This document shows positions 1-64,000 of a DNA stretch of 64,000 nucleotides, one piece after another; position 1 is the stretch's first letter; the number at the start of each line of letters is the position of its first letter. The notes beneath the pieces were generated by a model. The model worked only from the letters and a program-made list of their open reading frames with translations. It made no database searches and had not been told where the DNA came from. A program made the position numbers and the translations under genes. Origin of the DNA: Andalucia godoyi And28 (taxonomy: Eukaryota; Protista; Jakobida); the NCBI GenBank assembly GCA_009859145.1, contig VRVR01000053.1, positions 62,001 through 126,000 on the forward strand, in the 5' to 3' direction.

Positions 1-236
1 CACGCATCCTCGCAGGACGCTACCTCTGGTACTTGCCGGTGCTCGACGGTGAATCAGGAGGTTATCACCAGTGTGCGTCTGTCTGTCGAATTTTTTTAAT
101 TTTTAATTTTTTTTTGTGGAACTGGAGCGAGCAAAAAGTTTACGTCGGACATCTTCACCATCATCATCGTCGTCGTCGCCCCCGGTAGCATGCACGGAAA
201 CAAGAGCCAAGTACACCTCACGCTGCATCAACGATC

Positions 237-3191
237 TCAGATGCATGACACTGCAACGGCCTGGGAGACAGACACCAAATCTGCCATGCAGACTTGCCGA
301 ACGGTATGAGAAGTGCGATTGGCTGCTCGCGCCGCAGCACGCACCACAGCATGGTAGATCTTTCGAGGAGTAAACTCAAAAGTGGACCCGAGTTCAGCGA
401 AATCAACGTCTTCGGAGAGAGGAAGGAGCTTCGGCGTCAATGCTCGGAACAGTTTTGACCGCGTCGTCGCATCAGGAGTCGAAAACTTGACGATATGTTG
501 GAATACATGGGTAAGGGAGGTCGAGTCAAATGCGTCAGAGTAAGTGCAGACGATGATTCCCGTGTGGCCGATCATCTCCTTGATAAGCCGAGACGTCAGC
601 AAATCGCGATCGACATCCTCAAAAACAACCATTGTTTGCGCAGACGAAGCATAGGCTAAAATGCCTCGCAGTGTCTGCTGATCATGAATCGACAGCGCTG
701 GAACAAAATGAACAGACAGGCCGAGATCAAATGCCATCGCAGCTGCGGCAGACCGCTTTCCAACTCCAGGCACTCCAAGAAGTAAAGCTGCGGTCCGAAA
801 AGCCCCCGTCGCGTTCTTGGATTCCGCTGCACAGTACACTACCTCTGAAAGAGAGTTGTGCACATCAGCAGAGAGAACCAGGGTCTCCACGCCGCCCCGT
901 GGAACCACGAAGCGAACCGCGTCTCCCATAAACGCGGCATAGCCTCCAATGGCCTTCTTCAATTGTGCAGACGCGGAATCATGCAAGTCAGAAGCGGTAA
1001 GCAAGATGCTGGAACGGGCATCGTCTCTGCAGCGGCCAAACGCTTCTGCGACGGCCAACGACATTGCATTTCGGATCAGGCCGCCCGTCAACTCGAACTG
1101 GACCGCGAGTGCACCGAAATCAACATCATTGTTCAGCGTGACAAAATCTGGGACATGAATCTTCCATATTTCTGAGCGGAGCTCTGCATTCGGGACCACA
1201 AACTCTTGCGTCATCGTGATTCGACGATGCAACGCCTCGTCAAGATCGTAGGATCTGTTCGTAGCCAAGATGCAGACTCCGTGGAACTTCTCCAAGTAGA
1301 TCAGAAATTCGTTGATCAGTCTATTACCTTTGCTGCGACTATGGAAAAGATCATCGCATTCATCAAAGAAGATGAAAGCATCCTTGAGATACGCTTCACG
1401 AAACACCAACTGGATGGCGTCTACCGAGAACATCCGAGAAGCTACTTTCAGAGCCATTAGAGTCGGCATATCCAGGTGCAACAACATCTTTCCGAAATGG
1501 TTCGCAAGACCCTTGGAAAACATGGTTTTGCCAGTGCCGCTTGGGCCATGCAACAGCAACACAAAACTGGAGCTCATCAGAGTTTTCACGCCACTTTTTG
1601 CAGAAAACGATTGGTATCCCAAGAAATCTCGAACTCTGTGCACCATTCGATCCTTCATCGCCGGAGGCAAGATCACTCGATCCAGGTTCTCGGTTGGAAT
1701 CGACATGGAAGAACCTTCGACCAAATTGGAAAGGGAAGAATCGACACCGAGAAAGAAGTCGAGCATTCGCTGATCCATGAAGAACGAGGATGCAGAGAAC
1801 AGCCCACCAGCAGAAACAACCTTTATGAGACCGCTGGAGACAAGCGGCGCAGAGCGGAAGAACCGGGATATCATTTCCACTTGCATCATCAACGATTCTC
1901 CACAGTACAGCTGCACCATGCTACGAATGTTGCTAGGAAAGCTGCCCGCCATGTTAGCTCCGGCATCGTATCGCAACGACGAACCAATGCACACAGCCAA
2001 AACCATTCGCTCGAACTTGGAAAGACCCTGAGAGGAACAAACGCGCTCAAAGCGAGGAAGCAGCACGTTTCGAGCTCTACACTGGTCCAACTTCATACGA
2101 ATTCGGTTGTCCGCTGAAGCCGCTTTGGAAACATACTGCTGATGAGACTTGATCGTTTCTGGATCGCAGTTTGGCATTCCTACCGAAGGATTAAGCATGG
2201 AACCTGCACATGTGTTGAATATCCAGTCCAACAAGTCCGCGATGAATTCCAGATCCGTGGCGTAAACGTCGTCAGAGCCGCCTCGCATCTCGTCGGTTTT
2301 CGAAGTGGACTCTGCCGCAGTTGCAACAACAGTTGTTGCTGCTTCTTTCTCTGTATCCAGCAGACCGCGGATCATGTCCATCGCGCGAGACTCTGTCTGC
2401 TCTTCAAACGCGGCATCCATCTGTTTTTCATCCTTGATTTCACGGTACGCAGCCTCCAGTTCCTGCTCAAGCACAATATCGTCATCCCCGACGCCTTCTT
2501 CGCGGAGCAAGACGCGCAAGACGCTGTCCTTGTGAAACCGGTACATTGTCGATGCACTGATCGAAGCACCCCAGAAGAACTCTGCATGCACGACAGATTC
2601 CAAAAACCACAGTGATCGCTCCACCATCAGAATTCGCTCCTTGACAATTTTCCGGTCTGCACGTCTGGACTCTGCGATGTCCTCTTCTGTAAAGTCACAG
2701 ACCGCCAGCAGCACCGCATAGCTGCGAGTGTTGATGTTCGTAGTGCTGAACGCACAGCGAAGCAAATCTGCCTCCTTTGCAGACAGATCCAGCAGAGCGA
2801 TTGCACGTTCGATTCGCGGTGGTGTTTTGCAGACTGCATTCTCGTCCGCGACGCGCAGCTTTGCTTGCGCAATCTCTTTCAACTTCTGCGTGCATCGGTC
2901 CAGCAAACCTGCGACCTTGCGTGCAAACTCAACTTTCTGGACGTTGAAGCCGTGCGACAGATCCACAGAATGCAGCATCGACACGGCAGTCGTCAGCTGC
3001 GACCGACAAGAGTACGAGTCGCAGCGGCAAGAATACATTGCCTCGAGGACGTTCATGTACTCCACATCGCTCGCAAAGGGGGCATCAACAGGCAAGGCCA
3101 GCAGAACAGCAAGTCTGCTCGACAGCAAGTACGCTTCCGACTCGCAGAATCCTGAGCTCTTGAGAATCTCAACAACCACCGGATGATCCAT
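237..3191 (-). CDS. Tandem AAA+ ATPase with a winged-helix-like segment before AAA1 (resembles Afp15/Pvc15-type AAA ATPases), ~984 aa
   Basis: First ATG of the long ORF is at 3191 (MDHPVV). AAA1 has Walker A GPSGTGKT, Walker B FIFFDE and ATNR/LDEALHRR sensor and Arg-finger motifs. AAA2 is degenerate (GVPGVGKR, VVFEDVD). The upstream part of the ORF-track call runs through low-complexity intergenic DNA. Confidence 0.85.
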   Translation of the reverse strand: MDHPVVVEILKSSGFCESEAYLLSSRLAVLLALPVDAPFASDVEYMNVLEAMYSCRCDSYSCRSQLTTAVSMLHSVDLSHGFNVQKVEFARKVAGLLDRCTQKLKEIAQAKLRVADENAVCKTPPRIERAIALLDLSAKEADLLRCAFSTTNINTRSYAVLLAVCDFTEEDIAESRRADRKIVKERILMVERSLWFLESVVHAEFFWGASISASTMYRFHKDSVLRVLLREEGVGDDDIVLEQELEAAYREIKDEKQMDAAFEEQTESRAMDMIRGLLDTEKEAATTVVATAAESTSKTDEMRGGSDDVYATDLEFIADLLDWIFNTCAGSMLNPSVGMPNCDPETIKSHQQYVSKAASADNRIRMKLDQCRARNVLLPRFERVCSSQGLSKFERMVLAVCIGSSLRYDAGANMAGSFPSNIRSMVQLYCGESLMMQVEMISRFFRSAPLVSSGLIKVVSAGGLFSASSFFMDQRMLDFFLGVDSSLSNLVEGSSMSIPTENLDRVILPPAMKDRMVHRVRDFLGYQSFSAKSGVKTLMSSSFVLLLHGPSGTGKTMFSKGLANHFGKMLLHLDMPTLMALKVASRMFSVDAIQLVFREAYLKDAFIFFDECDDLFHSRSKGNRLINEFLIYLEKFHGVCILATNRSYDLDEALHRRITMTQEFVVPNAELRSEIWKIHVPDFVTLNNDVDFGALAVQFELTGGLIRNAMSLAVAEAFGRCRDDARSSILLTASDLHDSASAQLKKAIGGYAAFMGDAVRFVVPRGGVETLVLSADVHNSLSEVVYCAAESKNATGAFRTAALLLGVPGVGKRSAAAAMAFDLGLSVHFVPALSIHDQQTLRGILAYASSAQTMVVFEDVDRDLLTSRLIKEMIGHTGIIVCTYSDAFDSTSLTHVFQHIVKFSTPDATTRSKLFRALTPKLLPLSEDVDFAELGSTFEFTPRKIYHAVVRAAARAANRTSHTVRQVCMADLVSVSQAVAVSCI

Positions 3192-3512
3192 TGCTTGACA
3201 CCTCGCAGTTTGGATTTGGAGGAGTGGGGAAAAAACGGCGATGAGAGAAAAACGAACACTGTGCACAAACAACGACAACAGCAGCAACAGCAGCAACAAC
3301 AACAATGAACACCCAAAAGAAGAGAAAACAAGAAGGAAAAAACCAGAAGGAAAGAAAAAAGGCGTTGACGCCGTCTTTTTTCTGTCAAAGTCCTGAAACT
3401 CCCGACAAAAAGTAAACGCAAAGGGAACCCGAATCTCGAATCTCCCGACTTTCCCCAATTCCGCAACCAATTGGAGCCGATTTGAGCACCTCGAAAAAAG
3501 GGGAAGGGAGGG

Positions 3513-3518
3513 AAAAAA
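3513..3518 (-). terminator. RNA polymerase III terminator (T6) of the tRNA-Lys gene
   Basis: TTTTTT on the minus strand, starting 5 nt downstream of the tRNA discriminator base. Confidence 0.75.
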
Positions 3519-3522
3519 GTAG

Positions 3523-3595
3523 CACCCAATGTGGGGGTCGAACCCACGACCCTGAGATTAAGAGTCTCATGCTCTACCGACTGAGCTAACCGGGT
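3523..3595 (-). tRNA. tRNA-Lys(CTT): tRNA-Lys (anticodon CUU), 73 nt, intronless
   Basis: Reverse complement is ACCCGGTTAGCTCAGTCGGTAGAGCATGAGACTCTTAATCTCAGGGTCGTGGGTTCGACCCCCACATTGGGTG. It forms a full cloverleaf with A box, B box (GGTTCGA) and CTT anticodon, and closely matches the canonical eukaryotic tRNA-Lys(CUU). Confidence 0.98.
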
Positions 3596-3790
3596 GACAG
3601 CGAAAGGACGACCTTGCGCGTATCCTCAAAACCATAATCCACTTGAGGAGGTTCCCATCACTTCGCGTTTTCCTGCGTGAAAATCAATGAAGTGAAAGTG
3701 CTCAGCTCAGCTCAGTGTTTTCGTTTCTCTCTCTTTTCTCTTTTCTGCTTTCTGCTTTCTTTCTTCCATTCTTTTTCGTCTTCTTCTTCT

Positions 3791-3794
<4 letters not shown>

Positions 3795-3884
<90 letters not shown>
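3795..3884. repeat. (CT)~45 microsatellite between tRNA-Lys and LysRS
   Basis: Uninterrupted CT dinucleotide run, preceded by (TTC)n. Confidence 0.97.
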
Positions 3885-3889
<5 letters not shown>

Positions 3890-3980
3890 CCTCTTTTGGA
3901 ATAAATCACGTATCTTGGCTACTTTGTGTTGTTTTTATTGTTGTCTATTGCTATTTGTATAAATCCTGTTGTACGCCACC

Positions 3981-5951
3981 ATGACCACGCTGAACGCTGA
4001 GTCACTGTCGTCTGCGCTGACGGTGCTTCTACCTGCCTTGGAGCAGGAGCCGATCAAGTCTCTGAAGGACGAAAAGTCGAACATTTCTCATGTTTTGTCT
4101 CTTGTTCCTGCTGATGTGCTTTCCGCAGCTCATGTGGCAGCCTCAGATGCACCTGCGTTTGCGGATGCCTTGAAGACGAATTTTTCGGCGATTGAAGAGC
4201 TCGCAACGGACTTTTATCTGAAGCTTGGAATTAATCCGGAGACGCATCTGGCTTTCGAGTCCAAGAATGGCTGGAAGAAGGCGATCAAGGACAACGAGAC
4301 TGCAAAGAAGAAGAAGGCAACTGCAGCCGCAACTGCGGCCGTTGCCAAGGGAAAGGGCACGGGCAAAGACGCGGCCGCCGCAGAAGCCGAAGAGGAGCTT
4401 GATCCGTCCAAGTATCTGGAGAATCGCCGCAAGATGGTGGCAGACTGGAAGGCTTCCGAGGTTGTGAATCCGTACCCCCACAAGTTCGAGGTTGAGCTTG
4501 GAATCCCCGAGTACGTTGCTCGCTATGGCCCGACGCTTGTGGACGGACAGCGATTGAATGACACTGTGGTCCGAGTTGCTGGACGTGTGCACACGATCCG
4601 TGCATCTGGCTCGAAGCTGGTGTTCTACGACTTGCACCAGGGAGGCGAAAAGGTTCAGGTTCTTGCAGATGCATCTGTGTACGACCCATCCGTGGACTTT
4701 GCTCATGAACACTCGATTTTCCGCCGAGGAGACATTGTCGGCGTCGTTGGACATCCCGCAAAGTCGAAGCGTGGCGAGCTTTCCATTGTGCCGATTCGTC
4801 TGACGCTGCTTGCCCCGTGCTTGCATATGTTCCCCTCGGAGCACTATGGAGTCCGCGATCCCGAGACGCGTTTCCGCCAGAGATACCTGGATTTGATGTT
4901 CAACAAGGACGTTCGCGAAGTCTTCCGTCGCCGCGCACTGATCATCCGTCACATTCGTGAGTTCTTGGACGACCGTGGCTTCCTGGAGGTCGAAACCCCC
5001 ATGATGAACATGATTCCTGGTGGCGCTGCTGCCCGTCCGTTTGTGACTCATCATAACGATCTCAGTTTGGACATGTTTATGCGTATTGCGCCCGAACTGT
5101 ATCTCAAGCAACTTGTGATTGGTGGTTTGGATCGTGTGTACGAACTTGGTCGACAGTTCCGTAATGAGGGAATCGATCTGACCCACAATCCGGAGTTCAC
5201 AACTTGCGAGTTCTACATGGCCTATGCAGACTATAACGATCTCATGACGATGACAGAGCAGCTGATTTCGTCGATGGTTCTGCGCGTTTGTGGATCGTAC
5301 AAGATTAAGTACACTCTTCACGACCACGCTGGCTCTGAATCGGCCACTGCTGCGGAGCCCAAGGTGATTGAAATTGATTTCACACCGCCGTTCCGACGTG
5401 TTTCCATGGTGTCCGAGCTTGAAAGATGTCTCGGAATCAAGCTTCCTAGCGATTTGGAATCTTCCGAGTTCCACCAACTTCTCAAGGATTCTGCAAAGAA
5501 GCACAATGTGAACTGCCCTGAGCCTCGCACCGTCGCCCGCCTGTTGGACAAGCTTGCTGGACACTTTATCGAGCCGACTTGCGTTAATCCCACTTTCTTG
5601 ATTGATCATCCTGTGTCTTTGAGTCCTCTGGCAAAGGTGCATCGATCTCACCCACAGCTCACGGAGCGCTTTGAACTGTTTGTGTGTGAGAAGGAAATTT
5701 GCAACGCCTACACTGAGTTGAATGATCCGGCTGTGCAGAGATCTCGTTTCGAGTCCCAGGCCACTGCCAAGGCCCAAGGAGACGATGAAGCCCAGATGCT
5801 GGACGAAGGCTTCTGCACTGCGCTCGAGTATGCTCTTCCTCCGACTGCTGGCTGGGGCATGGGTATCGATCGTATGACCATGTTCTTATCTGACAAGAAT
5901 AACATCAAGGAAGTTCTGCTGTTCCCTGCAATGGCTCCGCAAGACAACTGA
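3981..5951 (+). CDS. KARS1: Lysyl-tRNA synthetase, class II, cytosolic type (656 aa)
   Basis: ATG in GCCACCATG context. OB anticodon-binding domain ([20 protein letters not shown]), motif 1 (FLEVETPMM), motif 2 ([15 protein letters not shown]) and motif 3 (GWGMGIDR). Confidence 0.98.
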
Positions 5952-6208
5952 GGTCAACTGTGCTCGAGACTTTGAAAGCAGTTTCAGAGTGCTGTTTTTG
6001 TTCACACTGTGTATGTTTGCAAAGAATGAAGTTGCTGTCAACGTTTTCTTCTTTCCCCACCCCTTCTGCTCCCAATTTTTTCATTTTGTCCCTGTCGCTG
6101 GTGGTTCGTTTGTTGGTTTTGAGAGTCTTTCATGTTTTTCACATCTTACATTTATAATTATTATCTTTCGACGTAATTGCGTTGGACGATCAACAGTCAA
6201 ACACGCAA

Positions 6209-9200
6209 TCACGCGGCAGATGACGACCACTCCTGCAACGCTGCCTCCAGCTCGGCGTCCAGGCCAGGCCATTCTTCCAGAACGCGTTTGGCATTCGTAA
6301 TTTTGTTTTCTTTGGTCTTGGGATTGTTGCACAAATCAATGGTCTTCGCCGTTGCCTTTGAACGATCGTCGCACCACGATTCACACCATAACCAATCCTG
6401 CTGCAAAGAATGAATCGGGACGGAATGTTGCGCATAATTCGGCAAATCTTGATCAAGGTTCGACAACGAGTTGGGGTCGCGAGAAAGCTCCGAAAAGATG
6501 GAACGCAACTGATCCCCAGCACGCAAATTTCTGAATGCCGTCAAATCCACCAATGACAGCGCCGAAATATGATATGGTCTGCCTCCAAGATGCCCTCTCC
6601 AATAGCCTCCTTCCTGTTTCCAGAAACGATAACCTTCTTGCTCGGTTCGAGAATCGCAAAACGGTGTGTAAGCATAAGGATGCCTGTCGCGCAGCTTCAT
6701 GTAGTAAAGATCGCTCATATCTGTTCTTGCAATCTGGTCGTTGTCCAAGATCATAATACGGTCCAGCTTGTGAACAACTTTGGACGAACCGTTCGGAAAC
6801 GCCACCGGAGGAAACAGCACATCAGTAAACAAAATCTTATACGCCCACAATACTCGCTGCTTCTCAGCGGGCCTCGGCAAGAACGTTCGAGCAGACGGCC
6901 ACTGGTAGTTGACAAATGAGTACGAAAAGTTGTACTTGGATGCCAAAAACGGAATGGAACTGCGAAAGTGCGGTGACAAAAAGGATTCAAGAAAATAGAA
7001 TTCCACGTGTGAGCAGGTGTTGCGCAAGACTGACAGCATCATGATGCGCAATAGTCGCTCATACATTGCTCCCGATGAAACTGAAAATATGCGGATCGGA
7101 CTGCAAGGATCTACCTTCAAAAGAGTGTCATGTTTTGGAAGCAGCTTCGAGAAGAACGATGACAAGGAAAATCCATGGGAAGCCTCAGTCGCTTCAGCAA
7201 TCTTACTCGCAGGTTGCTCCGATGGGCGAGTGGTCTCCTCTGCATCCACGATAAATCCTCGTGGAAGGAGGGATCGCACGAACATGTGGATTTGATTGGT
7301 TTTGGGCACAAACGAAAACGTGTCATCTCGCGAGGAAAACATCGGTGTAAATGAATGATACTCCAAGTTGGGAGACACGAGTATCGTCGGAAATGGTCTG
7401 ACGTGGAACTGGAGGTATCCGCCATTGGACATCGTATAGAATCCGCGACTGTTCGCGGATGTCTCGACACTCGATGCAACCGACGTTTCCACAACGTACG
7501 TCACCATGTCCTCCATCGACAGCGAGGACTGCGTGGCGTATGGCAACAACCCCACGAAACCACGGCCATGATCATCGCCTTTCCTGAATATGTGAGATTC
7601 CACAACCAGTTTGTGGACCTCGAAAATTGCTTGCAAATGCGGTGTCCGCTGCGGCGCAACATTGTCGAGGTCGGAATTTGCGTCAAGCGATCGAACTAGA
7701 AAAGCATGAGGGGGGTCAAAGAATGTGGAGTACACGCCCAGAGGAACGGCATGGGAGATGCAAATAGGACTAGCAGGGTTTCGTAAAGACATCCTGTAGT
7801 AGAACAGATCTTTCCTGTTCAAAGACTGGATTCGAGCCCGCAGATGGAAGGATACCAAGGCATCACCCTTGAAAGCATCTCTTACAAAGGATGCCATGAG
7901 AGCGGCCTTTGGGGCATGCTCAGACAGTGGATTGACATTCACTCGAATGCGAAGCCATGAATCCGCCGAACCCGTGGTGAAAGAGAAACGGTCCTGACTG
8001 TCAAACGAGTGATGCTGTCGCCGGCCGTACCCGACAGGAGAGAATGCGGAAGACGAAAACAGGGAAGAACAGAACGCAAAATTCAAACCGGCCACAGGCT
8101 GATCGACCACCCGAGCAAGGGGATCCAATCGATGTCTCCACTCGTACATGAAGAAAGTCTCCAATCCTCGAGCAGAATATGCAGGGATATCATCGAGCAC
8201 AAGAACACGACCGTTGAGCCAAACTAGGTTTTTTGACGCATATGTACGGGACAGACCGAGAGCACTTAGAACTGCTGAAGATGCTGAAAAGGGGACTGAA
8301 GTCAGACTCAAGTGGTACGTGGAAAACATGGCAATGGCACTCTCCACAGTTCTGCGGACCTCGGGCGCGCTGTCGTTATATATGAGAACAACAGGAACTG
8401 AATCGGTGAGATCTTCTTCCGAAAAGACACCAGCAAACCTCTGGAAGTCTGGCGGAGATACATAATGCCACTGCGGATCCACAAACAACCATTTCACATG
8501 CGACGCGAAAAGAATGTGGCTTCTCTCCAGAATCTCCACGTCAATGGAGTGAGCACTAGAATCCCGTTCTTTGTCCCGAATTTCCCCATTACGTAGTCTT
8601 TCTTGCAAGTGCTGCCACTCATAAGCAAGGAAACGAGGGAAATACATCGAAAAGCGATGCATAGGTGGAGGTAAAATATAAAGAAGCCCATTAAGATTGA
8701 GAATTAGTGGGGTCTCATTTGATGGACCGTAACCTTGCTGTTGCAAGTCGGTCAGGGCGCCCTGCATTCGCATCGAAACGTCCTTCACATACATGCTGGT
8801 CATGGACGACAGAACATCCTGCAGTTTGCTCTCATTTGCAAATCCTCGTAAAAGCCGATTCATAACCTCCTCCGCATTCCCAATGGCAGCATAAAACTTT
8901 TTCTCTGCAGCAGCAAGCTTCCCAAATGTCTCCGCGTTGTGTTCTTGGTCAGAAAATATGCCAGCAGTCAACTCCTCAGCAATCGAAGACAGCAAGATCC
9001 GCTTCAACGATTCGCAGAGATGATTCAGCGCATCAATGCCGCCTTCCTTGAAAGATCGGAAGAAAAACGCTCGAATTCGCTGCCTTGCAGAAAATGACCT
9101 GTGCATCGTATCACCAAGCACTTGTTGCTCGCCTTGAACGCCAATTTCGATAGAATTCTCGAGCTCTGCAGACGAAGACGGCACTTCCGAGTCGTAAAAC

Positions 9201-10936
9201 CAAAAGCCTTGTCGAATGGGCAGCTTGCGAACTTTAACCGCAGCCTGTACGAAATTCACGATCGAGGTTCCGAACAGGGATGTGGGATCCAGAGCAAACA
9301 CCGCTGAAAAGGCATTCCGACGCAACTTGGGAGGAATGCCGCCGGTATACATCGGAGACGACTGCAACAGCGTGCTCAGGGAACTCGGCCAGCTCTTGTA
9401 CATCTTTTGCTTCTCAAGGTCATTCGCCCAGCTGACAGGAGGAGAACGGTAATCAAACCGCGACGGAGCGTTGGACGGAACAGAAAACGGCGAAGGAGAT
9501 GGATTTGCATTCGGAGGCCCAACAGGAATGTGACCTCGAAGCCACGCCGTTGCATTGGAACAGTGCAGAGCGGCTTGGGAATACAACGAATGCTCTTCTT
9601 CGATTTGCTGGAAAATCTGTAAGGAATCCACCGCGTTCAGATCAAACGCTACGGAATTGATAATAAACTTTTCTTCAAAGTCATCCCGATACGATTGGGC
9701 TACTGCATTGCTGTACTGTTGACTGTGCTGCTCTCTGTCGGCCTTTTCCAAAAATACACCATCAAGTTCCACTTCGGACAGTGCCTTGGCGTAAGAAGGC
9801 AGGTTTGATGACAGGTAGGACAAAGCATTCAGCGGATCGTCCTGTGTGAGAATTGTAGACGTCATCTGGTACCCCAATTTCGAGAACGAACTCGTATCCA
9901 AAACACCATCCACCATGGAATCCTGCACCGAATCGTCATCCAAACCAGAAACATGCACAAGTTTGTCGTCAATTTCCGAAGAACAGGAGCGATTGATGTA
10001 ATGCAAACGAGAGGGATCAAAAAGAGCGTTGGAGTCGCGGTCATTCGACGCGTCGTATTCCTGAGACTTCACACGAAACTGGACTCCATAGCCCGTCATG
10101 GGCACCCTCAGCATTTGCCTAGCAGGATCCGCAATGAAATGCACCAAAGCAAATGAAATGCCATCCAGTTTGGTAAACAAAGACGCCAGTAAAGGCCCAA
10201 ACGCCTCCTTTCGACCGTGATCCACATCGATGGCAACAATCAATTCCACACATTCTGAACCGCTGGATGAGAAGACGTGCGCGGGATGAAAAGACTCGAT
10301 GGGTAAACATTTGTCGAGCCCTGTCATCGTAACCCCAGGCAGTCCTGGGAAAGAAGAATTCCAACGAAGCAAGCGCATACCAGCAAACGTGCCTTCTTCC
10401 AAAGGATAATCCAGAAAGCCGCGGAGTGAATTGTGGTCCGAAACAACACCCGGACAGTAGAACTGCAGATCCAAGGACCATCTCCAAATACTCTGTAGCT
10501 TCGAATCGAATTCATCAAAATGCAAAGACAGCACATCCGACAGTGCAGATGTTGCAGCACTCCAGTAGTCTTCGATGGAGTGTTCATCCGCATACGATGG
10601 TAAAATTGCAATTTTCTCCAGAAAATTGGGTAAGGCGCGCGGCTGGTTCTTGATTATGAACTCGCTACATGAACCCTCAACAAGAAGAAAAGCCCACAGG
10701 AAGCCCAAAGGAAAACGGAAAAATGAGCAAACCGTAAAGACGACCATGAATTCAGAGTTGAAAAAAGAGAGGGAAAGGAAAACATACACTGTTTGAGAAA
10801 CCGGGCCGCACGAATTCCACTGAGGAAGCAGAGCAAACTGAGCGTCAAATGAAGAAGAGTAGGTGAGAGCCAAGCCAGAGATTGCAAGAAGCAGCAACAA
10901 ACTCGATGCAGCGTGGAAAGAAGACCTCGATTTCAT
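6209..10936 (-). CDS. UGGT: UDP-glucose:glycoprotein glucosyltransferase; one predicted intron (10665-10787), ~1534 aa spliced
   Basis: Signal peptide. GT24 catalytic domain (IRIFSVSSGAMYERLLRIM, WAYKILFTDVLFP, LDQDLPNYAQH, WLWCESWC, IDLCNNPKTKE). Confidence 0.97.
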   Translation of the reverse strand: MKSRSSFHAASSLLLLLAISGLALTYSSSFDAQFALLPQWNSCGPVSQTVYVFLSLSFFNSEFMVVFTVCSFFRFPLGFLWAFLLVEGSCSEFIIKNQPRALPNFLEKIAILPSYADEHSIEDYWSAATSALSDVLSLHFDEFDSKLQSIWRWSLDLQFYCPGVVSDHNSLRGFLDYPLEEGTFAGMRLLRWNSSFPGLPGVTMTGLDKCLPIESFHPAHVFSSSGSECVELIVAIDVDHGRKEAFGPLLASLFTKLDGISFALVHFIADPARQMLRVPMTGYGVQFRVKSQEYDASNDRDSNALFDPSRLHYINRSCSSEIDDKLVHVSGLDDDSVQDSMVDGVLDTSSFSKLGYQMTSTILTQDDPLNALSYLSSNLPSYAKALSEVELDGVFLEKADREQHSQQYSNAVAQSYRDDFEEKFIINSVAFDLNAVDSLQIFQQIEEEHSLYSQAALHCSNATAWLRGHIPVGPPNANPSPSPFSVPSNAPSRFDYRSPPVSWANDLEKQKMYKSWPSSLSTLLQSSPMYTGGIPPKLRRNAFSAVFALDPTSLFGTSIVNFVQAAVKVRKLPIRQGFWFYDSEVPSSSAELENSIEIGVQGEQQVLGDTMHRSFSARQRIRAFFFRSFKEGGIDALNHLCESLKRILLSSIAEELTAGIFSDQEHNAETFGKLAAAEKKFYAAIGNAEEVMNRLLRGFANESKLQDVLSSMTSMYVKDVSMRMQGALTDLQQQGYGPSNETPLILNLNGLLYILPPPMHRFSMYFPRFLAYEWQHLQERLRNGEIRDKERDSSAHSIDVEILERSHILFASHVKWLFVDPQWHYVSPPDFQRFAGVFSEEDLTDSVPVVLIYNDSAPEVRRTVESAIAMFSTYHLSLTSVPFSASSAVLSALGLSRTYASKNLVWLNGRVLVLDDIPAYSARGLETFFMYEWRHRLDPLARVVDQPVAGLNFAFCSSLFSSSAFSPVGYGRRQHHSFDSQDRFSFTTGSADSWLRIRVNVNPLSEHAPKAALMASFVRDAFKGDALVSFHLRARIQSLNRKDLFYYRMSLRNPASPICISHAVPLGVYSTFFDPPHAFLVRSLDANSDLDNVAPQRTPHLQAIFEVHKLVVESHIFRKGDDHGRGFVGLLPYATQSSLSMEDMVTYVVETSVASSVETSANSRGFYTMSNGGYLQFHVRPFPTILVSPNLEYHSFTPMFSSRDDTFSFVPKTNQIHMFVRSLLPRGFIVDAEETTRPSEQPASKIAEATEASHGFSLSSFFSKLLPKHDTLLKVDPCSPIRIFSVSSGAMYERLLRIMMLSVLRNTCSHVEFYFLESFLSPHFRSSIPFLASKYNFSYSFVNYQWPSARTFLPRPAEKQRVLWAYKILFTDVLFPPVAFPNGSSKVVHKLDRIMILDNDQIARTDMSDLYYMKLRDRHPYAYTPFCDSRTEQEGYRFWKQEGGYWRGHLGGRPYHISALSLVDLTAFRNLRAGDQLRSIFSELSRDPNSLSNLDQDLPNYAQHSVPIHSLQQDWLWCESWCDDRSKATAKTIDLCNNPKTKENKITNAKRVLEEWPGLDAELEAALQEWSSSAA
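10665..10787 (-). other. Spliceosomal intron in UGGT, 123 nt, in frame and stop-free
   Basis: GTATGT donor, pyrimidine-rich body and TGTAG acceptor. Removing it restores the conserved UGGT N-terminal pattern W..P...(V)EF......NFLE. Confidence 0.85.
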
Positions 10937-11355
10937 GGTTTATCAGCGGGGGCAGTGACACTCAACACACTGCGTTCTTTCACCCAGAGCGACGTGTGTA
11001 GCCTTTTCCAAATGCTCTGTGTTTTTGTTTTTGTTTTTTGATTTTTGATTTTTGTTTCCCTTCAGACAAGACACAGTTTCGCGTTGACGAGCGCCACGTG
11101 CCAGTTGCCTGTTGCCAGTTGCCTGACGTCACACAACTCGCACCCCCCTCTTTGTGAGGAGCGGGAAGCCTGCATGCAGCGTGCCAAGAAAAAAAAGGCT
11201 TATCGTGCATTTCCTATTATGCATCATTCCGACCTTCCCCGCCTTGGTAATTGTGCAGAGGAGGACCCTGTGAAATGTCGACAGTGAATTCAGAAGCAGA
11301 TCAAAGAGTGCGAGAAGGGGGCCCGAGTGCGCGAGAGAGTTGAGTTTTTCTGTGC

Positions 11356-12324
11356 ATGATGTCCGTTCGCCGATCTGCAGTTCCGTCTAGCCCGGCTTCG
11401 AGTGCGGCTGACGGGAAGCAGGAATTTTCAGAATCGACATCGCAACCGCCACCCTTGTCTTCAGCTACCACGCAAGAAAGTGGACCGCCAAGAATCCGCG
11501 ATGCTGCTGACTTGGACACGGATCCGATGTTCATCGAGTCCAAATTCCACATTTCGAGGCTCCGGCATTTGATTCAGAACTACCATTTTGTGCATCACAT
11601 GTCTGTGCCGCATCTTCCTGGAAAAGGAGGGCCGCCCGGGACGTCGTATGTGACGGCCGATTCACAAGCTCGCCAACTGGGTGTTCAGCAAGTGTTTCCA
11701 TTGGATGATGCGACTGCAAATTCGTTTGAGCATAAGCGTGCTGAAGCTGCTTTCAAGGATTTGATTGAGCGATGTAAGCATGTGCAGCATTTGTTTACTG
11801 CCCGAATTGACGACAGTACGCACAGGGTTGACTCGCAAGATGTTTCTTCTGGTCTGTCACTTTTGCAGTCGATGATTGCAGAGGAAGAGAAGGATCTTGC
11901 TGAGTGGGAAAAGAAGGCCGCGGATATGCAGCGGCGTGTGGAGCAGGAAGAGTTGGAAAAGGAAGCTCGAGAGGCGGAGGCTGCGTCTGCGCCGGCTGCA
12001 AAGAGGAGGAGAGAGTGGCTGCTGACCAATCTTGAGGCTGCGATTGGTGCCGCCGCGAATCAGAACGGTGCAGCAGAAGCGAGTTGCGCTGAAGAGAACC
12101 GTGTTTCAGTGGTCCAGAAAACAGATGTTTTCGATTTGTCGTTTGACAATGTTTGGAGGGCTGTTGATGAGGCGCAGACTGAAGAAGAACTCTATCTCAT
12201 TTCTCGTGCGGCGCGTCTCGATCCATTAGAAACAAACGTCCAGAGGCAACCGCGTACGCGGCCTGCGATGGAAGAGAAGGTTCGTGGATTCTTGACTGAC
12301 TTTTCAGATGTCATATTCTTGTAA
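11356..12324 (+). CDS. Hypothetical protein (322 aa) with a central coiled coil
   Basis: Long ATG-initiated ORF bounded by AT-rich intergenic DNA, with an E/K/R-rich helical segment. No family recognised. Confidence 0.75.
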   Translation: MMSVRRSAVPSSPASSAADGKQEFSESTSQPPPLSSATTQESGPPRIRDAADLDTDPMFIESKFHISRLRHLIQNYHFVHHMSVPHLPGKGGPPGTSYVTADSQARQLGVQQVFPLDDATANSFEHKRAEAAFKDLIERCKHVQHLFTARIDDSTHRVDSQDVSSGLSLLQSMIAEEEKDLAEWEKKAADMQRRVEQEELEKEAREAEAASAPAAKRRREWLLTNLEAAIGAAANQNGAAEASCAEENRVSVVQKTDVFDLSFDNVWRAVDEAQTEEELYLISRAARLDPLETNVQRQPRTRPAMEEKVRGFLTDFSDVIFL

Positions 12325-12745
12325 GCATGAACAAAACTGTCTTTGGGTTCTTATTTACTTGTGTGTTGTTTCTATTACCTTTTTTTTTTTCTTTTTTTTT
12401 TTTTTTGGTTGCTCCACCACGGTTTTTGTTTCCTCGAGTGCATTTTTCTCCTCTTGCTAGAGGATACCGTGGAGAACTCCCTGGAGGATCCTGTGCTCGG
12501 TTTCTGTGATTGCCGACGGATCCTAGTCCTTTTATTGTCGGTCGTAGTCTTCTCGATTCGCTAAGCACTGCGGAGGGGGGAAAAACAAAGCAGCCGACGG
12601 AAGAACCGAAAATCTCGGGAGTGGAAGGAAGACTTGGAGCTGAGGAGCCTGAACACTGAACACTGGACATTGAACACTGCTGGTCGTTGCTTTTCAAACG
12701 TTTTACAGACTGAAAACATACGGTTCGATCGCTCGTGTGGGAACC

Positions 12746-15700
12746 ATGTTCGGCAAAAAGGTAAAGACTGCAAAACTCGACCTGAAGAACCGTCCTGGAT
12801 ATCTTCCGTGCTATGGGACAGCGTTCTCCAGCACATTCCAGGTCTCGTGCTCCTCCGTGTTCGGCCTCTATGCGGATGAAGAAGTCTCTTCCTTCGCGGA
12901 AGATTCGCTACAGAGTCTTGTTGCAATAGGTACCGTGAAAGGTGACGTGCTCATGTTCGGACATCCAATGATCCGCAGTCGCATTACGCCGCCCGCTGGG
13001 TGCGAAGGAGTGGTAACGGACCTGTGTTTTCTTGTGCCGTTCGGTGCGTTGGCTGTATTGTACTCGAATCGTTGTATTGCTGTCTTTTCCATTGCTGGTG
13101 CCGGGGCGTCGACTATCCGAGTTACTCGGCTGTCCGGCGATGGCCCGGGACCGTGTCTTTTGTATCACTTTAAGAATGCCCGATGTTTGTTTGTCGGATA
13201 TCGAGACGGAAATGTCGGTGTGTTTAACCTGCAGGAATACTTTGTTTCCGACTATCTCCTGTCTCTTTCAGCTATGCTTGCTCTTCCATTTACTGCAGAA
13301 GATCCCAGCCCGTTGTTCGCCAAAGACGTTCGGTACTTGTGCGTGAGTCCTTCGGATGAGAGCCTGTTGTTTGCACAGGTTGGTTCTTTTGGATTGTGCA
13401 GCATCGATTTGATGACCAAGTCTGTTGTTCACATGGAAACCCCGCCCAAGGACTTTCGGTTGGTCTCCGCACATGTCTATTTTGAATCAAGTCCCATCAT
13501 AGTGTGTGTTTTCATTCATCCCACGAGCAATGGTCTGTGTGCTTTGCGTATTTATTCGGTCTCGGAGAAGGACTGCAAACAATGGGACGTTTTGTACGAG
13601 GCGTTTGATTGCAGCCTGTTGTCCCCTTTGGACGGGCGGATTCTGTCTGCGTGTATTTCGGATGACTTGACGCTGTTGGTCAAGAACTGTTCCAGGCAAG
13701 TGTACGTCGCCAAATTCTCGTCGGGATTCAAGACCCTTTCTTCTGTCAATATTTCTGGCTCTCTCTCGTACTGGAAGGGGTTTGGATCGTTTTCCTCAGT
13801 TCCTTCGTGGAGAATACCGGAGTTTAATCCGTTTGTGTACAATGGTGGGATGGTGAATGCTTCTACAGAGACCGTGCTGTGGACTGCTCCGTTCCATTTA
13901 CCGTATTGTGACTCCCTTTCTGAGAGGCTTTCGTTTATGTACGGCTCAGAATGGCCATTTTTCGGCGGAACTCCAGTTAGAACTCCACAATCAAAGAATT
14001 CTTCTTCTTTTTTTACCACCAAGTATGCGCTGGTTCCTTTGTGCGTGTGCTTGTCAAAAGGTGGGCTAGTGCAGGCATGGGCAGCTGGTCGGTTTTTGCT
14101 GGATGCGTGTTCGTTGGCCTTCGATGTGCAGCAGGAATATGTTGCTGCAGATTTTGCGCTCGTTTGCCATGTCTCCAGTCCTTTTGTTGTTGTTACGCAT
14201 CAAGGAAAACCCATCGTTCAATTCCACAGATTTGAGTTTCGATTTTCCGCTCCGAACACGAACGTCTTGCCGATCGAACTTGTCTCGAAGGATCGACCGG
14301 ATTCTGCAACAGCATCACCCACCAGTGTTTCTTGGACGATGGAACTTCCGGATGTTTGCCAATATCAGCATTCTCTGTTAGAACAAGTCCAGAGGAATTT
14401 TCCAAAGAAGAACTTCGTCGTGGCATCCCCGGTTTTTTGCGGGCCAGATGGGGCACAGTGCTTCATCTGTGGCACAGCAAAAGGGAAATTTACGTTGTAC
14501 ATGGTTTCCGGTACATTTCCATCTGTTGAACTGATCTCCAGGGCAAAGTACCAAACAGATGCATCACTGCCAGTGGCAGTGTTTCCCGCATCCGAGACTG
14601 GAATTCCGAGCACGAAGAGTGTTTTATTGTGTGCACCCTTTCGAAGGCTGCAGAACAGCGTGCTTTTGGATGGTGTGGATGAATCATCTGGATGCTTTTC
14701 TGTCTCTCGAGGGTGTGTCGAGTTGTGGGTTTGTGCGAGTTGTGCAGTTAACCCCGGGTTCATATTGCAGATGAATAATGTTGCAGTGAACGGAAGTCGA
14801 TCCCCGCCGCGGCCCAAGCCCGGAAAATGCATGTTGCGGGTTCGATTCTTTCAGAGTTCTTCCTCGAAAGCTGTCGAGTGCCTGTCTGAGGCTCTTGATT
14901 CCTGGGAAGCGATTGACGGTTTGACGTTCTCTGTGCCGTGTGAGCACAGCGATGTGTTTTCTATGTCCTTTACCACAACTTCGTTGTGGTCGACTGGGGA
15001 TGCAGCGTGTGCGGTTCTGGTCATTCCGCCGTCGCAAGATGCCGCACAAGAGATTCGTAATGGCGTTTTCCAGTTTCCATACGTCTTCGATTACGTTTGC
15101 TCTCCCATGTCGCATGCTGTTGTTGCCCAAACGTCATGCGTATCTTTTATGGATTTTCGAGACGCCTGGAACTGGTATCCGACGCAGGGATCCCCAAAGA
15201 AGCCAAAGCGCAAATACGGCACATCGCTCTGGACTCTTCCCGTTGTTTGCAATGTGCGATGTATCCCGCTGGATGTGGCTGTATTTGATCTCCAGTCCCA
15301 ACGGTGGTGCAAGACTCCCTTGTTTGTCGTCGTTACCGCAGATCATACTGTCTTGCTGGTGGATCCCTTTTTTGTCTCCAATTACGTGTCAGTCGAATTG
15401 GGTGATAGGGTTCCGGATGGATATCGAATTCACGATGTTTCCGTATCAGAGGCCACAGGCTCTCTGTTGTTGATTTTGGTGCCATCAGGGTCTGCAGATT
15501 CTTCGCGCGTACTTCTCATGACTGTCGATTTTCTTTCCTCGGTTTCGCTGAAGGAAAACGCTCAGAGTCTCGGTTTTGAATTCTCTCTGTCGGATGAACT
15601 CGATCAGAAGCGCGTTGTCTTTCCTATTTTCTACGCAGCTGATCCAGTGTCTTTCTTCCAGCCCATTGAGACTGGATCGCAGGAAGCGTCGGAACCCAAA

Positions 15701-16069
15701 CCTGTTGCTTCTGGGATTGCCAAACTCAAAAAGGTTTTGAGCGCCTTCAAGGTACCGAGTGGAAAGCCCGCGCAGCCGGTTCTGAGTCAAAGCATCGTTG
15801 ACAATGCGTTGTTTGTTTTACTGTGCACTGCGGATGCGGCAAAGCACTCTAAGAGTAATGCACCCTCTTTTGGGGTTGCTTCTGCGAGTAACGATCAAGG
15901 TGCTGCTACATCGGCTGCACAAGCAAGGGATATGTTGAAGATGCGAGGAGAGAAGCTAAACCAGATGGCAGACAATTCAAGCCGGATGGAAGCCAATGCC
16001 GAGGAGTTTCTTCGAAGCATTCGAGAACATAACGAACGAGAAGCGAAGAAAAAGTGGTGGCAGGTGTGA
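12746..16069 (+). CDS. Tomosyn/Lgl/Sro7-family protein (WD40-like propellers plus C-terminal R-SNARE-like motif), 1107 aa
   Basis: N-terminal LVAIGTVKGDVLMFG propeller start. C-terminal ARDMLKMRGEKLNQMADNSSRMEANAEEF...KKWWQV is typical of the tomosyn (STXBP5) R-SNARE-like tail. Confidence 0.88.
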   Translation: MFGKKVKTAKLDLKNRPGYLPCYGTAFSSTFQVSCSSVFGLYADEEVSSFAEDSLQSLVAIGTVKGDVLMFGHPMIRSRITPPAGCEGVVTDLCFLVPFGALAVLYSNRCIAVFSIAGAGASTIRVTRLSGDGPGPCLLYHFKNARCLFVGYRDGNVGVFNLQEYFVSDYLLSLSAMLALPFTAEDPSPLFAKDVRYLCVSPSDESLLFAQVGSFGLCSIDLMTKSVVHMETPPKDFRLVSAHVYFESSPIIVCVFIHPTSNGLCALRIYSVSEKDCKQWDVLYEAFDCSLLSPLDGRILSACISDDLTLLVKNCSRQVYVAKFSSGFKTLSSVNISGSLSYWKGFGSFSSVPSWRIPEFNPFVYNGGMVNASTETVLWTAPFHLPYCDSLSERLSFMYGSEWPFFGGTPVRTPQSKNSSSFFTTKYALVPLCVCLSKGGLVQAWAAGRFLLDACSLAFDVQQEYVAADFALVCHVSSPFVVVTHQGKPIVQFHRFEFRFSAPNTNVLPIELVSKDRPDSATASPTSVSWTMELPDVCQYQHSLLEQVQRNFPKKNFVVASPVFCGPDGAQCFICGTAKGKFTLYMVSGTFPSVELISRAKYQTDASLPVAVFPASETGIPSTKSVLLCAPFRRLQNSVLLDGVDESSGCFSVSRGCVELWVCASCAVNPGFILQMNNVAVNGSRSPPRPKPGKCMLRVRFFQSSSSKAVECLSEALDSWEAIDGLTFSVPCEHSDVFSMSFTTTSLWSTGDAACAVLVIPPSQDAAQEIRNGVFQFPYVFDYVCSPMSHAVVAQTSCVSFMDFRDAWNWYPTQGSPKKPKRKYGTSLWTLPVVCNVRCIPLDVAVFDLQSQRWCKTPLFVVVTADHTVLLVDPFFVSNYVSVELGDRVPDGYRIHDVSVSEATGSLLLILVPSGSADSSRVLLMTVDFLSSVSLKENAQSLGFEFSLSDELDQKRVVFPIFYAADPVSFFQPIETGSQEASEPKPVASGIAKLKKVLSAFKVPSGKPAQPVLSQSIVDNALFVLLCTADAAKHSKSNAPSFGVASASNDQGAATSAAQARDMLKMRGEKLNQMADNSSRMEANAEEFLRSIREHNEREAKKKWWQV

Positions 16070-16074
16070 TGCAT

Positions 16075-16785
16075 CTACGATCTCTCCGACCGCGCAATGA
16101 TTGTTCTGACGTTGCGTGGACATACCACAATTTCATGCGATCGTGCTGTGGAGGAAAATACCGTCAGATCTTGCAGTACCATAAAATGCCCCGTTTTGCA
16201 ATCTGAGCGACGTTCAACGACTTCTCTGTCCAGCGTCGCGGTCAACGTGCTGCAATGCTCCATTGGTTGCAGGTGCTTAAACTCTTCCAAAGAACACTGT
16301 TGCGACTTCGCCAGTGCGTCTGTTGAAACGAGGAGAAGATGTGCACGATACAATTCCATTTCCGAATACACCTGCATACTCAGCACATAGCACAAAAGAA
16401 AAGGGATCTTGACAGAACACCCCACGACGAGCATTTGGCGCGTGTCCGAATGCTTCAGGAGACTCGATGCTTGGACGTCAGACATGGATTTCAGAGCGAG
16501 ACTGCATGCATGATACAGCTGCGTAGACGAGATACTGCAGCTTGGATCCAGTCCTGCCACACAACCTCCGCCGTCCACCAAGGACGGATGTTGGCAATTG
16601 GGAGAAGGTACAGAGCCTGCATCACGGATGGGTGTCGGTCGAACCGGCGAAGTAAAGATGCCGTCAAAGTCGCCCGGATTCGTGGAAACAGGAAATGATG
16701 ACACGATGTGGCTTGAGGGCGTCTGGGAGCTTTCAGAGCTCCTGACAGAAGACTTTAATCTCGCCAGCTTGTCGTGCAGAGGCAT
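16075..16785 (-). CDS. HROB/C17orf53 (DUF4539)-like OB-fold protein, putative MCM8-9 partner (236 aa)
   Basis: Disordered S/P-rich N-terminus, then KIPFLLCYVLS...LTATLDREVV...GHFMVLQDLTVFS...HEIVVCPRNV, which matches the HROB OB-fold pattern KVP...GTVH...GSVLLL...VFSPS..HYLNVT..N. Confidence 0.65.
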   Translation of the reverse strand: MPLHDKLARLKSSVRSSESSQTPSSHIVSSFPVSTNPGDFDGIFTSPVRPTPIRDAGSVPSPNCQHPSLVDGGGCVAGLDPSCSISSTQLYHACSLALKSMSDVQASSLLKHSDTRQMLVVGCSVKIPFLLCYVLSMQVYSEMELYRAHLLLVSTDALAKSQQCSLEEFKHLQPMEHCSTLTATLDREVVERRSDCKTGHFMVLQDLTVFSSTARSHEIVVCPRNVRTIIARSERS

Positions 16786-17062
16786 CTCTTGCTTGCATAA
16801 CACTCCACAATGGATCAGAATGTGCTTGTTTGGTTGGTTGGTTGTTTGTTTGCGTGATGCGTCCAAACTCTGAAGACCGCTGAATAATAACACGTCATTG
16901 TCATGCATACGGGGGAGTATACATAAACAGACACACAGTCGATACTGGCCGACACTAGCACGTTTTGTTTCACACGGAATCCGTGCTTACGCACGCTCGG
17001 CCAAAATTCAGCCGGTGACACAGGCTCCGCATTTTCGACACTCTTTAACGCAGCATCCGTAG

Positions 17063-17436
17063 CCATCTATTCTATCATTCGTTGGTTTCACTTTTTTTGG
17101 TTTCACTTTTTTATTCAAATATGGGAGCGAGTGCGCTGGGATGACGCATTCGCCTACGCCTACGCCGCTCGATACAGGGCCTCCGAGGTCCCGCAGACCT
17201 ACTAAGAGACCACGTGTCACTACGCCTGCTGCTAGGGCCGTCAGAATCAAAATGCACCCTTCTCAGGAACAACATGTCACGCTGAGAAAGCGGCTCACGG
17301 ATTGATCGAGATTGGGAACGGAGCGCGGAGCATTTATCTGAAGATCGCCGTGGGGCGTGTTGGGGGGCCTATCCCCTTCCCGGCAACGGGATGCAAGACT
17401 GCGTATGCATGTCTATTCGTAGATATGCATGTTCAG
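17063..17436 (+). mobile_element. Fz-A: internally deleted, non-autonomous Fanzor2/TnpB-like element (left end tentative)
   Basis: The 54-aa ORF 17141-17305 carries the TnpB/Fanzor N-terminal motif RAVRIKMHPSQEQHVTL. It is fused directly to the RuvC-III motif IDRDW[+G]NGARSIYLK (17301-17343, one extra G at 17316), followed by three stem-loops and a terminal CAG at 17434-17436. A 15-mer tandem repeat lies at 17082-17111. Confidence 0.82.
17344..17436 (+). ncRNA. Putative omegaRNA scaffold of Fz-A (5' boundary uncertain)
   Basis: Stem-loops TCCCG-GCAA-CGGGA (17378-17391), ATGC-AAGACT-GCGT (17391-17404) and the 11-bp ATGCATGTCTA-TTCG-TAGATATGCAT (17405-17430). The 13-mer GATGCAAGACTGC is shared with Fz-C. 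Confidence 0.65.
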
Positions 17437-17479
17437 TGTGTAATGTAGGCGCAACTCCAGGCGGAGCTTCTGCACCGTA

Positions 17480-17680
17480 GTTGATGCTAAACGACATGCA
17501 GTTGATACATACCTAACAAAGGAACGGAGGGGTTTCCGCAAAAGGCGAAGCGGGAAAAGACGTGGAACTGCTCCGACGCTCGGGAACGGTGGACCGCCAC
17601 GCTCTGGGGAAGCCAAGCAACAAAAGACCGACAAATCGGGAAAAGCTCCTGCTTTTGGGTCCTTTTCACTTCCCAAAATG
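17480..17680 (+). pseudogene. Fragment of a Fz-B-subfamily Fanzor ORF (WED-like region)
   Basis: GNGGPP and APAFGSFSLP match KNGGKPP and AAFWSTFIP of Fz-B. The DNA AAGCTCCTGCTTTTGGGTCC-TTTTCACTTCCC aligns with Fz-B AAGGTGCTGCTTTCTGGTCCACTTTCA-TTCCC. Confidence 0.55.
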
Positions 17681-17949
17681 AGAAGGACATTGTTTGACAT
17701 TCTGCAGATGAGCAGAATCAAAAAGGTTCCGAAATGCTCTCGTGCTGTTGTTGTTGTTTCCATCTTTCCGAATTCCCGAGCGAGGACTTTTCTCGGTTTT
17801 TTTTTGGGGGGGGGGGGTGGGGGTTATTTTGTTATTATTTTTTTTAAACCCCCCTCGAGCTTTTAGAGCGCGCAATTTTCCTTCCTGCAGAATATTAAGA
17901 GCATCTTTTGGCTTCTGCAGGCTGCATCGTGCACGAGGGTTTCAAGGTT

Positions 17950-20900
17950 ATGTGGCGCTGGATACTGCTGCCAGCGCTTTTCTTTCAGATTGTGTATTCG
18001 CAAGATCTGTATGGCGCGCAGTTGTACTCTAGGTGGTTGGGACCATCATATTTGACGTTCGAAATCACGTTTTTAGAAAGCGTTCGGCTTGGTTTTACGT
18101 ATACTCCGCTCACGGTGCTGCTGGGAGACGGGGCAATTGACACATCCTCGGGTATTCTCCTCCGAAGTTATAACGCTAGCATAGGAACGGTGCTTGAATA
18201 TGAAAGGAACATAGTGCATACGTATCCTGTTCCGAAGGTTTGGTCCGTTTCTGTTCAAGATTGCTGTCGAGTCCCTCTGTTGAATCAGCAAAACTTGGCG
18301 TATTCGTCATTTCGCCTGGAAATCACTGTTGACTGTTCGTCTGCTGCTGTATCTTCTTCCTCGTTCTTTCTCCCACGGCCTGTGTTCCCGTCCGTTTACG
18401 AATATGAAGCGTCGCAAATTTTATCATTTCGAATTCCCGTAACTTCTCGAATCAAGCAACGATATCGCTGCTCGTTGTCTTCTGCTGTTCCGGCTCCTTC
18501 TCGCAATGGATTGGGCGCGGTTGTTTCAACAGATTGTTGGTTTTCCTGGGCTGCGACGTTTACTCTTCCGGGAGAAGCGTACGTTGTACAACTGCTGGTG
18601 GCTGATAGTAGTTCTTCGTCCTCCTCCTTGATTGAATTTCTTCTGGTCGCGATTCAAAGAAAACATAGTGTTCAGTGCCATGTGCACTCTGCATCGGAGG
18701 GTCCCATAGAGCTGGATCCGTGGACCGCTTCGTTGTCTGTCACCAGCATCAGTCCACTCTTCAATGATACAACAGCACGTTTCTTTTCTTTGAGTCGCAC
18801 TCCTTCTTCTACATTTCCTCTAGAAGAAGGCTCCAGAGTGAGTGTTCCGTCGACGGTGAATGTTACGTACAGTCCTCTCTTTCCGTTTGAAGAAATTGAT
18901 CGAACGTGGATAGTCTCTGCGATGTTTCGCGACGTCAATAATAGCGCTCATTTTTGCTTCCTGGAGTTTCAAGTTAGCCGGAGAATGCCATCCATTCGCG
19001 CCTTTCATGTTGTCGATCCGACCAATAATGACAGTTTTCTTGGCATCGGCGACGTGTTTCAGATCGTTTTTGATTCATTGGTGAACACTTCGGCTCCATA
19101 CGATTCTTTTCTTTGTTTCGATCCACCGCTGCCGTCCGGTCTCTCTGTCCAATCTGATTTTTCAAATTATACCACCACCGAATATTTCAAGGGAAGACAG
19201 GGTATGTTAGTGAATGCTTCTGTTTTAACATTGCGGGTTCTGTCAGTTCCAGCGGCTTTCGAATTCATGTTGAGATCCATTGATCTCGTCGGGATTACGT
19301 CTGCGTATGTATGCTCTGCGGCACTTGTAGATGATTCTGGGTTTTCGGTCCAATCGCATTTCAACAGTTCTTTTGCGGTCCTGACGGGGTCAGTTGGATT
19401 CCGTCGACCGCCACATATTGTTGAATTCTCTGTCAGTGACCCTGATTACTCTGATGGAGTTCTTTCAGTTGGGGATGAATTTCTGGTTCGATTCTCCGAG
19501 TATGTTTCGATTCCCGCTGCACCGTTTTCTGACTTTTTGGAATTCCTACCGTTGGACCGTTCTCTTGCAGTCGTCACGAACTGGACAGTATCATGGTCCA
19601 ACTACAATACAACTCTTCGGATTTCTGTTGACGCTCTGAACTTCTCGAATCCTCTTGCTTTCGCTCCTGTGATTGGCATGACTTCGGTGAAGCTGAAAAA
19701 TAATATCGTTCAGGACTTGTATCACAAGTCGATTGCCGACGATCGTGATTCGTTGAATTCTTTTGTTGTTTTGACGGGGGATTTTGGACGCCGTGTGGGT
19801 CCCAATGTATCGTCACTAGTGGTGTATGACCGATTCAGCACTAGCGAAGACTGTGGCCGGGGAGATGTCCTTGTGGCATGCTTCGATTACCCGACGAACT
19901 CCCCTCGCATTTCTTCGAAAATTGAAATTGACTTGTTGTTTGCATTCTCTTCCTCAATTGGCGATGATTATGCTGGCTTGTGGACGAACGCGTCGTGTGC
20001 TGAAATAGAAATTCTGATCTCTCCCGTTAATTCAACATTTTCCCCCGGTTTACTCTCCATTTTCGTCATCGGACCGTTGCGCGATTTTCGAAAAGAAATG
20101 CGGCCTTCTGTTTCGTCCAGTGCAGTTCTCTCGGGATCCTGCGGACTTGCGATGCCGAATGATTCCATCGTCTCATTAGTCGCGGCTGATCCAGACAACC
20201 TGGATGGAGTATTTTCTGCAGGCGATACCATTGATGTTCAGTTCAACTTCAATGCGACGATGTTGGAGCCGTTTGGAAATGGTACGTGTGGATCTGAACG
20301 AACGAATTTGGATGCTGTTCAAGCTGCTAGGATACTTGCCTTTTCACACCCTTTCCTTGTTAATTTCAGCCTGGAGATCAGTCCCGGAGGGAAGTGGACA
20401 ATCCGAGTTCTTGACGTTGACGTGAACGCCGCTCCGCCTCCTTTTGGTCGGTTTTTCCTGCAGGTCTCGTCTGCTTGCATTATGGGTCTGCACAATGCCA
20501 GCAATGCAAATCTCCGGTCTCCTCCATTGTCAGGGAACTGGGGCGAGCTTATGGCCCCTCGAATTGTCGACTTTCTTGCACACGACCCGGACGACGGTGA
20601 TAATGTGCTATCACAAGGCGATCAGTTGACGGTCGTTTTCGATCGATCGACAAACTCTCCGACCATTTCGGCATCCGAAGAGTTGTTGCGATGTTTTGCA
20701 TTTTCTCCCGTTCTTGATATTGGGCTTTCTGCCGTTTGGAACGATTCTCGATCTGTACTTCTTACCGTTGTACAACCCCTGACTGCGAGTGAGTCACGAT
20801 CTTATTTTCTTCTTGGTTCTCTCCAAATTTTTGTACGCCGAGAATGCTTCTTGAGGGATGATACGAACACAAGCTCTGTCAGCGAATCAGTGTCGCCGGT

Positions 20901-23900
20901 TCTGCGTGGCAACTGGGGCCGCCGTGGTCCAGTTTTTGTGGACGCTCCGCTCGCATTCGATCCCGGAAACAGGGATGCAGTGTTCTCGAACGGAGATGCG
21001 ATTCGTCTTGAGTTTTCTGAGCCAACTAACACGCCTCCGGTGAATTCGAAAGCTGAGGTTGATTGCTGGCTATCTTTTTCGGAACCTATAGGGTCAGCGT
21101 ATCACGGTTTCTGGTCTCTCAATGGAACGGTACTGACGCTTGTTGTCACCGAAGTTGGCTTCGTCGATGCTCCAAGAATAGGCTTGTTCACGGTTAGTGT
21201 TATCGGATTACTGCAGAGCGCATCGGGCGTGTCTTTGGTCAGTAACGTCACGTCGCCCCCGCTTAAGGGTGACTGGGGAACATCCCGCTGTCTGTTCGTT
21301 TCGTCTTTTTCTGTTGTTGACACAGGATCACCATCTGCCTGTCAGACGTATGGCTCTGAAGACATTTTTTACATCTTTGTATCGCGCCCGGTGGACATGC
21401 CGCTAAACTCCTCAGTCACATTATCCCATTTTAATGACCACTTTGAGTTCTCTGACAATTCGTTACTGGATTCCTCCTCGACAGTAACTTACGTTGAAGA
21501 CACGCAAGGTGCGTATTTTTTTCGAATTCAAGCTGCGCAGAGTGTGTCGCTACAGTCTCGAGCACCAAAAATTGGCGTTTCGAGGATCGGTTTTCGGCCG
21601 TCATCTGATCTCATGGATGCCGCACATAATTGCCTTCCAGGAAACAATAGCAAAGCTGTTCTTTCCGGATCGTATGGTGTTGGTGTGCCCGTAACAATTG
21701 CCAGGTTTTTTGCAGCAGATTTAGATGACTTGGATCGTGTTCCCTCTGTTGGAGATGTCATTTGGGTGGAATTTTCTTCGAACACATCAATGCCATCTGT
21801 TTTTCCATGGGCAAACTTTGTGACTGTGTTTTCCTTGGACGCGATGCTGTCGAAATCCGCAGTGTTTGCTGCGTCCTGGACACGCCCCGACTTGCTACGA
21901 TTGGATGTTATGGCGGTTCTGGACGAATCCGCTCTGATTTCATTCGTATCTGGAGTGGCTGTGAAGATTTCAGTCCGGTCCCCGTCTTTGTTGGACACCT
22001 CTCGTTGTTCGAGCCTTGTCTTTTCCATCAGCCCGCAGCTCACTGGAAATTGGGGGCGGTTGTCTCCCCAATTGCAGTCGATTTCCTTTGATGATCCTGA
22101 TGATTTGGATGCCATTCTGTCTGTTGGAGACCGATTATGTCTGTACTTTGATTCCTCGACGAACCAGCCGACCCTTTCTGGTGGTCTTCTGGAATATGTC
22201 GACTTTGTTTCGAACCCGAACGCACTCAATAATGCTACGTTTTCTTCTCTGTGGCTGAATACTTCCACACTGTGCTTTACCATCACGTCGCTACCAGCTG
22301 CAGTGGTGTTGCCTGTCATTGGCTTCGACGTTTTACACATCCGTTCGAGCGCGGGTATACAATTAGCTGGACACGGGTCTCTGAATTCTACGTCGTCGGC
22401 TGTTTTGGCAGGGAACTTCGGGACACTTCCGGGTCCTGCAATTATATCGTTTGTTGCCAGTGATCCAGACAATTTGGACGGCATCTTTTCGGCATTCGAC
22501 GTTTTTCTCGTGACGTTTGATGGACCTACAAACTGCCCAAACGTTAACTCCAAATTCTTGATTGATCAGTTGATTCTGTTCTCAGGTGCTGGATTTGGTG
22601 CCGATTACAATGCAACTTGGTTGACTTTGGCTACGCTGAAAATCGTTGTGCTCAACGTTGGCACCTTGACAAGAGCATCCAGTCCCCGAGTTGGATCCTA
22701 TCGTATTTCGATTCGATCATCCGGTAATTTGAAGAACTCCATGAATACGTCGCTGCCAAGTTCTGCATGGTCCCCCGTTCTTTCTGGAAGCTTGGGTGCG
22801 TACAGCGGACCCTCGATCGTGGACTTCGTTATTTCGGACCCGATCGATGTGGACCATTCTTGCGGCGCTGGTGACGTTCTTGAGATTCATTTTTCAGAAC
22901 CGACAAACATGCCACCGCTGCAATTTCTCGCAGGTTCGACACCACAGACCAAGTACATGAGTCCTCTGGACAGTGTTTTCTCATTTACCGCTAGCATTGG
23001 AGCATCCTATCGAGGCTACTGGCATAACGCGTCTGTTGCCCGCGTTGAAATCCTGCTTTCGTCTTCAGTTGTTAGCTCCATCCAAATTGGATCGCTGCGA
23101 GTTACGTCTCTGGCAAATGGGGATATAGCGAATCAGGGAGGCTTCTCGCAGGCCTCTGCGTCTGTTTCTCCGGCTCTTCGTGGCAGTTGCGGGTACGGTG
23201 GCCCATCCATCACATCCCTTACGGCGATTGATGCTGATGATGCCGATGGAGTTTTTTCCGCTGATGATGAACTGGTCATTACCTTCAGCGAGGATACAAA
23301 TACTCCGGATATCTCTCGGATGGATCTTGTCGATGAGGTTTTTTATGTTCCACCACCGTACTCTTTGGGAACTAATTACACAGGCGAGTGGGCAGATCCA
23401 CGAACAGCTCGAATTCATGTTCGCAATGCCGCTATTCCTGCAGGGTTCTTTTATCCATTGGTTGGTGCGCTCGATTTCTTCATACAAGTTAAGAACACTT
23501 CGGGACTCGCAGATGGGTCTGGTCTCGGAAACCTTTCCTTTTCTTTGAGTCCTGCTCTGGCAGGTTCGTGGGGAAACCGCCAAGGTCCTTATATAACGAG
23601 CATCATCGCGGACGGAGATGATGCTGTCGATGGTATATATGGCGCCGGGGATGTGTTGTACGTGACTTTCAATGAGTCGACAAATGAACCGCCGATGACG
23701 ACGCACGCGCAACTTGTCGCAGGCTTTTTTGTGTGTCACACCCCTCCTTCATGCATTGATCCGAATGGACACACTTTGGGAACTCTCACAAGCGGGAGAT
23801 GGGTGAATTCTTCAGTTTTACTGATTACTATACTTATTCCCGGGACCACGATAGCTTCAACTCCGATAATAGGCCGAACGCTCATTGCACCCCGTCAAAC

Positions 23901-26900
23901 TGCAAATCTGCGAAACAGTGGATCTTGGTCTCTCGTGTCGTCGTCTCCGTCCCCGTCCTTAGTTGGAGATTGGGGCTTGTTTCCCGGCCCTCGGATCATT
24001 GAGTTTTCATGTCGCGATCCAACAGATTCTGACTACTGGTACGGAAACGGCGACGAGATTATGATACGATTTGATTCTGGAACGAACACCCCACCTGTTT
24101 CTACAATGTCGCAGTTTGATGCGCTTTTCAATTTCTCGCATGTGATAGGCAAGATGTACAAAGCTATGTGGAAAAATGACAGGGTACTCATCATCTCTGT
24201 CAGCGATGTTACAAATGGTACTCTGCAGCTGAATGAAACCCAAGTAAGCATTTTATCTTCGATCCGGAATTCGGCAGGGATCTCGTCTGTGCGTGTGGGT
24301 GAGCTCTCGCCCTTCTTATCTGGTGACTTCGGTAAGAAGGGGCCGTTCATTTTGTCCTATGTTGTTTCTGCTCCCAATCCTGCGACGGATGGGATTTTCG
24401 GAGAAACAGACGTCATTTCGATCGAGTTTTCAACACCAACGAATGTGCCTCCTCTGTCAACAAAAGCCCTAGTGGACTCGGTATTTTTCTTCAAGCCCCC
24501 CATCGGACAAAACTACTCGGGATCGTGGACTTCGTCAACTACTGCAGTCATAACGATAACTGCATTTTCTGGAGTACCGAGAGAGAGCCGTCCTCAGATT
24601 GGTGCATCCACGGTGCGCGTCCGAGAAACTTTACGGAACGACTCGCTGACGTCCTACGTTTCGGTGAGTGAATCACCGCTGTTGAGTGGGTTCGTTGGAA
24701 ATCGATCCGGTCCTGCAATTGTTTCATTCGATATTTCCGATCCGGATAACAGTGACCGAGTTTTGTCAATTGGAGATGTTTTGGACATTTGCTTTTCCGA
24801 GCCTACGTCCATCCCGTTGCTGTCATCGACAGCGGCGGTCAATTCTGTGTTTTCTTTTTCAGCTTCCATTGGAGCAGCATATTCTGGGCTATGGAGCAAC
24901 TCATCTTGTGCAAGGATTGCTCTGCTTAATATTTCTGGAAACGACATTCGTCTTGGAAATCTGTCTGTTTCGGTGCAGTCTGGAGTGTTGTATGATGCTT
25001 CTTCCGTCTCACTTGCAACAACTCCGGTGTTTTGCTGCCCTTTACAGGGAAATATGGGTCTTCAAGGACCACAGATTGTGTCCTTTGTTGCGGATGACCC
25101 TGATCAGGCGGACGGAATCGTAAGCTCGGGTGACACCCTGAAAATTTGCTTTGATCTTCCAACCAATCGTCCAGAAATACTTGCGCACAACCAAGTCATT
25201 TCGATATTTCGGTTCTCCGCTCCCATTGGACAAAATTCAACCGGCACATGGGAGACTGATTGCTGCGCTTTGATTACGATTGAAGATGCTACGACTTCAT
25301 CAGAATTCGAGACCGCTGTCGGTCACTTGCGTGTCTCTGTCATTGGAAATTTACGCGACTCAAACTCTTCTCTGCTGCCGTCGAATTCTTCGTCAGGCCC
25401 TGTAACTGGGACGTTTGGGGATCGTGCCGGGCCCCGGATCGTGTTCTTTGACGTCTTTGATACTGATGACCTCGATCGTGTCTGGTCTGCCGGAGACGTT
25501 CTCCGACTGTGCTTCAATGAGAGCACCAATACTCCGGAGATATCTACTCCGGAAGCAGTTTCCAGCTGCTTTGCATTTTCTCCCGTTTTGACAGGAGTTG
25601 CTTTTTCCGGGACGTGGTTTAACTCATCTTGCGCTGACTTGACCGTTATTTCGCTGGATTTTGGATCTGCACCGCCCCTGCTTCATGTCACTATTGTTGA
25701 GGTACGGTTTTCTGCTGCACTGCGGGACGCCAAGAACGTCAGCCGTCGCTCCACTTCTCAGTCACCTCCCCTAACTGGAAATTTCGGTAGATTTCCTCCG
25801 AATATTTCCGGGTTTGAAGTATCGGACCCTGACGATCTTGATCGTGTGTTGTCAAGCGGTGACGTACTTACGATTGAGTTCGATATTCCCACCAACACTC
25901 CTGCGGTATCTTCATCCTCGGAAATATTTCAAGTTTTCGGCTTTTCCAACAATCATTCGTTTGCATCAGCGCTGCAAGATATCTCGGGTTTGTGGGTGAC
26001 TGACAGGACGGTCGTTCTGAACCTGACGTTTAGAAACTCGCCAATGGCATCTACCTTGATACTGGGCCAATCAGTTGTGTTTGTGTTACCTTCTGGAAGG
26101 TTGTATGATCGGAGTCTGTCCTCGATCCCGTCTTATCAAACGTCACCACCGCTCTCCGGATCGTTTGGGAGGTTTCCTCCTCAGTTGGTGAAGATGGAGG
26201 CTAACGATCCAGATAACTCTGACATCTTTTATTCTGTGGGAGACGAGATTGTGTTGACCTTTGATGTGCCAACTTGCAAGCCGGATCTGACTTCGAAGGT
26301 CAACGTTGATGCAATGCTAAATTTCTCGATTCCCATAGGACTGATGTACGATGGTCTTTGGGATGCTTCCGGAAAGGTGCTTCGAGTACGTATTTTGATT
26401 GCGTATCCGTATCCAGCAGACGTCTCGACAAACGCTCTTCTTTTTTCTCGACTCAATGTCACGTTTGGGGGAAATTTTCTCTGGGGTGAGGATCGTCTAC
26501 TGCTTCCTCTGGTTGGATTTTCGAATGTTAATTTGACTGGATCCTTTGGAGAGAGGGCTTCTCCGATCGTGTCTGCATTTGTCGCGAGCGATCCGGATGA
26601 TGGGGATTTCCAAATGTATAGCATTGGCGACGTGCTTGATTTGCAGTTTTCCGAAGCGACAAACCAGCCGCCACTCTTCCAATACTTGGTGTTTTCTCAT
26701 TCGGTCGGGATCTTGAACGGCTACTGGCTTTCTCCATCCATCTTCAGACTCGTCGTTCTCAATGTATCACATGCGAATGTTACAATTGGGAACCTTTCGG
26801 TGGCAATCCCGGAAAATGCGAACTTGCGATCAGCTGGCAATGTTTCTTATGCTCTTGACTGTTCAGGTGTTGTCCTCGCAGGTAATTTTGGAAGGCTGCC

Positions 26901-29900
26901 CCCGCACATTGTCGCCTCCTACGTGTACGACCCTGCGGACGATGACAATGTTTGGAATACTGAAGATGTTCTCCAGGTAGTTTTCAACAGCCCGACAAAT
27001 CGTCCAAACATTGGTTCTTCCTCTAATGTTAATTCGCTCATTCTCATTGAGGACTTGTTTGGAGTACCACTGCTTCCTATTACCTCGTTTGTTGGGTATT
27101 GGAATAATGAAGGTGATGTTCTCACCTTAGTTGTTCAGGTTGCGGGAGCTCCGATCGTCCCCGGTCTTCATGTTGTCCGGCTCAGAACCAGTGGCAATTT
27201 GAGGGACTCGTCGGGCGTTAGTCTTCCTTCATCAGCCCGGAGCCCAGCAATATCCGGAAACGTTGGAAGGTTTCCTCCGACGATTTTGGCGTTCGTCGCT
27301 GACGATCCTGATGATCTAGATCGCATCTATTCAGACGATGATACACTAATGATTGTCTTTGATCGCCCGACGAACCAACCGCCATTGTCAAATTTGTCAT
27401 CTGTTTTGGTTTTTTCCAATCCGTCTTCAGTTGCAACAAATGTATCCGCGAGTTGGCTGAACTCGTCTACCATTTTAATCAAGATGCTAACGGTAATCCC
27501 GGATGCTCTATTAATTGGGAATTCCTTTGTATCCGTCTTGTCTTCTGCAAATGTTACAGATCCGCTCGGCATCTTGAACCCCTGCAATTCCAGCAGTCCT
27601 TTTCTTTCGGGTGACTTTGGACGTTTTCCTTTGAGGGTAGTTTCGTTTTCTGTCCGCGATGACGACAACACGGACATTTATTTCGGTATAGGTGATGAAT
27701 TTGTGTTGGACTTTGAAGGCCCAACCAACCAACCATTTATGGGGTCAAAATCTCTTGTTGATTCACAGATCGCTTTTTCCACGTCCATTGGAGACAACTA
27801 TTTCGGATATTGGGAAAGTTCTTCGAGACTCGTAATTCAGGTGCTTGCTGAATCGTCATCTCCAGTGTATGGCAAGACGAATGCAACAAATGTCTTCCTT
27901 TTTGCGCACTTGAATGCAACGCTACGAGGACTGTCAATTCAAGACAATCTGCTCTTCCTAAATCCTTCGTGTGCAACCACGCCTGCTTTGCAAGGCACTT
28001 TCGGAGAAAGGAAGGGGCCTAGGATACTTGCTTTCATTGCTGCGGATCCTGACGACAACGATTTCCAAGTGTGGTCCGTCGACGATACGCTAACGTTGTT
28101 GTTCTCTGAGGATACCAACATGGTTGACATTGCTCCTTTCCTGGAATTTAGCGATTCGGTCGGGGTATGGCGTGGAATCTGGGTCTCCCCAAAGGCGTAC
28201 ACTCTTACCATCACCGACGTGAGCAATTCACTGCCCATTATCGGCTCTTCGAATGTGACTCTCCGTGACTCTGGCGGCCTTCGATCCGCTGGGAACGGGT
28301 CGTATGTGACGCATGAAACTTCTCCTCCCCTTGCGGGAACATTTGGAAGAAAACCGCCACAAATCTTGAGCTGTCATGTATGGGACTCCACTGACGGAGA
28401 TCACGTGTTCGGACCTGGTGACCTGGTGCAGCTTGTCTTTGATTCTCCAACTAACCGCTTGGATGTCCAATCCGTCGACAATGCTAGTCTGTATTTCCAA
28501 ATGTTGCTTCCCCCTCAGAATTTGAGTGCTACATTCACGGGATCTTGGTGGAACGACACAGTCCTGCTCCTGAACGTTTCGGGATTCTCGGGAATCCAGC
28601 CGGTTGTCAACCAGTCGCGATTTCGACCATTGCAGTTTGGAAACACGGGCGTTCAGGATCCTACTCTGTACAGCATTTTCTCTACTCAGGCAAGTCCACC
28701 GTGTGAGGGAACGTTCGGACGCCGAGCACCGTTTGTGGTCTCTCTACAAGCACTGGACCCCTACAACGACGATCGTGTCTGGGACGAAGGCGACAAAATC
28801 CGCATCCATTTTAACCGTCCTACAAATCAACCACTGGTCAACAACAAAACAGCGATTGACAACCTTGTGAGATGGATTCCATTCCCATTAGCGAACAGTT
28901 ATAACGGAGAATGGCTGAATAGTAGTGTCCTAGAAATAACATTCCGCGATGTGCTCTCAACTGGACCTCTCATTCATAATACTACCATAGCCATCCTTCC
29001 GCAAGGGCGACTACAAGATTCAACATTAACCTCCCTCATAGCAAACGAAACCTCCGCAGTATCCCTAAGTGGAAATTTAGGACTTCTTGGTCCGCAGATC
29101 CGTGCTTTTTGGGTGCGGGATCCGACAAATTCCAGCGTTTACTTGCAGGACGGCGATCAATTTATTATTGACTGGGAGATGCCGACGTCACAGCCGCCAC
29201 TGGCGTCGAAGGCGCTGGTGGATTTGGAGTTCAACTTCAGCATGCCCTTGGGTCTTAATTACTCTGGCTCGTGGTTATCGTCTTCGCGGCTTGCCATTAC
29301 GGTTCTTGCGGCGTGGCCGGATTATGTCAGTGTACCGTCCACTCTGGACTCGTTCTTTGCCAATCTCACGGTGAGCGTTTTGGGCCGGTCTATCCGCAAT
29401 GCGTCGCTGGATCTTGTGCCGTCGTTAGCCAGAACTGCCCGGGGTGCGCTTGGAGGGTCATTCGGATACAGACTTGGACCGTCGATTGTGAGTGTCGTGT
29501 GTGACGATCCTGATGATGGAGACTTCCAAGTGTTCGGCGCAGGTGATACCGTGACGATTTTGTTTTCTGAGGCGACGTCCATGCCGTCCGGAATTGGATC
29601 GTTTTTGACGTTCAACCAACCGTTCGGACAGTTTGTGTGGACGTGGGCGGACAACCGGACGCTTGTGCTGGACGTGACTGATGGGCAAGGCAAACAGCCC
29701 GATATTGCCAGTCTTCGCGTGAGTGTGCCTTTCGAGGCGGATTTGCGGGCAGCTGGGAATGTGTCGCTTCCGTCGAACACGACGAGTGCTGTTGGTGGGA
29801 CGCGTGGCGATTGGGGTCGGCGTTCTCCGATTCCAATTGCGGCGTGGGTGGATGATCCAGACAACGCGGACTACTATTTTTCCGCTGGAGATGCAGTGTA

Positions 29901-32900
29901 CGTCATGTTTGACATGCCGACGAATCAGTTGTCTTACACGGGCACGTCTGTGGTTGCGGACTGCTTTGTGTTTCAAGGGCTGTCCAGCGGAACTGTTGTG
30001 AACGCAACTGGTGCATGGCACAATGCCACAACACTCCTGCTGACGGTAACTGCTGTTGCGACGGTGAATGGGAAGCTGCTGGAACACGAGGACGTTGTTG
30101 GGTTGATGGCTGTGAGTGTGCTGTCGTGTGCCAATGTCACAGAACACACGTCGTACTCACTGCCTGCTTCGTCAGTGAGCTCCCCGAATGTGACGGGAAC
30201 TGTGGGTTTGCAAGCGCCGTTTGTTGTGAAGTGGTGGGCAGATGACCCGGATGACGGTGATCGGGTGTGGTCGGATGGCGATGAGCTGTTTGTGTTGTTC
30301 AACCGTCCGACGAACACTCCGATAATCGCAAGCTTCGATGCATTGCAGCGGCTTCTTGGAGTTGTAGCATCGACAACTCGCAGCGGGGTGTCGAACGGGA
30401 TTGGATTGAACGCAACTGCGTGGTGGCAGAACTCAACGTTGCTTGTTGTGCATCTGTTGAATGTTTCTGCCGTTGGCGACTTTGTGGTTATGCAGACGCG
30501 TGTCTGCGTTTTTTGGTCAGGGGGCCTCAGGGATCATGCCGGCCGTTCTTTGGTTTCTAACCAGACGAGCGGGCCAGTATTGGACGGGGATGTAGGACTT
30601 CTTGGTCCGCAGATCCGTGCTTTTTGGGTGCGGGATCCGACAAATTCCAGCGTTTACTTGCAGGACGGCGATCAATTTATTATTGACTGGGAGATGCCGA
30701 CGTCACAGCCGCCACTGGCGTCGAAGGCGCTGGTGGATTTGGAGTTCAACTTCAGCATGCCCTTGGGTCTTAATTACTCTGGCTCGTGGTTATCGTCTTC
30801 GCGGCTTGCCATTACGGTTCTTGCGGCGTGGCCGGATTATGTCAGTGTACCGTCCACTCTGGACTCGTTCTTTGCCAATCTCACGGTGAGCGTTTTGGGC
30901 CGGTCTATCCGCAATGCGTCGCTGGATCTTGTGCCGTCGTTAGCCAGAACTGCCCGGGGTGCGCTTGGAGGGTCATTCGGATACAGACTTGGACCGTCGA
31001 TTGTGAGTGTCGTGTGTGACGATCCTGATGATGGAGACTTCCAAGTGTTCGGCGCAGGTGATACCGTGACGATTTTGTTTTCTGAGGCGACGTCCATGCC
31101 GTCCGGAATTGGATCGTTTTTGACGTTCAACCAACCGTTCGGACAGTTTGTGTGGACGTGGGCGGACAACCGGACGCTTGTGCTGGACGTGACTGATGGG
31201 CAAGGCAAACAGCCCGATATTGCCAGTCTTCGCGTGAGTGTGCCTTTCGAGGCGGATTTGCGGGCAGCTGGGAATGTGTCGCTTCCGTCGAACACGACGA
31301 GTGCTGTTGGTGGGACGCGTGGCGATTTTGGATTGTGTGCTCCGAAAATTCAATTCTTCGTAGTATATGATTTATTTAATGCTGATTACGTATTCAGCAC
31401 CTCGGATCGTTTTGTTTTGGTATTCGATGTCCCCACAAATCAAATGGATGTGTCTTCTCCACAAGATGTTGAGAAATTGTTTGCTTTCTATCCGCCGCTT
31501 AATGCGGATTTAAGATTCTGTGGAGCTTGGTTAAACTCATCCGCAATTGTCTTTGAAGCTCAGGTGTCGAACTTTTCTTCTCCACCTATAATTGGGTCGC
31601 AAACAATTTGTACGCGCCCGTTGTCTGGCATTCGGGATTCTCACAACTCGTCGGTTGATGTGGGTATTTCGTGTGCTGTTTTGTCTGGAGACTTCGGACG
31701 GATGGCTCCGTATATTGTTTCGTCCTGGTTCGACGACCCCGACGATGCAGATCGGTACTGGAGTTCCGGAGACATGTTGTTCGTTGCATTTGATCGTGCT
31801 ACCTCGTCTCCTCCATTTTCTTCATTATTCACTGTTGATGACTTATTTGAATTTCAGAACATTCGTGATCCCTCTCTTCCTGTTTGCCTGGACTGGATTG
31901 CACACTGGATGAATTCGTCTTTGGTGAAATTGCAGTGTAACGCTGCGGTTGATGGACAACTGATTCCCAACGTTGCTGCGATAGCAGTGAAGTCAACGGC
32001 GGGCCTTACTTCGGCGGATGGGATCTCATTTCTGTCGTCTGCGGGTTACGGACCTATTGGGGGTCATGTTGGTCGACTTGGACCACAGATCGCAAAATTT
32101 TGTGTGAGGGATGTTTTGAACGACGACATTCATTTTGGTCAATCTGATTGCTTCGAAGTTTGGTTTGATCTTCCAACTAATCGTCCTGAACTTCCCCCAT
32201 ATTCCCTTTTCAATTTCTCTTTGCCTGATCTTGCCAAAAATTTTACCTGGTCGTGGCATAACTCTTCTGTGTATGAATTTTGTGCAAGTACTCCAAACTT
32301 CGAGCTGTATCCTCCGGATGTTGAAACCGCTAATCAAATCATGTCGACGTTGGTTATCAGCGTTCAATGCGATTTGCGCTCAGCAGACCTGTATTCTGTC
32401 CCTTCCCGTTCATTGTCGTTTTTATCAGGTAGTTTTGGGGATCGTTCAGGACCAAGAATTATTGGCTTTGAAGTATTCGACCCTGATGATTTAGACCGTG
32501 ATTGGTCAACAGGAGACGTACTGATTCTTACATTCAGCGAAGCAACAAACACTCCACAACCAGTTTCTATCTTCGATTTGCTAATGTTTTCTGATGATCC
32601 CGGTCCCTTGACATATCATTGGCAAAACAGCTCGACATTAGTAATGACCAGTCTCGGACATAATTCCGTTTCATCATTCCGTCTTGGAGTGTCTTGTGTT
32701 TCCGTATTATCAAGCGTTGTGCATCTTCGCGACAGCCTGAACAAATCGCTTGCCTCCATCGCCCGTTCTTCTCCATTGTCCGGTACTTTCGGAAGGATGG
32801 CTCCAGTCATGACGTCGTTGCTAGCGGTGCCGAGTACGGCCTCCTTGGACGCCAGGCTATCCGTTGGCGACAGATTTCGAATTGTATTTGACGTCGAAAT

Positions 32901-34347
32901 GGCTGAATTGCCTGTCCAGTCGAAAGATCACGTAGACTCTCTGTTTCGATTCAACGATCCGCAATTCTACGAGTATATCTTGGAGTATGTAGGAAGATGG
33001 ATGACTGCGACAGAATTGAAAAAGAATCATTCAGTGTTGGAGATCACGATACTGGCTGTTGATGCGTCCAAGTTCTACGGAAAGAAGTTTTTCCCATCAG
33101 TCGGGGTCACCAATTTTACTGTCGACCCATTTTGTAACGCGTCTCTTTCTTTCTTCGGCAGACTTCAGGTTTCCAGTTTGACTGCTCAGTTATTTGATTT
33201 GAAACATGATCTGCTTCCGTGTACGTCGATATCTCCGTTTTTGATAGGAAGCTTTGGTGATCGTCGAAGCCCAGCAGTCTTGCGATTGTTTGCAGAAGAC
33301 ACGCGTGGAGATAATGATTGGTATAATGTCGGTGACAAAGTTTACATAGAGTTTGATGAGCCAACGAATTCCCCGAATCTTTCTGCACAGTCTCTTCTCT
33401 GGACACCGAGCATTGCACAAGAACTTGCATTTCAATGGAGGACTCCGACTTTGTTGGAGATTCTTATAGTGAACGTAACGGAGAGCGTGCCTGTGCTTGG
33501 AAGCGTTTCCGTCGTATTCACGGATTGCACTATCAGATCTGAAGATTTCCTGTCCATGCCTACCCAAGGAAAGTATGAACTTCAAGACGGAAATTGGGGT
33601 GTTTTCAAGCAAAGCATCCTCTCTGGACAAGAAACATCTTCGACATTCGTGAGTGACTTCACTTCCGCGTTGGTCAGAATGAAATGGTATCAGACGTTGA
33701 TGATTTCAACATGCGGAATTTTGCTCCTTGCGGCGTTCATCTTGGAACTTTCGAGTATTATTCGCGATAGAAAGAAGCGGCGAACTCATCATACCCCTGT
33801 TTCTGCATTCGCCTGGAATGAAAGACCTGTTGAAAAGTCGGCCAAACGTGCCATTCCTCGTTCAGACGTTCGTCATTTTGAAAAAGGTGGTAATTCAGAA
33901 TTGCAAAACGAAGAACTTGCCAGATCTTCGCGCTACATTACATCGCCTTCGAATAGTATGATGCATCAGAGAGCGCTTTCTCCGCATGCTCCGAGTAATG
34001 ATTGGCACTCAGCTTATGTCCCGCTTCCTGGTGATACCTTGGATGAAATGCTCGGCAAGATTGTCGAAGAAGAGCAGGTTGAAGTGTTCGAAGGACAAAT
34101 TATTCGATTGGATCAACACGGCCATTATATAATGTTTGGCGAGAGAGTCTCCGTGTTTGCAAACAGCGCAGACGGATTCCAGCTTTGGGTTGAAATGCCT
34201 GGGGCCATCGACCGTCTGGGCAGCAGATTGATGCCCGCTCGAGACTTTCTGCTTGATAGATGTGCATTTTCGTTTAAATCGCATTTCAGTCAACAAATCG
34301 CAAACAGCCGACGCACGAAGAGGAGAAACAACAAAATCCAACAATAA
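17950..34347 (+). CDS. Giant type I membrane / cell-surface protein (5465 aa): signal peptide, DCCR-containing N-terminal domain, 39 Asp-rich ~125-aa repeats, one TM helix, ~195-aa cytoplasmic tail
   Basis: Single 16.4-kb open frame. Signal peptide MWRWILLPALFFQIVYS. Repeat consensus P.I..F...DPDD.D...S.GD.L.I.F...TN.P...G.W...L.G..G, counted 39 times. TM segment ~33685-33762 followed by RDRKKRR. Confidence 0.95.
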   Translation: MWRWILLPALFFQIVYSQDLYGAQLYSRWLGPSYLTFEITFLESVRLGFTYTPLTVLLGDGAIDTSSGILLRSYNASIGTVLEYERNIVHTYPVPKVWSVSVQDCCRVPLLNQQNLAYSSFRLEITVDCSSAAVSSSSFFLPRPVFPSVYEYEASQILSFRIPVTSRIKQRYRCSLSSAVPAPSRNGLGAVVSTDCWFSWAATFTLPGEAYVVQLLVADSSSSSSSLIEFLLVAIQRKHSVQCHVHSASEGPIELDPWTASLSVTSISPLFNDTTARFFSLSRTPSSTFPLEEGSRVSVPSTVNVTYSPLFPFEEIDRTWIVSAMFRDVNNSAHFCFLEFQVSRRMPSIRAFHVVDPTNNDSFLGIGDVFQIVFDSLVNTSAPYDSFLCFDPPLPSGLSVQSDFSNYTTTEYFKGRQGMLVNASVLTLRVLSVPAAFEFMLRSIDLVGITSAYVCSAALVDDSGFSVQSHFNSSFAVLTGSVGFRRPPHIVEFSVSDPDYSDGVLSVGDEFLVRFSEYVSIPAAPFSDFLEFLPLDRSLAVVTNWTVSWSNYNTTLRISVDALNFSNPLAFAPVIGMTSVKLKNNIVQDLYHKSIADDRDSLNSFVVLTGDFGRRVGPNVSSLVVYDRFSTSEDCGRGDVLVACFDYPTNSPRISSKIEIDLLFAFSSSIGDDYAGLWTNASCAEIEILISPVNSTFSPGLLSIFVIGPLRDFRKEMRPSVSSSAVLSGSCGLAMPNDSIVSLVAADPDNLDGVFSAGDTIDVQFNFNATMLEPFGNGTCGSERTNLDAVQAARILAFSHPFLVNFSLEISPGGKWTIRVLDVDVNAAPPPFGRFFLQVSSACIMGLHNASNANLRSPPLSGNWGELMAPRIVDFLAHDPDDGDNVLSQGDQLTVVFDRSTNSPTISASEELLRCFAFSPVLDIGLSAVWNDSRSVLLTVVQPLTASESRSYFLLGSLQIFVRRECFLRDDTNTSSVSESVSPVLRGNWGRRGPVFVDAPLAFDPGNRDAVFSNGDAIRLEFSEPTNTPPVNSKAEVDCWLSFSEPIGSAYHGFWSLNGTVLTLVVTEVGFVDAPRIGLFTVSVIGLLQSASGVSLVSNVTSPPLKGDWGTSRCLFVSSFSVVDTGSPSACQTYGSEDIFYIFVSRPVDMPLNSSVTLSHFNDHFEFSDNSLLDSSSTVTYVEDTQGAYFFRIQAAQSVSLQSRAPKIGVSRIGFRPSSDLMDAAHNCLPGNNSKAVLSGSYGVGVPVTIARFFAADLDDLDRVPSVGDVIWVEFSSNTSMPSVFPWANFVTVFSLDAMLSKSAVFAASWTRPDLLRLDVMAVLDESALISFVSGVAVKISVRSPSLLDTSRCSSLVFSISPQLTGNWGRLSPQLQSISFDDPDDLDAILSVGDRLCLYFDSSTNQPTLSGGLLEYVDFVSNPNALNNATFSSLWLNTSTLCFTITSLPAAVVLPVIGFDVLHIRSSAGIQLAGHGSLNSTSSAVLAGNFGTLPGPAIISFVASDPDNLDGIFSAFDVFLVTFDGPTNCPNVNSKFLIDQLILFSGAGFGADYNATWLTLATLKIVVLNVGTLTRASSPRVGSYRISIRSSGNLKNSMNTSLPSSAWSPVLSGSLGAYSGPSIVDFVISDPIDVDHSCGAGDVLEIHFSEPTNMPPLQFLAGSTPQTKYMSPLDSVFSFTASIGASYRGYWHNASVARVEILLSSSVVSSIQIGSLRVTSLANGDIANQGGFSQASASVSPALRGSCGYGGPSITSLTAIDADDADGVFSADDELVITFSEDTNTPDISRMDLVDEVFYVPPPYSLGTNYTGEWADPRTARIHVRNAAIPAGFFYPLVGALDFFIQVKNTSGLADGSGLGNLSFSLSPALAGSWGNRQGPYITSIIADGDDAVDGIYGAGDVLYVTFNESTNEPPMTTHAQLVAGFFVCHTPPSCIDPNGHTLGTLTSGRWVNSSVLLITILIPGTTIASTPIIGRTLIAPRQTANLRNSGSWSLVSSSPSPSLVGDWGLFPGPRIIEFSCRDPTDSDYWYGNGDEIMIRFDSGTNTPPVSTMSQFDALFNFSHVIGKMYKAMWKNDRVLIISVSDVTNGTLQLNETQVSILSSIRNSAGISSVRVGELSPFLSGDFGKKGPFILSYVVSAPNPATDGIFGETDVISIEFSTPTNVPPLSTKALVDSVFFFKPPIGQNYSGSWTSSTTAVITITAFSGVPRESRPQIGASTVRVRETLRNDSLTSYVSVSESPLLSGFVGNRSGPAIVSFDISDPDNSDRVLSIGDVLDICFSEPTSIPLLSSTAAVNSVFSFSASIGAAYSGLWSNSSCARIALLNISGNDIRLGNLSVSVQSGVLYDASSVSLATTPVFCCPLQGNMGLQGPQIVSFVADDPDQADGIVSSGDTLKICFDLPTNRPEILAHNQVISIFRFSAPIGQNSTGTWETDCCALITIEDATTSSEFETAVGHLRVSVIGNLRDSNSSLLPSNSSSGPVTGTFGDRAGPRIVFFDVFDTDDLDRVWSAGDVLRLCFNESTNTPEISTPEAVSSCFAFSPVLTGVAFSGTWFNSSCADLTVISLDFGSAPPLLHVTIVEVRFSAALRDAKNVSRRSTSQSPPLTGNFGRFPPNISGFEVSDPDDLDRVLSSGDVLTIEFDIPTNTPAVSSSSEIFQVFGFSNNHSFASALQDISGLWVTDRTVVLNLTFRNSPMASTLILGQSVVFVLPSGRLYDRSLSSIPSYQTSPPLSGSFGRFPPQLVKMEANDPDNSDIFYSVGDEIVLTFDVPTCKPDLTSKVNVDAMLNFSIPIGLMYDGLWDASGKVLRVRILIAYPYPADVSTNALLFSRLNVTFGGNFLWGEDRLLLPLVGFSNVNLTGSFGERASPIVSAFVASDPDDGDFQMYSIGDVLDLQFSEATNQPPLFQYLVFSHSVGILNGYWLSPSIFRLVVLNVSHANVTIGNLSVAIPENANLRSAGNVSYALDCSGVVLAGNFGRLPPHIVASYVYDPADDDNVWNTEDVLQVVFNSPTNRPNIGSSSNVNSLILIEDLFGVPLLPITSFVGYWNNEGDVLTLVVQVAGAPIVPGLHVVRLRTSGNLRDSSGVSLPSSARSPAISGNVGRFPPTILAFVADDPDDLDRIYSDDDTLMIVFDRPTNQPPLSNLSSVLVFSNPSSVATNVSASWLNSSTILIKMLTVIPDALLIGNSFVSVLSSANVTDPLGILNPCNSSSPFLSGDFGRFPLRVVSFSVRDDDNTDIYFGIGDEFVLDFEGPTNQPFMGSKSLVDSQIAFSTSIGDNYFGYWESSSRLVIQVLAESSSPVYGKTNATNVFLFAHLNATLRGLSIQDNLLFLNPSCATTPALQGTFGERKGPRILAFIAADPDDNDFQVWSVDDTLTLLFSEDTNMVDIAPFLEFSDSVGVWRGIWVSPKAYTLTITDVSNSLPIIGSSNVTLRDSGGLRSAGNGSYVTHETSPPLAGTFGRKPPQILSCHVWDSTDGDHVFGPGDLVQLVFDSPTNRLDVQSVDNASLYFQMLLPPQNLSATFTGSWWNDTVLLLNVSGFSGIQPVVNQSRFRPLQFGNTGVQDPTLYSIFSTQASPPCEGTFGRRAPFVVSLQALDPYNDDRVWDEGDKIRIHFNRPTNQPLVNNKTAIDNLVRWIPFPLANSYNGEWLNSSVLEITFRDVLSTGPLIHNTTIAILPQGRLQDSTLTSLIANETSAVSLSGNLGLLGPQIRAFWVRDPTNSSVYLQDGDQFIIDWEMPTSQPPLASKALVDLEFNFSMPLGLNYSGSWLSSSRLAITVLAAWPDYVSVPSTLDSFFANLTVSVLGRSIRNASLDLVPSLARTARGALGGSFGYRLGPSIVSVVCDDPDDGDFQVFGAGDTVTILFSEATSMPSGIGSFLTFNQPFGQFVWTWADNRTLVLDVTDGQGKQPDIASLRVSVPFEADLRAAGNVSLPSNTTSAVGGTRGDWGRRSPIPIAAWVDDPDNADYYFSAGDAVYVMFDMPTNQLSYTGTSVVADCFVFQGLSSGTVVNATGAWHNATTLLLTVTAVATVNGKLLEHEDVVGLMAVSVLSCANVTEHTSYSLPASSVSSPNVTGTVGLQAPFVVKWWADDPDDGDRVWSDGDELFVLFNRPTNTPIIASFDALQRLLGVVASTTRSGVSNGIGLNATAWWQNSTLLVVHLLNVSAVGDFVVMQTRVCVFWSGGLRDHAGRSLVSNQTSGPVLDGDVGLLGPQIRAFWVRDPTNSSVYLQDGDQFIIDWEMPTSQPPLASKALVDLEFNFSMPLGLNYSGSWLSSSRLAITVLAAWPDYVSVPSTLDSFFANLTVSVLGRSIRNASLDLVPSLARTARGALGGSFGYRLGPSIVSVVCDDPDDGDFQVFGAGDTVTILFSEATSMPSGIGSFLTFNQPFGQFVWTWADNRTLVLDVTDGQGKQPDIASLRVSVPFEADLRAAGNVSLPSNTTSAVGGTRGDFGLCAPKIQFFVVYDLFNADYVFSTSDRFVLVFDVPTNQMDVSSPQDVEKLFAFYPPLNADLRFCGAWLNSSAIVFEAQVSNFSSPPIIGSQTICTRPLSGIRDSHNSSVDVGISCAVLSGDFGRMAPYIVSSWFDDPDDADRYWSSGDMLFVAFDRATSSPPFSSLFTVDDLFEFQNIRDPSLPVCLDWIAHWMNSSLVKLQCNAAVDGQLIPNVAAIAVKSTAGLTSADGISFLSSAGYGPIGGHVGRLGPQIAKFCVRDVLNDDIHFGQSDCFEVWFDLPTNRPELPPYSLFNFSLPDLAKNFTWSWHNSSVYEFCASTPNFELYPPDVETANQIMSTLVISVQCDLRSADLYSVPSRSLSFLSGSFGDRSGPRIIGFEVFDPDDLDRDWSTGDVLILTFSEATNTPQPVSIFDLLMFSDDPGPLTYHWQNSSTLVMTSLGHNSVSSFRLGVSCVSVLSSVVHLRDSLNKSLASIARSSPLSGTFGRMAPVMTSLLAVPSTASLDARLSVGDRFRIVFDVEMAELPVQSKDHVDSLFRFNDPQFYEYILEYVGRWMTATELKKNHSVLEITILAVDASKFYGKKFFPSVGVTNFTVDPFCNASLSFFGRLQVSSLTAQLFDLKHDLLPCTSISPFLIGSFGDRRSPAVLRLFAEDTRGDNDWYNVGDKVYIEFDEPTNSPNLSAQSLLWTPSIAQELAFQWRTPTLLEILIVNVTESVPVLGSVSVVFTDCTIRSEDFLSMPTQGKYELQDGNWGVFKQSILSGQETSSTFVSDFTSALVRMKWYQTLMISTCGILLLAAFILELSSIIRDRKKRRTHHTPVSAFAWNERPVEKSAKRAIPRSDVRHFEKGGNSELQNEELARSSRYITSPSNSMMHQRALSPHAPSNDWHSAYVPLPGDTLDEMLGKIVEEEQVEVFEGQIIRLDQHGHYIMFGERVSVFANSADGFQLWVEMPGAIDRLGSRLMPARDFLLDRCAFSFKSHFSQQIANSRRTKRRNNKIQQ
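29078..29812 (+). repeat. Direct repeat copy 1 (735 bp, two protein repeats) inside the giant gene
   Basis: Appears identical to 30593-31327 (offset 1515 bp). The ORF track gives identical off-frame peptides for both copies. Confidence 0.95.
30593..31327 (+). repeat. Direct repeat copy 2 (735 bp)
   Basis: Appears identical to 29078-29812. Confidence 0.95.
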
Positions 34348-34479
34348 AAGTCTTTGAAACCAACGGAGACAAGTTTCCGTTTGTGAGCACATTGTCTAGG
34401 GTCAAATCCCACCTTGTCATCTGAAAACGTATGTTGAAGCGTTATCCTGTTGGCTAATCGAACTCTTGACAGAGTCACC

Positions 34480-35580
34480 GACACTACTGGGGGTTAACAG
34501 CCTGTCGCACAGACGGATTGCAAGGGAAAAGATGCACAACGTCGAAATGTCCTCAAATCGGCTCTGTATTTTTAACAGCCTATATCATCCAGATGCAAGA
34601 ATGTCGAGAAACCCGTCCTCAGTCAAAATGTCCTGCATTCAACAGAGTATGGGAAATCTGTGATTTCTGCTGCCACGGCACGGACAACGAAAACTCCATT
34701 ACGTTAAAGAAAGGAGTGACTCGTAATGGAGTGAATGGCTCGCACATCCCACATAACCAAAACACAAACGGAATCGAATAAATAATGCAACAATAAGGGG
34801 CAATGATGTTGCTGTAATGGAATCACTCATAAAATCGTCACCGCAAGCCACTTCACCGCGGAACCTAGTTATCGCGTGAGAAAGTCGCAGTATGAAACGC
34901 CTGAGTCTGTGGATGCTTCCGTAGAAAATCGAGGAACCGGCAATTCAGAAAACGTGGGTGCCAAATGCAGACTGCATCATGAGAAATGCTGAAACGGATC
35001 GCCAAACTGCTGCCAGCGAGAACGCCAGCCACCGCATGAATGTGCTTTCGAATGTCTATAGAGCAATCCTCATCTTATCTGGAAATGCATCAGATGTCTT
35101 TTGGATGGCAGGGGTGAGAAATTGTGAAAATAAGTTACCGTTGCTTCAGCACAACTTGCCAAAATAACAAAAAAAAAATGGATGCCGCCGCAGATGAGTG
35201 CAACAAGATTTTGTCATGTAACGGTGATAATCAGCGATATCTCCTTTTAACAGCAAGACATTCTCGTTTTGATGGTGAGAAGACGATGAATAAGATCTCG
35301 GATCAACTTAAATTGTAAGGTGCTTCTTTGAAGACATTCTTGAATACCAAACAGTCAGCGACAATTCAACCAAATGTTTTTTCCTCCTAGCCTAAGCCAG
35401 CAACAGTTGGAAGAAGGGTGACAAGAATTATACGAATAAATAAGACCCGCTAGTTCAGATCTATCCAGAAAGTTATCCAAACGTGCCGTAGCCATCAGCA
35501 GAGGACCAGGGTGTGGAGATGGCTACTTCAAACCAAAGAAGGAGGACTACCGGCCAAAAGGAGAGTTTTCCGGTTGTTCG
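34480..35580 (-). pseudogene. Possible decayed GT-B (GT4-like) glycosyltransferase pseudogene
   Basis: Stop-riddled minus-strand frames give, in plausible order, KTLLLAGSPP..HLHTL.LC.WLR, then HIHAVAGVLAG..LA....AVCIWH, then TLLNAGHFD.G. The resemblance is weak and by eye only. Confidence 0.25.
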
Positions 35581-37429
35581 TCGGAGCCACGTTTGTTGTG
35601 GAGTTCTTGAAATCTGAAAACGTGACCAGAAGATCCAGCAGCTGTCTGCGCATCGTTCTTTCGTGCATTTTCGGTATAGCAACCTTTACATCCGGAAAAT
35701 CACTTATAAAGTTCGTGGTTGGAATTTCGTTCATCGCATTTCTTTGGGTATTCGGAATTCTGTTAGAGTAAAGCAACTACAACTCTTGTTGGGATCTGTC
35801 CTGGGCATCTTCTTTTCGGAATGGAGTTAGCGGATATCAGATCCTTTTTCATGACAAGATTGCGTTTCATAACGGTTTTCAAACAGAAAGTCTCGCTGAT
35901 TTTCGCGTCTTCTTTTCGCCGGATGTGATACACTCTGTTTTCGTTTCAGTGTGAATATAACTGTAACATGGTGGTGCTTTTTTGATCCGCAGGTTGTCAC
36001 TTTCATTCGGAACGGAATGTATGCAGTCTCCACAGCATTTTGGAACTGTACATTCTCTTCAGTGCGGCTTGTAATAGGACTTTTAACGGACTGTCAGACC
36101 CAACATTTTTTTCGAAAATACGTACATTTCTAGCCTAACTTTGCAGTTGCGTGTCCTGCTGCATGTTCGTCGGACGAGACAACCCGCTTTCGCTTCACTG
36201 TCGTTTTGTGTAGTCGTGTGTTTTCCAGAAAAACTTACGGTAAGATTTTGATTCCAACGTTGAGACTTTTTCACTGGGTTCGAGAACCATGCGTAGGTGT
36301 CTGACGAAAGTGATGACTGACGTTCGTCAACCTAATGTTTCATCTTTTTTGCGCTGATTGCTTTGTTTCTTGGTCCGTTCTGATTAAAAAGCTGTTTGTA
36401 ACCGAAGTGGGGACTTCGAAATTTACTCAGATGCGCAATGTTTAATTGCAGACCGTTGCCTTCCGCCCACGCATTATTCGACAGAATCGGACAGTCGTCA
36501 GCTATCTCTGTCGGATGTCATGGGTTTCAATGACACCGCCAAAAGCTAAATGTTCATGATTTTCCATCGTCCGTGACATGTCAATGAAGGAATATGCACG
36601 TCTGCTGTCGCAGTTTCCGTTGAGGGTTTTTCCAGGTTCCGAACCGCTGTCCAACAATAGTTTGAGGCGATTCTCCATTTATCCCGCTCACCAAAAACCA
36701 TGAATTGTTACTGATTATTATGTTGAGTAACAGTGTCTGAATTGACGCACGTATGACGTATGAGGTTATAGCAGAGAAGTGCTCTGAGTTCGTATTTAAG
36801 GAGCTGTTTGTTTATTTGTTTGTTAGTCTGTTTTTGTTTTCTCTCTGTAATAAATTACACACAAAACCATCTTTTATTATCCCTGGTTATATCTTTAACT
36901 GGATATATTACAATATATTATCGGTAAGATGTCACCGAAGACAGATCCAAAGCCACATGTTTTGTTTGCTCCTTTAACTGAGGACGAGGACCAGCTCTTC
37001 CATGCACTTTGCTCTGCCTGGAAGGAGCGTCGCAGCCACGAGTTTCTTGGTTCTCGGCCTCTTCAGGCATGGCCGGTGTGCGTTGTCGGGAAGATTCCTC
37101 TTTGGAGCCACGAGATATTTTGTCTCAGATGAAAGGTGGTGCTTGAGGGTTCGGTTATATAAAATAAGCAGAAAAAACGCGAAGAATGAAGAAATTCTGG
37201 ATATGCGAACGGTAAGGAAATCGCGTCCCCATTGGGTGAGATAAGCAACTTCCGGGATGATGTTGTTTATTTGCTGTTCATGCGCAAAACGGTGTGCCGC
37301 TTGGTTAAACACTGATCAACAATAATAACGAGTTTCAAAACTGCGCATGGAAACCGGGGGGGTCTAATTGCAGTCTCAAAATTGCCAACTGGAGACGTTA
37401 TGGCGAAGCTGCTCCCTTTTTCATGAAAA

Positions 37430-37580
37430 TGGTTCAGCGCTTCCCATAACAAGTATGTTGTTGGGTGTTTTCAGTCCCACGCAAACACCTCCCCCTTATT
37501 ACGAGGAGGTTGAAAAGGGGCTTGGGTGTTGGCAGACTCCAATGTAGTCTCCAATACACTCCACACCCAAGATCGCAACG
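37430..37580 (-). ncRNA. Putative omegaRNA scaffold of Fz-B, overlapping the ORF 3' end
   Basis: Perfect 9-bp CTTGGGTGT/ACACCCAAG stem enclosing GGAGTCT; ACCTCCTC/GGGGAGGT hairpin; TGCGTGGGACTG (37483-37472); CCCA..TGGG hairpin (37465-37443). Confidence 0.55.
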
Positions 37581-39063
37581 TTTCTCGCACCATGCTGGTC
37601 ACGAGGTTGCGAATACGTGCATCCCGCGTGGGGACACTGTGACGTCTTCACTCTGTTTCTGGCACATCTTCTGGGTGTTCAATGGCGGGAACAGGATATG
37701 ATCAGCATTCTGGCACACTGCCTTGGCAATGCGTACATGTCCATCATGTTGCATGTTCTGAATGCGGTGCGAAATGTTGCGCATCTTGTGCCGGGCATTC
37801 CGTCTTGCCGTTTTCGACATGCGAGTCGTCTCGGTGGCGCGTTTCGATTGCAATTTCTGATAGCGTTTCTGGGGTTTGATCAGCGTCCAGGCTCGCCTCG
37901 GAGAACTCATATTCCTTGTAATTCCCACAGCCATCATAAACAGTCTGGAAGACACGGCCTCCGCCATCGCAGCTGTTCATGACAACCATGTCCCCGGTTT
38001 TCGCCTTGGGTGGTGCCATGGATCGCGCGACTGGGACAATCAGAAAAGTATCGTCCTTGGACTTAGGAAATGGAACACGTGCGCAGGACATTGAAAACCG
38101 AGCCGCTACTACCACCTTGGGGTTTCTCACGTAGCCGTCGAATTTCACGCTCCGCCTCCCTTCCTCGTTTCCACAATTTGATGGTGCTTCCGGGAATGAA
38201 AGTGGACCAGAAAGCAGCACCTTCCTCGACCGACAATTGGACGGGAGGTTTTCCACCATTCTTGGGAACCTTGAAGCTGCGATGATCGGAATGCTTGTCT
38301 CGCGGTCTCACGACTAAGCGTTTCGGACAACGTCTCGTGTTCTTCGTCAGCCTGGAGTCGGGGTTCGGAAAACATGTCGATCCATCTTTCGGGATCTTGC
38401 AGGGACATTGCGTTTCTGGTAAAGGAAGACGCAGTTGTTATACGCATCGTCCCAGAGATCGAGCATCTGATAAAGTTTCAACTTCTGTTCTTCGGTGGGT
38501 CCGCAGGCAAATCTTGAATGCGTACATAGCCAAACCGGGAGGTAGCTTCTTCTCGTCATCCCGCTCACATGCCTCCGATTTGGGGTTCGACTTAGACGCC
38601 TGAGGCTTCCCCCGGAGGCTCGTCTTCTGTTTTCCACGGAAACGGTTCTTCTCGTGGATTTTCTGTTTCTTGGGTTTGGGACTTTGCTGAAGCAGCCGCG
38701 GGTTTAGATTTCGTCTTCGCTTCGGGTTTCTTTTTTGGGAGCCGGTTTCTTTGTCTCCCTAGGAACAATCTTAAGTTTCGCCAAGTTGGCTTGGATCGTG
38801 GCAGGATCGAACAAACGCACCGTCGGCAGACTTTCCGGAGTCGAGTTGATTGTGCGCACGCTGACCCAGCTGTGTTCCAGCTTTCCGGAACGAACGACTG
38901 GGGGTGGTCATGTCCCGCAGGCATCTGCTGCGCAAGCAACCTTTTGCGCTCAATATCTACCCAAGGCACCGTTCGAGCGACGTCGGAAGGAGGGTCTGGG
39001 AGTCTTCCTAAGGCGCTTCTTGTCGGATTTGCGACCTCCTGGAAGGCTGCGTCTCCGAGTCAT
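37430..39063 (-). mobile_element. Fz-B: degraded near-full-length Fanzor2 (IS607-TnpB-like) element; ends approximate
   Basis: Domains in correct order across frameshifts: basic N-terminal extension; MYAFKICLR[+A at 38500]PTEEQKLKLYQMLDLWDDAYNNCV; WED (RPRDK..RSFKVPK, DTFLIVPV); RuvC-I SCDGGGRVFQTVYD (Asp at 37968); helical YQKLQSK...RIQNMQHDGH; RuvC-II ILFPP (~37697-37683); zinc-finger half plus RuvC-III CPHAGC..PRDQHGARNV (RDQHGARNV at 37603-37577); stop at 37499-37501. Confidence 0.92.
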
Positions 39064-39291
39064 TCTTCTGCTGTTTTCTTGCTGTTGAGAAAAACGAGGA
39101 TTGTGCGTTGGGATTTCGGGAAAGATGGAAAAAGAAAATCGTGGAAATGCGTATGTTTTATGTCAGCCGTAGCCCACGATATTTTTCTCAGCGGAGAGTC
39201 GGAAAATCTCACTTCTTTCTCCTGACGTCTTTTTCCAAAATTCCCATTTTTCTCCTATTATTCCAATCCATGCAATTCACATATACCCACA

Positions 39292-42200
39292 ATGGCTGAC
39301 GATTTCGCTGACGATTCTCCGTATATTTTCTCGGATGCCGATCTCCATTTACTTACGCTGTTTGACTTGTCGTATCGCAATTTTGCGGCAGAGTATATTG
39401 CAGTCTGCGAGCTCCTGCGGACTAGTCGACCCGAAGATGCGGAGCAGCATGCCGTCCAACTTCTCGCCGTGTATGGAGAGTTTGCTGACACTTGTGTCCG
39501 AGTATCCAAGAATATCATAGTTAACACCAGGAAAGACATTCGATCTGCAAAGGATGAGTATGGCATTCGATGCCCAGAGAACGTCTTTTTGCAAGATGGC
39601 ATTTGTGTCGTCACCAATTCACCATCATGTTCTCGGTTTTTACGTCGATGTCAGCTTCCACTCGCGGTGGTTTGCGAGTATCGAGGTATGGTCTGCTTTT
39701 GCTATGCATTGTGTTCTTCCAAGGAACAGTCTGCTTTCAGTATTTATCAGCGATCATTTTTCGATGCGTCTGCAAAGTCGCCAGGTTGTCGTGAGATGCT
39801 CCTTCAGAAATGTGCAACAGATCTAGAATCATTATTTTCAAACGAGTCGATGGATAACGTTGATTTTTCTTCCCATGTTCACGGCCGTGGGTTACGGATG
39901 CGAGACCTGCCATTGTTGTATGGGCTTTTGCGATCAGATCACATCAAGTGTCTGTTGATTGTGGAAATTGTTGCCAGGTGTTGTCGAAAACATCTGCGAC
40001 AGGCATGGATTTCCACACCGTATGATACAGAGACTGTTCTTGTTTCCGCATTGAACTCTCTCCTTTTTGATGATTCATGGCCAGATTTTGTACAATCGTC
40101 TCATATGTGGACCAGTCTGCCACGCTTTCCTGAAAAAAAGGATGTTCCATCGCTGTTCATCATCTGGCGGCTCTGTCAGTTTGGGATGTTTTCCATTTCA
40201 GAATCCTGTCGTGAACGGATGGTTCTGCAAATTGATCCGCTTACGATTGAAGACATTGTGGACTTTCCAGTTTGTCTGAAGCGATCGGATCACTGTCGAA
40301 TGGTTGTGGCAGAGCATTTGATGCTGCAAAGAGACTTTATTGATGTCCAAGATAGATTCGCGCACTGGATGCAAATTCTTGGGCATTCTATGTTTTCGAT
40401 CAGAAGCGATGATCGAAACATCGAGGCGTTGCTTACTGCAGGAGTTTCATTTTTTGAGCTCGGCAAAAGCCCGCTTCTTCAGGGTTTATCTGAACTCCAC
40501 ATTCTTCCTGATGGTCTATCTGATGCATGTCTACCCTCTATGTTCTTCTTCGGGCGTGAGTATGAGCCTGAAAGAAGAATGTCTCTTTCCTTGCGACACA
40601 TTTTCTTTGCCCTTCGGCTCATCGAAACGATTGAAGACTTCCGGAACTTTGGAGAATGGGAAGGAGGGTCATATTTGTCGGATGCGAAGATAATGGCTCT
40701 TCGACGACGCTGCATCGCAATCTTGTCTTGCATTACAGTTTGTATTGGATTATCAACGTTGTTAGAAATGCAAGGGTCTACTGCTTCTCCAGTTATTTCA
40801 TGGGATAGGGAAGATGAGGATGAATCGGACAGTTTAGAAGAGAATCTTGATGTGAATGATGATGTAGCAGAAGCCTCAGATTTACCTGTCTTGATCCAAA
40901 GATTGGTTGCTTTTGTGCATTTACATTCGGATGACAAAGTTGTACTATCAAATCTAATCCATTCTGTTTCTGAACTGCAAAAGCGGTTTGATGTGAAATG
41001 TGAGTGGATTTTCGATGCATATATGCGTTGGCCTGCACGTGATGTTCTCCCGGACTCGTTAGATGCATCGTTAGCGTCTTTGTTGTCTTGCGTTGCCTCT
41101 TCGGACTGTTTTCACACGAAAGAATTGTTTCGTCATCTGAATCCGCGTTGGCTGTTTTGCATTTGCTGTCGACCTTACGTCTCTTTGTGCACCCCTTTGT
41201 CTGAAGAAGTTTATTCTCTGGAATCGCTGTTGGCAGTCAAACGTTTTCTGTATCTTGACGATGTATCGTCGTTGAAGACTCGAACTCTGTCTTACTTCTA
41301 CGACCTCTTCAGTCTTTGCGATAGGCAGATAAGCACGAACATTTTGCGGCGGAAAAATTATGAACAGGTTTTAGATGAAATGGTCCTTCAAGCCCGTGTT
41401 GTCGCCCGTGTTTTGTTTTCGATTGACAACGAAGATGTGCATCTCGATCTTTCTGACAATTCTTTCCTGTCCCCTGCGGAATGTGAATGCCTTCTTCGAT
41501 GGTGCCTATTGAAGAAATCTAGACTGTCGCATTTAACCGAGTCTGAGCAGAACGAAGTCCAAGCCATGATTGCAGAACATTTGAAGTTTGTTTGTACTCC
41601 GCATATTCTGTCTTCTTATGATCCATGCCTTGTTCTTTCTTGTTCCATTCTCTATGCGCAAGCCCGTTATGCAATGAAAGACGACGAGCATTCCCACACT
41701 CGGCTGTCTTCTGCCTTAAACGTATTGGGGTTCGTGTTGAGAATTATCCGATCTCGCACAACATCCACCAAACGTTTACGAAAGCTATCGTTCGGCGAAC
41801 TATCATCCGCCGGTGGCCTTTTGTACGATAAGCACTTTGGAACATCCGTTATGTCTGTGGATGCGGGGTCTTGTGCGGATTCTGAATCTCCGGAATCTTT
41901 GTATATCGGACATACTGCGCTTCGCAATTCGGGGGTATCTCGAATTGTGCGACTCGTCAGCCCTGGAAGACGCTCTACAAAGCCTTCTCTCCTCCCACAC
42001 CATCCTGGAACCTCACCAGATTTATTCTCAGTTTTTCGCAACTTAGTTTCCTCTAAGGCATTTCCGCAAAATATGAAGCTTAATGAGGAGTCCATGGTGG
42101 CTGCGCTTGAAATTGAAGCTTCAATTCTGCATTCGCATCTCGGACGAGAGTTTGCACATCGTTTCGAAAGAAAAGACTGGGTTCCGTATGTTACTCGGCT

Positions 42201-43509
42201 GCAAGAGAGTGTGCTTACCGTCACACAATGCCTTGGCAAAAGTTCGTACAGATCAGCGGATTGCATCACGCAAGCTTGCAAGTCGTTGTCTCTTCTCGCT
42301 TCTGAAGCGTACGAGCATGTTTTTGGATTCTCATTGAAGGCTTCTTCCAAGCGTTCTGCGCAGTCACTCTCATCCCTGCCTCCTATGTCTACCTTTCACC
42401 GAAGTGATCATAAGGAAACCAAGTTGTTCTCGGAGGAAACGCTATTTGAGAAAATTGGTCAGCTGAAAGTTGTCTGTGACTCTGCGGAATTCTTGGAATA
42501 TTTGTGGCCGTTATTTGATGTCAGTCAAGAAAATCTTCTGACAAGGAATCTCGTTTCTGACATGGTGTCACGGACTCGAGTATTTTGCGTCCAGTCCAGT
42601 CTTGCTCTTGTTTCGCTCATTGCCGATGATGAGCGCAGCTTCTCGACTGTTTGGAGTGCGTTTTCTGAAAGCACGACAGAGTCCGATGATGCAACGGAGA
42701 GTGAGGCAGATAGTACTGTCGGTGGTACGAACCGCCATATGCATGTTCGTCGTTTGTCTCTGGAACTTAAATCGAAAACCGGAGTCGAATCCGATTTTCC
42801 GCAGATGCAGATTCCGCAGAATGACAAGATTTCTTTCTTGTTCGACAAGATTGCAAATCGCATAGAGAACTTTCTGAACCGTCTTTCTGAACAAGAGGTG
42901 GCCATGAAATCTCAAGTGGACGAGTATAGGGGAGATCTTGCAATCGTACGAGCCCGGCGATTGCATTTTCTGGACCAGAGAATGGCGTTTGTTACCAATG
43001 AAAGGAAAAACGAGATTGAGAAGCAAATAGTGACTGCCCTGCAGTGTTTCTTTGCTTCGGACTCTTTGACGGCGAGAAACAAGGTGAAACTCTCCCGTGA
43101 TTTTCTTTTGTCGCATGTTGGGTTGCTCCCACGTGTTTTCAAATGGGGCATCCTGCGAAAGCGCGGAGCAATATGGAAGAATTGGAAACCGCGATGCTTT
43201 GCGCTTTATCGTGAACGTTTTGCATATTTCAAAACAGAGAGCGATATGTTGAACGGGTCATCAACTTTGCGAGAAGTTTTCTACTCGGACATTATTGGAA
43301 TCGATGATTTGACGGACCAAGTCCGCATTGATGAATCTATTGTTTTGCCATCTGGAACAACGGACTCCCAGGTCATTGTTGTCAGGACAACGTCTCGCGT
43401 TTTCATCATCATTGCTGACAATGAATTGGAACGGACATCTTGGCTGGATGCCTTTTTGGAGAGATTGTCTGCTTTCTCGGCCTTGAAAAGGGCTGGAGTG
43501 CCACTGTAA
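39292..43509 (+). CDS. Clu-like domain protein with a C-terminal PH domain (1405 aa)
   Basis: HVHGRGLRMRDLPLL...VEIVARCCRKHLR resembles the CLU central domain. C-terminal KWGILRKRGAIWKNWKPRCFAL...AYFK...TTSRVFII.ADNELERTSWL is a canonical PH domain. Confidence 0.75.
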   Translation: MADDFADDSPYIFSDADLHLLTLFDLSYRNFAAEYIAVCELLRTSRPEDAEQHAVQLLAVYGEFADTCVRVSKNIIVNTRKDIRSAKDEYGIRCPENVFLQDGICVVTNSPSCSRFLRRCQLPLAVVCEYRGMVCFCYALCSSKEQSAFSIYQRSFFDASAKSPGCREMLLQKCATDLESLFSNESMDNVDFSSHVHGRGLRMRDLPLLYGLLRSDHIKCLLIVEIVARCCRKHLRQAWISTPYDTETVLVSALNSLLFDDSWPDFVQSSHMWTSLPRFPEKKDVPSLFIIWRLCQFGMFSISESCRERMVLQIDPLTIEDIVDFPVCLKRSDHCRMVVAEHLMLQRDFIDVQDRFAHWMQILGHSMFSIRSDDRNIEALLTAGVSFFELGKSPLLQGLSELHILPDGLSDACLPSMFFFGREYEPERRMSLSLRHIFFALRLIETIEDFRNFGEWEGGSYLSDAKIMALRRRCIAILSCITVCIGLSTLLEMQGSTASPVISWDREDEDESDSLEENLDVNDDVAEASDLPVLIQRLVAFVHLHSDDKVVLSNLIHSVSELQKRFDVKCEWIFDAYMRWPARDVLPDSLDASLASLLSCVASSDCFHTKELFRHLNPRWLFCICCRPYVSLCTPLSEEVYSLESLLAVKRFLYLDDVSSLKTRTLSYFYDLFSLCDRQISTNILRRKNYEQVLDEMVLQARVVARVLFSIDNEDVHLDLSDNSFLSPAECECLLRWCLLKKSRLSHLTESEQNEVQAMIAEHLKFVCTPHILSSYDPCLVLSCSILYAQARYAMKDDEHSHTRLSSALNVLGFVLRIIRSRTTSTKRLRKLSFGELSSAGGLLYDKHFGTSVMSVDAGSCADSESPESLYIGHTALRNSGVSRIVRLVSPGRRSTKPSLLPHHPGTSPDLFSVFRNLVSSKAFPQNMKLNEESMVAALEIEASILHSHLGREFAHRFERKDWVPYVTRLQESVLTVTQCLGKSSYRSADCITQACKSLSLLASEAYEHVFGFSLKASSKRSAQSLSSLPPMSTFHRSDHKETKLFSEETLFEKIGQLKVVCDSAEFLEYLWPLFDVSQENLLTRNLVSDMVSRTRVFCVQSSLALVSLIADDERSFSTVWSAFSESTTESDDATESEADSTVGGTNRHMHVRRLSLELKSKTGVESDFPQMQIPQNDKISFLFDKIANRIENFLNRLSEQEVAMKSQVDEYRGDLAIVRARRLHFLDQRMAFVTNERKNEIEKQIVTALQCFFASDSLTARNKVKLSRDFLLSHVGLLPRVFKWGILRKRGAIWKNWKPRCFALYRERFAYFKTESDMLNGSSTLREVFYSDIIGIDDLTDQVRIDESIVLPSGTTDSQVIVVRTTSRVFIIIADNELERTSWLDAFLERLSAFSALKRAGVPL

Positions 43510-43514
43510 GGATG

Positions 43515-45115
43515 TCAAGTGCCGGTCGGAACATTCTTTGTGAGTGCTGCTTGGAACAATATCTGGAGCATCACGGATGCTGGAGATTGCGGAAACAGCA
43601 AGCTTTGATACCGTTCGCACACTGGTAAACGAAACTTCACTTGATACTGAAGAGAATTTGCAAACACATCCATGCAAACTGTGGGACCATCAACCAACGC
43701 CCTTTCAGCGTTTCCTGGATCCAGGAAGTCCCCGGGGTCAACGGACAACATGCACTCTTGAGGTTTCTGCAGATTTTGTCCAGATAAATGTAATTCTAGC
43801 TTTTGCAAAAGAATGCGGTGCAACCTAATCAGACAGTGGATTCGATTCATTTGCTCCTCCAGAATCGCACGTTCTCGACTGTCCTCCGCAGTACGGGGAA
43901 TTTGCAGATATTGAGAAACCAATACGCGCACTGATCGCAGTGCAAATTTCAACATTAATTTTGTATGCATAACATCGTAGCGTCGCAGAAATGGAGACCA
44001 AACTATCCGCAAGAACCGATTTTCGGCTTCAACGTACGTCGTCGGGAGAGCAGCAAGATCTGAACAAAAATTGAACAATCGGATGCATTCGTCCAGCATC
44101 GTCTTTTCAGCTTCGGAAAGATTGTAGTCTTTGAAATTCAGCGATTCTTCCATTGCCATTCTGAACTGGTTCTTATTTTCCGAGTCCATCAAATCAGCAA
44201 AGTGCGTCATGAACTTGGCAGCCTCCGAAAACATTGATCTCGAAAACGCTGCAAACGTCGCTTGTTTCTGAATTCGAGACAGTTCCTCAAGCAGCACGGG
44301 AAGAATTGCACTTCTGAACTCGAAAGGATATTCAACACTTTCTCCACGAATAAACAAGATCTTCGATGTACTGGGATGAGAGAGAATGTCTTTAACAATC
44401 TGATTGTTTCGATATGCTGTTTGCAAAGCCGGAGGAAGCTTGAAGCGCACAAGAAAAAATCTCGATGGAACCTTCAACGCTTGAACGTACTCCATAAACG
44501 GAATATCAATATTCTGCAACACAAACAGATACGCACTCTGCAAAGACTTGGTAGAAAATGCTGGTAACGTCCTAACAACTTCATCGACAGAAGGAAAGCA
44601 CGGCATGGAAAACCACGGATGCCTTGCACAAGAAGGTTCCAGACGAATTGTCTGGCAAGTTCCTGTGCTTAATACCGACGATGTCTTACGCCTCCAATCT
44701 TCAAGAATATTCTCCAAATATAATCTCTCAAGATTTGAGAAGAAGTTGCTTTTGCCAGCAACGGTGGTCATCCACGGAAAGATAACAGCACCTGAAGTTG
44801 GAATACTTGGAAAAAAGCTTCTCGGACGAAAGACGACGCACACAGTTTTCGACAGGTGTTATGGAAGAAGGAGCTCGGTGGGAACAGATGGGCCACTGGG
44901 AATGAATAAAGATCTTCAATAGACCACAAAATTGCACGGATGGACAGTTTACGTTTTGAGACAGTATGATCCCTGCTCGTTGGTCCAAACAACAATAACA
45001 ACAAACAGCCACGGAAAGAGGCCAAAAAAAAATAATTAAATAAATAATAACAATTAAAAAACAACAAATACAAAAATGCTCACCCACATTGAGGAATGGG
45101 TGCTGCAACTTGCAT
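43515..45115 (-). CDS. Hypothetical protein; proposed model join(45115-45084, 44972-44842, 44791-43515), 479 aa
   Basis: The 442-codon ORF lacks an early ATG. Two GT-AG introns (45083-44973, 111 nt, GTGAGC..CAG, very T-rich; 44841-44792, 50 nt, GTGCGT..CAG) give a continuous 1440-nt CDS. Confidence 0.55.
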
Positions 45116-45309
45116 CACGCCGCGGTCGTACTGCACCCTTTTTTCTCAACGGGCATGCTTGGAAATGGAGACTTGAGACCAGCTGCCTTGTCATCTCGAT
45201 CAACCCAACCGTTTGGATGCTTTTGCAGGCTTCGACGCCTCTTGTTGTTTGTTTTTTCTTTTGAATTTGTTATCGTTACTAGCCAAAAAAAAGTTTTGAT
45301 TAGAATTAA

Positions 45310-48111
45310 ATGGATTCCGAGGCCATTGAGATACCGGGATTGGAAGATCTTCCATTCGAGCTGTTAAATGACAAAAACAGAGGCCTTGCCGTTCGGATCA
45401 AAGACTCTTCCAAAGTGCTCTCGTCGAAAACAAGAGAGCTCGAAGAGTTGTATGAAAGATTGAAAGTGATCCAGGAACACATGAAGAATGTGTCCACGGA
45501 GGTTTCAAACACAAAACAGCTTGTGGATGCTAAGAAAAAAGAGCTGGAATCTGAGAAGCATCTGCGTTCTCTGTCCGAAAGAGAGTTGTCTCGATTCACT
45601 TCCGAATCTGCAAAACTTGAAAAATCGTTCAGCGAAATCGCAGATCAAATCAATGTGATTCAGAACAACATATTTCGTTCCAACGAGAAGATGGATGAAT
45701 TCAAACTGCAAATGGATTTCAACCAGGAGGAGTTGGAGCAGTGGGCTCTCGCAGAGAAACAGAAGAACGACGACGCAATAGCTTTGGAAAAGTACCATCG
45801 GCAGGATGACAAAAAGCTCAAGACTCTTACTCTTGAGTTGGAGAAGTTGACTTCACTTGTGAACGCGGCTAGGAGTGATCTGGAAACTGAAATCACGGAG
45901 ACACAATCAGTTCAAATTGAGCTGGACAAGGCTGCTGAAGATTTCCGAACTCTTCATTCCGAGCGGCAGCTGCTTGTCTCTCAGTGGGAAGAAGCAATTT
46001 CCTCGATGCAAAAGCGAGATTTTGACATCCAGGCAGTTGGTGAGAGGTTTGCCTCTTTGAAAATGGAATTGCAAGAAAGGAAGGATTCCGTGACTGAGAA
46101 GGAACAGTTTCTTCAGGGAGAGATGAATGGAAACCGGGACCTTGAAAACCAGATTGCAAATTTGGAACGAGTTGTTGTACGTGGAAGAACGGAGTTCACA
46201 ACTGCCCAAGCAGATCTGAGATTGCTGGAAGATGAATTGGAGGTAGTTCGTTCGACTTTGGCAAAGCAATCTGCAGCGCTTTTTCAGAAGCGAGCCCAGA
46301 ACCAAGGTTTGCTTCAAAACATGCAAGATCAGAAGCGCCGGTTGGAGAGCATTGAGAGCGAGTTCACCAGAACCGAGGATATGTGGAAAGACGCACAAGA
46401 TTCGGAAGCAAATATGGAACAGAGAATGTTGAGCGTCGAAAAAATGCTGGCTGATTCGGAGTCAACGTTGCAGCGCATGGACCATTCGTTGGAAGATGCA
46501 AAGAAGGAACAGTACAAGAGATCTACGGAGCTGCACAGTATGAGAGAAAAAGAAAGTGTTTTGCATTCTGAAATCGCAGGTGTCCAGTCTCAGAACAAGA
46601 ACTTGCAGTCCAAATTGCAGCTGTATGATGCAGAAGCATTTAAGCAGCAAGAGCTGCTGTACAACATTGAATTCCAGATTCAGCAGATGGAGAGAAAAGT
46701 CTCTCGCATCCAAGGAGAGCGTACGGAAGAGGAAAAGCGTATGCTCAAAGAGAAGATCGAGGATCTCCAGCAGCAGCTTGATGAGAAAGGGAGAACGTTG
46801 AAAACAGTGAATGACCAGTTGAAGAAGGTTGGTGACGAGGTTCGGCGGACCGGACGTTTGCTGGTGGATAAAACAGCAGAGGAGAAACGTCTTGAAGAAA
46901 AGATCAACGAGCTGAATCTCGAGAATGAAAACGAACAGTTGGAGATTCGTGCTTCTCTGAAGAACAAGGAGTCTCTTATGGTGCAGCATGATTTGCTGAA
47001 ACTGCAAGTTAAGAAGGTTCGTGACCAGCTGAATGCTCGGAAGGACGAATTAATGGGTCTTGAAAATCGAAAGGAACAGTTTCGTTTGCTGATTCTGGAG
47101 CGGGTCGAAGAGGTGTCTCTTCAGAGAGAGTCTTTGCGTGCAGAGCTGAAGTGCATTTCCGATGAAAAGCACAAACTCCTCTTGGAAATGAAGGATCGAC
47201 AAATGCAGGTTGACAAGTTACGTACCAAGTTTGATATGCTTGTGCAACGTATCAAGAGCCTTAGTCGTTTTGGAAACGATGATTCTTCTGATGCGTTCGA
47301 TGATTCCGATGAAGGACCGACACAAGCACAATTTTTGATTCGCATTGCGCAACAGCGCGAGGAATTGCAACGTCAAGGAGATGATTTGGATTCAAAGATT
47401 GCAAAACTAGAAAAAGAGGAAAAAGCTCTGAAAAAGACCATGTCGCTGCTGCAGGCGAAGAATGCCGACTTTTCCGCATCTGTGAAGAAAGCTGATCTCG
47501 GGGGCCCGGATGCTGAGAAAAAGTTGCAACTTGAAGAGAAGATCCGTGCAGTCCGCTCCACGGTGCAGGCCCAGCGCAAGGAAATCGCTGAAATTGAAGG
47601 GGACAACACTCGATTGGATAATCAGATTCAAGAACTTGAACAGGAACGGGTGAATATTCATCAGACGATGGTGAAACTGCAAGGCGACGAGGACACGCTT
47701 CGGAGAGAGATCGGCGAGCATTCCGAGAAAATGGGGCAATATGAACAGAAGTTGTCTAAACTTCGAGATATCATTCGACCTGACGGCCGCAAAGACGTAC
47801 TGTCGATTGAAGAAAAGGATGTGGCTTGTTCTGAACTTAAGAACAAGAACAAGGAAGTTGTTCAAAGAGTTCTGCAAATTGCCCAAGCAAATTCTCGAGT
47901 GTCTTCTGTTTTGGAGCAGCTGATGTCCGATCTTTCGATTGGCGGAAAATCTGTCGGCAAGACTGCACCAAGCCGCACGAAGACCAACGATAGGCCCGAT
48001 TCTGCGCGTTCCGTAAGTTCGGATCGATCTGTGCGGTCCAACACTTCTGTGCGATCCAGTGGTTCGGCGCGGCAGTCAATTGCACCGAAACAGGTTGCTC
48101 TTGGCCTCTGA
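45310..48111 (+). CDS. CCDC39: Coiled-coil domain-containing protein 39 (FAP59), axonemal 96-nm ruler (933 aa)
   Basis: LKVIQEHMKNVSTEV, EKMDEFKLQMDFNQEELEQW, QAQFLIRIAQQREELQRQGDDLDSKI.KLEKE.KAL..T motifs. Confidence 0.95.
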   Translation: MDSEAIEIPGLEDLPFELLNDKNRGLAVRIKDSSKVLSSKTRELEELYERLKVIQEHMKNVSTEVSNTKQLVDAKKKELESEKHLRSLSERELSRFTSESAKLEKSFSEIADQINVIQNNIFRSNEKMDEFKLQMDFNQEELEQWALAEKQKNDDAIALEKYHRQDDKKLKTLTLELEKLTSLVNAARSDLETEITETQSVQIELDKAAEDFRTLHSERQLLVSQWEEAISSMQKRDFDIQAVGERFASLKMELQERKDSVTEKEQFLQGEMNGNRDLENQIANLERVVVRGRTEFTTAQADLRLLEDELEVVRSTLAKQSAALFQKRAQNQGLLQNMQDQKRRLESIESEFTRTEDMWKDAQDSEANMEQRMLSVEKMLADSESTLQRMDHSLEDAKKEQYKRSTELHSMREKESVLHSEIAGVQSQNKNLQSKLQLYDAEAFKQQELLYNIEFQIQQMERKVSRIQGERTEEEKRMLKEKIEDLQQQLDEKGRTLKTVNDQLKKVGDEVRRTGRLLVDKTAEEKRLEEKINELNLENENEQLEIRASLKNKESLMVQHDLLKLQVKKVRDQLNARKDELMGLENRKEQFRLLILERVEEVSLQRESLRAELKCISDEKHKLLLEMKDRQMQVDKLRTKFDMLVQRIKSLSRFGNDDSSDAFDDSDEGPTQAQFLIRIAQQREELQRQGDDLDSKIAKLEKEEKALKKTMSLLQAKNADFSASVKKADLGGPDAEKKLQLEEKIRAVRSTVQAQRKEIAEIEGDNTRLDNQIQELEQERVNIHQTMVKLQGDEDTLRREIGEHSEKMGQYEQKLSKLRDIIRPDGRKDVLSIEEKDVACSELKNKNKEVVQRVLQIAQANSRVSSVLEQLMSDLSIGGKSVGKTAPSRTKTNDRPDSARSVSSDRSVRSNTSVRSSGSARQSIAPKQVALGL

Positions 48112-48213
48112 TGAAAGGAAGGTGTACATATGTAGAAGCCTTCTTTTTCCGTTTAATTCTTAATTCAAACAAACAAAAACAAAAAAAACAATAAAAATAT
48201 CTCAAAATCTGTA

Positions 48214-49032
48214 TTAATTAACCATCAAGGGCGTGTCTTCTCTGAAGGTCGATGTTGACTGTGACTCGGAGAGCCCCGATTCTACGGAAGAAGACTTTTC
48301 AATTACCGTTCTTCTCCTTTCCCTCCTGACGGTTGATATCATCCATCTTTCAAATTGTATTTCCGCATATAAAAACACAAGCAGTGCTACCATTAGGATC
48401 ACAGCTATGGGGGTATCCGCTCCTCCGGTAGTGACCCATAAGAAGATCACATACATGAACGTCACGATTGCTCGTCCAATGAAAACAAAAGGATATAAAA
48501 TCATCGAAAACGTGAGCAATCGAACGCGGTTCTGGTTGGAAGCAACCAAAAAGGCAACGTTTGTTGCCAAATAGATTGGCCAGTCCCAGGTCCCGAAATA
48601 ACCAAACAGCAAGATGGGCTCGTAGTACGCAGTTTCCAGGTACAAAAGGCATCCAACAAGAACAACCATTACGTGGTGGATTACAGGGCCCGCAGTCAAA
48701 ATTCTATCAGAAATCAGTTCAAACAAGTACGGGACAAATGCTGAAGGAATAATATATCGAAACTGGTCATTATAATACTCCGGTGAATGATGCCGTGCAA
48801 AAATCGAGTCACCGATATAATACGTGGCAAATGCACACGTTCCGAGAAAGAAAACGGAAGAAACAACCTGAACAACCCGCTTGTCGCGCCGATCTGGGTC
48901 CATCTTAGACCAGCGGTATGAAAAAAGCTTTGGAAATGCATATTGCAAGCAGAATCTGCGCACAAGAGCAAGAAGCAGCAAGCACGCAACTGGATAGACA
49001 ACGTGAATTCCACCAACATAGATAGCACCCAT
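48214..49032 (-). CDS. TLC (TRAM/LAG1/CLN8) domain multi-pass membrane protein (272 aa)
   Basis: Several TM helices and the YLFELI....VIHH motif typical of TLC domains. First ATG at 49032. Confidence 0.7.
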   Translation of the reverse strand: MGAIYVGGIHVVYPVACLLLLALVRRFCLQYAFPKLFSYRWSKMDPDRRDKRVVQVVSSVFFLGTCAFATYYIGDSIFARHHSPEYYNDQFRYIIPSAFVPYLFELISDRILTAGPVIHHVMVVLVGCLLYLETAYYEPILLFGYFGTWDWPIYLATNVAFLVASNQNRVRLLTFSMILYPFVFIGRAIVTFMYVIFLWVTTGGADTPIAVILMVALLVFLYAEIQFERWMISTVRRERRRTVIEKSSSVESGLSESQSTSTFREDTPLMVN

Positions 49033-49692
49033 TCTTAGCGTCTCTGTGGAGCTTCTCTTTCCCAGAACCAAATAACCAACAGACAGAGAGCAGAGACGAG
49101 AAAACAGAATTGAAAATGATAATAAAAAAATCTAGAGACGGAGAAAGAAGAAAGAAAGCGCGGAAGAAACACACACACACACACACACAGAGTGAAAGAG
49201 AGAGAGAGAGAGAGAGACAGAAAGGGAAATAATGAAAAGATCAAACAAAAAAAATAATAAAAAAATAAACACCAACAAAATAACATAAAACAACAACAAA
49301 ACAATAAAGAAAAGAAAGCAAACGCAGTTGGTGCGCCGTGTAAATCCTTTTCCCTTTTCCCTTTTTTCCCTTTCCCTTTATTTATTAAATTTTTTTTTTT
49401 TTTTTGATCATCCGCAGACTCACAAAGTCCCAAACGCATTCCAGACAAGCACAGATTTTTCGGCGGAAATTCCCCCCTTTTCCTCAGGCTCATACTGCCC
49501 CTCCGCTGGATTGATGGTGTTTGCTGCGTACTACAGCTGGAGAAGAGCCATTTCCCATTCTCCAGGAAACGTCTTGGCGTCTGCTGGAGTATCTCTTATT
49601 ATTATCATCATCATCATAATATTATATATTACATATATATTAAAAAAGAACACTCCGGGGTGTCGTTGGCGCTTATTCAAGGCTCGCTTCTA

Positions 49693-50991
49693 ATGAGCTT
49701 CGATACTCGGATCGTGCCAGATGTCTTAACGGCACTTCCAGACATGACATCCACTGCAAGGAGAAAGGGTCGGAGGAAAGTGTTGGATGAAATCAAAGAG
49801 AAGCCTGCAGACGTTCCATACACGGAAAAGCGATTGTCTGAAGAAGGGAAGTTCCCTGTTTCAGATAATGGATTGCGGTTGACGAAGACAACGTTTCTTC
49901 ACGAAGCTTGTCGAGCTGTCAATGAAATCGAATCCGGATTTGGCTGCAGTCTTGTACTTGGTGGAAAGCGCGGCGAGGCGCACAACATTTCAAAAAACGC
50001 ACAAATTGAATGTACAGAGGCGGGTGATGAATTATTGGCCATGAAGAGCAGTTTCGATCCCAGCATCAATGCTCGAAGGCATCGTCTTCTGCACATCCGT
50101 GCTGGCCACATTTCTTGTCTACGATATCGACATGTGCTGCACACACGAGCGAAAACAAAGACGCCCGTCGCCTGGGAAACTTGGGTTTGTAACCATTTTG
50201 CATCGAGAGGCTGCACGAGTGAAAACTGCTCATTTCGAGTTGAAATTGTGGTTCCGTGGAACAGTGAAGGTTCCGCAGAGCGGAGTGCTAAACGACGGAA
50301 GGCACGCCGACGGGCGCGCCATTTGGTAATTAAGACCTTTGCCTCCTTTTCGACGAATGACACAGTTCCTGAACGCAGCATCAGCTCTCAAGAGCCTTCT
50401 CCGCCCCCTCCTGCAGCCGCGGCTTCGGCGCCGGCATCTGCTGCACAAGTCGTTGGTGCGCATGGGAGAAAGCGAAAGCGAGCGGAGCCGGTTGCGTTTG
50501 ACGAAGATGAGGAGGAGTATGATCAGTGCGTCATCAACGTGTACGGCTGCCATGCACCATCTGCGTGGTATGATGTTTCAGAGGCGCGGCTATTTCCCGA
50601 TGTGGATCGGCAAGCCAAGCGACTTCTGGCATTGTTTGCCCCCCGGCAGACAGAGAGGATGTTGCTGGAGAGAAATTATGAAATATTGCAGCGAGCAGGG
50701 GCGCTTCTCCAGAATCCGGATCCTGCGGTGCAAACACAAGGAGAACAACTAAAACTGAATGCCTTCAAGATGTTGCCGTCCAAGGATTCTCTACAACATC
50801 GACGCAAAACAATTGCTAGGAGACGGCAACTCGCACCCGAGGAGAATCCTTCCGAGCAAGAGCCTTCTGATCGTGTGTGCGAACTGTCTGGAAGAATTCT
50901 CGCGTCCACATTTCACAATGCTTCTTTGTCTTCACCGTTTCTCCTAGAGAGTTTTTCACCGCGAATTCCTCTTGCTCCTCCCGCTGGCTGA
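49693..50991 (+). CDS. Hypothetical, probably nuclear protein (432 aa)
   Basis: Long ORF with basic NLS-like clusters (KRRKARRRAR, GRKRKR) and a W-x-C...C segment. No family recognised. Confidence 0.7.
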   Translation: MSFDTRIVPDVLTALPDMTSTARRKGRRKVLDEIKEKPADVPYTEKRLSEEGKFPVSDNGLRLTKTTFLHEACRAVNEIESGFGCSLVLGGKRGEAHNISKNAQIECTEAGDELLAMKSSFDPSINARRHRLLHIRAGHISCLRYRHVLHTRAKTKTPVAWETWVCNHFASRGCTSENCSFRVEIVVPWNSEGSAERSAKRRKARRRARHLVIKTFASFSTNDTVPERSISSQEPSPPPPAAAASAPASAAQVVGAHGRKRKRAEPVAFDEDEEEYDQCVINVYGCHAPSAWYDVSEARLFPDVDRQAKRLLALFAPRQTERMLLERNYEILQRAGALLQNPDPAVQTQGEQLKLNAFKMLPSKDSLQHRRKTIARRRQLAPEENPSEQEPSDRVCELSGRILASTFHNASLSSPFLLESFSPRIPLAPPAG

Positions 50992-51187
50992 TGTGCAGCA
51001 AATCATTCGTCTTGTGTCTTCATTTTTCATTTTCGTTTTTTGTTGTTGAATAGTATTCAATGTTTCTTTTTTTCTTTTCTTTTCTTTTTTTTTTGTTTTT
51101 GTTTTTTGGATCGTCCATCCTATTTTAGAGTTATGCCGAGCATACCGATATGGATAGTGGACGTGAACTCGAACGACAACCAAACTC

Positions 51188-51188
<1 letters not shown>

Positions 51189-51222
<34 letters not shown>
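51189..51222. repeat. (GT)17 microsatellite
   Basis: Direct reading of the sequence. Confidence 0.95.
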
Positions 51223-51228
<6 letters not shown>

Positions 51229-51317
51229 GGAAAGACGTTGAAACAGACAAGATCAACTGCTTGCATGCGGAGGGAAAAAGGAAAGCAAAACGCAAACAGC
51301 ATCATCATCGATTTCTG

Positions 51318-52196
51318 TCAGCTCGGACGAGTCGTCTTCATCAAGATGGAAAAATGGATGTGATCTGAACGAAGCCCCTCAGGGACCAATTTCCACCACT
51401 CCACCGGCGGAATTCTCGATACTGTGAAACTCCCTGCAACACTTTGGAAAAATAAGTCCTGCGCCTCCTTGTTTCGAATCTCGGAAACACAGAACACGAC
51501 AGTCGCATCCGTGCAGAGATTGTTCAACGTGCCGACCAATGCGTCGGCTGACGCTTCTGAATAGATGCAGTCTGCAAGAATAACAAGGTCCGGGTATCCG
51601 TGTTGGTGGATATACGACTCCTCGTCTGCTGCATTTCCCCAAGAGAGCTGCATTGCGTGAACGCGGTTTCCAACGTGATTTGCGACTATATTCTGCTGCA
51701 TCACTGGCACTAACTGCGGGATGTCTGTGATGACGACCTCTGCACCCAGAGCACCGACGAACAAGCCTGGTAGTCCCACTCCAGCACCAAGCTCAAGGAC
51801 CTTCAGCTTTGAAATACTGAGCATCCGATGACTGTGAACAACATACTTCCCAAGCTTCTTGTTTCTGCTCGCTTCGGTTTCCAACCGCGTCACAGCCAGC
51901 ATGTAGCAGCAAAAAACCTGCGCAGAATCCCATATGTATCCACCCAGATGCGGGGAGTGGGGGTCTTGCAAAATCCGAATCTTGTGATTTGCAACGTAAA
52001 TATCCAGACTCTGCGCCGCCTGCGATGTCCAACGGTCCAAAGACGACATTTCAACAGTCTTGAACACTCCATCTTCCCACAGATTCAGATCAACACGGTA
52101 CAAGGGCACGTCGTCACGAAGAACAGAATACATCACTGGAGGCGGAAGTGCAATCGGGAAAACATCTGATGGATGCGGATACGACGGAACGCTCAT
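51318..52196 (-). CDS. METTL21/Nnt1-like (Methyltransf_16) protein lysine methyltransferase (292 aa from the first ATG)
   Basis: GGYIWDSA, VLELGAGVGLPG, VVITD, LSWG and LVILADCIY motifs. The ORF track starts at a GTG in low-complexity intergenic DNA. Confidence 0.92.
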   Translation of the reverse strand: MSVPSYPHPSDVFPIALPPPVMYSVLRDDVPLYRVDLNLWEDGVFKTVEMSSLDRWTSQAAQSLDIYVANHKIRILQDPHSPHLGGYIWDSAQVFCCYMLAVTRLETEASRNKKLGKYVVHSHRMLSISKLKVLELGAGVGLPGLFVGALGAEVVITDIPQLVPVMQQNIVANHVGNRVHAMQLSWGNAADEESYIHQHGYPDLVILADCIYSEASADALVGTLNNLCTDATVVFCVSEIRNKEAQDLFFQSVAGSFTVSRIPPVEWWKLVPEGLRSDHIHFSILMKTTRPS

Positions 52197-52515
52197 CGGG
52201 GCCCTAACTTGTCTTCCTCCTCCTCCTCTTCTTCCTCCTGCTCTTCCACTTTCTCCTCCTCCTCTCTTGCCTTTTGCTTCTTTGTTGCTCGGTTTCGGTG
52301 GAGAAAAATCGAAGACCAATTTTTCTGCGGAAATTCCTGAAGCAGCGAGAACACTCAAGGCCTCAAGCGGCTGCCTTTTTAAATTACCCAAAAGGTCCGA
52401 AATCCAATCGATCCTGTGTGAGTTGCCAGCAAAAAACCGATAAAGAAGAAGGAACACCGATACGTTGTTGATACTTGGATCGATTGTAACCGGCACCTAC
52501 AAACCAGAGCAAAGA

Positions 52516-52731
52516 ATGAGTGACAAGGAGAGCAGGATGAGACAGCGAGCACGCCGTCTTGTGGAGCAGCGCACAGACGAAGAATGGGAGTATTTGCGAG
52601 AATATGGAAAAAAAACTCCTCTGAACGTCTGGTTTTCTGTCGTTGCGTGGACGGGCGTAGCAATTGCCATTGCATATGCCTTGCATTTTCACTACCGCGT
52701 TGATCTGACAAAGTACTTTCTTTCCTCCTAA
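52516..52731 (+). CDS. Small putative tail-anchored membrane protein (71 aa)
   Basis: MSDKESRMRQRARRLVEQRTDEEWEYLREYGKK followed by one hydrophobic helix (VWFSVVAWTGVAIAIAYAL) near the C-terminus. Divergent from the methyltransferase. Confidence 0.55.
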   Translation: MSDKESRMRQRARRLVEQRTDEEWEYLREYGKKTPLNVWFSVVAWTGVAIAIAYALHFHYRVDLTKYFLSS

Positions 52732-53101
52732 TTGCACCAATTACACGTCCCGACTGCTCTATTCGTTGCTGTGCTCGGGTGATCCAGGCACAGCTTCTGC
52801 CCGTCGTTTGGATCACGATGCCACAGGCAGCTCCACAACGCCATAACCCCACAACGTTCCTCCTCTGATGTTTCTGTTTGATGAATTCCACTCTATTCGC
52901 TTGCCCTTTGCCTTCATACATCGCATCTTCCGACAATAAAATAATGGAAAGAAATGTACTCTGTCCTCGTTCTCACTGGGGCCGTTGGCAACGTTTGAAC
53001 TGTTCTTGCAGTGTGTTTTTTCTTCTTTTCTTTTCGTTTTCATCGTCTTTGACAAGTTTTCTTCCGTCTGGTAAGAACTATATAAAAACGAATTTTCCCT
53101 C

Positions 53102-54232
53102 TTGGAGGCATGGCCAAAACTGCAGGAACGACCCGAAAAGACGTACGATGTTTTCAAGACAGGTGCTTCGGAAACGGGCCGCAGGCAGAAAGCTGCACTT
53201 CTTACCAAACGACTCTCTACAAGAGCGCCCCAGCTTCGCGAGCTTTATGCGCGAACTATGATGGCGCATGTACGTGTGTACTGGGGGGGCCTTGCCCCTT
53301 AGACAATTGATTTGTGGGATCGATTGTCATGCAACATTGCAATAGCAGCAGGCGTTTCCACAAAATTCAATTCCGAAATTCCGGCAATTACTTCGTTTTG
53401 CCAAAAAGAAAACATTGAATAAAACACTGTTGTGTTCATATATTGATATTTTTCCTTTTATTTGGCACCACGTCGCCGCACTTCGCCGCGCGTTGTCGGG
53501 TTTATCCTTTTCGTCTTCCTCATCCTTTTCCTGCTTTCGGGACCCTAGTTGTCGCCGCCGACCGTAGTGGTTCGAGCAACGGCACCTTTTTGAGTTTCTC
53601 TCTCTTTTGTTCGTTCGTTCGTTCGTTCGTTCGTTCGTTCGTTCGTTCGTTCGTTTGTTCGTTTGTTAGTTTATTTGCTTCTGTTTTTTCTTGTGCTTGT
53701 TATCTTTTCTTTGTGCGTATTTCTAAAATAACGTAAATAGTAGTTTATTTCAGTTTTAAGAGTACTCTTTATTACAGAACCACCACATCGGTGTGTGCCA
53801 TCCGGCGAGCCCATCGAGAAGCGGTTCAGGAATTTCGAGCTAATCGACGCGTACTGCACGACGAAAAATAAATGCTGCGGCTGTGGAAATAACCTTGGAT
53901 TACCTTTTCTTTCGGTTCCGCCAGCAGCCAAAGAGGGGTGCGCATGAAGATGTCTGCGAATCCAGCCACTCGCCGCGAGCGATTCGTGCCCCCGGAGGGT
54001 TGAGACACTGGGCCACAGCGAACTGTCCATCTAACCGCCGAGGCATGGACCGCGATGAACATTCGTCAGTCCGGCCGCAGTTTCTTGTGTCGGAATCCAC
54101 CGGGTATTCCCAGTGCAAGCGAGTTGGAGTCTGGTCTACGGCGTCCCTGAAAGCTGGGTGCGAGGACTACGACCATTTCCCTGCATTCTGTGCATTTGAG
54201 GTAAAATGGAGGTGTTGCCCTCACAGGCGCAG
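53102..54232 (+). mobile_element. Fz-D: heavily degraded Fanzor2-like element (Fz-B subfamily); ends approximate
   Basis: N-terminal-like KRLSTRAPQLRELYART..HVRVY (53102-53302) and DLWD. Bridge region RRKIN....ITLDYLFFRFRQQ (to 53927). PGGLRHW..NCPS..GMDRDEH (54045-54062). 3' motifs TTGGAGTCTG (shared with Fz-B), TGCGAGGACT (54159-54168), a hairpin, and CAG at 54224-54226 or 54230-54232. Confidence 0.6.
53609..53652. repeat. (GTTC)11 microsatellite inside the Fz-D relic
   Basis: Direct reading of the sequence. Confidence 0.93.
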
Positions 54233-54289
54233 TGTAAAACTTGAAGTAATCCAGCAGCCTTTTCAGCTTCTGTCATTTATTTCTTTGGT

Positions 54290-55693
54290 GTGCTTCGCTG
54301 TCGAGCTTTTCGCGCTGTGGACGAAGGAGATCGGGGAAACATGCGATTCCATACGCTGCAGAGCTTGGACGTTGCGTACTTCAAAAGAATCGTGCCGTCC
54401 GTGCTGACGGGGACCGCAGAGGAGCTGAGCCGTTATAATCGGGATTGGATGGGAAAGTTCATGGGATCTTCGGGTGTCGTACTGCGGCCGACTTCGACTT
54501 CTCAGGTTTCCGACATTCTGCGGTACTGCAATGATCGAAGAATTGCGGTGGTTCCCCAGTCTGGCAACACTGGTCTTGTTGGGGGGTCCGTCCCGGTGCA
54601 CAGCGAAGTTATTGTGTCGATGGAATTGATGAACCGCGTGGAGAACATCGATGCATCTCGTCGACTATTGAAATGTGAATCTGGCTGCGTTCTCGGAAAG
54701 ATCAATGCAGATCTGTTGGCGCATGGTCTTGAAATGCCGCTCGATATGGGATCCAGTGGGTCGTGCATGGTCGGTGGCAACGTGGCCACGAACGCAGGAG
54801 GCATTCGGTACATCAAGTACGGAGGAATGCACAGCACCGTGCTTGGTCTCGAAGTTGTTCTTCCAAATGGATCTACCATGGATCTAAACTACAGCGCAGC
54901 AGTAATGAAGGATTCTACAGGACTGCCCATCAAAGATCTCTTTATCGGCTCGGAAGGCCTACTGGGCATCATCACCAAAGTAGCAGTTCGTCTGTTCGCA
55001 AAGCCGTCCAATCCGCAGTTGTTACTTGTTCGAACTTCCTCGAGTACGAACATCAGCGATTCTGAATTTGCGATTCCCGACTTCTCCGCAGTGGAAAAAG
55101 TGCACTACCTGACCCAGCGACACCGCGTGCAATTGTCTGCATTCGAAGCATTCAACCACTGTGTTCTTATCGAATCTGATGTTCCGTTCTCCGAAGACTT
55201 CGTTTCCAGTTTGTCCAACCTCTTCCCGTCATCCTCCATTGCGCAGTCTGAGACGGAGCGGCAATCCATGTGGCGTTTGCGCGAACAAATGCCTGTTCGT
55301 GCATCTCAACGAGCGAAAGACTTGCAAAAGACTCTGCACAAGTTTGATGTTTCCGTTCCGATCCACAACTACACCGAATTTTGCACAGATGTCGACAGGA
55401 TAGCACGAGATCATTTGAAGGACCCCGGAGATCCTCCAACATCCATTTACGGACACTATGCAGACGGAAACCTCCATGTGAACGTCGTTGGGACGTTTTC
55501 AGAAGCTGCCGAGAACGAGATCTATGACGCGGTGTGCAAGTATGGAGGGTCCGTTTCAGCAGAACACGGAATCGGACTCATGAAAAAGGCGGCACTGAAA
55601 AAGCAAAAGTCTGCAGAGGCGATCCGCATTATGCGAGGAATCAAGAGTGTGTTCGATCCACACGGAATCATGAACCCGGAAAAGGTCATCTAG
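54290..55693 (+). CDS. D2HGDH: D-2-hydroxyglutarate dehydrogenase (FAD-binding oxidoreductase/transferase type 4); start at GTG 54290 or ATG 54341
   Basis: VLRPTSTSQVSDIL.YC....AVVPQSGNTGLVGGSVP, GSC.VGGNVATNAGG, LFIGSEG.LGIIT, YGHYADGNLH, GSVSAEHGIG..K and FDPHGIMNP.K motifs. Confidence 0.95.
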   Translation: MLRCRAFRAVDEGDRGNMRFHTLQSLDVAYFKRIVPSVLTGTAEELSRYNRDWMGKFMGSSGVVLRPTSTSQVSDILRYCNDRRIAVVPQSGNTGLVGGSVPVHSEVIVSMELMNRVENIDASRRLLKCESGCVLGKINADLLAHGLEMPLDMGSSGSCMVGGNVATNAGGIRYIKYGGMHSTVLGLEVVLPNGSTMDLNYSAAVMKDSTGLPIKDLFIGSEGLLGIITKVAVRLFAKPSNPQLLLVRTSSSTNISDSEFAIPDFSAVEKVHYLTQRHRVQLSAFEAFNHCVLIESDVPFSEDFVSSLSNLFPSSSIAQSETERQSMWRLREQMPVRASQRAKDLQKTLHKFDVSVPIHNYTEFCTDVDRIARDHLKDPGDPPTSIYGHYADGNLHVNVVGTFSEAAENEIYDAVCKYGGSVSAEHGIGLMKKAALKKQKSAEAIRIMRGIKSVFDPHGIMNPEKVI

Positions 55694-55712
55694 CCCGAAA
55701 GCTACCGCTCGC

Positions 55713-55850
55713 CTGGAATGTACACGAAACATGGCGAATCAAATTGCCGACCCTTCACATGCAGTCTTGCATCGGAACCGAAGATGGTTTTCCACTCAGA
55801 AAAAAAAAAGGAGGGGGACGGGGGAGATAGGCTCCAGTACGCCGAAGTGT
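55713..55850 (-). ncRNA. Putative omegaRNA scaffold of Fz-C
   Basis: GG-AA-AACC-ATCTTC-GGTT-CC hairpin, perfect ATGC-AAGACT-GCAT stem-loop, GGC-AAT-TTG-ATT-C-GCC hairpin, terminal TTCCAG. Confidence 0.55.
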
Positions 55851-56834
55851 TCTTCCAATAGATGTTGCGCACATCATTCCAACCTCGATCTTGACGTGTC
55901 GGAATGACGATGTGGTCGGGCGTGAATGAAAGAACAGGCGAAAGGAATAGCATTGTCTGAAATTTCTGGGTATGTGGGGGTAAGGAATGGTAAAGAGTGG
56001 ATAGCAAGTTGGAACGTTTGGTATGTGTGCAGTACGATGGATGTCAAGGCTGGCTTGCTTGGGAACGGTGCGCAATGGCCGTGGAAGCCAACGGAAAATC
56101 TGCTTCAGAATCCGATTGTCGCTGAAATCCCTGTGTCCGTTCCTCAGAAGACGGGAGAGTGTCGGTATTGCCATCGCCGTAGAGCGTCATCTTGCGATGC
56201 TCTAAAAGGATATCGACATTTCGCATGATATTGTACAGACGAAATATAAACACTTGGATTCTATCCATTGCTGTTCATGTGTCAGTTGCCCCTTCTTTTC
56301 CTGCCTGTTTCGTCCTCTTTTTTGTTCCCCCACCTCTTTATGACCGTTCTCTTGTTTTTCGAAGCAGCAAAGACATTTCATTGCTTGCCGCCGAGCTTTT
56401 TTGCTGCCATGCTTGATGCTGAAAGTGCTCGTATACGACAGAACGAGTGTTGCGCAGTCTCTCCAGCGCGTCAAGCTAGCGACTTACGGCATTTGCGGGC
56501 AGCTCTTTCAGCCTCTCTCTGTCCAGGGATGCGTCGAACTGGAGAGACGGAACACTGCTGAAGATCCCTTTTAGCAAGTCTCGCTAGGCTTGACAGGCTG
56601 AACGGGAATACTGTGCAGCGACTGGTTAAAAAAACGGTGCCGACTTGCTCTTCAACGGCGCTCTCTCCTGCAGAGGACTTCGAGTGAACTGTCAAATCAG
56701 CAAAACATGCTTCATTTAGTTTACGGAACCCCCTTTCTGGTGGTGTTTTTTCTGCACCCGGCCGATTGAAGTCGCGATTTCTGGTGCTCAGCGGGCGGGT
56801 CTTCTCTTGATCTTCGCTGGAACTGTTCAGTCAT
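55713..56834 (-). mobile_element. Fz-C: degraded Fanzor2-like element (Fz-A subfamily); left end approximate
   Basis: RuvC-III-like DRGWNDVRNIYWK (55890-55852) aligns with Fz-A DRDWNGARSIYLK at protein and DNA level. It also has GGAGCCT (55835-55829), an exact GATGCAAGACTGC (55773-55761), a hairpin, and CAG ending at 55713. Upstream remnants: KIKRRP/AEHQK..L..AGCR (~56814), LKELPANAVSR, GTDTGI, LDIHRTA. Confidence 0.78.
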
Positions 56835-56917
56835 ACTAATGCTTCGATGATGTATCACCTGTGCAGTCCGGTGCGCATGATTTGTTCGTCAACTCGTGCT
56901 CTTGTTGTGAGGCTTTT

Positions 56918-56924
<7 letters not shown>

Positions 56925-56954
<30 letters not shown>
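56925..56954. repeat. (GT)15 microsatellite
   Basis: Direct reading of the sequence. Confidence 0.95.
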
Positions 56955-56955
<1 letters not shown>

Positions 56956-56996
56956 AAGACAGCATTGTTTATCGTTACTCATAGCGGCTCGCGCAC

Positions 56997-59036
56997 ATGT
57001 CTAGAGCGTCTCCTTCTGTGAATCCACGGACGGACGGGTCACCTGCAAGCAACGGAGATGATCCGTCTTTTGCACCCCCTCCAATGCTGGAATTCAAGCT
57101 CGGTCCACTGCTCAACCTTTATGCAACTTCAGAAACGTCAGTTTGTTTCACCGTTTTAGTCGTGGCATCGGTGCCTGCGAGAGCTGCGGCAGAACAGTAC
57201 CTTTCGCAGTTCAAACTGAAATACATTTATGAGCAGTCTTACAATGCTTTGGACGTTCAAGAAGAAAGGCGACCCGACCCACTCGCGATTGGTGCCGACG
57301 TCGGAGAAGATGGCAAGATCCTGATGCAGCGAGTGGGAATATCGTCGGACTACGCTTTGCGCTTCACCATGACACTCCAGAAATTTCCTAGAACGAGTGT
57401 GGCCGTCGATCCATTGTCTGGCAGCGGACAAGTGTCCTCTCGACTGCACGAGACCTACTGGTGTCATTATGCGATCGTTTGGGGAACAACATCGTCGACC
57501 ATCCTCTTCAATGTGCCTGTTCCTTCAATAGGAACGGACCACAGAATGGCATTCTATTCCTGCAACGGGTTTCAGGTCGATCCGTTTTCGTCGCCAAGGA
57601 TGCAAGAACGCGTAGCCCAGCGGTTTTCCATTCGGTCGGAAGAACAGTGGGGCAAGTTCTGGAAATTGCATGAAAGTCGTCCTGTCCACGTGTTGTTCGG
57701 AATCGGAGATCAGCTGTATTGCGATGGCGCTCTGTCCGTTCCGGAGATCTACAAGCGGATTCTGTGCGATTCTTCCGGGCACAAGAGAAAAGGCAAAGAG
57801 CTGTATGCACTGTGGACAGCACAGCACGACGAGCAGACGCTTGCGAATGTTGGCAAACAAGTCGAAGATTTTGCGTTCAGCAATTACCGCAGGAACTGGA
57901 ACTTGTCCCAGGTCCGAAGAGTCTTTGCGTCGATTCCACAGATCAACACCATCGACGACCATGATGTCATAGATGGTTACAATTGTTATCCTCCAGAGCT
58001 CCTTGGTGCGCCGCTGTACCAACTGATCACAACCATTTTGCTAAAGCACGTGTATTTGTTCCAGCACCACGTCTTTGAATCGCCCGCAGACCCACACCAC
58101 AAGAGATACGTTGAACAGGGTACGATGAATCTCTTTTATGATTTCGGGTCAACGGCGGTGATCTGCGTCGATACCCGCACGCAGCGAAATGAGAACCGAG
58201 TGGTTGAGGAAAACTCAATGCGCGTGATAATGCGGTACTTGGATGACTATCTTGGAAACAAAGCGCTGGACGCTGCCAAGCACCCTCATACAAGCTTCAC
58301 TGGCGACAGAATGTCGACTCGGTCTGCAGGCGGAGTTGCAGAGACGTCGAACTCGGGGCACAAATTAACCACCGGAACGCATTCCGTGTGCCGCAAAATT
58401 GATCACCTCCTCATTGTTTTCCCGGTTCCTATACTGTTTCCGCGGATTCCCTCAACGATGCAGTCCTTTGCGAAGCTTGCGGGCGCGAATGTCTTTGGCC
58501 TTCCAGAACTGAAGGATGATCTTCGAGACCAGTGGCGACACAGGTGCCATCGAGAAGAAAGATGGGCCTGGCTTCGCGGTTTTCATGACCTGGGGGCCGC
58601 ACACCATGTTCGGATGTCTTTTGTTTCAGGAGATGTGCATGTCGGAGGCCGAGGGTACATCTACAACGCCCGTGACAAGAAGACAGAGGGGTCTCCGTGG
58701 TTCATGAATCAGATAATAACATCTGCCATGGTGAACGAATGTCCTCCACATGGCGCTCGCATGGCGCTGACCATGCTGTCCCTCTTTCGCGAACACGTGT
58801 TCCGCTCTGGAAAGGATCGCATTCTTTCTCGAATGGAGCCGTGGTTCAAGAGACCGCTAGACAAACCGCTGCGACTGATCCGAAAGAAATTCCTCATTCG
58901 TCGTCGCAATTTTGCTGTTTTGCAAGAGTCCGCGGGACGATCGCTCGATGTAGCCTTGTATGCGGGATGTTCCATTTCCCGGAAGCACCCCACAGGTCTC
59001 AAAGAGTATGGGTATTTCATCGACCCTCTTATGTGA
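56997..59036 (+). CDS. PhoD-like metallophosphatase (679 aa)
   Basis: AFYSCNGF, GIGDQLYCD, IDDHDVIDGY, VDTRTQR, DDLRDQW and VSGDVHVG motifs. Confidence 0.88.
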   Translation: MSRASPSVNPRTDGSPASNGDDPSFAPPPMLEFKLGPLLNLYATSETSVCFTVLVVASVPARAAAEQYLSQFKLKYIYEQSYNALDVQEERRPDPLAIGADVGEDGKILMQRVGISSDYALRFTMTLQKFPRTSVAVDPLSGSGQVSSRLHETYWCHYAIVWGTTSSTILFNVPVPSIGTDHRMAFYSCNGFQVDPFSSPRMQERVAQRFSIRSEEQWGKFWKLHESRPVHVLFGIGDQLYCDGALSVPEIYKRILCDSSGHKRKGKELYALWTAQHDEQTLANVGKQVEDFAFSNYRRNWNLSQVRRVFASIPQINTIDDHDVIDGYNCYPPELLGAPLYQLITTILLKHVYLFQHHVFESPADPHHKRYVEQGTMNLFYDFGSTAVICVDTRTQRNENRVVEENSMRVIMRYLDDYLGNKALDAAKHPHTSFTGDRMSTRSAGGVAETSNSGHKLTTGTHSVCRKIDHLLIVFPVPILFPRIPSTMQSFAKLAGANVFGLPELKDDLRDQWRHRCHREERWAWLRGFHDLGAAHHVRMSFVSGDVHVGGRGYIYNARDKKTEGSPWFMNQIITSAMVNECPPHGARMALTMLSLFREHVFRSGKDRILSRMEPWFKRPLDKPLRLIRKKFLIRRRNFAVLQESAGRSLDVALYAGCSISRKHPTGLKEYGYFIDPLM

Positions 59037-59332
59037 CCCAGCATGGGTTGTCCAGTGCCCAGTCCGTAAGGCCGATTCCTACTCTTACTATTCATAAACG
59101 CTCATATCTGCCGTTGTTCCTATCGCCTTCCAGCAAGTGACCGACTGTAAAATACGTGCTTTGCCTTTTTTTTCTTCTTTCTCTTATGCAGTGGTCCGTC
59201 GACAGCCGTCGATTGCGCAGCGGTTGCTTTTTCTTCGTCCATCCCATTTTGGGGAAAACACCAAATGCCTCCGACGACGATGACGATGCTGATGTCGGTG
59301 TTGTATGCAGGTGATCCTTGTGTAGCTGGAAA

Positions 59333-59860
59333 ATGGCGCCTCGGAAAGTGAAGTGTAGTTCTTCGACAGACTCTCAGTTGCGTTCTTTTCTTTCTCCCGC
59401 GCAGTATGAAGCACTGCAATCGTCGTTGCGACCAAAAGACGCTGCTGCTTCGACATCCACGGTTCGAAGACCGCCCCCGCCATTGCGTGACTCTGCGTCC
59501 TCGAAGATTTCCGCACTGTTTGCCTCGTCGGATGCACCACGGATTCCAAAGGATAAAGTTCATCGATTTGCGTCCGGAGAGCTGGCTGTGGCATCCGAAC
59601 ATCTAGTTCGCCAGGAGGTTCATTCTCTCCGCGATTGGTTCGCTACATACGGAAAGGTTGATGATAAAAAGCAGGAGACATTTGGACAGACAGGGCAGTT
59701 GTCCACGACAAAATCGAATGCGTTCAAATCGAGCCGGCAGTCGACGTCGACGCTGAGCTCGGCATCGACCGCAAAGGATCTTGAGCAAGCTGTGCAGTCC
59801 CCGGGCTGGGGCTCTCGCAGAGCAGTATCTGTGACGCTGAGGCGTGGGCGTCTTGTATAG
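59333..59860 (+). CDS. Hypothetical protein (175 aa)
   Basis: ATG-initiated S/T-rich ORF ending just before an AT-rich 3' region. No family recognised. Confidence 0.55.
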   Translation: MAPRKVKCSSSTDSQLRSFLSPAQYEALQSSLRPKDAAASTSTVRRPPPPLRDSASSKISALFASSDAPRIPKDKVHRFASGELAVASEHLVRQEVHSLRDWFATYGKVDDKKQETFGQTGQLSTTKSNAFKSSRQSTSTLSSASTAKDLEQAVQSPGWGSRRAVSVTLRRGRLV

Positions 59861-60005
59861 AGTGGTGACTGACAGTAATTGCTTTTTTAAATTTCATTTT
59901 AAATAATAATAATAAAAAAGGATTAGTTATTATCGCAATTTTTTAATTTTAATTAATTTTTGGAGCCAAAGTAAAGCATTACGTCGGAGAAGGACAAAGA
60001 TGCCG

Positions 60006-62453
60006 TTACTGTTGGGCACAAACACGAGCACGTACCACGGCAGCAACCCACTCCATGGGGATGGTCTCTGCAGATCTCGTTGCACACTCTTCGATCAGGA
60101 GTTGGTGATCCGAAGTACGCGGCCCAGAAGTCTGCGGCAGATCGCGGATCATGGCAACTACCCAGACAAGACCAATGAACCGAACTACGCTTTGATCGGC
60201 TGTGTTGACGCGGTACAGCACTCGGTCCACCTCCCCCTTCAATTCGTTTCCGTATGAATAGGCCTGGGAAGCAGACTGAAAAGGAAGCCAATCGACAACT
60301 GCAGCAATGTCGCGGGAATTCGCAACATAATCCACAATGGAAACAAGCATTCCCAAAGAAGAGTACGCCATCGCATTTGTCACACCAGGCTTCGCAGGGG
60401 AAGCGAGACTATTCGAGCTCTCATGTGACAGACTTCCAAAGAACCGCACAACTGTTGCAGCCAGAGGAGAAAGCGAAGAAAACGAAAAGTCTCGCGCAGC
60501 ATTTGAAAACGAAACGTGTGCCGCAGCAAGGACGACGTTGGCCGCCCGAGAGAGAACCCATTCCGCCATCATAGACAAAATCGTCTCACTCTCCATCCAC
60601 ACACCCGCAGACAGCGCGAGCTCGCAAGCAGCAGCCAGAACCCCAAAACCTTCGTCCCCGAGCGCAGACGCCGGAAATGATGTAGAAGACGATGCAAGAA
60701 GTGCTCGCGTGCTTTGGGCCACGGCCTCACGCAAATCTCCAATCTCAACCCATTTTGACACCATCCCCACTCGCTGCCTCACAACATTGATACCGGCACT
60801 CGTTGCGGAAACAACAAATCCCTGAGAGAGAGATTTGACGCGATCCGCGCGATCGGCAATGCACGAAGAATACAGAAGCGCAGCATCATCTCCCAGACGA
60901 GAAGAGATGGAATGCAGAAGAGCCGACTCTGCATCCAGCAATCCTGCTAACATCAATGCATGAACGAGTTCAGTGCGAAACGGAAGGCAGCGTGCAACGA
61001 GCTCTCGGAAACGCTGCTGGATCAGCGAGAAATCTGCAGACGACAGGACAAGCCGGGCATATGTCAACGGATGTGCGGTGTCAACTGGGAGAGATGAGAC
61101 ATGACTGACCCATTCTGCGTGAGACAAGGACCGGGTGTGAACCGCCATGTATTCTTCCAACGAACTCCAATCCCAATCTTGCGAAGCTCCAGGCTTTGAT
61201 CCGTAAAACACAGAGGAAATCTCCGACACGGAATTATGCAGTCTGGATCTCAACATGATGCACGCAAGCGCACCTGGAACACATCCAACTTTCCTCGGCA
61301 TTGCTGTTCTCGACAACCTCTTTGCTGATTCCAACAGCATCGAATCCTTGGAATTTCCGTCAACAGATCGTTGGGTCATCGCATTCATGATTGCTGCAAG
61401 GTCTGCATCAGGGCATCTGGAGACAAAAGCTCTTGCATCTTCGTCGCGGCCGCGGACGAGCAGTTGGAAAACATGAATAAGAGCGTCTCCAGAATCTGCA
61501 AAGACAGGTGCCGCGGAAGTGGTGTCCAAAAGAGTAGCAACGTGCTTGAACAGTACGTCCATGACTGTGTCTGGATTTGCAGAGGCCGTCGCAGAAGGAT
61601 ATCTGATGTGTTCAGCAACAAGAGCTGCAATTTGGAATAGCTCTTGCGCATGTGCTGTTCGACCTGGTGTATCCTCCACAACCTGTTTTGCGGTCTGAGT
61701 AAGGACTTTCGCACATTCAATTCGCATTCCCGGAGACGCACTCGCAGAGGTCAACGTTGTGAGCGAGTGCGTATTGCCAAACGAAGCAAGAGCTCTTGCA
61801 TACGCCAGAGCTCTCGAGTCTGGAGCAGACTGCAGAACAGGCCCAAATCCACTGTCCTGGCTGGAAGATGCCGGGGTTCCTGAGATCCTGTTGGCTATCG
61901 GAGATCGAATGGCTTGGGCAAATCCATTCTGTTCAGCCTGTTGAGGAGCAGGGTGAGAAAGTGATACGGACGGTTGGCCAAATCTTGTCATCTCCATCAG
62001 AATCTGATTTCTGTTCTTGAACAAATCGTCTTCCATTCTCGTGGCGAGTTCTTTGGAGATGAGCGATGAAACATATGCACGCTGGGCGGACATGACCTCT
62101 TGCGCCATTGATTTCCGATGATGTTCCAGCATGGTGTCTAAATCCTCGAAAAAGAGAGGTTCCGAAGTGCCCCCTCTCGGCCCAACAGGCGCCAGACGGT
62201 CATCCTGCTCAACATCAATGCCGGAGCCAGCCTCACCACCACCACCTCCAGAAAGATCCTTACGAGCTTGGAGTCCTGTACCGGCATACGAATACAACGA
62301 GTGTGCAAGATGAGAAGGATTGAATGCATTGGCCGCCAGTAAAATGGATCCTTCGTGCGACTGCGAGTAGTCTGTCACAGCAGCCGATGCATGGGGTAGT
62401 CGCTTAGCACGAGATGCTAGCTGCGAGAGCGAGTGTGGAGGAGGAACAAACAT
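60006..62453 (-). CDS. NUP93: Nucleoporin Nup93/Nic96-like protein (815 aa)
   Basis: First ATG at MFVPPPHSLSQL. GSILLAANAFNPSHL and LDTMLEHHRKSM...RMEDDLFKNRNQIL resemble the Nic96 N-terminal coiled coil, followed by a helical solenoid. Confidence 0.7.
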   Translation of the reverse strand: MFVPPPHSLSQLASRAKRLPHASAAVTDYSQSHEGSILLAANAFNPSHLAHSLYSYAGTGLQARKDLSGGGGGEAGSGIDVEQDDRLAPVGPRGGTSEPLFFEDLDTMLEHHRKSMAQEVMSAQRAYVSSLISKELATRMEDDLFKNRNQILMEMTRFGQPSVSLSHPAPQQAEQNGFAQAIRSPIANRISGTPASSSQDSGFGPVLQSAPDSRALAYARALASFGNTHSLTTLTSASASPGMRIECAKVLTQTAKQVVEDTPGRTAHAQELFQIAALVAEHIRYPSATASANPDTVMDVLFKHVATLLDTTSAAPVFADSGDALIHVFQLLVRGRDEDARAFVSRCPDADLAAIMNAMTQRSVDGNSKDSMLLESAKRLSRTAMPRKVGCVPGALACIMLRSRLHNSVSEISSVFYGSKPGASQDWDWSSLEEYMAVHTRSLSHAEWVSHVSSLPVDTAHPLTYARLVLSSADFSLIQQRFRELVARCLPFRTELVHALMLAGLLDAESALLHSISSRLGDDAALLYSSCIADRADRVKSLSQGFVVSATSAGINVVRQRVGMVSKWVEIGDLREAVAQSTRALLASSSTSFPASALGDEGFGVLAAACELALSAGVWMESETILSMMAEWVLSRAANVVLAAAHVSFSNAARDFSFSSLSPLAATVVRFFGSLSHESSNSLASPAKPGVTNAMAYSSLGMLVSIVDYVANSRDIAAVVDWLPFQSASQAYSYGNELKGEVDRVLYRVNTADQSVVRFIGLVWVVAMIRDLPQTSGPRTSDHQLLIEECATRSAETIPMEWVAAVVRARVCAQQ

Positions 62454-62732
62454 CTGCAGCCAGCAACCAGCAACCAACAACCAACAACCAAAAATAAAGT
62501 CTAAAACAAAAACAAAAGGAAACACGCTTCGTATCCAATGTTCCGCAGCCCTCGAGGTCCCAAAGCAGTGCGACAGTGTTGCCTCAAGTGAGACCAAAAT
62601 GCAGAGGCTGCATTGAGATGGGCGATTCTCCTTTCTATCCACACTCCATTTTCGTCCTTATGAACGCACGTCTTTTTGCTACAATTGTTTTCGTTTCTCA
62701 TAGTATTTTATCGTGTTTGTGCATTTAGAGAC

Positions 62733-64000
62733 ATGAACGGGGTTGCATCATCATCATCATTGTCGTCATCGTCATCGTCGTCAGTGAGCGCGGGTCGAAC
62801 TCTCGTTGCGTCTCTTCCAGTCACGGTGCATGATGCGAACTCGTCTTCGCAGCTGCTTCTTGTCCAGTCTCTGCTGCGTCCTCCAACACGGCCGTATGAT
62901 CTGACACGAGTTCGCAGAGTGGCGCTTAAGCCTCGACATGGGCGCATTGAACTGGAAATTGCACACGACCCAGAATCGAATACAATGGATGTCAGCGCGG
63001 GGTTTGCAGACTCGTTCCGCCTCGCAGGCTCCTTCTCTGCTCCGTTTTCCAATCCGTATGCGTCGTCTTCCATCAACTTACCTTCTTCCCATGCTCCGGT
63101 ATCGAGCGTGCCATGCATGCTGGCAGTTGGAGTTGTTCGGCAAGGGAATTTGCACATGGTTCCTGTTTCGGCCATTGCGCAATTGAAGCCATCATTCAAG
63201 AATCTCCCAGTTCACGCAGGCGCAGAATATGGAGTTGTGGTGCGCGATACTACCGAAGATGATCTTGCAATGGATGATGCAGACGATGTCGACGAAGATG
63301 ACCAAATGACAATGCTGAATCAATCAGCTTCTGGCGCGGGCGATGAGGGTGTGCCGGTGGTGGTTACTGTGCAAAAGCGAGAAACGGAGAGGCAGCAGGC
63401 CGCTCGACAACGATCTTGGGCGTACATGGCTGAGAGAGAAGCAGCGGAAAGATGGGTCGACTGTTCGTTGTCAAGGTCTCCAGTGTTTCCCTTGGAAGAT
63501 GTCGTTGCATCGGAGGATGTATCAATGGAAGATGCACAAGGAGCCTCTTCCTCAAATGGTCTTCGTAGACCGAGTTCTGTGTCTTCCTCAAATTTACGCA
63601 CAATGCTGCTACTGTCAAGTCCTTCGGATGCCCTGCCCTCTGTTGAATCTGTATTGCGACAGTCGTACTGTTGCGCGCTTCCTCAACTGGTTTCTTCGCT
63701 GCGATTGAACGTCCCTGCTAGCGGTGGTGCAGCGATTTCGCTGGATATGTTGCCAACGAACATCAGAACCCAGTTGGACAGAGTTGCAGTGTACTCACGA
63801 GGACTCTGGTTTTTGAGGTCGGACATGTTGTTTGAAAAGGATTCCCGGCGCGAACTCTCTCGAGACCTCATTCTCGGCTGTTTGCATCACGATCATCCTG
63901 GCCAGGCCCCGCCAACCTCCATTGCGAGCAATGTACCCCTTTCCGCTCTCTCCGCGAAAATTAATTCGGATTATTGGATTGGGATTCGGGCCGTTGATGA
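62733..64000 (+). CDS. POLR3E: RNA polymerase III subunit RPC5 (Rpc37/Sin-like), runs off the window end
   Basis: Open frame from ATG 62733 to the window end, so absent from the ORF track: LLVQSLLRP..RPY, KPRHGRIELEI, AVGVV..GNLHMVPVSAIAQLKPSF, VQKRETERQQAARQRSWAY...ERW. Confidence 0.88.
   Translation, partial: MNGVASSSSLSSSSSSSVSAGRTLVASLPVTVHDANSSSQLLLVQSLLRPPTRPYDLTRVRRVALKPRHGRIELEIAHDPESNTMDVSAGFADSFRLAGSFSAPFSNPYASSSINLPSSHAPVSSVPCMLAVGVVRQGNLHMVPVSAIAQLKPSFKNLPVHAGAEYGVVVRDTTEDDLAMDDADDVDEDDQMTMLNQSASGAGDEGVPVVVTVQKRETERQQAARQRSWAYMAEREAAERWVDCSLSRSPVFPLEDVVASEDVSMEDAQGASSSNGLRRPSSVSSSNLRTMLLLSSPSDALPSVESVLRQSYCCALPQLVSSLRLNVPASGGAAISLDMLPTNIRTQLDRVAVYSRGLWFLRSDMLFEKDSRRELSRDLILGCLHHDHPGQAPPTSIASNVPLSALSAKINSDYWIGIRAVD

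Follow-up and report, generated by a model that had tools for sequence, protein, structure and literature searches.

ApmFz2, the Fanzor2 nuclease of Acanthamoeba polyphaga mimivirus (L79, PDB 9B0L), has, 3' of its ORF, roughly 200 nt of conserved noncoding sequence reaching as far as the element's right end (PMC10530073), and its guide is taken from the flank (PMC10530073, PMC11832414). Fanzor1 proteins (e.g., SpuFz1, PDB 8GKH) are likewise eukaryotic TnpB descendants and RNA-guided nucleases, and their omegaRNA is without a TnpB-like core (PMC11832414). Prokaryotic TnpB with a rearranged active site (TnpB2 or 'pro-Fanzor', from IS607/IS605 elements) belongs to the same fold family and has the relocated RuvC-II Glu and a right-end omegaRNA.

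The window analysed here, a stretch of 64,000 nt from contig VRVR01000053.1, comes from the nuclear genome of the jakobid Andalucia godoyi (Discoba) and includes single-exon eukaryotic genes such as CCDC39, which places it among the eukaryotic or eukaryotic-virus genomes that host Fanzor2. Two subfamilies of Fanzor2-type (eukaryotic/viral TnpB) elements have very probably left decayed remnants in it, namely one whole dead element (E37) and two 3' stubs (E17 and E55), and every copy in the window is inactive. Like ApmFz2, the relatives of E37 have a D...E(relocated)...D triad, a zinc finger and a basic N-terminal extension, and ApmFz2 is the solved structure that best matches their profile, over nearly its full length; sequence identity is, however, only about 25–30%, RuvC-I reads SCDGGGR or SCDSGAR in place of DPG, the WED motif is preceded by a longer N-terminal extension of about 175 aa, the search beside the copies revealed no IS607 TnpA, and those in the window are dead. 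ApmFz2 has a pseudoknot; the closing element identified here by comparison of the helix strands is a plain TGC-X/X'-GCGG helix. The remains differ from TnpB2 in their eukaryotic nuclear host and in the long basic N-termini, and TnpB and Cas12f structures in the PDB score far below ApmFz2 with the relatives' profile.

The E37 pseudogene

The most complete of these remains is the following:

37492-39063, minus strand: E37, a nearly full-length Fanzor2-type pseudogene, with its start (MTRRR) at 39063 and tandem stop codons TAATAA at 37497-37492

At the level of sequence, E37 is confirmed as a pseudogene of a 655-aa TnpB/Fanzor protein. It matches two intact environmental relatives at E 1e-61 (P0001) and 1.5e-47 (P0002) with 95% coverage, the tblastn comparison with P0001 gives 2e-51, and a profile search returns seven collinear matches of 1e-21 to 1e-3; Pfam searches with the E37 pieces alone yield sub-threshold matches only (best E 0.0044). 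The order of domains is that of a basic N-terminal region, WED/REC, RuvC-I (SCDGGGR), a deletion, RuvC-III (PRDQH) and some 200 nt of noncoding scaffold. The similarity extends across the WED-REC-RuvC-ZnF architecture of the superfamily. The damage consists of at least five frameshifts, one in-frame stop and a deletion of about 66 residues between 37644 and 37636, corresponding to P0001 residues 550-615. Both catalytic Asp residues are retained, while the relocated RuvC-II Glu and the first CxxC were lost with the deletion, and E37 is therefore a dead member of the TnpB/Fanzor superfamily. The pseudogene lies within a lower-GC stretch and adjoins 3 kb of ORF-free DNA.

No remnant of an IS607-type recombinase was found next to any of the loci, nor a TnpA or other transposase near them, and neither a recombinase nor any other Pfam domain was detected in the stop-free pieces of at least 80 residues from the ORF-free DNA 3' of E37 or in the three longest stop-free pieces around and upstream of E55. 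Nor was a recombinase called beside the intact relatives P0001, P0002 and P0003, and no IS607-like carrier encoding the serine recombinase TnpA was found. A missing TnpA is compatible with membership of Fanzor2, some copies of which are known to be without it.

Scaffold and closing helix of the E37 subfamily

Downstream, E37 carries three further features:

37488-37509, minus strand: hairpin spanning the E37 stop codons, CCTCCTC gtaataa GGGGGAGG
37476-37489, minus strand: 5' strand of the closing helix, GGTGTTTGCGTGGG, including the TGC-R-N-GACT motif
37291-37322, minus strand: 3' module, i.e. the 3' strand of the closing helix, ending in GCGG, TTGTTGATCAGTGTTTAACCAAGCGGCACACC

In four independent intact relatives the stop codon is followed by a hairpin, by TGC with a variable stretch X and, 88–182 nt further on, by the reverse complement of X and GCGG, and the TGC-X / revcomp(X)-GCGG arrangement is kept in E37. 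An equivalent hairpin over the stop codon is present in the intact relatives, its stem sequence being unrelated to that of E37. The paired strands of the four intact loci (TCAG/CTGA, TGAGA/TCTCA, TGAAG/CTTCA and TACA/TGTA) begin 20–27 nt past the stop, and the pattern has a background frequency of about 6e-5 per nt. The covariation score of this helix, obtained from five sequences whose strands were extracted by hand and then counted, is 0.545 compared with 0.20±0.075 after shuffling (0/500 shuffles reach 0.545) and 0.07–0.20 for slid controls, with three positions showing two to four pair types and no broken cell. The helix is predicted in the MFE fold of L002, L003 and E37, L001, L002, L003, L161 and E37 share conserved 5' and 3' modules, a matrix built from three intact 3' modules ranks that of E37 first in the whole window, and two assembly contigs stop 1 nt past GCGG. 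On this comparative evidence, TGC-X / X'-GCGG is a helix that covaries and closes an omegaRNA-like scaffold; the right end of E37 is likely to lie at about 37297.

A conserved omegaRNA-like scaffold had been claimed for all four loci of a first-pass annotation made from the sequence of the window. The claim holds for the E37 subfamily, in which the scaffold extends some 200 nt beyond the stop and has a closing strand, ending in GCGG, that was absent from the earlier account. The downstream 'grammar' described there likewise survives in part: its TGC motif is real and forms part of the closing helix in E37 and the intact relatives, whereas another part of it is coding sequence.

As read from the intact relatives, and as retained in E37, the scaffold comprises a hairpin over the stop codon, then, a few nt on, (GA)TGC with four to five variable bases, variable internal stem-loops, and a conserved 3' block (TTGAT...TTTAAC...) ending in the reverse complement of the variable bases and GCGG; the 5' and 3' strands pair over a long range and close it. 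If TnpB and ApmFz2 are a guide, an active ancestor would transcribe this region as omegaRNA, its guide would be the flanking DNA just past GCGG, and the protein-RNA complex would cut matching DNA next to a TAM. The position of the 3' module at the right end of the element, and the contig breaks directly past GCGG, would also suit a DNA-level transposon end serving a transposase or recombinase and not an RNA scaffold; this is improbable, however, as compensatory changes between strands separated by 88–182 nt point to a single strand that folds, and the omegaRNA of TnpB and Fanzor overlaps the right end, so both roles coexist (PMC11832414, PMC10530073). Comparing the relic with its intact relatives yields a simple, testable rule by which the guide-RNA scaffold and the right end can be recognised in a rare Fanzor2 subclade, which would ease the reconstitution of intact members. 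The simple DNA patterns TTGAY..AGCGG and GATGC..AGAYY are each, taken alone, not above chance, and an Rfam search returned tRNA only.

Stubs at 17.3 and 55.8 kb and the claim at 54 kb

The features at the remaining loci are these:

17141-17305, plus strand: short ORF of E17, with a basic NLS-like stretch followed by RIKMHPSQEQ
17304-17346, plus strand: E17 RuvC-III motif DRDW/NGARSIYLK, with a 1-nt frameshift within
17364-17467, plus strand: E17 3' module, with tail codons GGGGCCTATCCCC, hairpin CCCGgcaaCGGG, the 13-mer GATGCAAGACTGC (17390-17402), a 12-bp hairpin (17403-17430) and a block common with E55 (17428-17467)
55849-55890, minus strand: E55 RuvC-III motif DRGWNDVRNIYWKN, its frame staying open over a 22-codon tail as far as a TGA stop
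55705-55835, minus strand: E55 3' module, with tail codons GGAGCCTATCTCCCC, a T-run, the stop, a hairpin (55774-55793), the 13-mer GATGCAAGACTGC (55761-55773) and a block common with E17 (55705-55733)
53844-54168, plus strand: E54, a claimed relic that is not supported, one open frame with FRFRQ and CPSN..DRDEHSS, then TTGGAGTCTG (54124-54133) and TGCGAGGACT (54159-54168)

The sequence comparisons support E17 (17.3 kb) and E55 (55.8 kb) as short 3'-end stubs of a second Fanzor2-type subfamily, each with a RuvC-III motif, a tail, a hairpin and the 13-mer GATGCAAGACTGC. Read across its single frameshift, the E17 motif reaches 30.9 bits, a score that none of 100 nulls attains (maximum 21.7); that of E55 scores 18.5 bits (7/100 nulls) and is the third-best match in the whole window. 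The DNA of the two loci aligns over motif and tail with a score of 28, beyond all 500 nulls (16±2.1, maximum 24). The 3' module of E55 ends 12 nt from the stop (55693) of the adjoining gene. The short ORF upstream in E17 may be what remains of the Fanzor N-terminus in a copy with an internal deletion, which is suggestive only; its N-terminal motif is not significant.

It is very unlikely that E37 alone is real and that the other motifs (17.3, 54 and 55.8 kb), selected by eye, owe their resemblance to chance. Outside E37 the six-frame profile search of the window is empty, with no match for E17, E54 or E55, the E55 motif taken alone has p of about 0.07 and the E54 peptide p=0.11 against the profile, and the DNA motif by which the loci had been joined is a post hoc composite; against this stand the E17 score above every null, the fact that the three best RuvC-III matches in the 128 kb search space are exactly E17, E37 and E55, the alignment of E17 with E55 together with their identical 13-mer at the same place after the hairpin, and tblastn searches in which the E17 and E55 motifs land on the RuvC-III site of many relatives.

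The reading of E17 and E55 as genuine stubs does not extend to E54, which went undetected in profile, PSSM (position-specific motif matrix) and frameshift-tolerant tests. A tblastn search with 151 relatives gave a top score of 31 bits (null 22–28), collinear and not convincing; frameshift-tolerant Smith-Waterman alignment gave no E54 signal under strict penalties and was too permissive under lenient ones, and PSSMs for the bridge block and the Zn finger had no significant match. E54 is probably a chance resemblance, or is eroded beyond proof. Of the four relics originally proposed, E37 is confirmed and E17 and E55 are supported, whereas E54 has no statistical support; the additional 'fragment' (probably RNRDFN, about 56.78 kb, minus strand) is not significant. 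A RuvC-I-like match at 52071 (plus strand) is at chance level and lies within another gene.

The DNA pattern that had linked the four sites consists of GGRGYCT, at 17364(+), 37540(-), 54126(+) and 55835(-), and TGC-R-N1-3-GACT, at 17392, 37483, 54159 and 55771, and all eight coordinates are as given. The composite occurs exactly four times in the window compared with 0.10 expected (0/300 first-order Markov-chain nulls reach four), a count made on the same four sites to which the pattern was fitted post hoc; its individual words occur 24 and 16 times, and no repeated DNA of at least 30 nt links the loci within the window. GGRGYCT was taken for a scaffold element and is instead coding, specifying the C-terminal I-G-V after IGDY in E37 and part of the in-frame C-terminal tail in E17 and E55. 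As for the two proposed subfamilies, the grouping of E17 with E55 is real, whereas the pairing of E37 with E54 comes down to one common 10-mer and one 9/10 word. No 3' partner strand was found in E17, E55 or E54, and RNAalifold on the three (-5.5 kcal/mol) gave no credible fold; the covariation seen in the closing helix of the E37 subfamily has no counterpart among them. An alternative helix for these three, YTGGRG with YTC(A)CAG, was rejected, its three wobble-compatible changes having a chance p of about 0.125.

Intact relatives and probable placement within Fanzor2

The catalytic triad is complete in the intact relatives P0001, P0002, P0003 and P0007, the first two of which exceed the Pfam cut-off for PF07282. 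Invariant in 10 relatives are D436, E591, D628 and the four zinc-finger Cys (CxxC...CxxC), the three catalytic residues being equivalent to D324, E467 and D501 of ApmFz2 (PMC11832414). ILFPPL.T..M occupies the canonical site in the relatives and in E37, with PEKYTT or SEPYTT at the new site in the relatives (cf. PMC11832414). Against the PDB, the profile of the 10 relatives matches ApmFz2 with E 3.6e-50 over residues 35-509, followed by TnpB and Cas12f at E 1e-10 to 1e-17 over the C-terminal part only; no Fanzor1 structure matches it at E below 0.01. E37 and its relatives thus appear closest to Fanzor2, judged by the best structural-database match and shared features. This agrees with the original assignment of the relics to the TnpB/Fanzor superfamily with Fanzor2 as nearest, which is upheld by the homology of E37 to P0001 and P0002 and by the match of the relatives' profile to 9B0L.

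Such proteins are rare: only four among 1.84 billion representatives score E<=1e-30, and two word-indexed searches of a protein collection that includes A. godoyi proteins recovered eight, none of which lists EukProt, the source of the window's proteins. Of these eight, only two could be placed on contigs, which are environmental in both cases. In IMG/VR a two-sequence profile scan and a pattern scan for the 3' block were both empty, and a broader scan found relatives at 22–31% identity only; 80 metagenome loci were too distant, with no common 3' motif and with the closing-helix regex at background level.

As to its origin, E37 could be the remnant of integrated giant-virus (or other large mobile) DNA carrying a Fanzor2 and not the product of a host transposon's arrival. 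The contigs of P0001 and P0002 have a virus-like look (gene-dense, small ORFs without Pfam matches, MORN-variant repeats and a paralogue pair), E37 lies in lower-GC DNA beside the ORF-free stretch, giant viruses are enriched in Fanzor2 (PMC10530073), and the genome paper refers to subtelomeric scaffolds that are transposon/viral-like (PMC7050145). We nevertheless consider a viral remnant rather unlikely, since no viral gene or Pfam domain was found in the stop-free flanking pieces named above, the neighbours of P0001 and P0002 have no match in the window, and IMG/VR offers nothing closer than the 22–31% identity given above.

It is possible, though on balance doubtful, that P0001, P0002, P0003 and P0007 form with the Andalucia relics a rare, previously undescribed Fanzor2 subclade, marked by an extended N-terminus, a changed RuvC-I motif and a compact, easily predicted omegaRNA of about 120–210 nt (from the stop codon to GCGG, with the stop-codon hairpin and the TGC-X...X'-GCGG closing helix), its guide starting directly after GCGG; the intact environmental members would then be active programmable nucleases, and mini-copies of the E17 type may be non-autonomous scaffold carriers. 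Among the papers searched, none mentions Fanzor together with Andalucia godoyi, and the supplement of one survey has no entry for the species. Knowledge of the Fanzor mechanism is left unchanged by E37, E17 and E55; they add a jakobid (Discoba) host to the Fanzor2 range and show that Fanzor2 elements can decay within a very compact, intron-poor genome.

A dead element at 37 kb and its intact relatives

Four sites in the window, named here by their position in kb (E17 and E54 on the forward strand, E37 and E55 on the reverse strand), had been claimed as Fanzor relics in the first-pass annotation. Its motifs are all present at the positions reported, and the composite pattern GGRGYCT...TGC-R-N1-3-GACT occurs only at these loci (four in the window versus 0.10 expected), having been fitted to them post hoc.

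On sequence comparison, E37 is beyond doubt a relic of the TnpB/Fanzor family. Its rough frame-joined translation matches two intact proteins, P0001 (655 aa, E 1e-61) and P0002 (645 aa, E 1.5e-47), with 95% coverage, and in tblastn residues 1-646 of P0001 are collinear on E37 from 39063 down to 37544. A profile of 196 aligned stretches from 151 relatives matches seven stop-free pieces in preserved order, in frames 2, 0, 0, 1, 0, 2 and 1, which implies five frameshifts or more, plus one in-frame stop. Residues 550-615 of P0001 are absent from the gap between 37644 and 37636, and both the relocated catalytic Glu and the first of the CxxC motifs are lost with them. Pfam alone gave sub-threshold matches only for these pieces, though P0001 and P0002 are both above the PF07282 cut-off.

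Searched exhaustively with HMMER, 1.84 billion representative proteins yielded 1062 matches at E<=1e-10, of which only four reached E<=1e-30. When a ten-relative profile was compared with the PDB, the best match was the mimivirus L79 Fanzor2, ApmFz2 (9B0L, E 3.6e-50, residues 35-509), followed by TnpB and Cas12f entries at 1e-17 or weaker, with no Fanzor1 structure below 0.01. Residues D436, E591 and D628, invariant among the relatives, are the counterparts of D324, E467 and D501 in ApmFz2, whose triad has a relocated Glu (PMC11832414); this match and triad mark the family as Fanzor2-like, as had been proposed.

The intact relatives come from environmental assemblies, and the P0001 and P0002 contigs look virus-like on inspection. 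By eye the P0001 contig, L001, looks like a giant-virus-type contig; its features at 5559-7354 and 9213-10064 comprise two paralogues in tandem (43% identity) and a protein built of WW.NG..HRLDGPA repeats, among small dense ORFs without Pfam matches. Another relative, P0007, adjoins hAT transposase fragments (JGI contig, L161 405-2326). At the relics themselves, no recombinase remnant was found in stop-free pieces of 80 residues or more 3' of E37 or in the three longest such pieces around and upstream of E55.

The 3' scaffold and its closing helix

Four intact genes, independent of one another (L001, L002, L003 and L161), are followed by elements in a common order: a hairpin over or just past the stop codon, TGC with the next 4-5 bases and, after another 88-182 nt, these bases in reverse complement plus GCGG. 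The stop-codon hairpins have unrelated stem sequences, and the paired bases of the closing helix differ between loci (TCAG/CTGA, TGAGA/TCTCA, TGAAG/CTTCA and TACA/TGTA). The generic pattern, with a background of about 6e-5 per nt, begins 20-27 nt past the stop at all four, and covariation on the extracted strands is 0.545 versus 0.20±0.075 (0/500 shuffles; slid controls 0.07-0.20). Unaided MFE folding predicts the closing helix in L002, L003 and E37, where its strands are as follows.

Closing helix of E37
37476-37489 (-), 5' strand
37291-37304 (-), 3' strand, with one G-A mismatch in the helix

With a matrix from three intact 3' modules, E37's module ranks first in the window. A fifth relative has a hairpin and GGATGC after its stop codon before its contig ends. 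Two independent Logan contigs of P0007 (L162 and L163) terminate one base past the closing-helix GCGG, which suggests that the element's right end lies there; contigs would be expected to break in this way where a multi-copy element ends. This layout matches that of ApmFz2, in which the conserved ~200 nt past the ORF form the guide-RNA scaffold and end at the right end (PMC10530073, PMC11832414). The TGC motif is meaningful, whereas GGRGYCT, also claimed as a scaffold element, is coding: it encodes I-G-V after IGDY in E37 and lies within the C-terminal tail in E17 and E55. The conserved omegaRNA-like scaffold is supported for E37 and the intact loci; for E17, E55 and E54, searches for a partner strand, 3' module and consensus fold found none. 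E37 is a firmly supported, inactive element of Fanzor2 type that keeps its scaffold, and the scaffold rule obtained from the intact relatives is a useful by-product.

The window's second-best 3'-module match (39169-39195 (+), ..TTTTTCTCAGCGGA, 13.8 bits) lies on the opposite strand, ~100 nt beyond the point where E37 starts, and is able to base-pair with GCTGTTGAGAAAAA ~95 nt upstream (39081-39098 (+)); this may represent an inverted copy of the terminus at the left end, or a chance match. Directly 3' of E37, in a genome otherwise tightly packed, ~3 kb (34350-37290) is ORF-free with a lower GC of 44-46%; Pfam found no domain in its seven longest stop-free pieces, and the stretch may be what is left of a larger insertion.

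The sites at 17, 55 and 54 kb

Ordinary profile searching did not detect E17 or E55, because their signal spans just ~14 residues, which a frameshift interrupts in E17. Both strands were therefore scanned, with frameshifts allowed, using motif matrices from 141-151 relatives and 100 first-order Markov-chain nulls. The three top RuvC-III sites in the window were E17 (30.9 bits, 0/100 nulls), E37 (21.2, 1/100) and E55 (18.5, 7/100), the fourth-ranked site scoring 12.0, and the frame-corrected E17 and E55 peptides match the RuvC-III site of many relatives. At the DNA level the two align with each other, the RuvC-III codons through GCCTATC-CCCC, scoring 28 versus 16±2.1 (null maximum 24), and both carry a hairpin and then the identical 13-mer GATGCAAGACTGC. 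In E55 a 22-codon tail and then the stop follow the motif in one unbroken frame, as in P0001. The N-terminal motif of E17, an NLS-like stretch plus RIKMHPSQEQ, is not significant and only suggestive of a Fanzor N-terminus. To judge from these matches, E17 and E55 are both short stubs and belong to a second subfamily.

A near-perfect 12-bp hairpin, ATGCATGTCTA ttcg TAGATATGCAT, directly follows the 13-mer of E17 (17403-17430 (+)); at the matching place E55 has a weaker hairpin of unrelated sequence.

E54 failed every test as a Fanzor relic (profile, matrix and frameshift-tolerant searches), its best open frame giving p=0.11 against the profile, and the site is unproven. Of the two subfamilies claimed, E17/E55 stands; E37 and E54 are linked by one common 10-mer and one 9-of-10 word, which could be obtained by chance in a whole-window search. 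The additional fragment claimed in the window found no support.

Genome setting and other features

The window (GC ~49%) has long, intron-free ORFs on both strands, including a single-exon CCDC39 gene, and contains microsatellites, all of which points to a flagellated eukaryote. By exact look-up its proteins are in EukProt and NCBI, with one gene on VRVR01000053.1 of GCA_009859145.1, a contig of the Andalucia godoyi nuclear genome; the A. godoyi genome is 20 Mb and intron-poor, and subtelomeric scaffolds with transposon/viral-like sequence were omitted from it (PMC7050145). We found no paper naming both Fanzor and A. godoyi, and the supplement of one survey has no entry for this species. None of the matches in word-indexed protein searches for relatives listed EukProt, the collection from which the proteins of the window itself come. 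Rfam found nothing in the window except a tRNA.

tRNA and simple repeats
3522-3595 (-), tRNA-Lys(CTT) gene, between two protein genes
3794-3894, (TC)50 microsatellite near the tRNA gene
53609-53671, (GTTC)16 microsatellite
56919-56954, (GT)18 microsatellite
51189-51229, (GT)20 microsatellite
17795-17850, G/T homopolymer-rich tract

The last four share intergenic regions with the claimed relics. The ORF at 17908-34347 encodes a repetitive, surface-type protein of 5479 aa with repeat units of ~730-770 nt; at 29075-30889, 300 nt or more are directly duplicated with 100% identity at a spacing of 1515 nt, the result either of tandem duplication within the gene in recent times or of collapse/expansion in the assembly.
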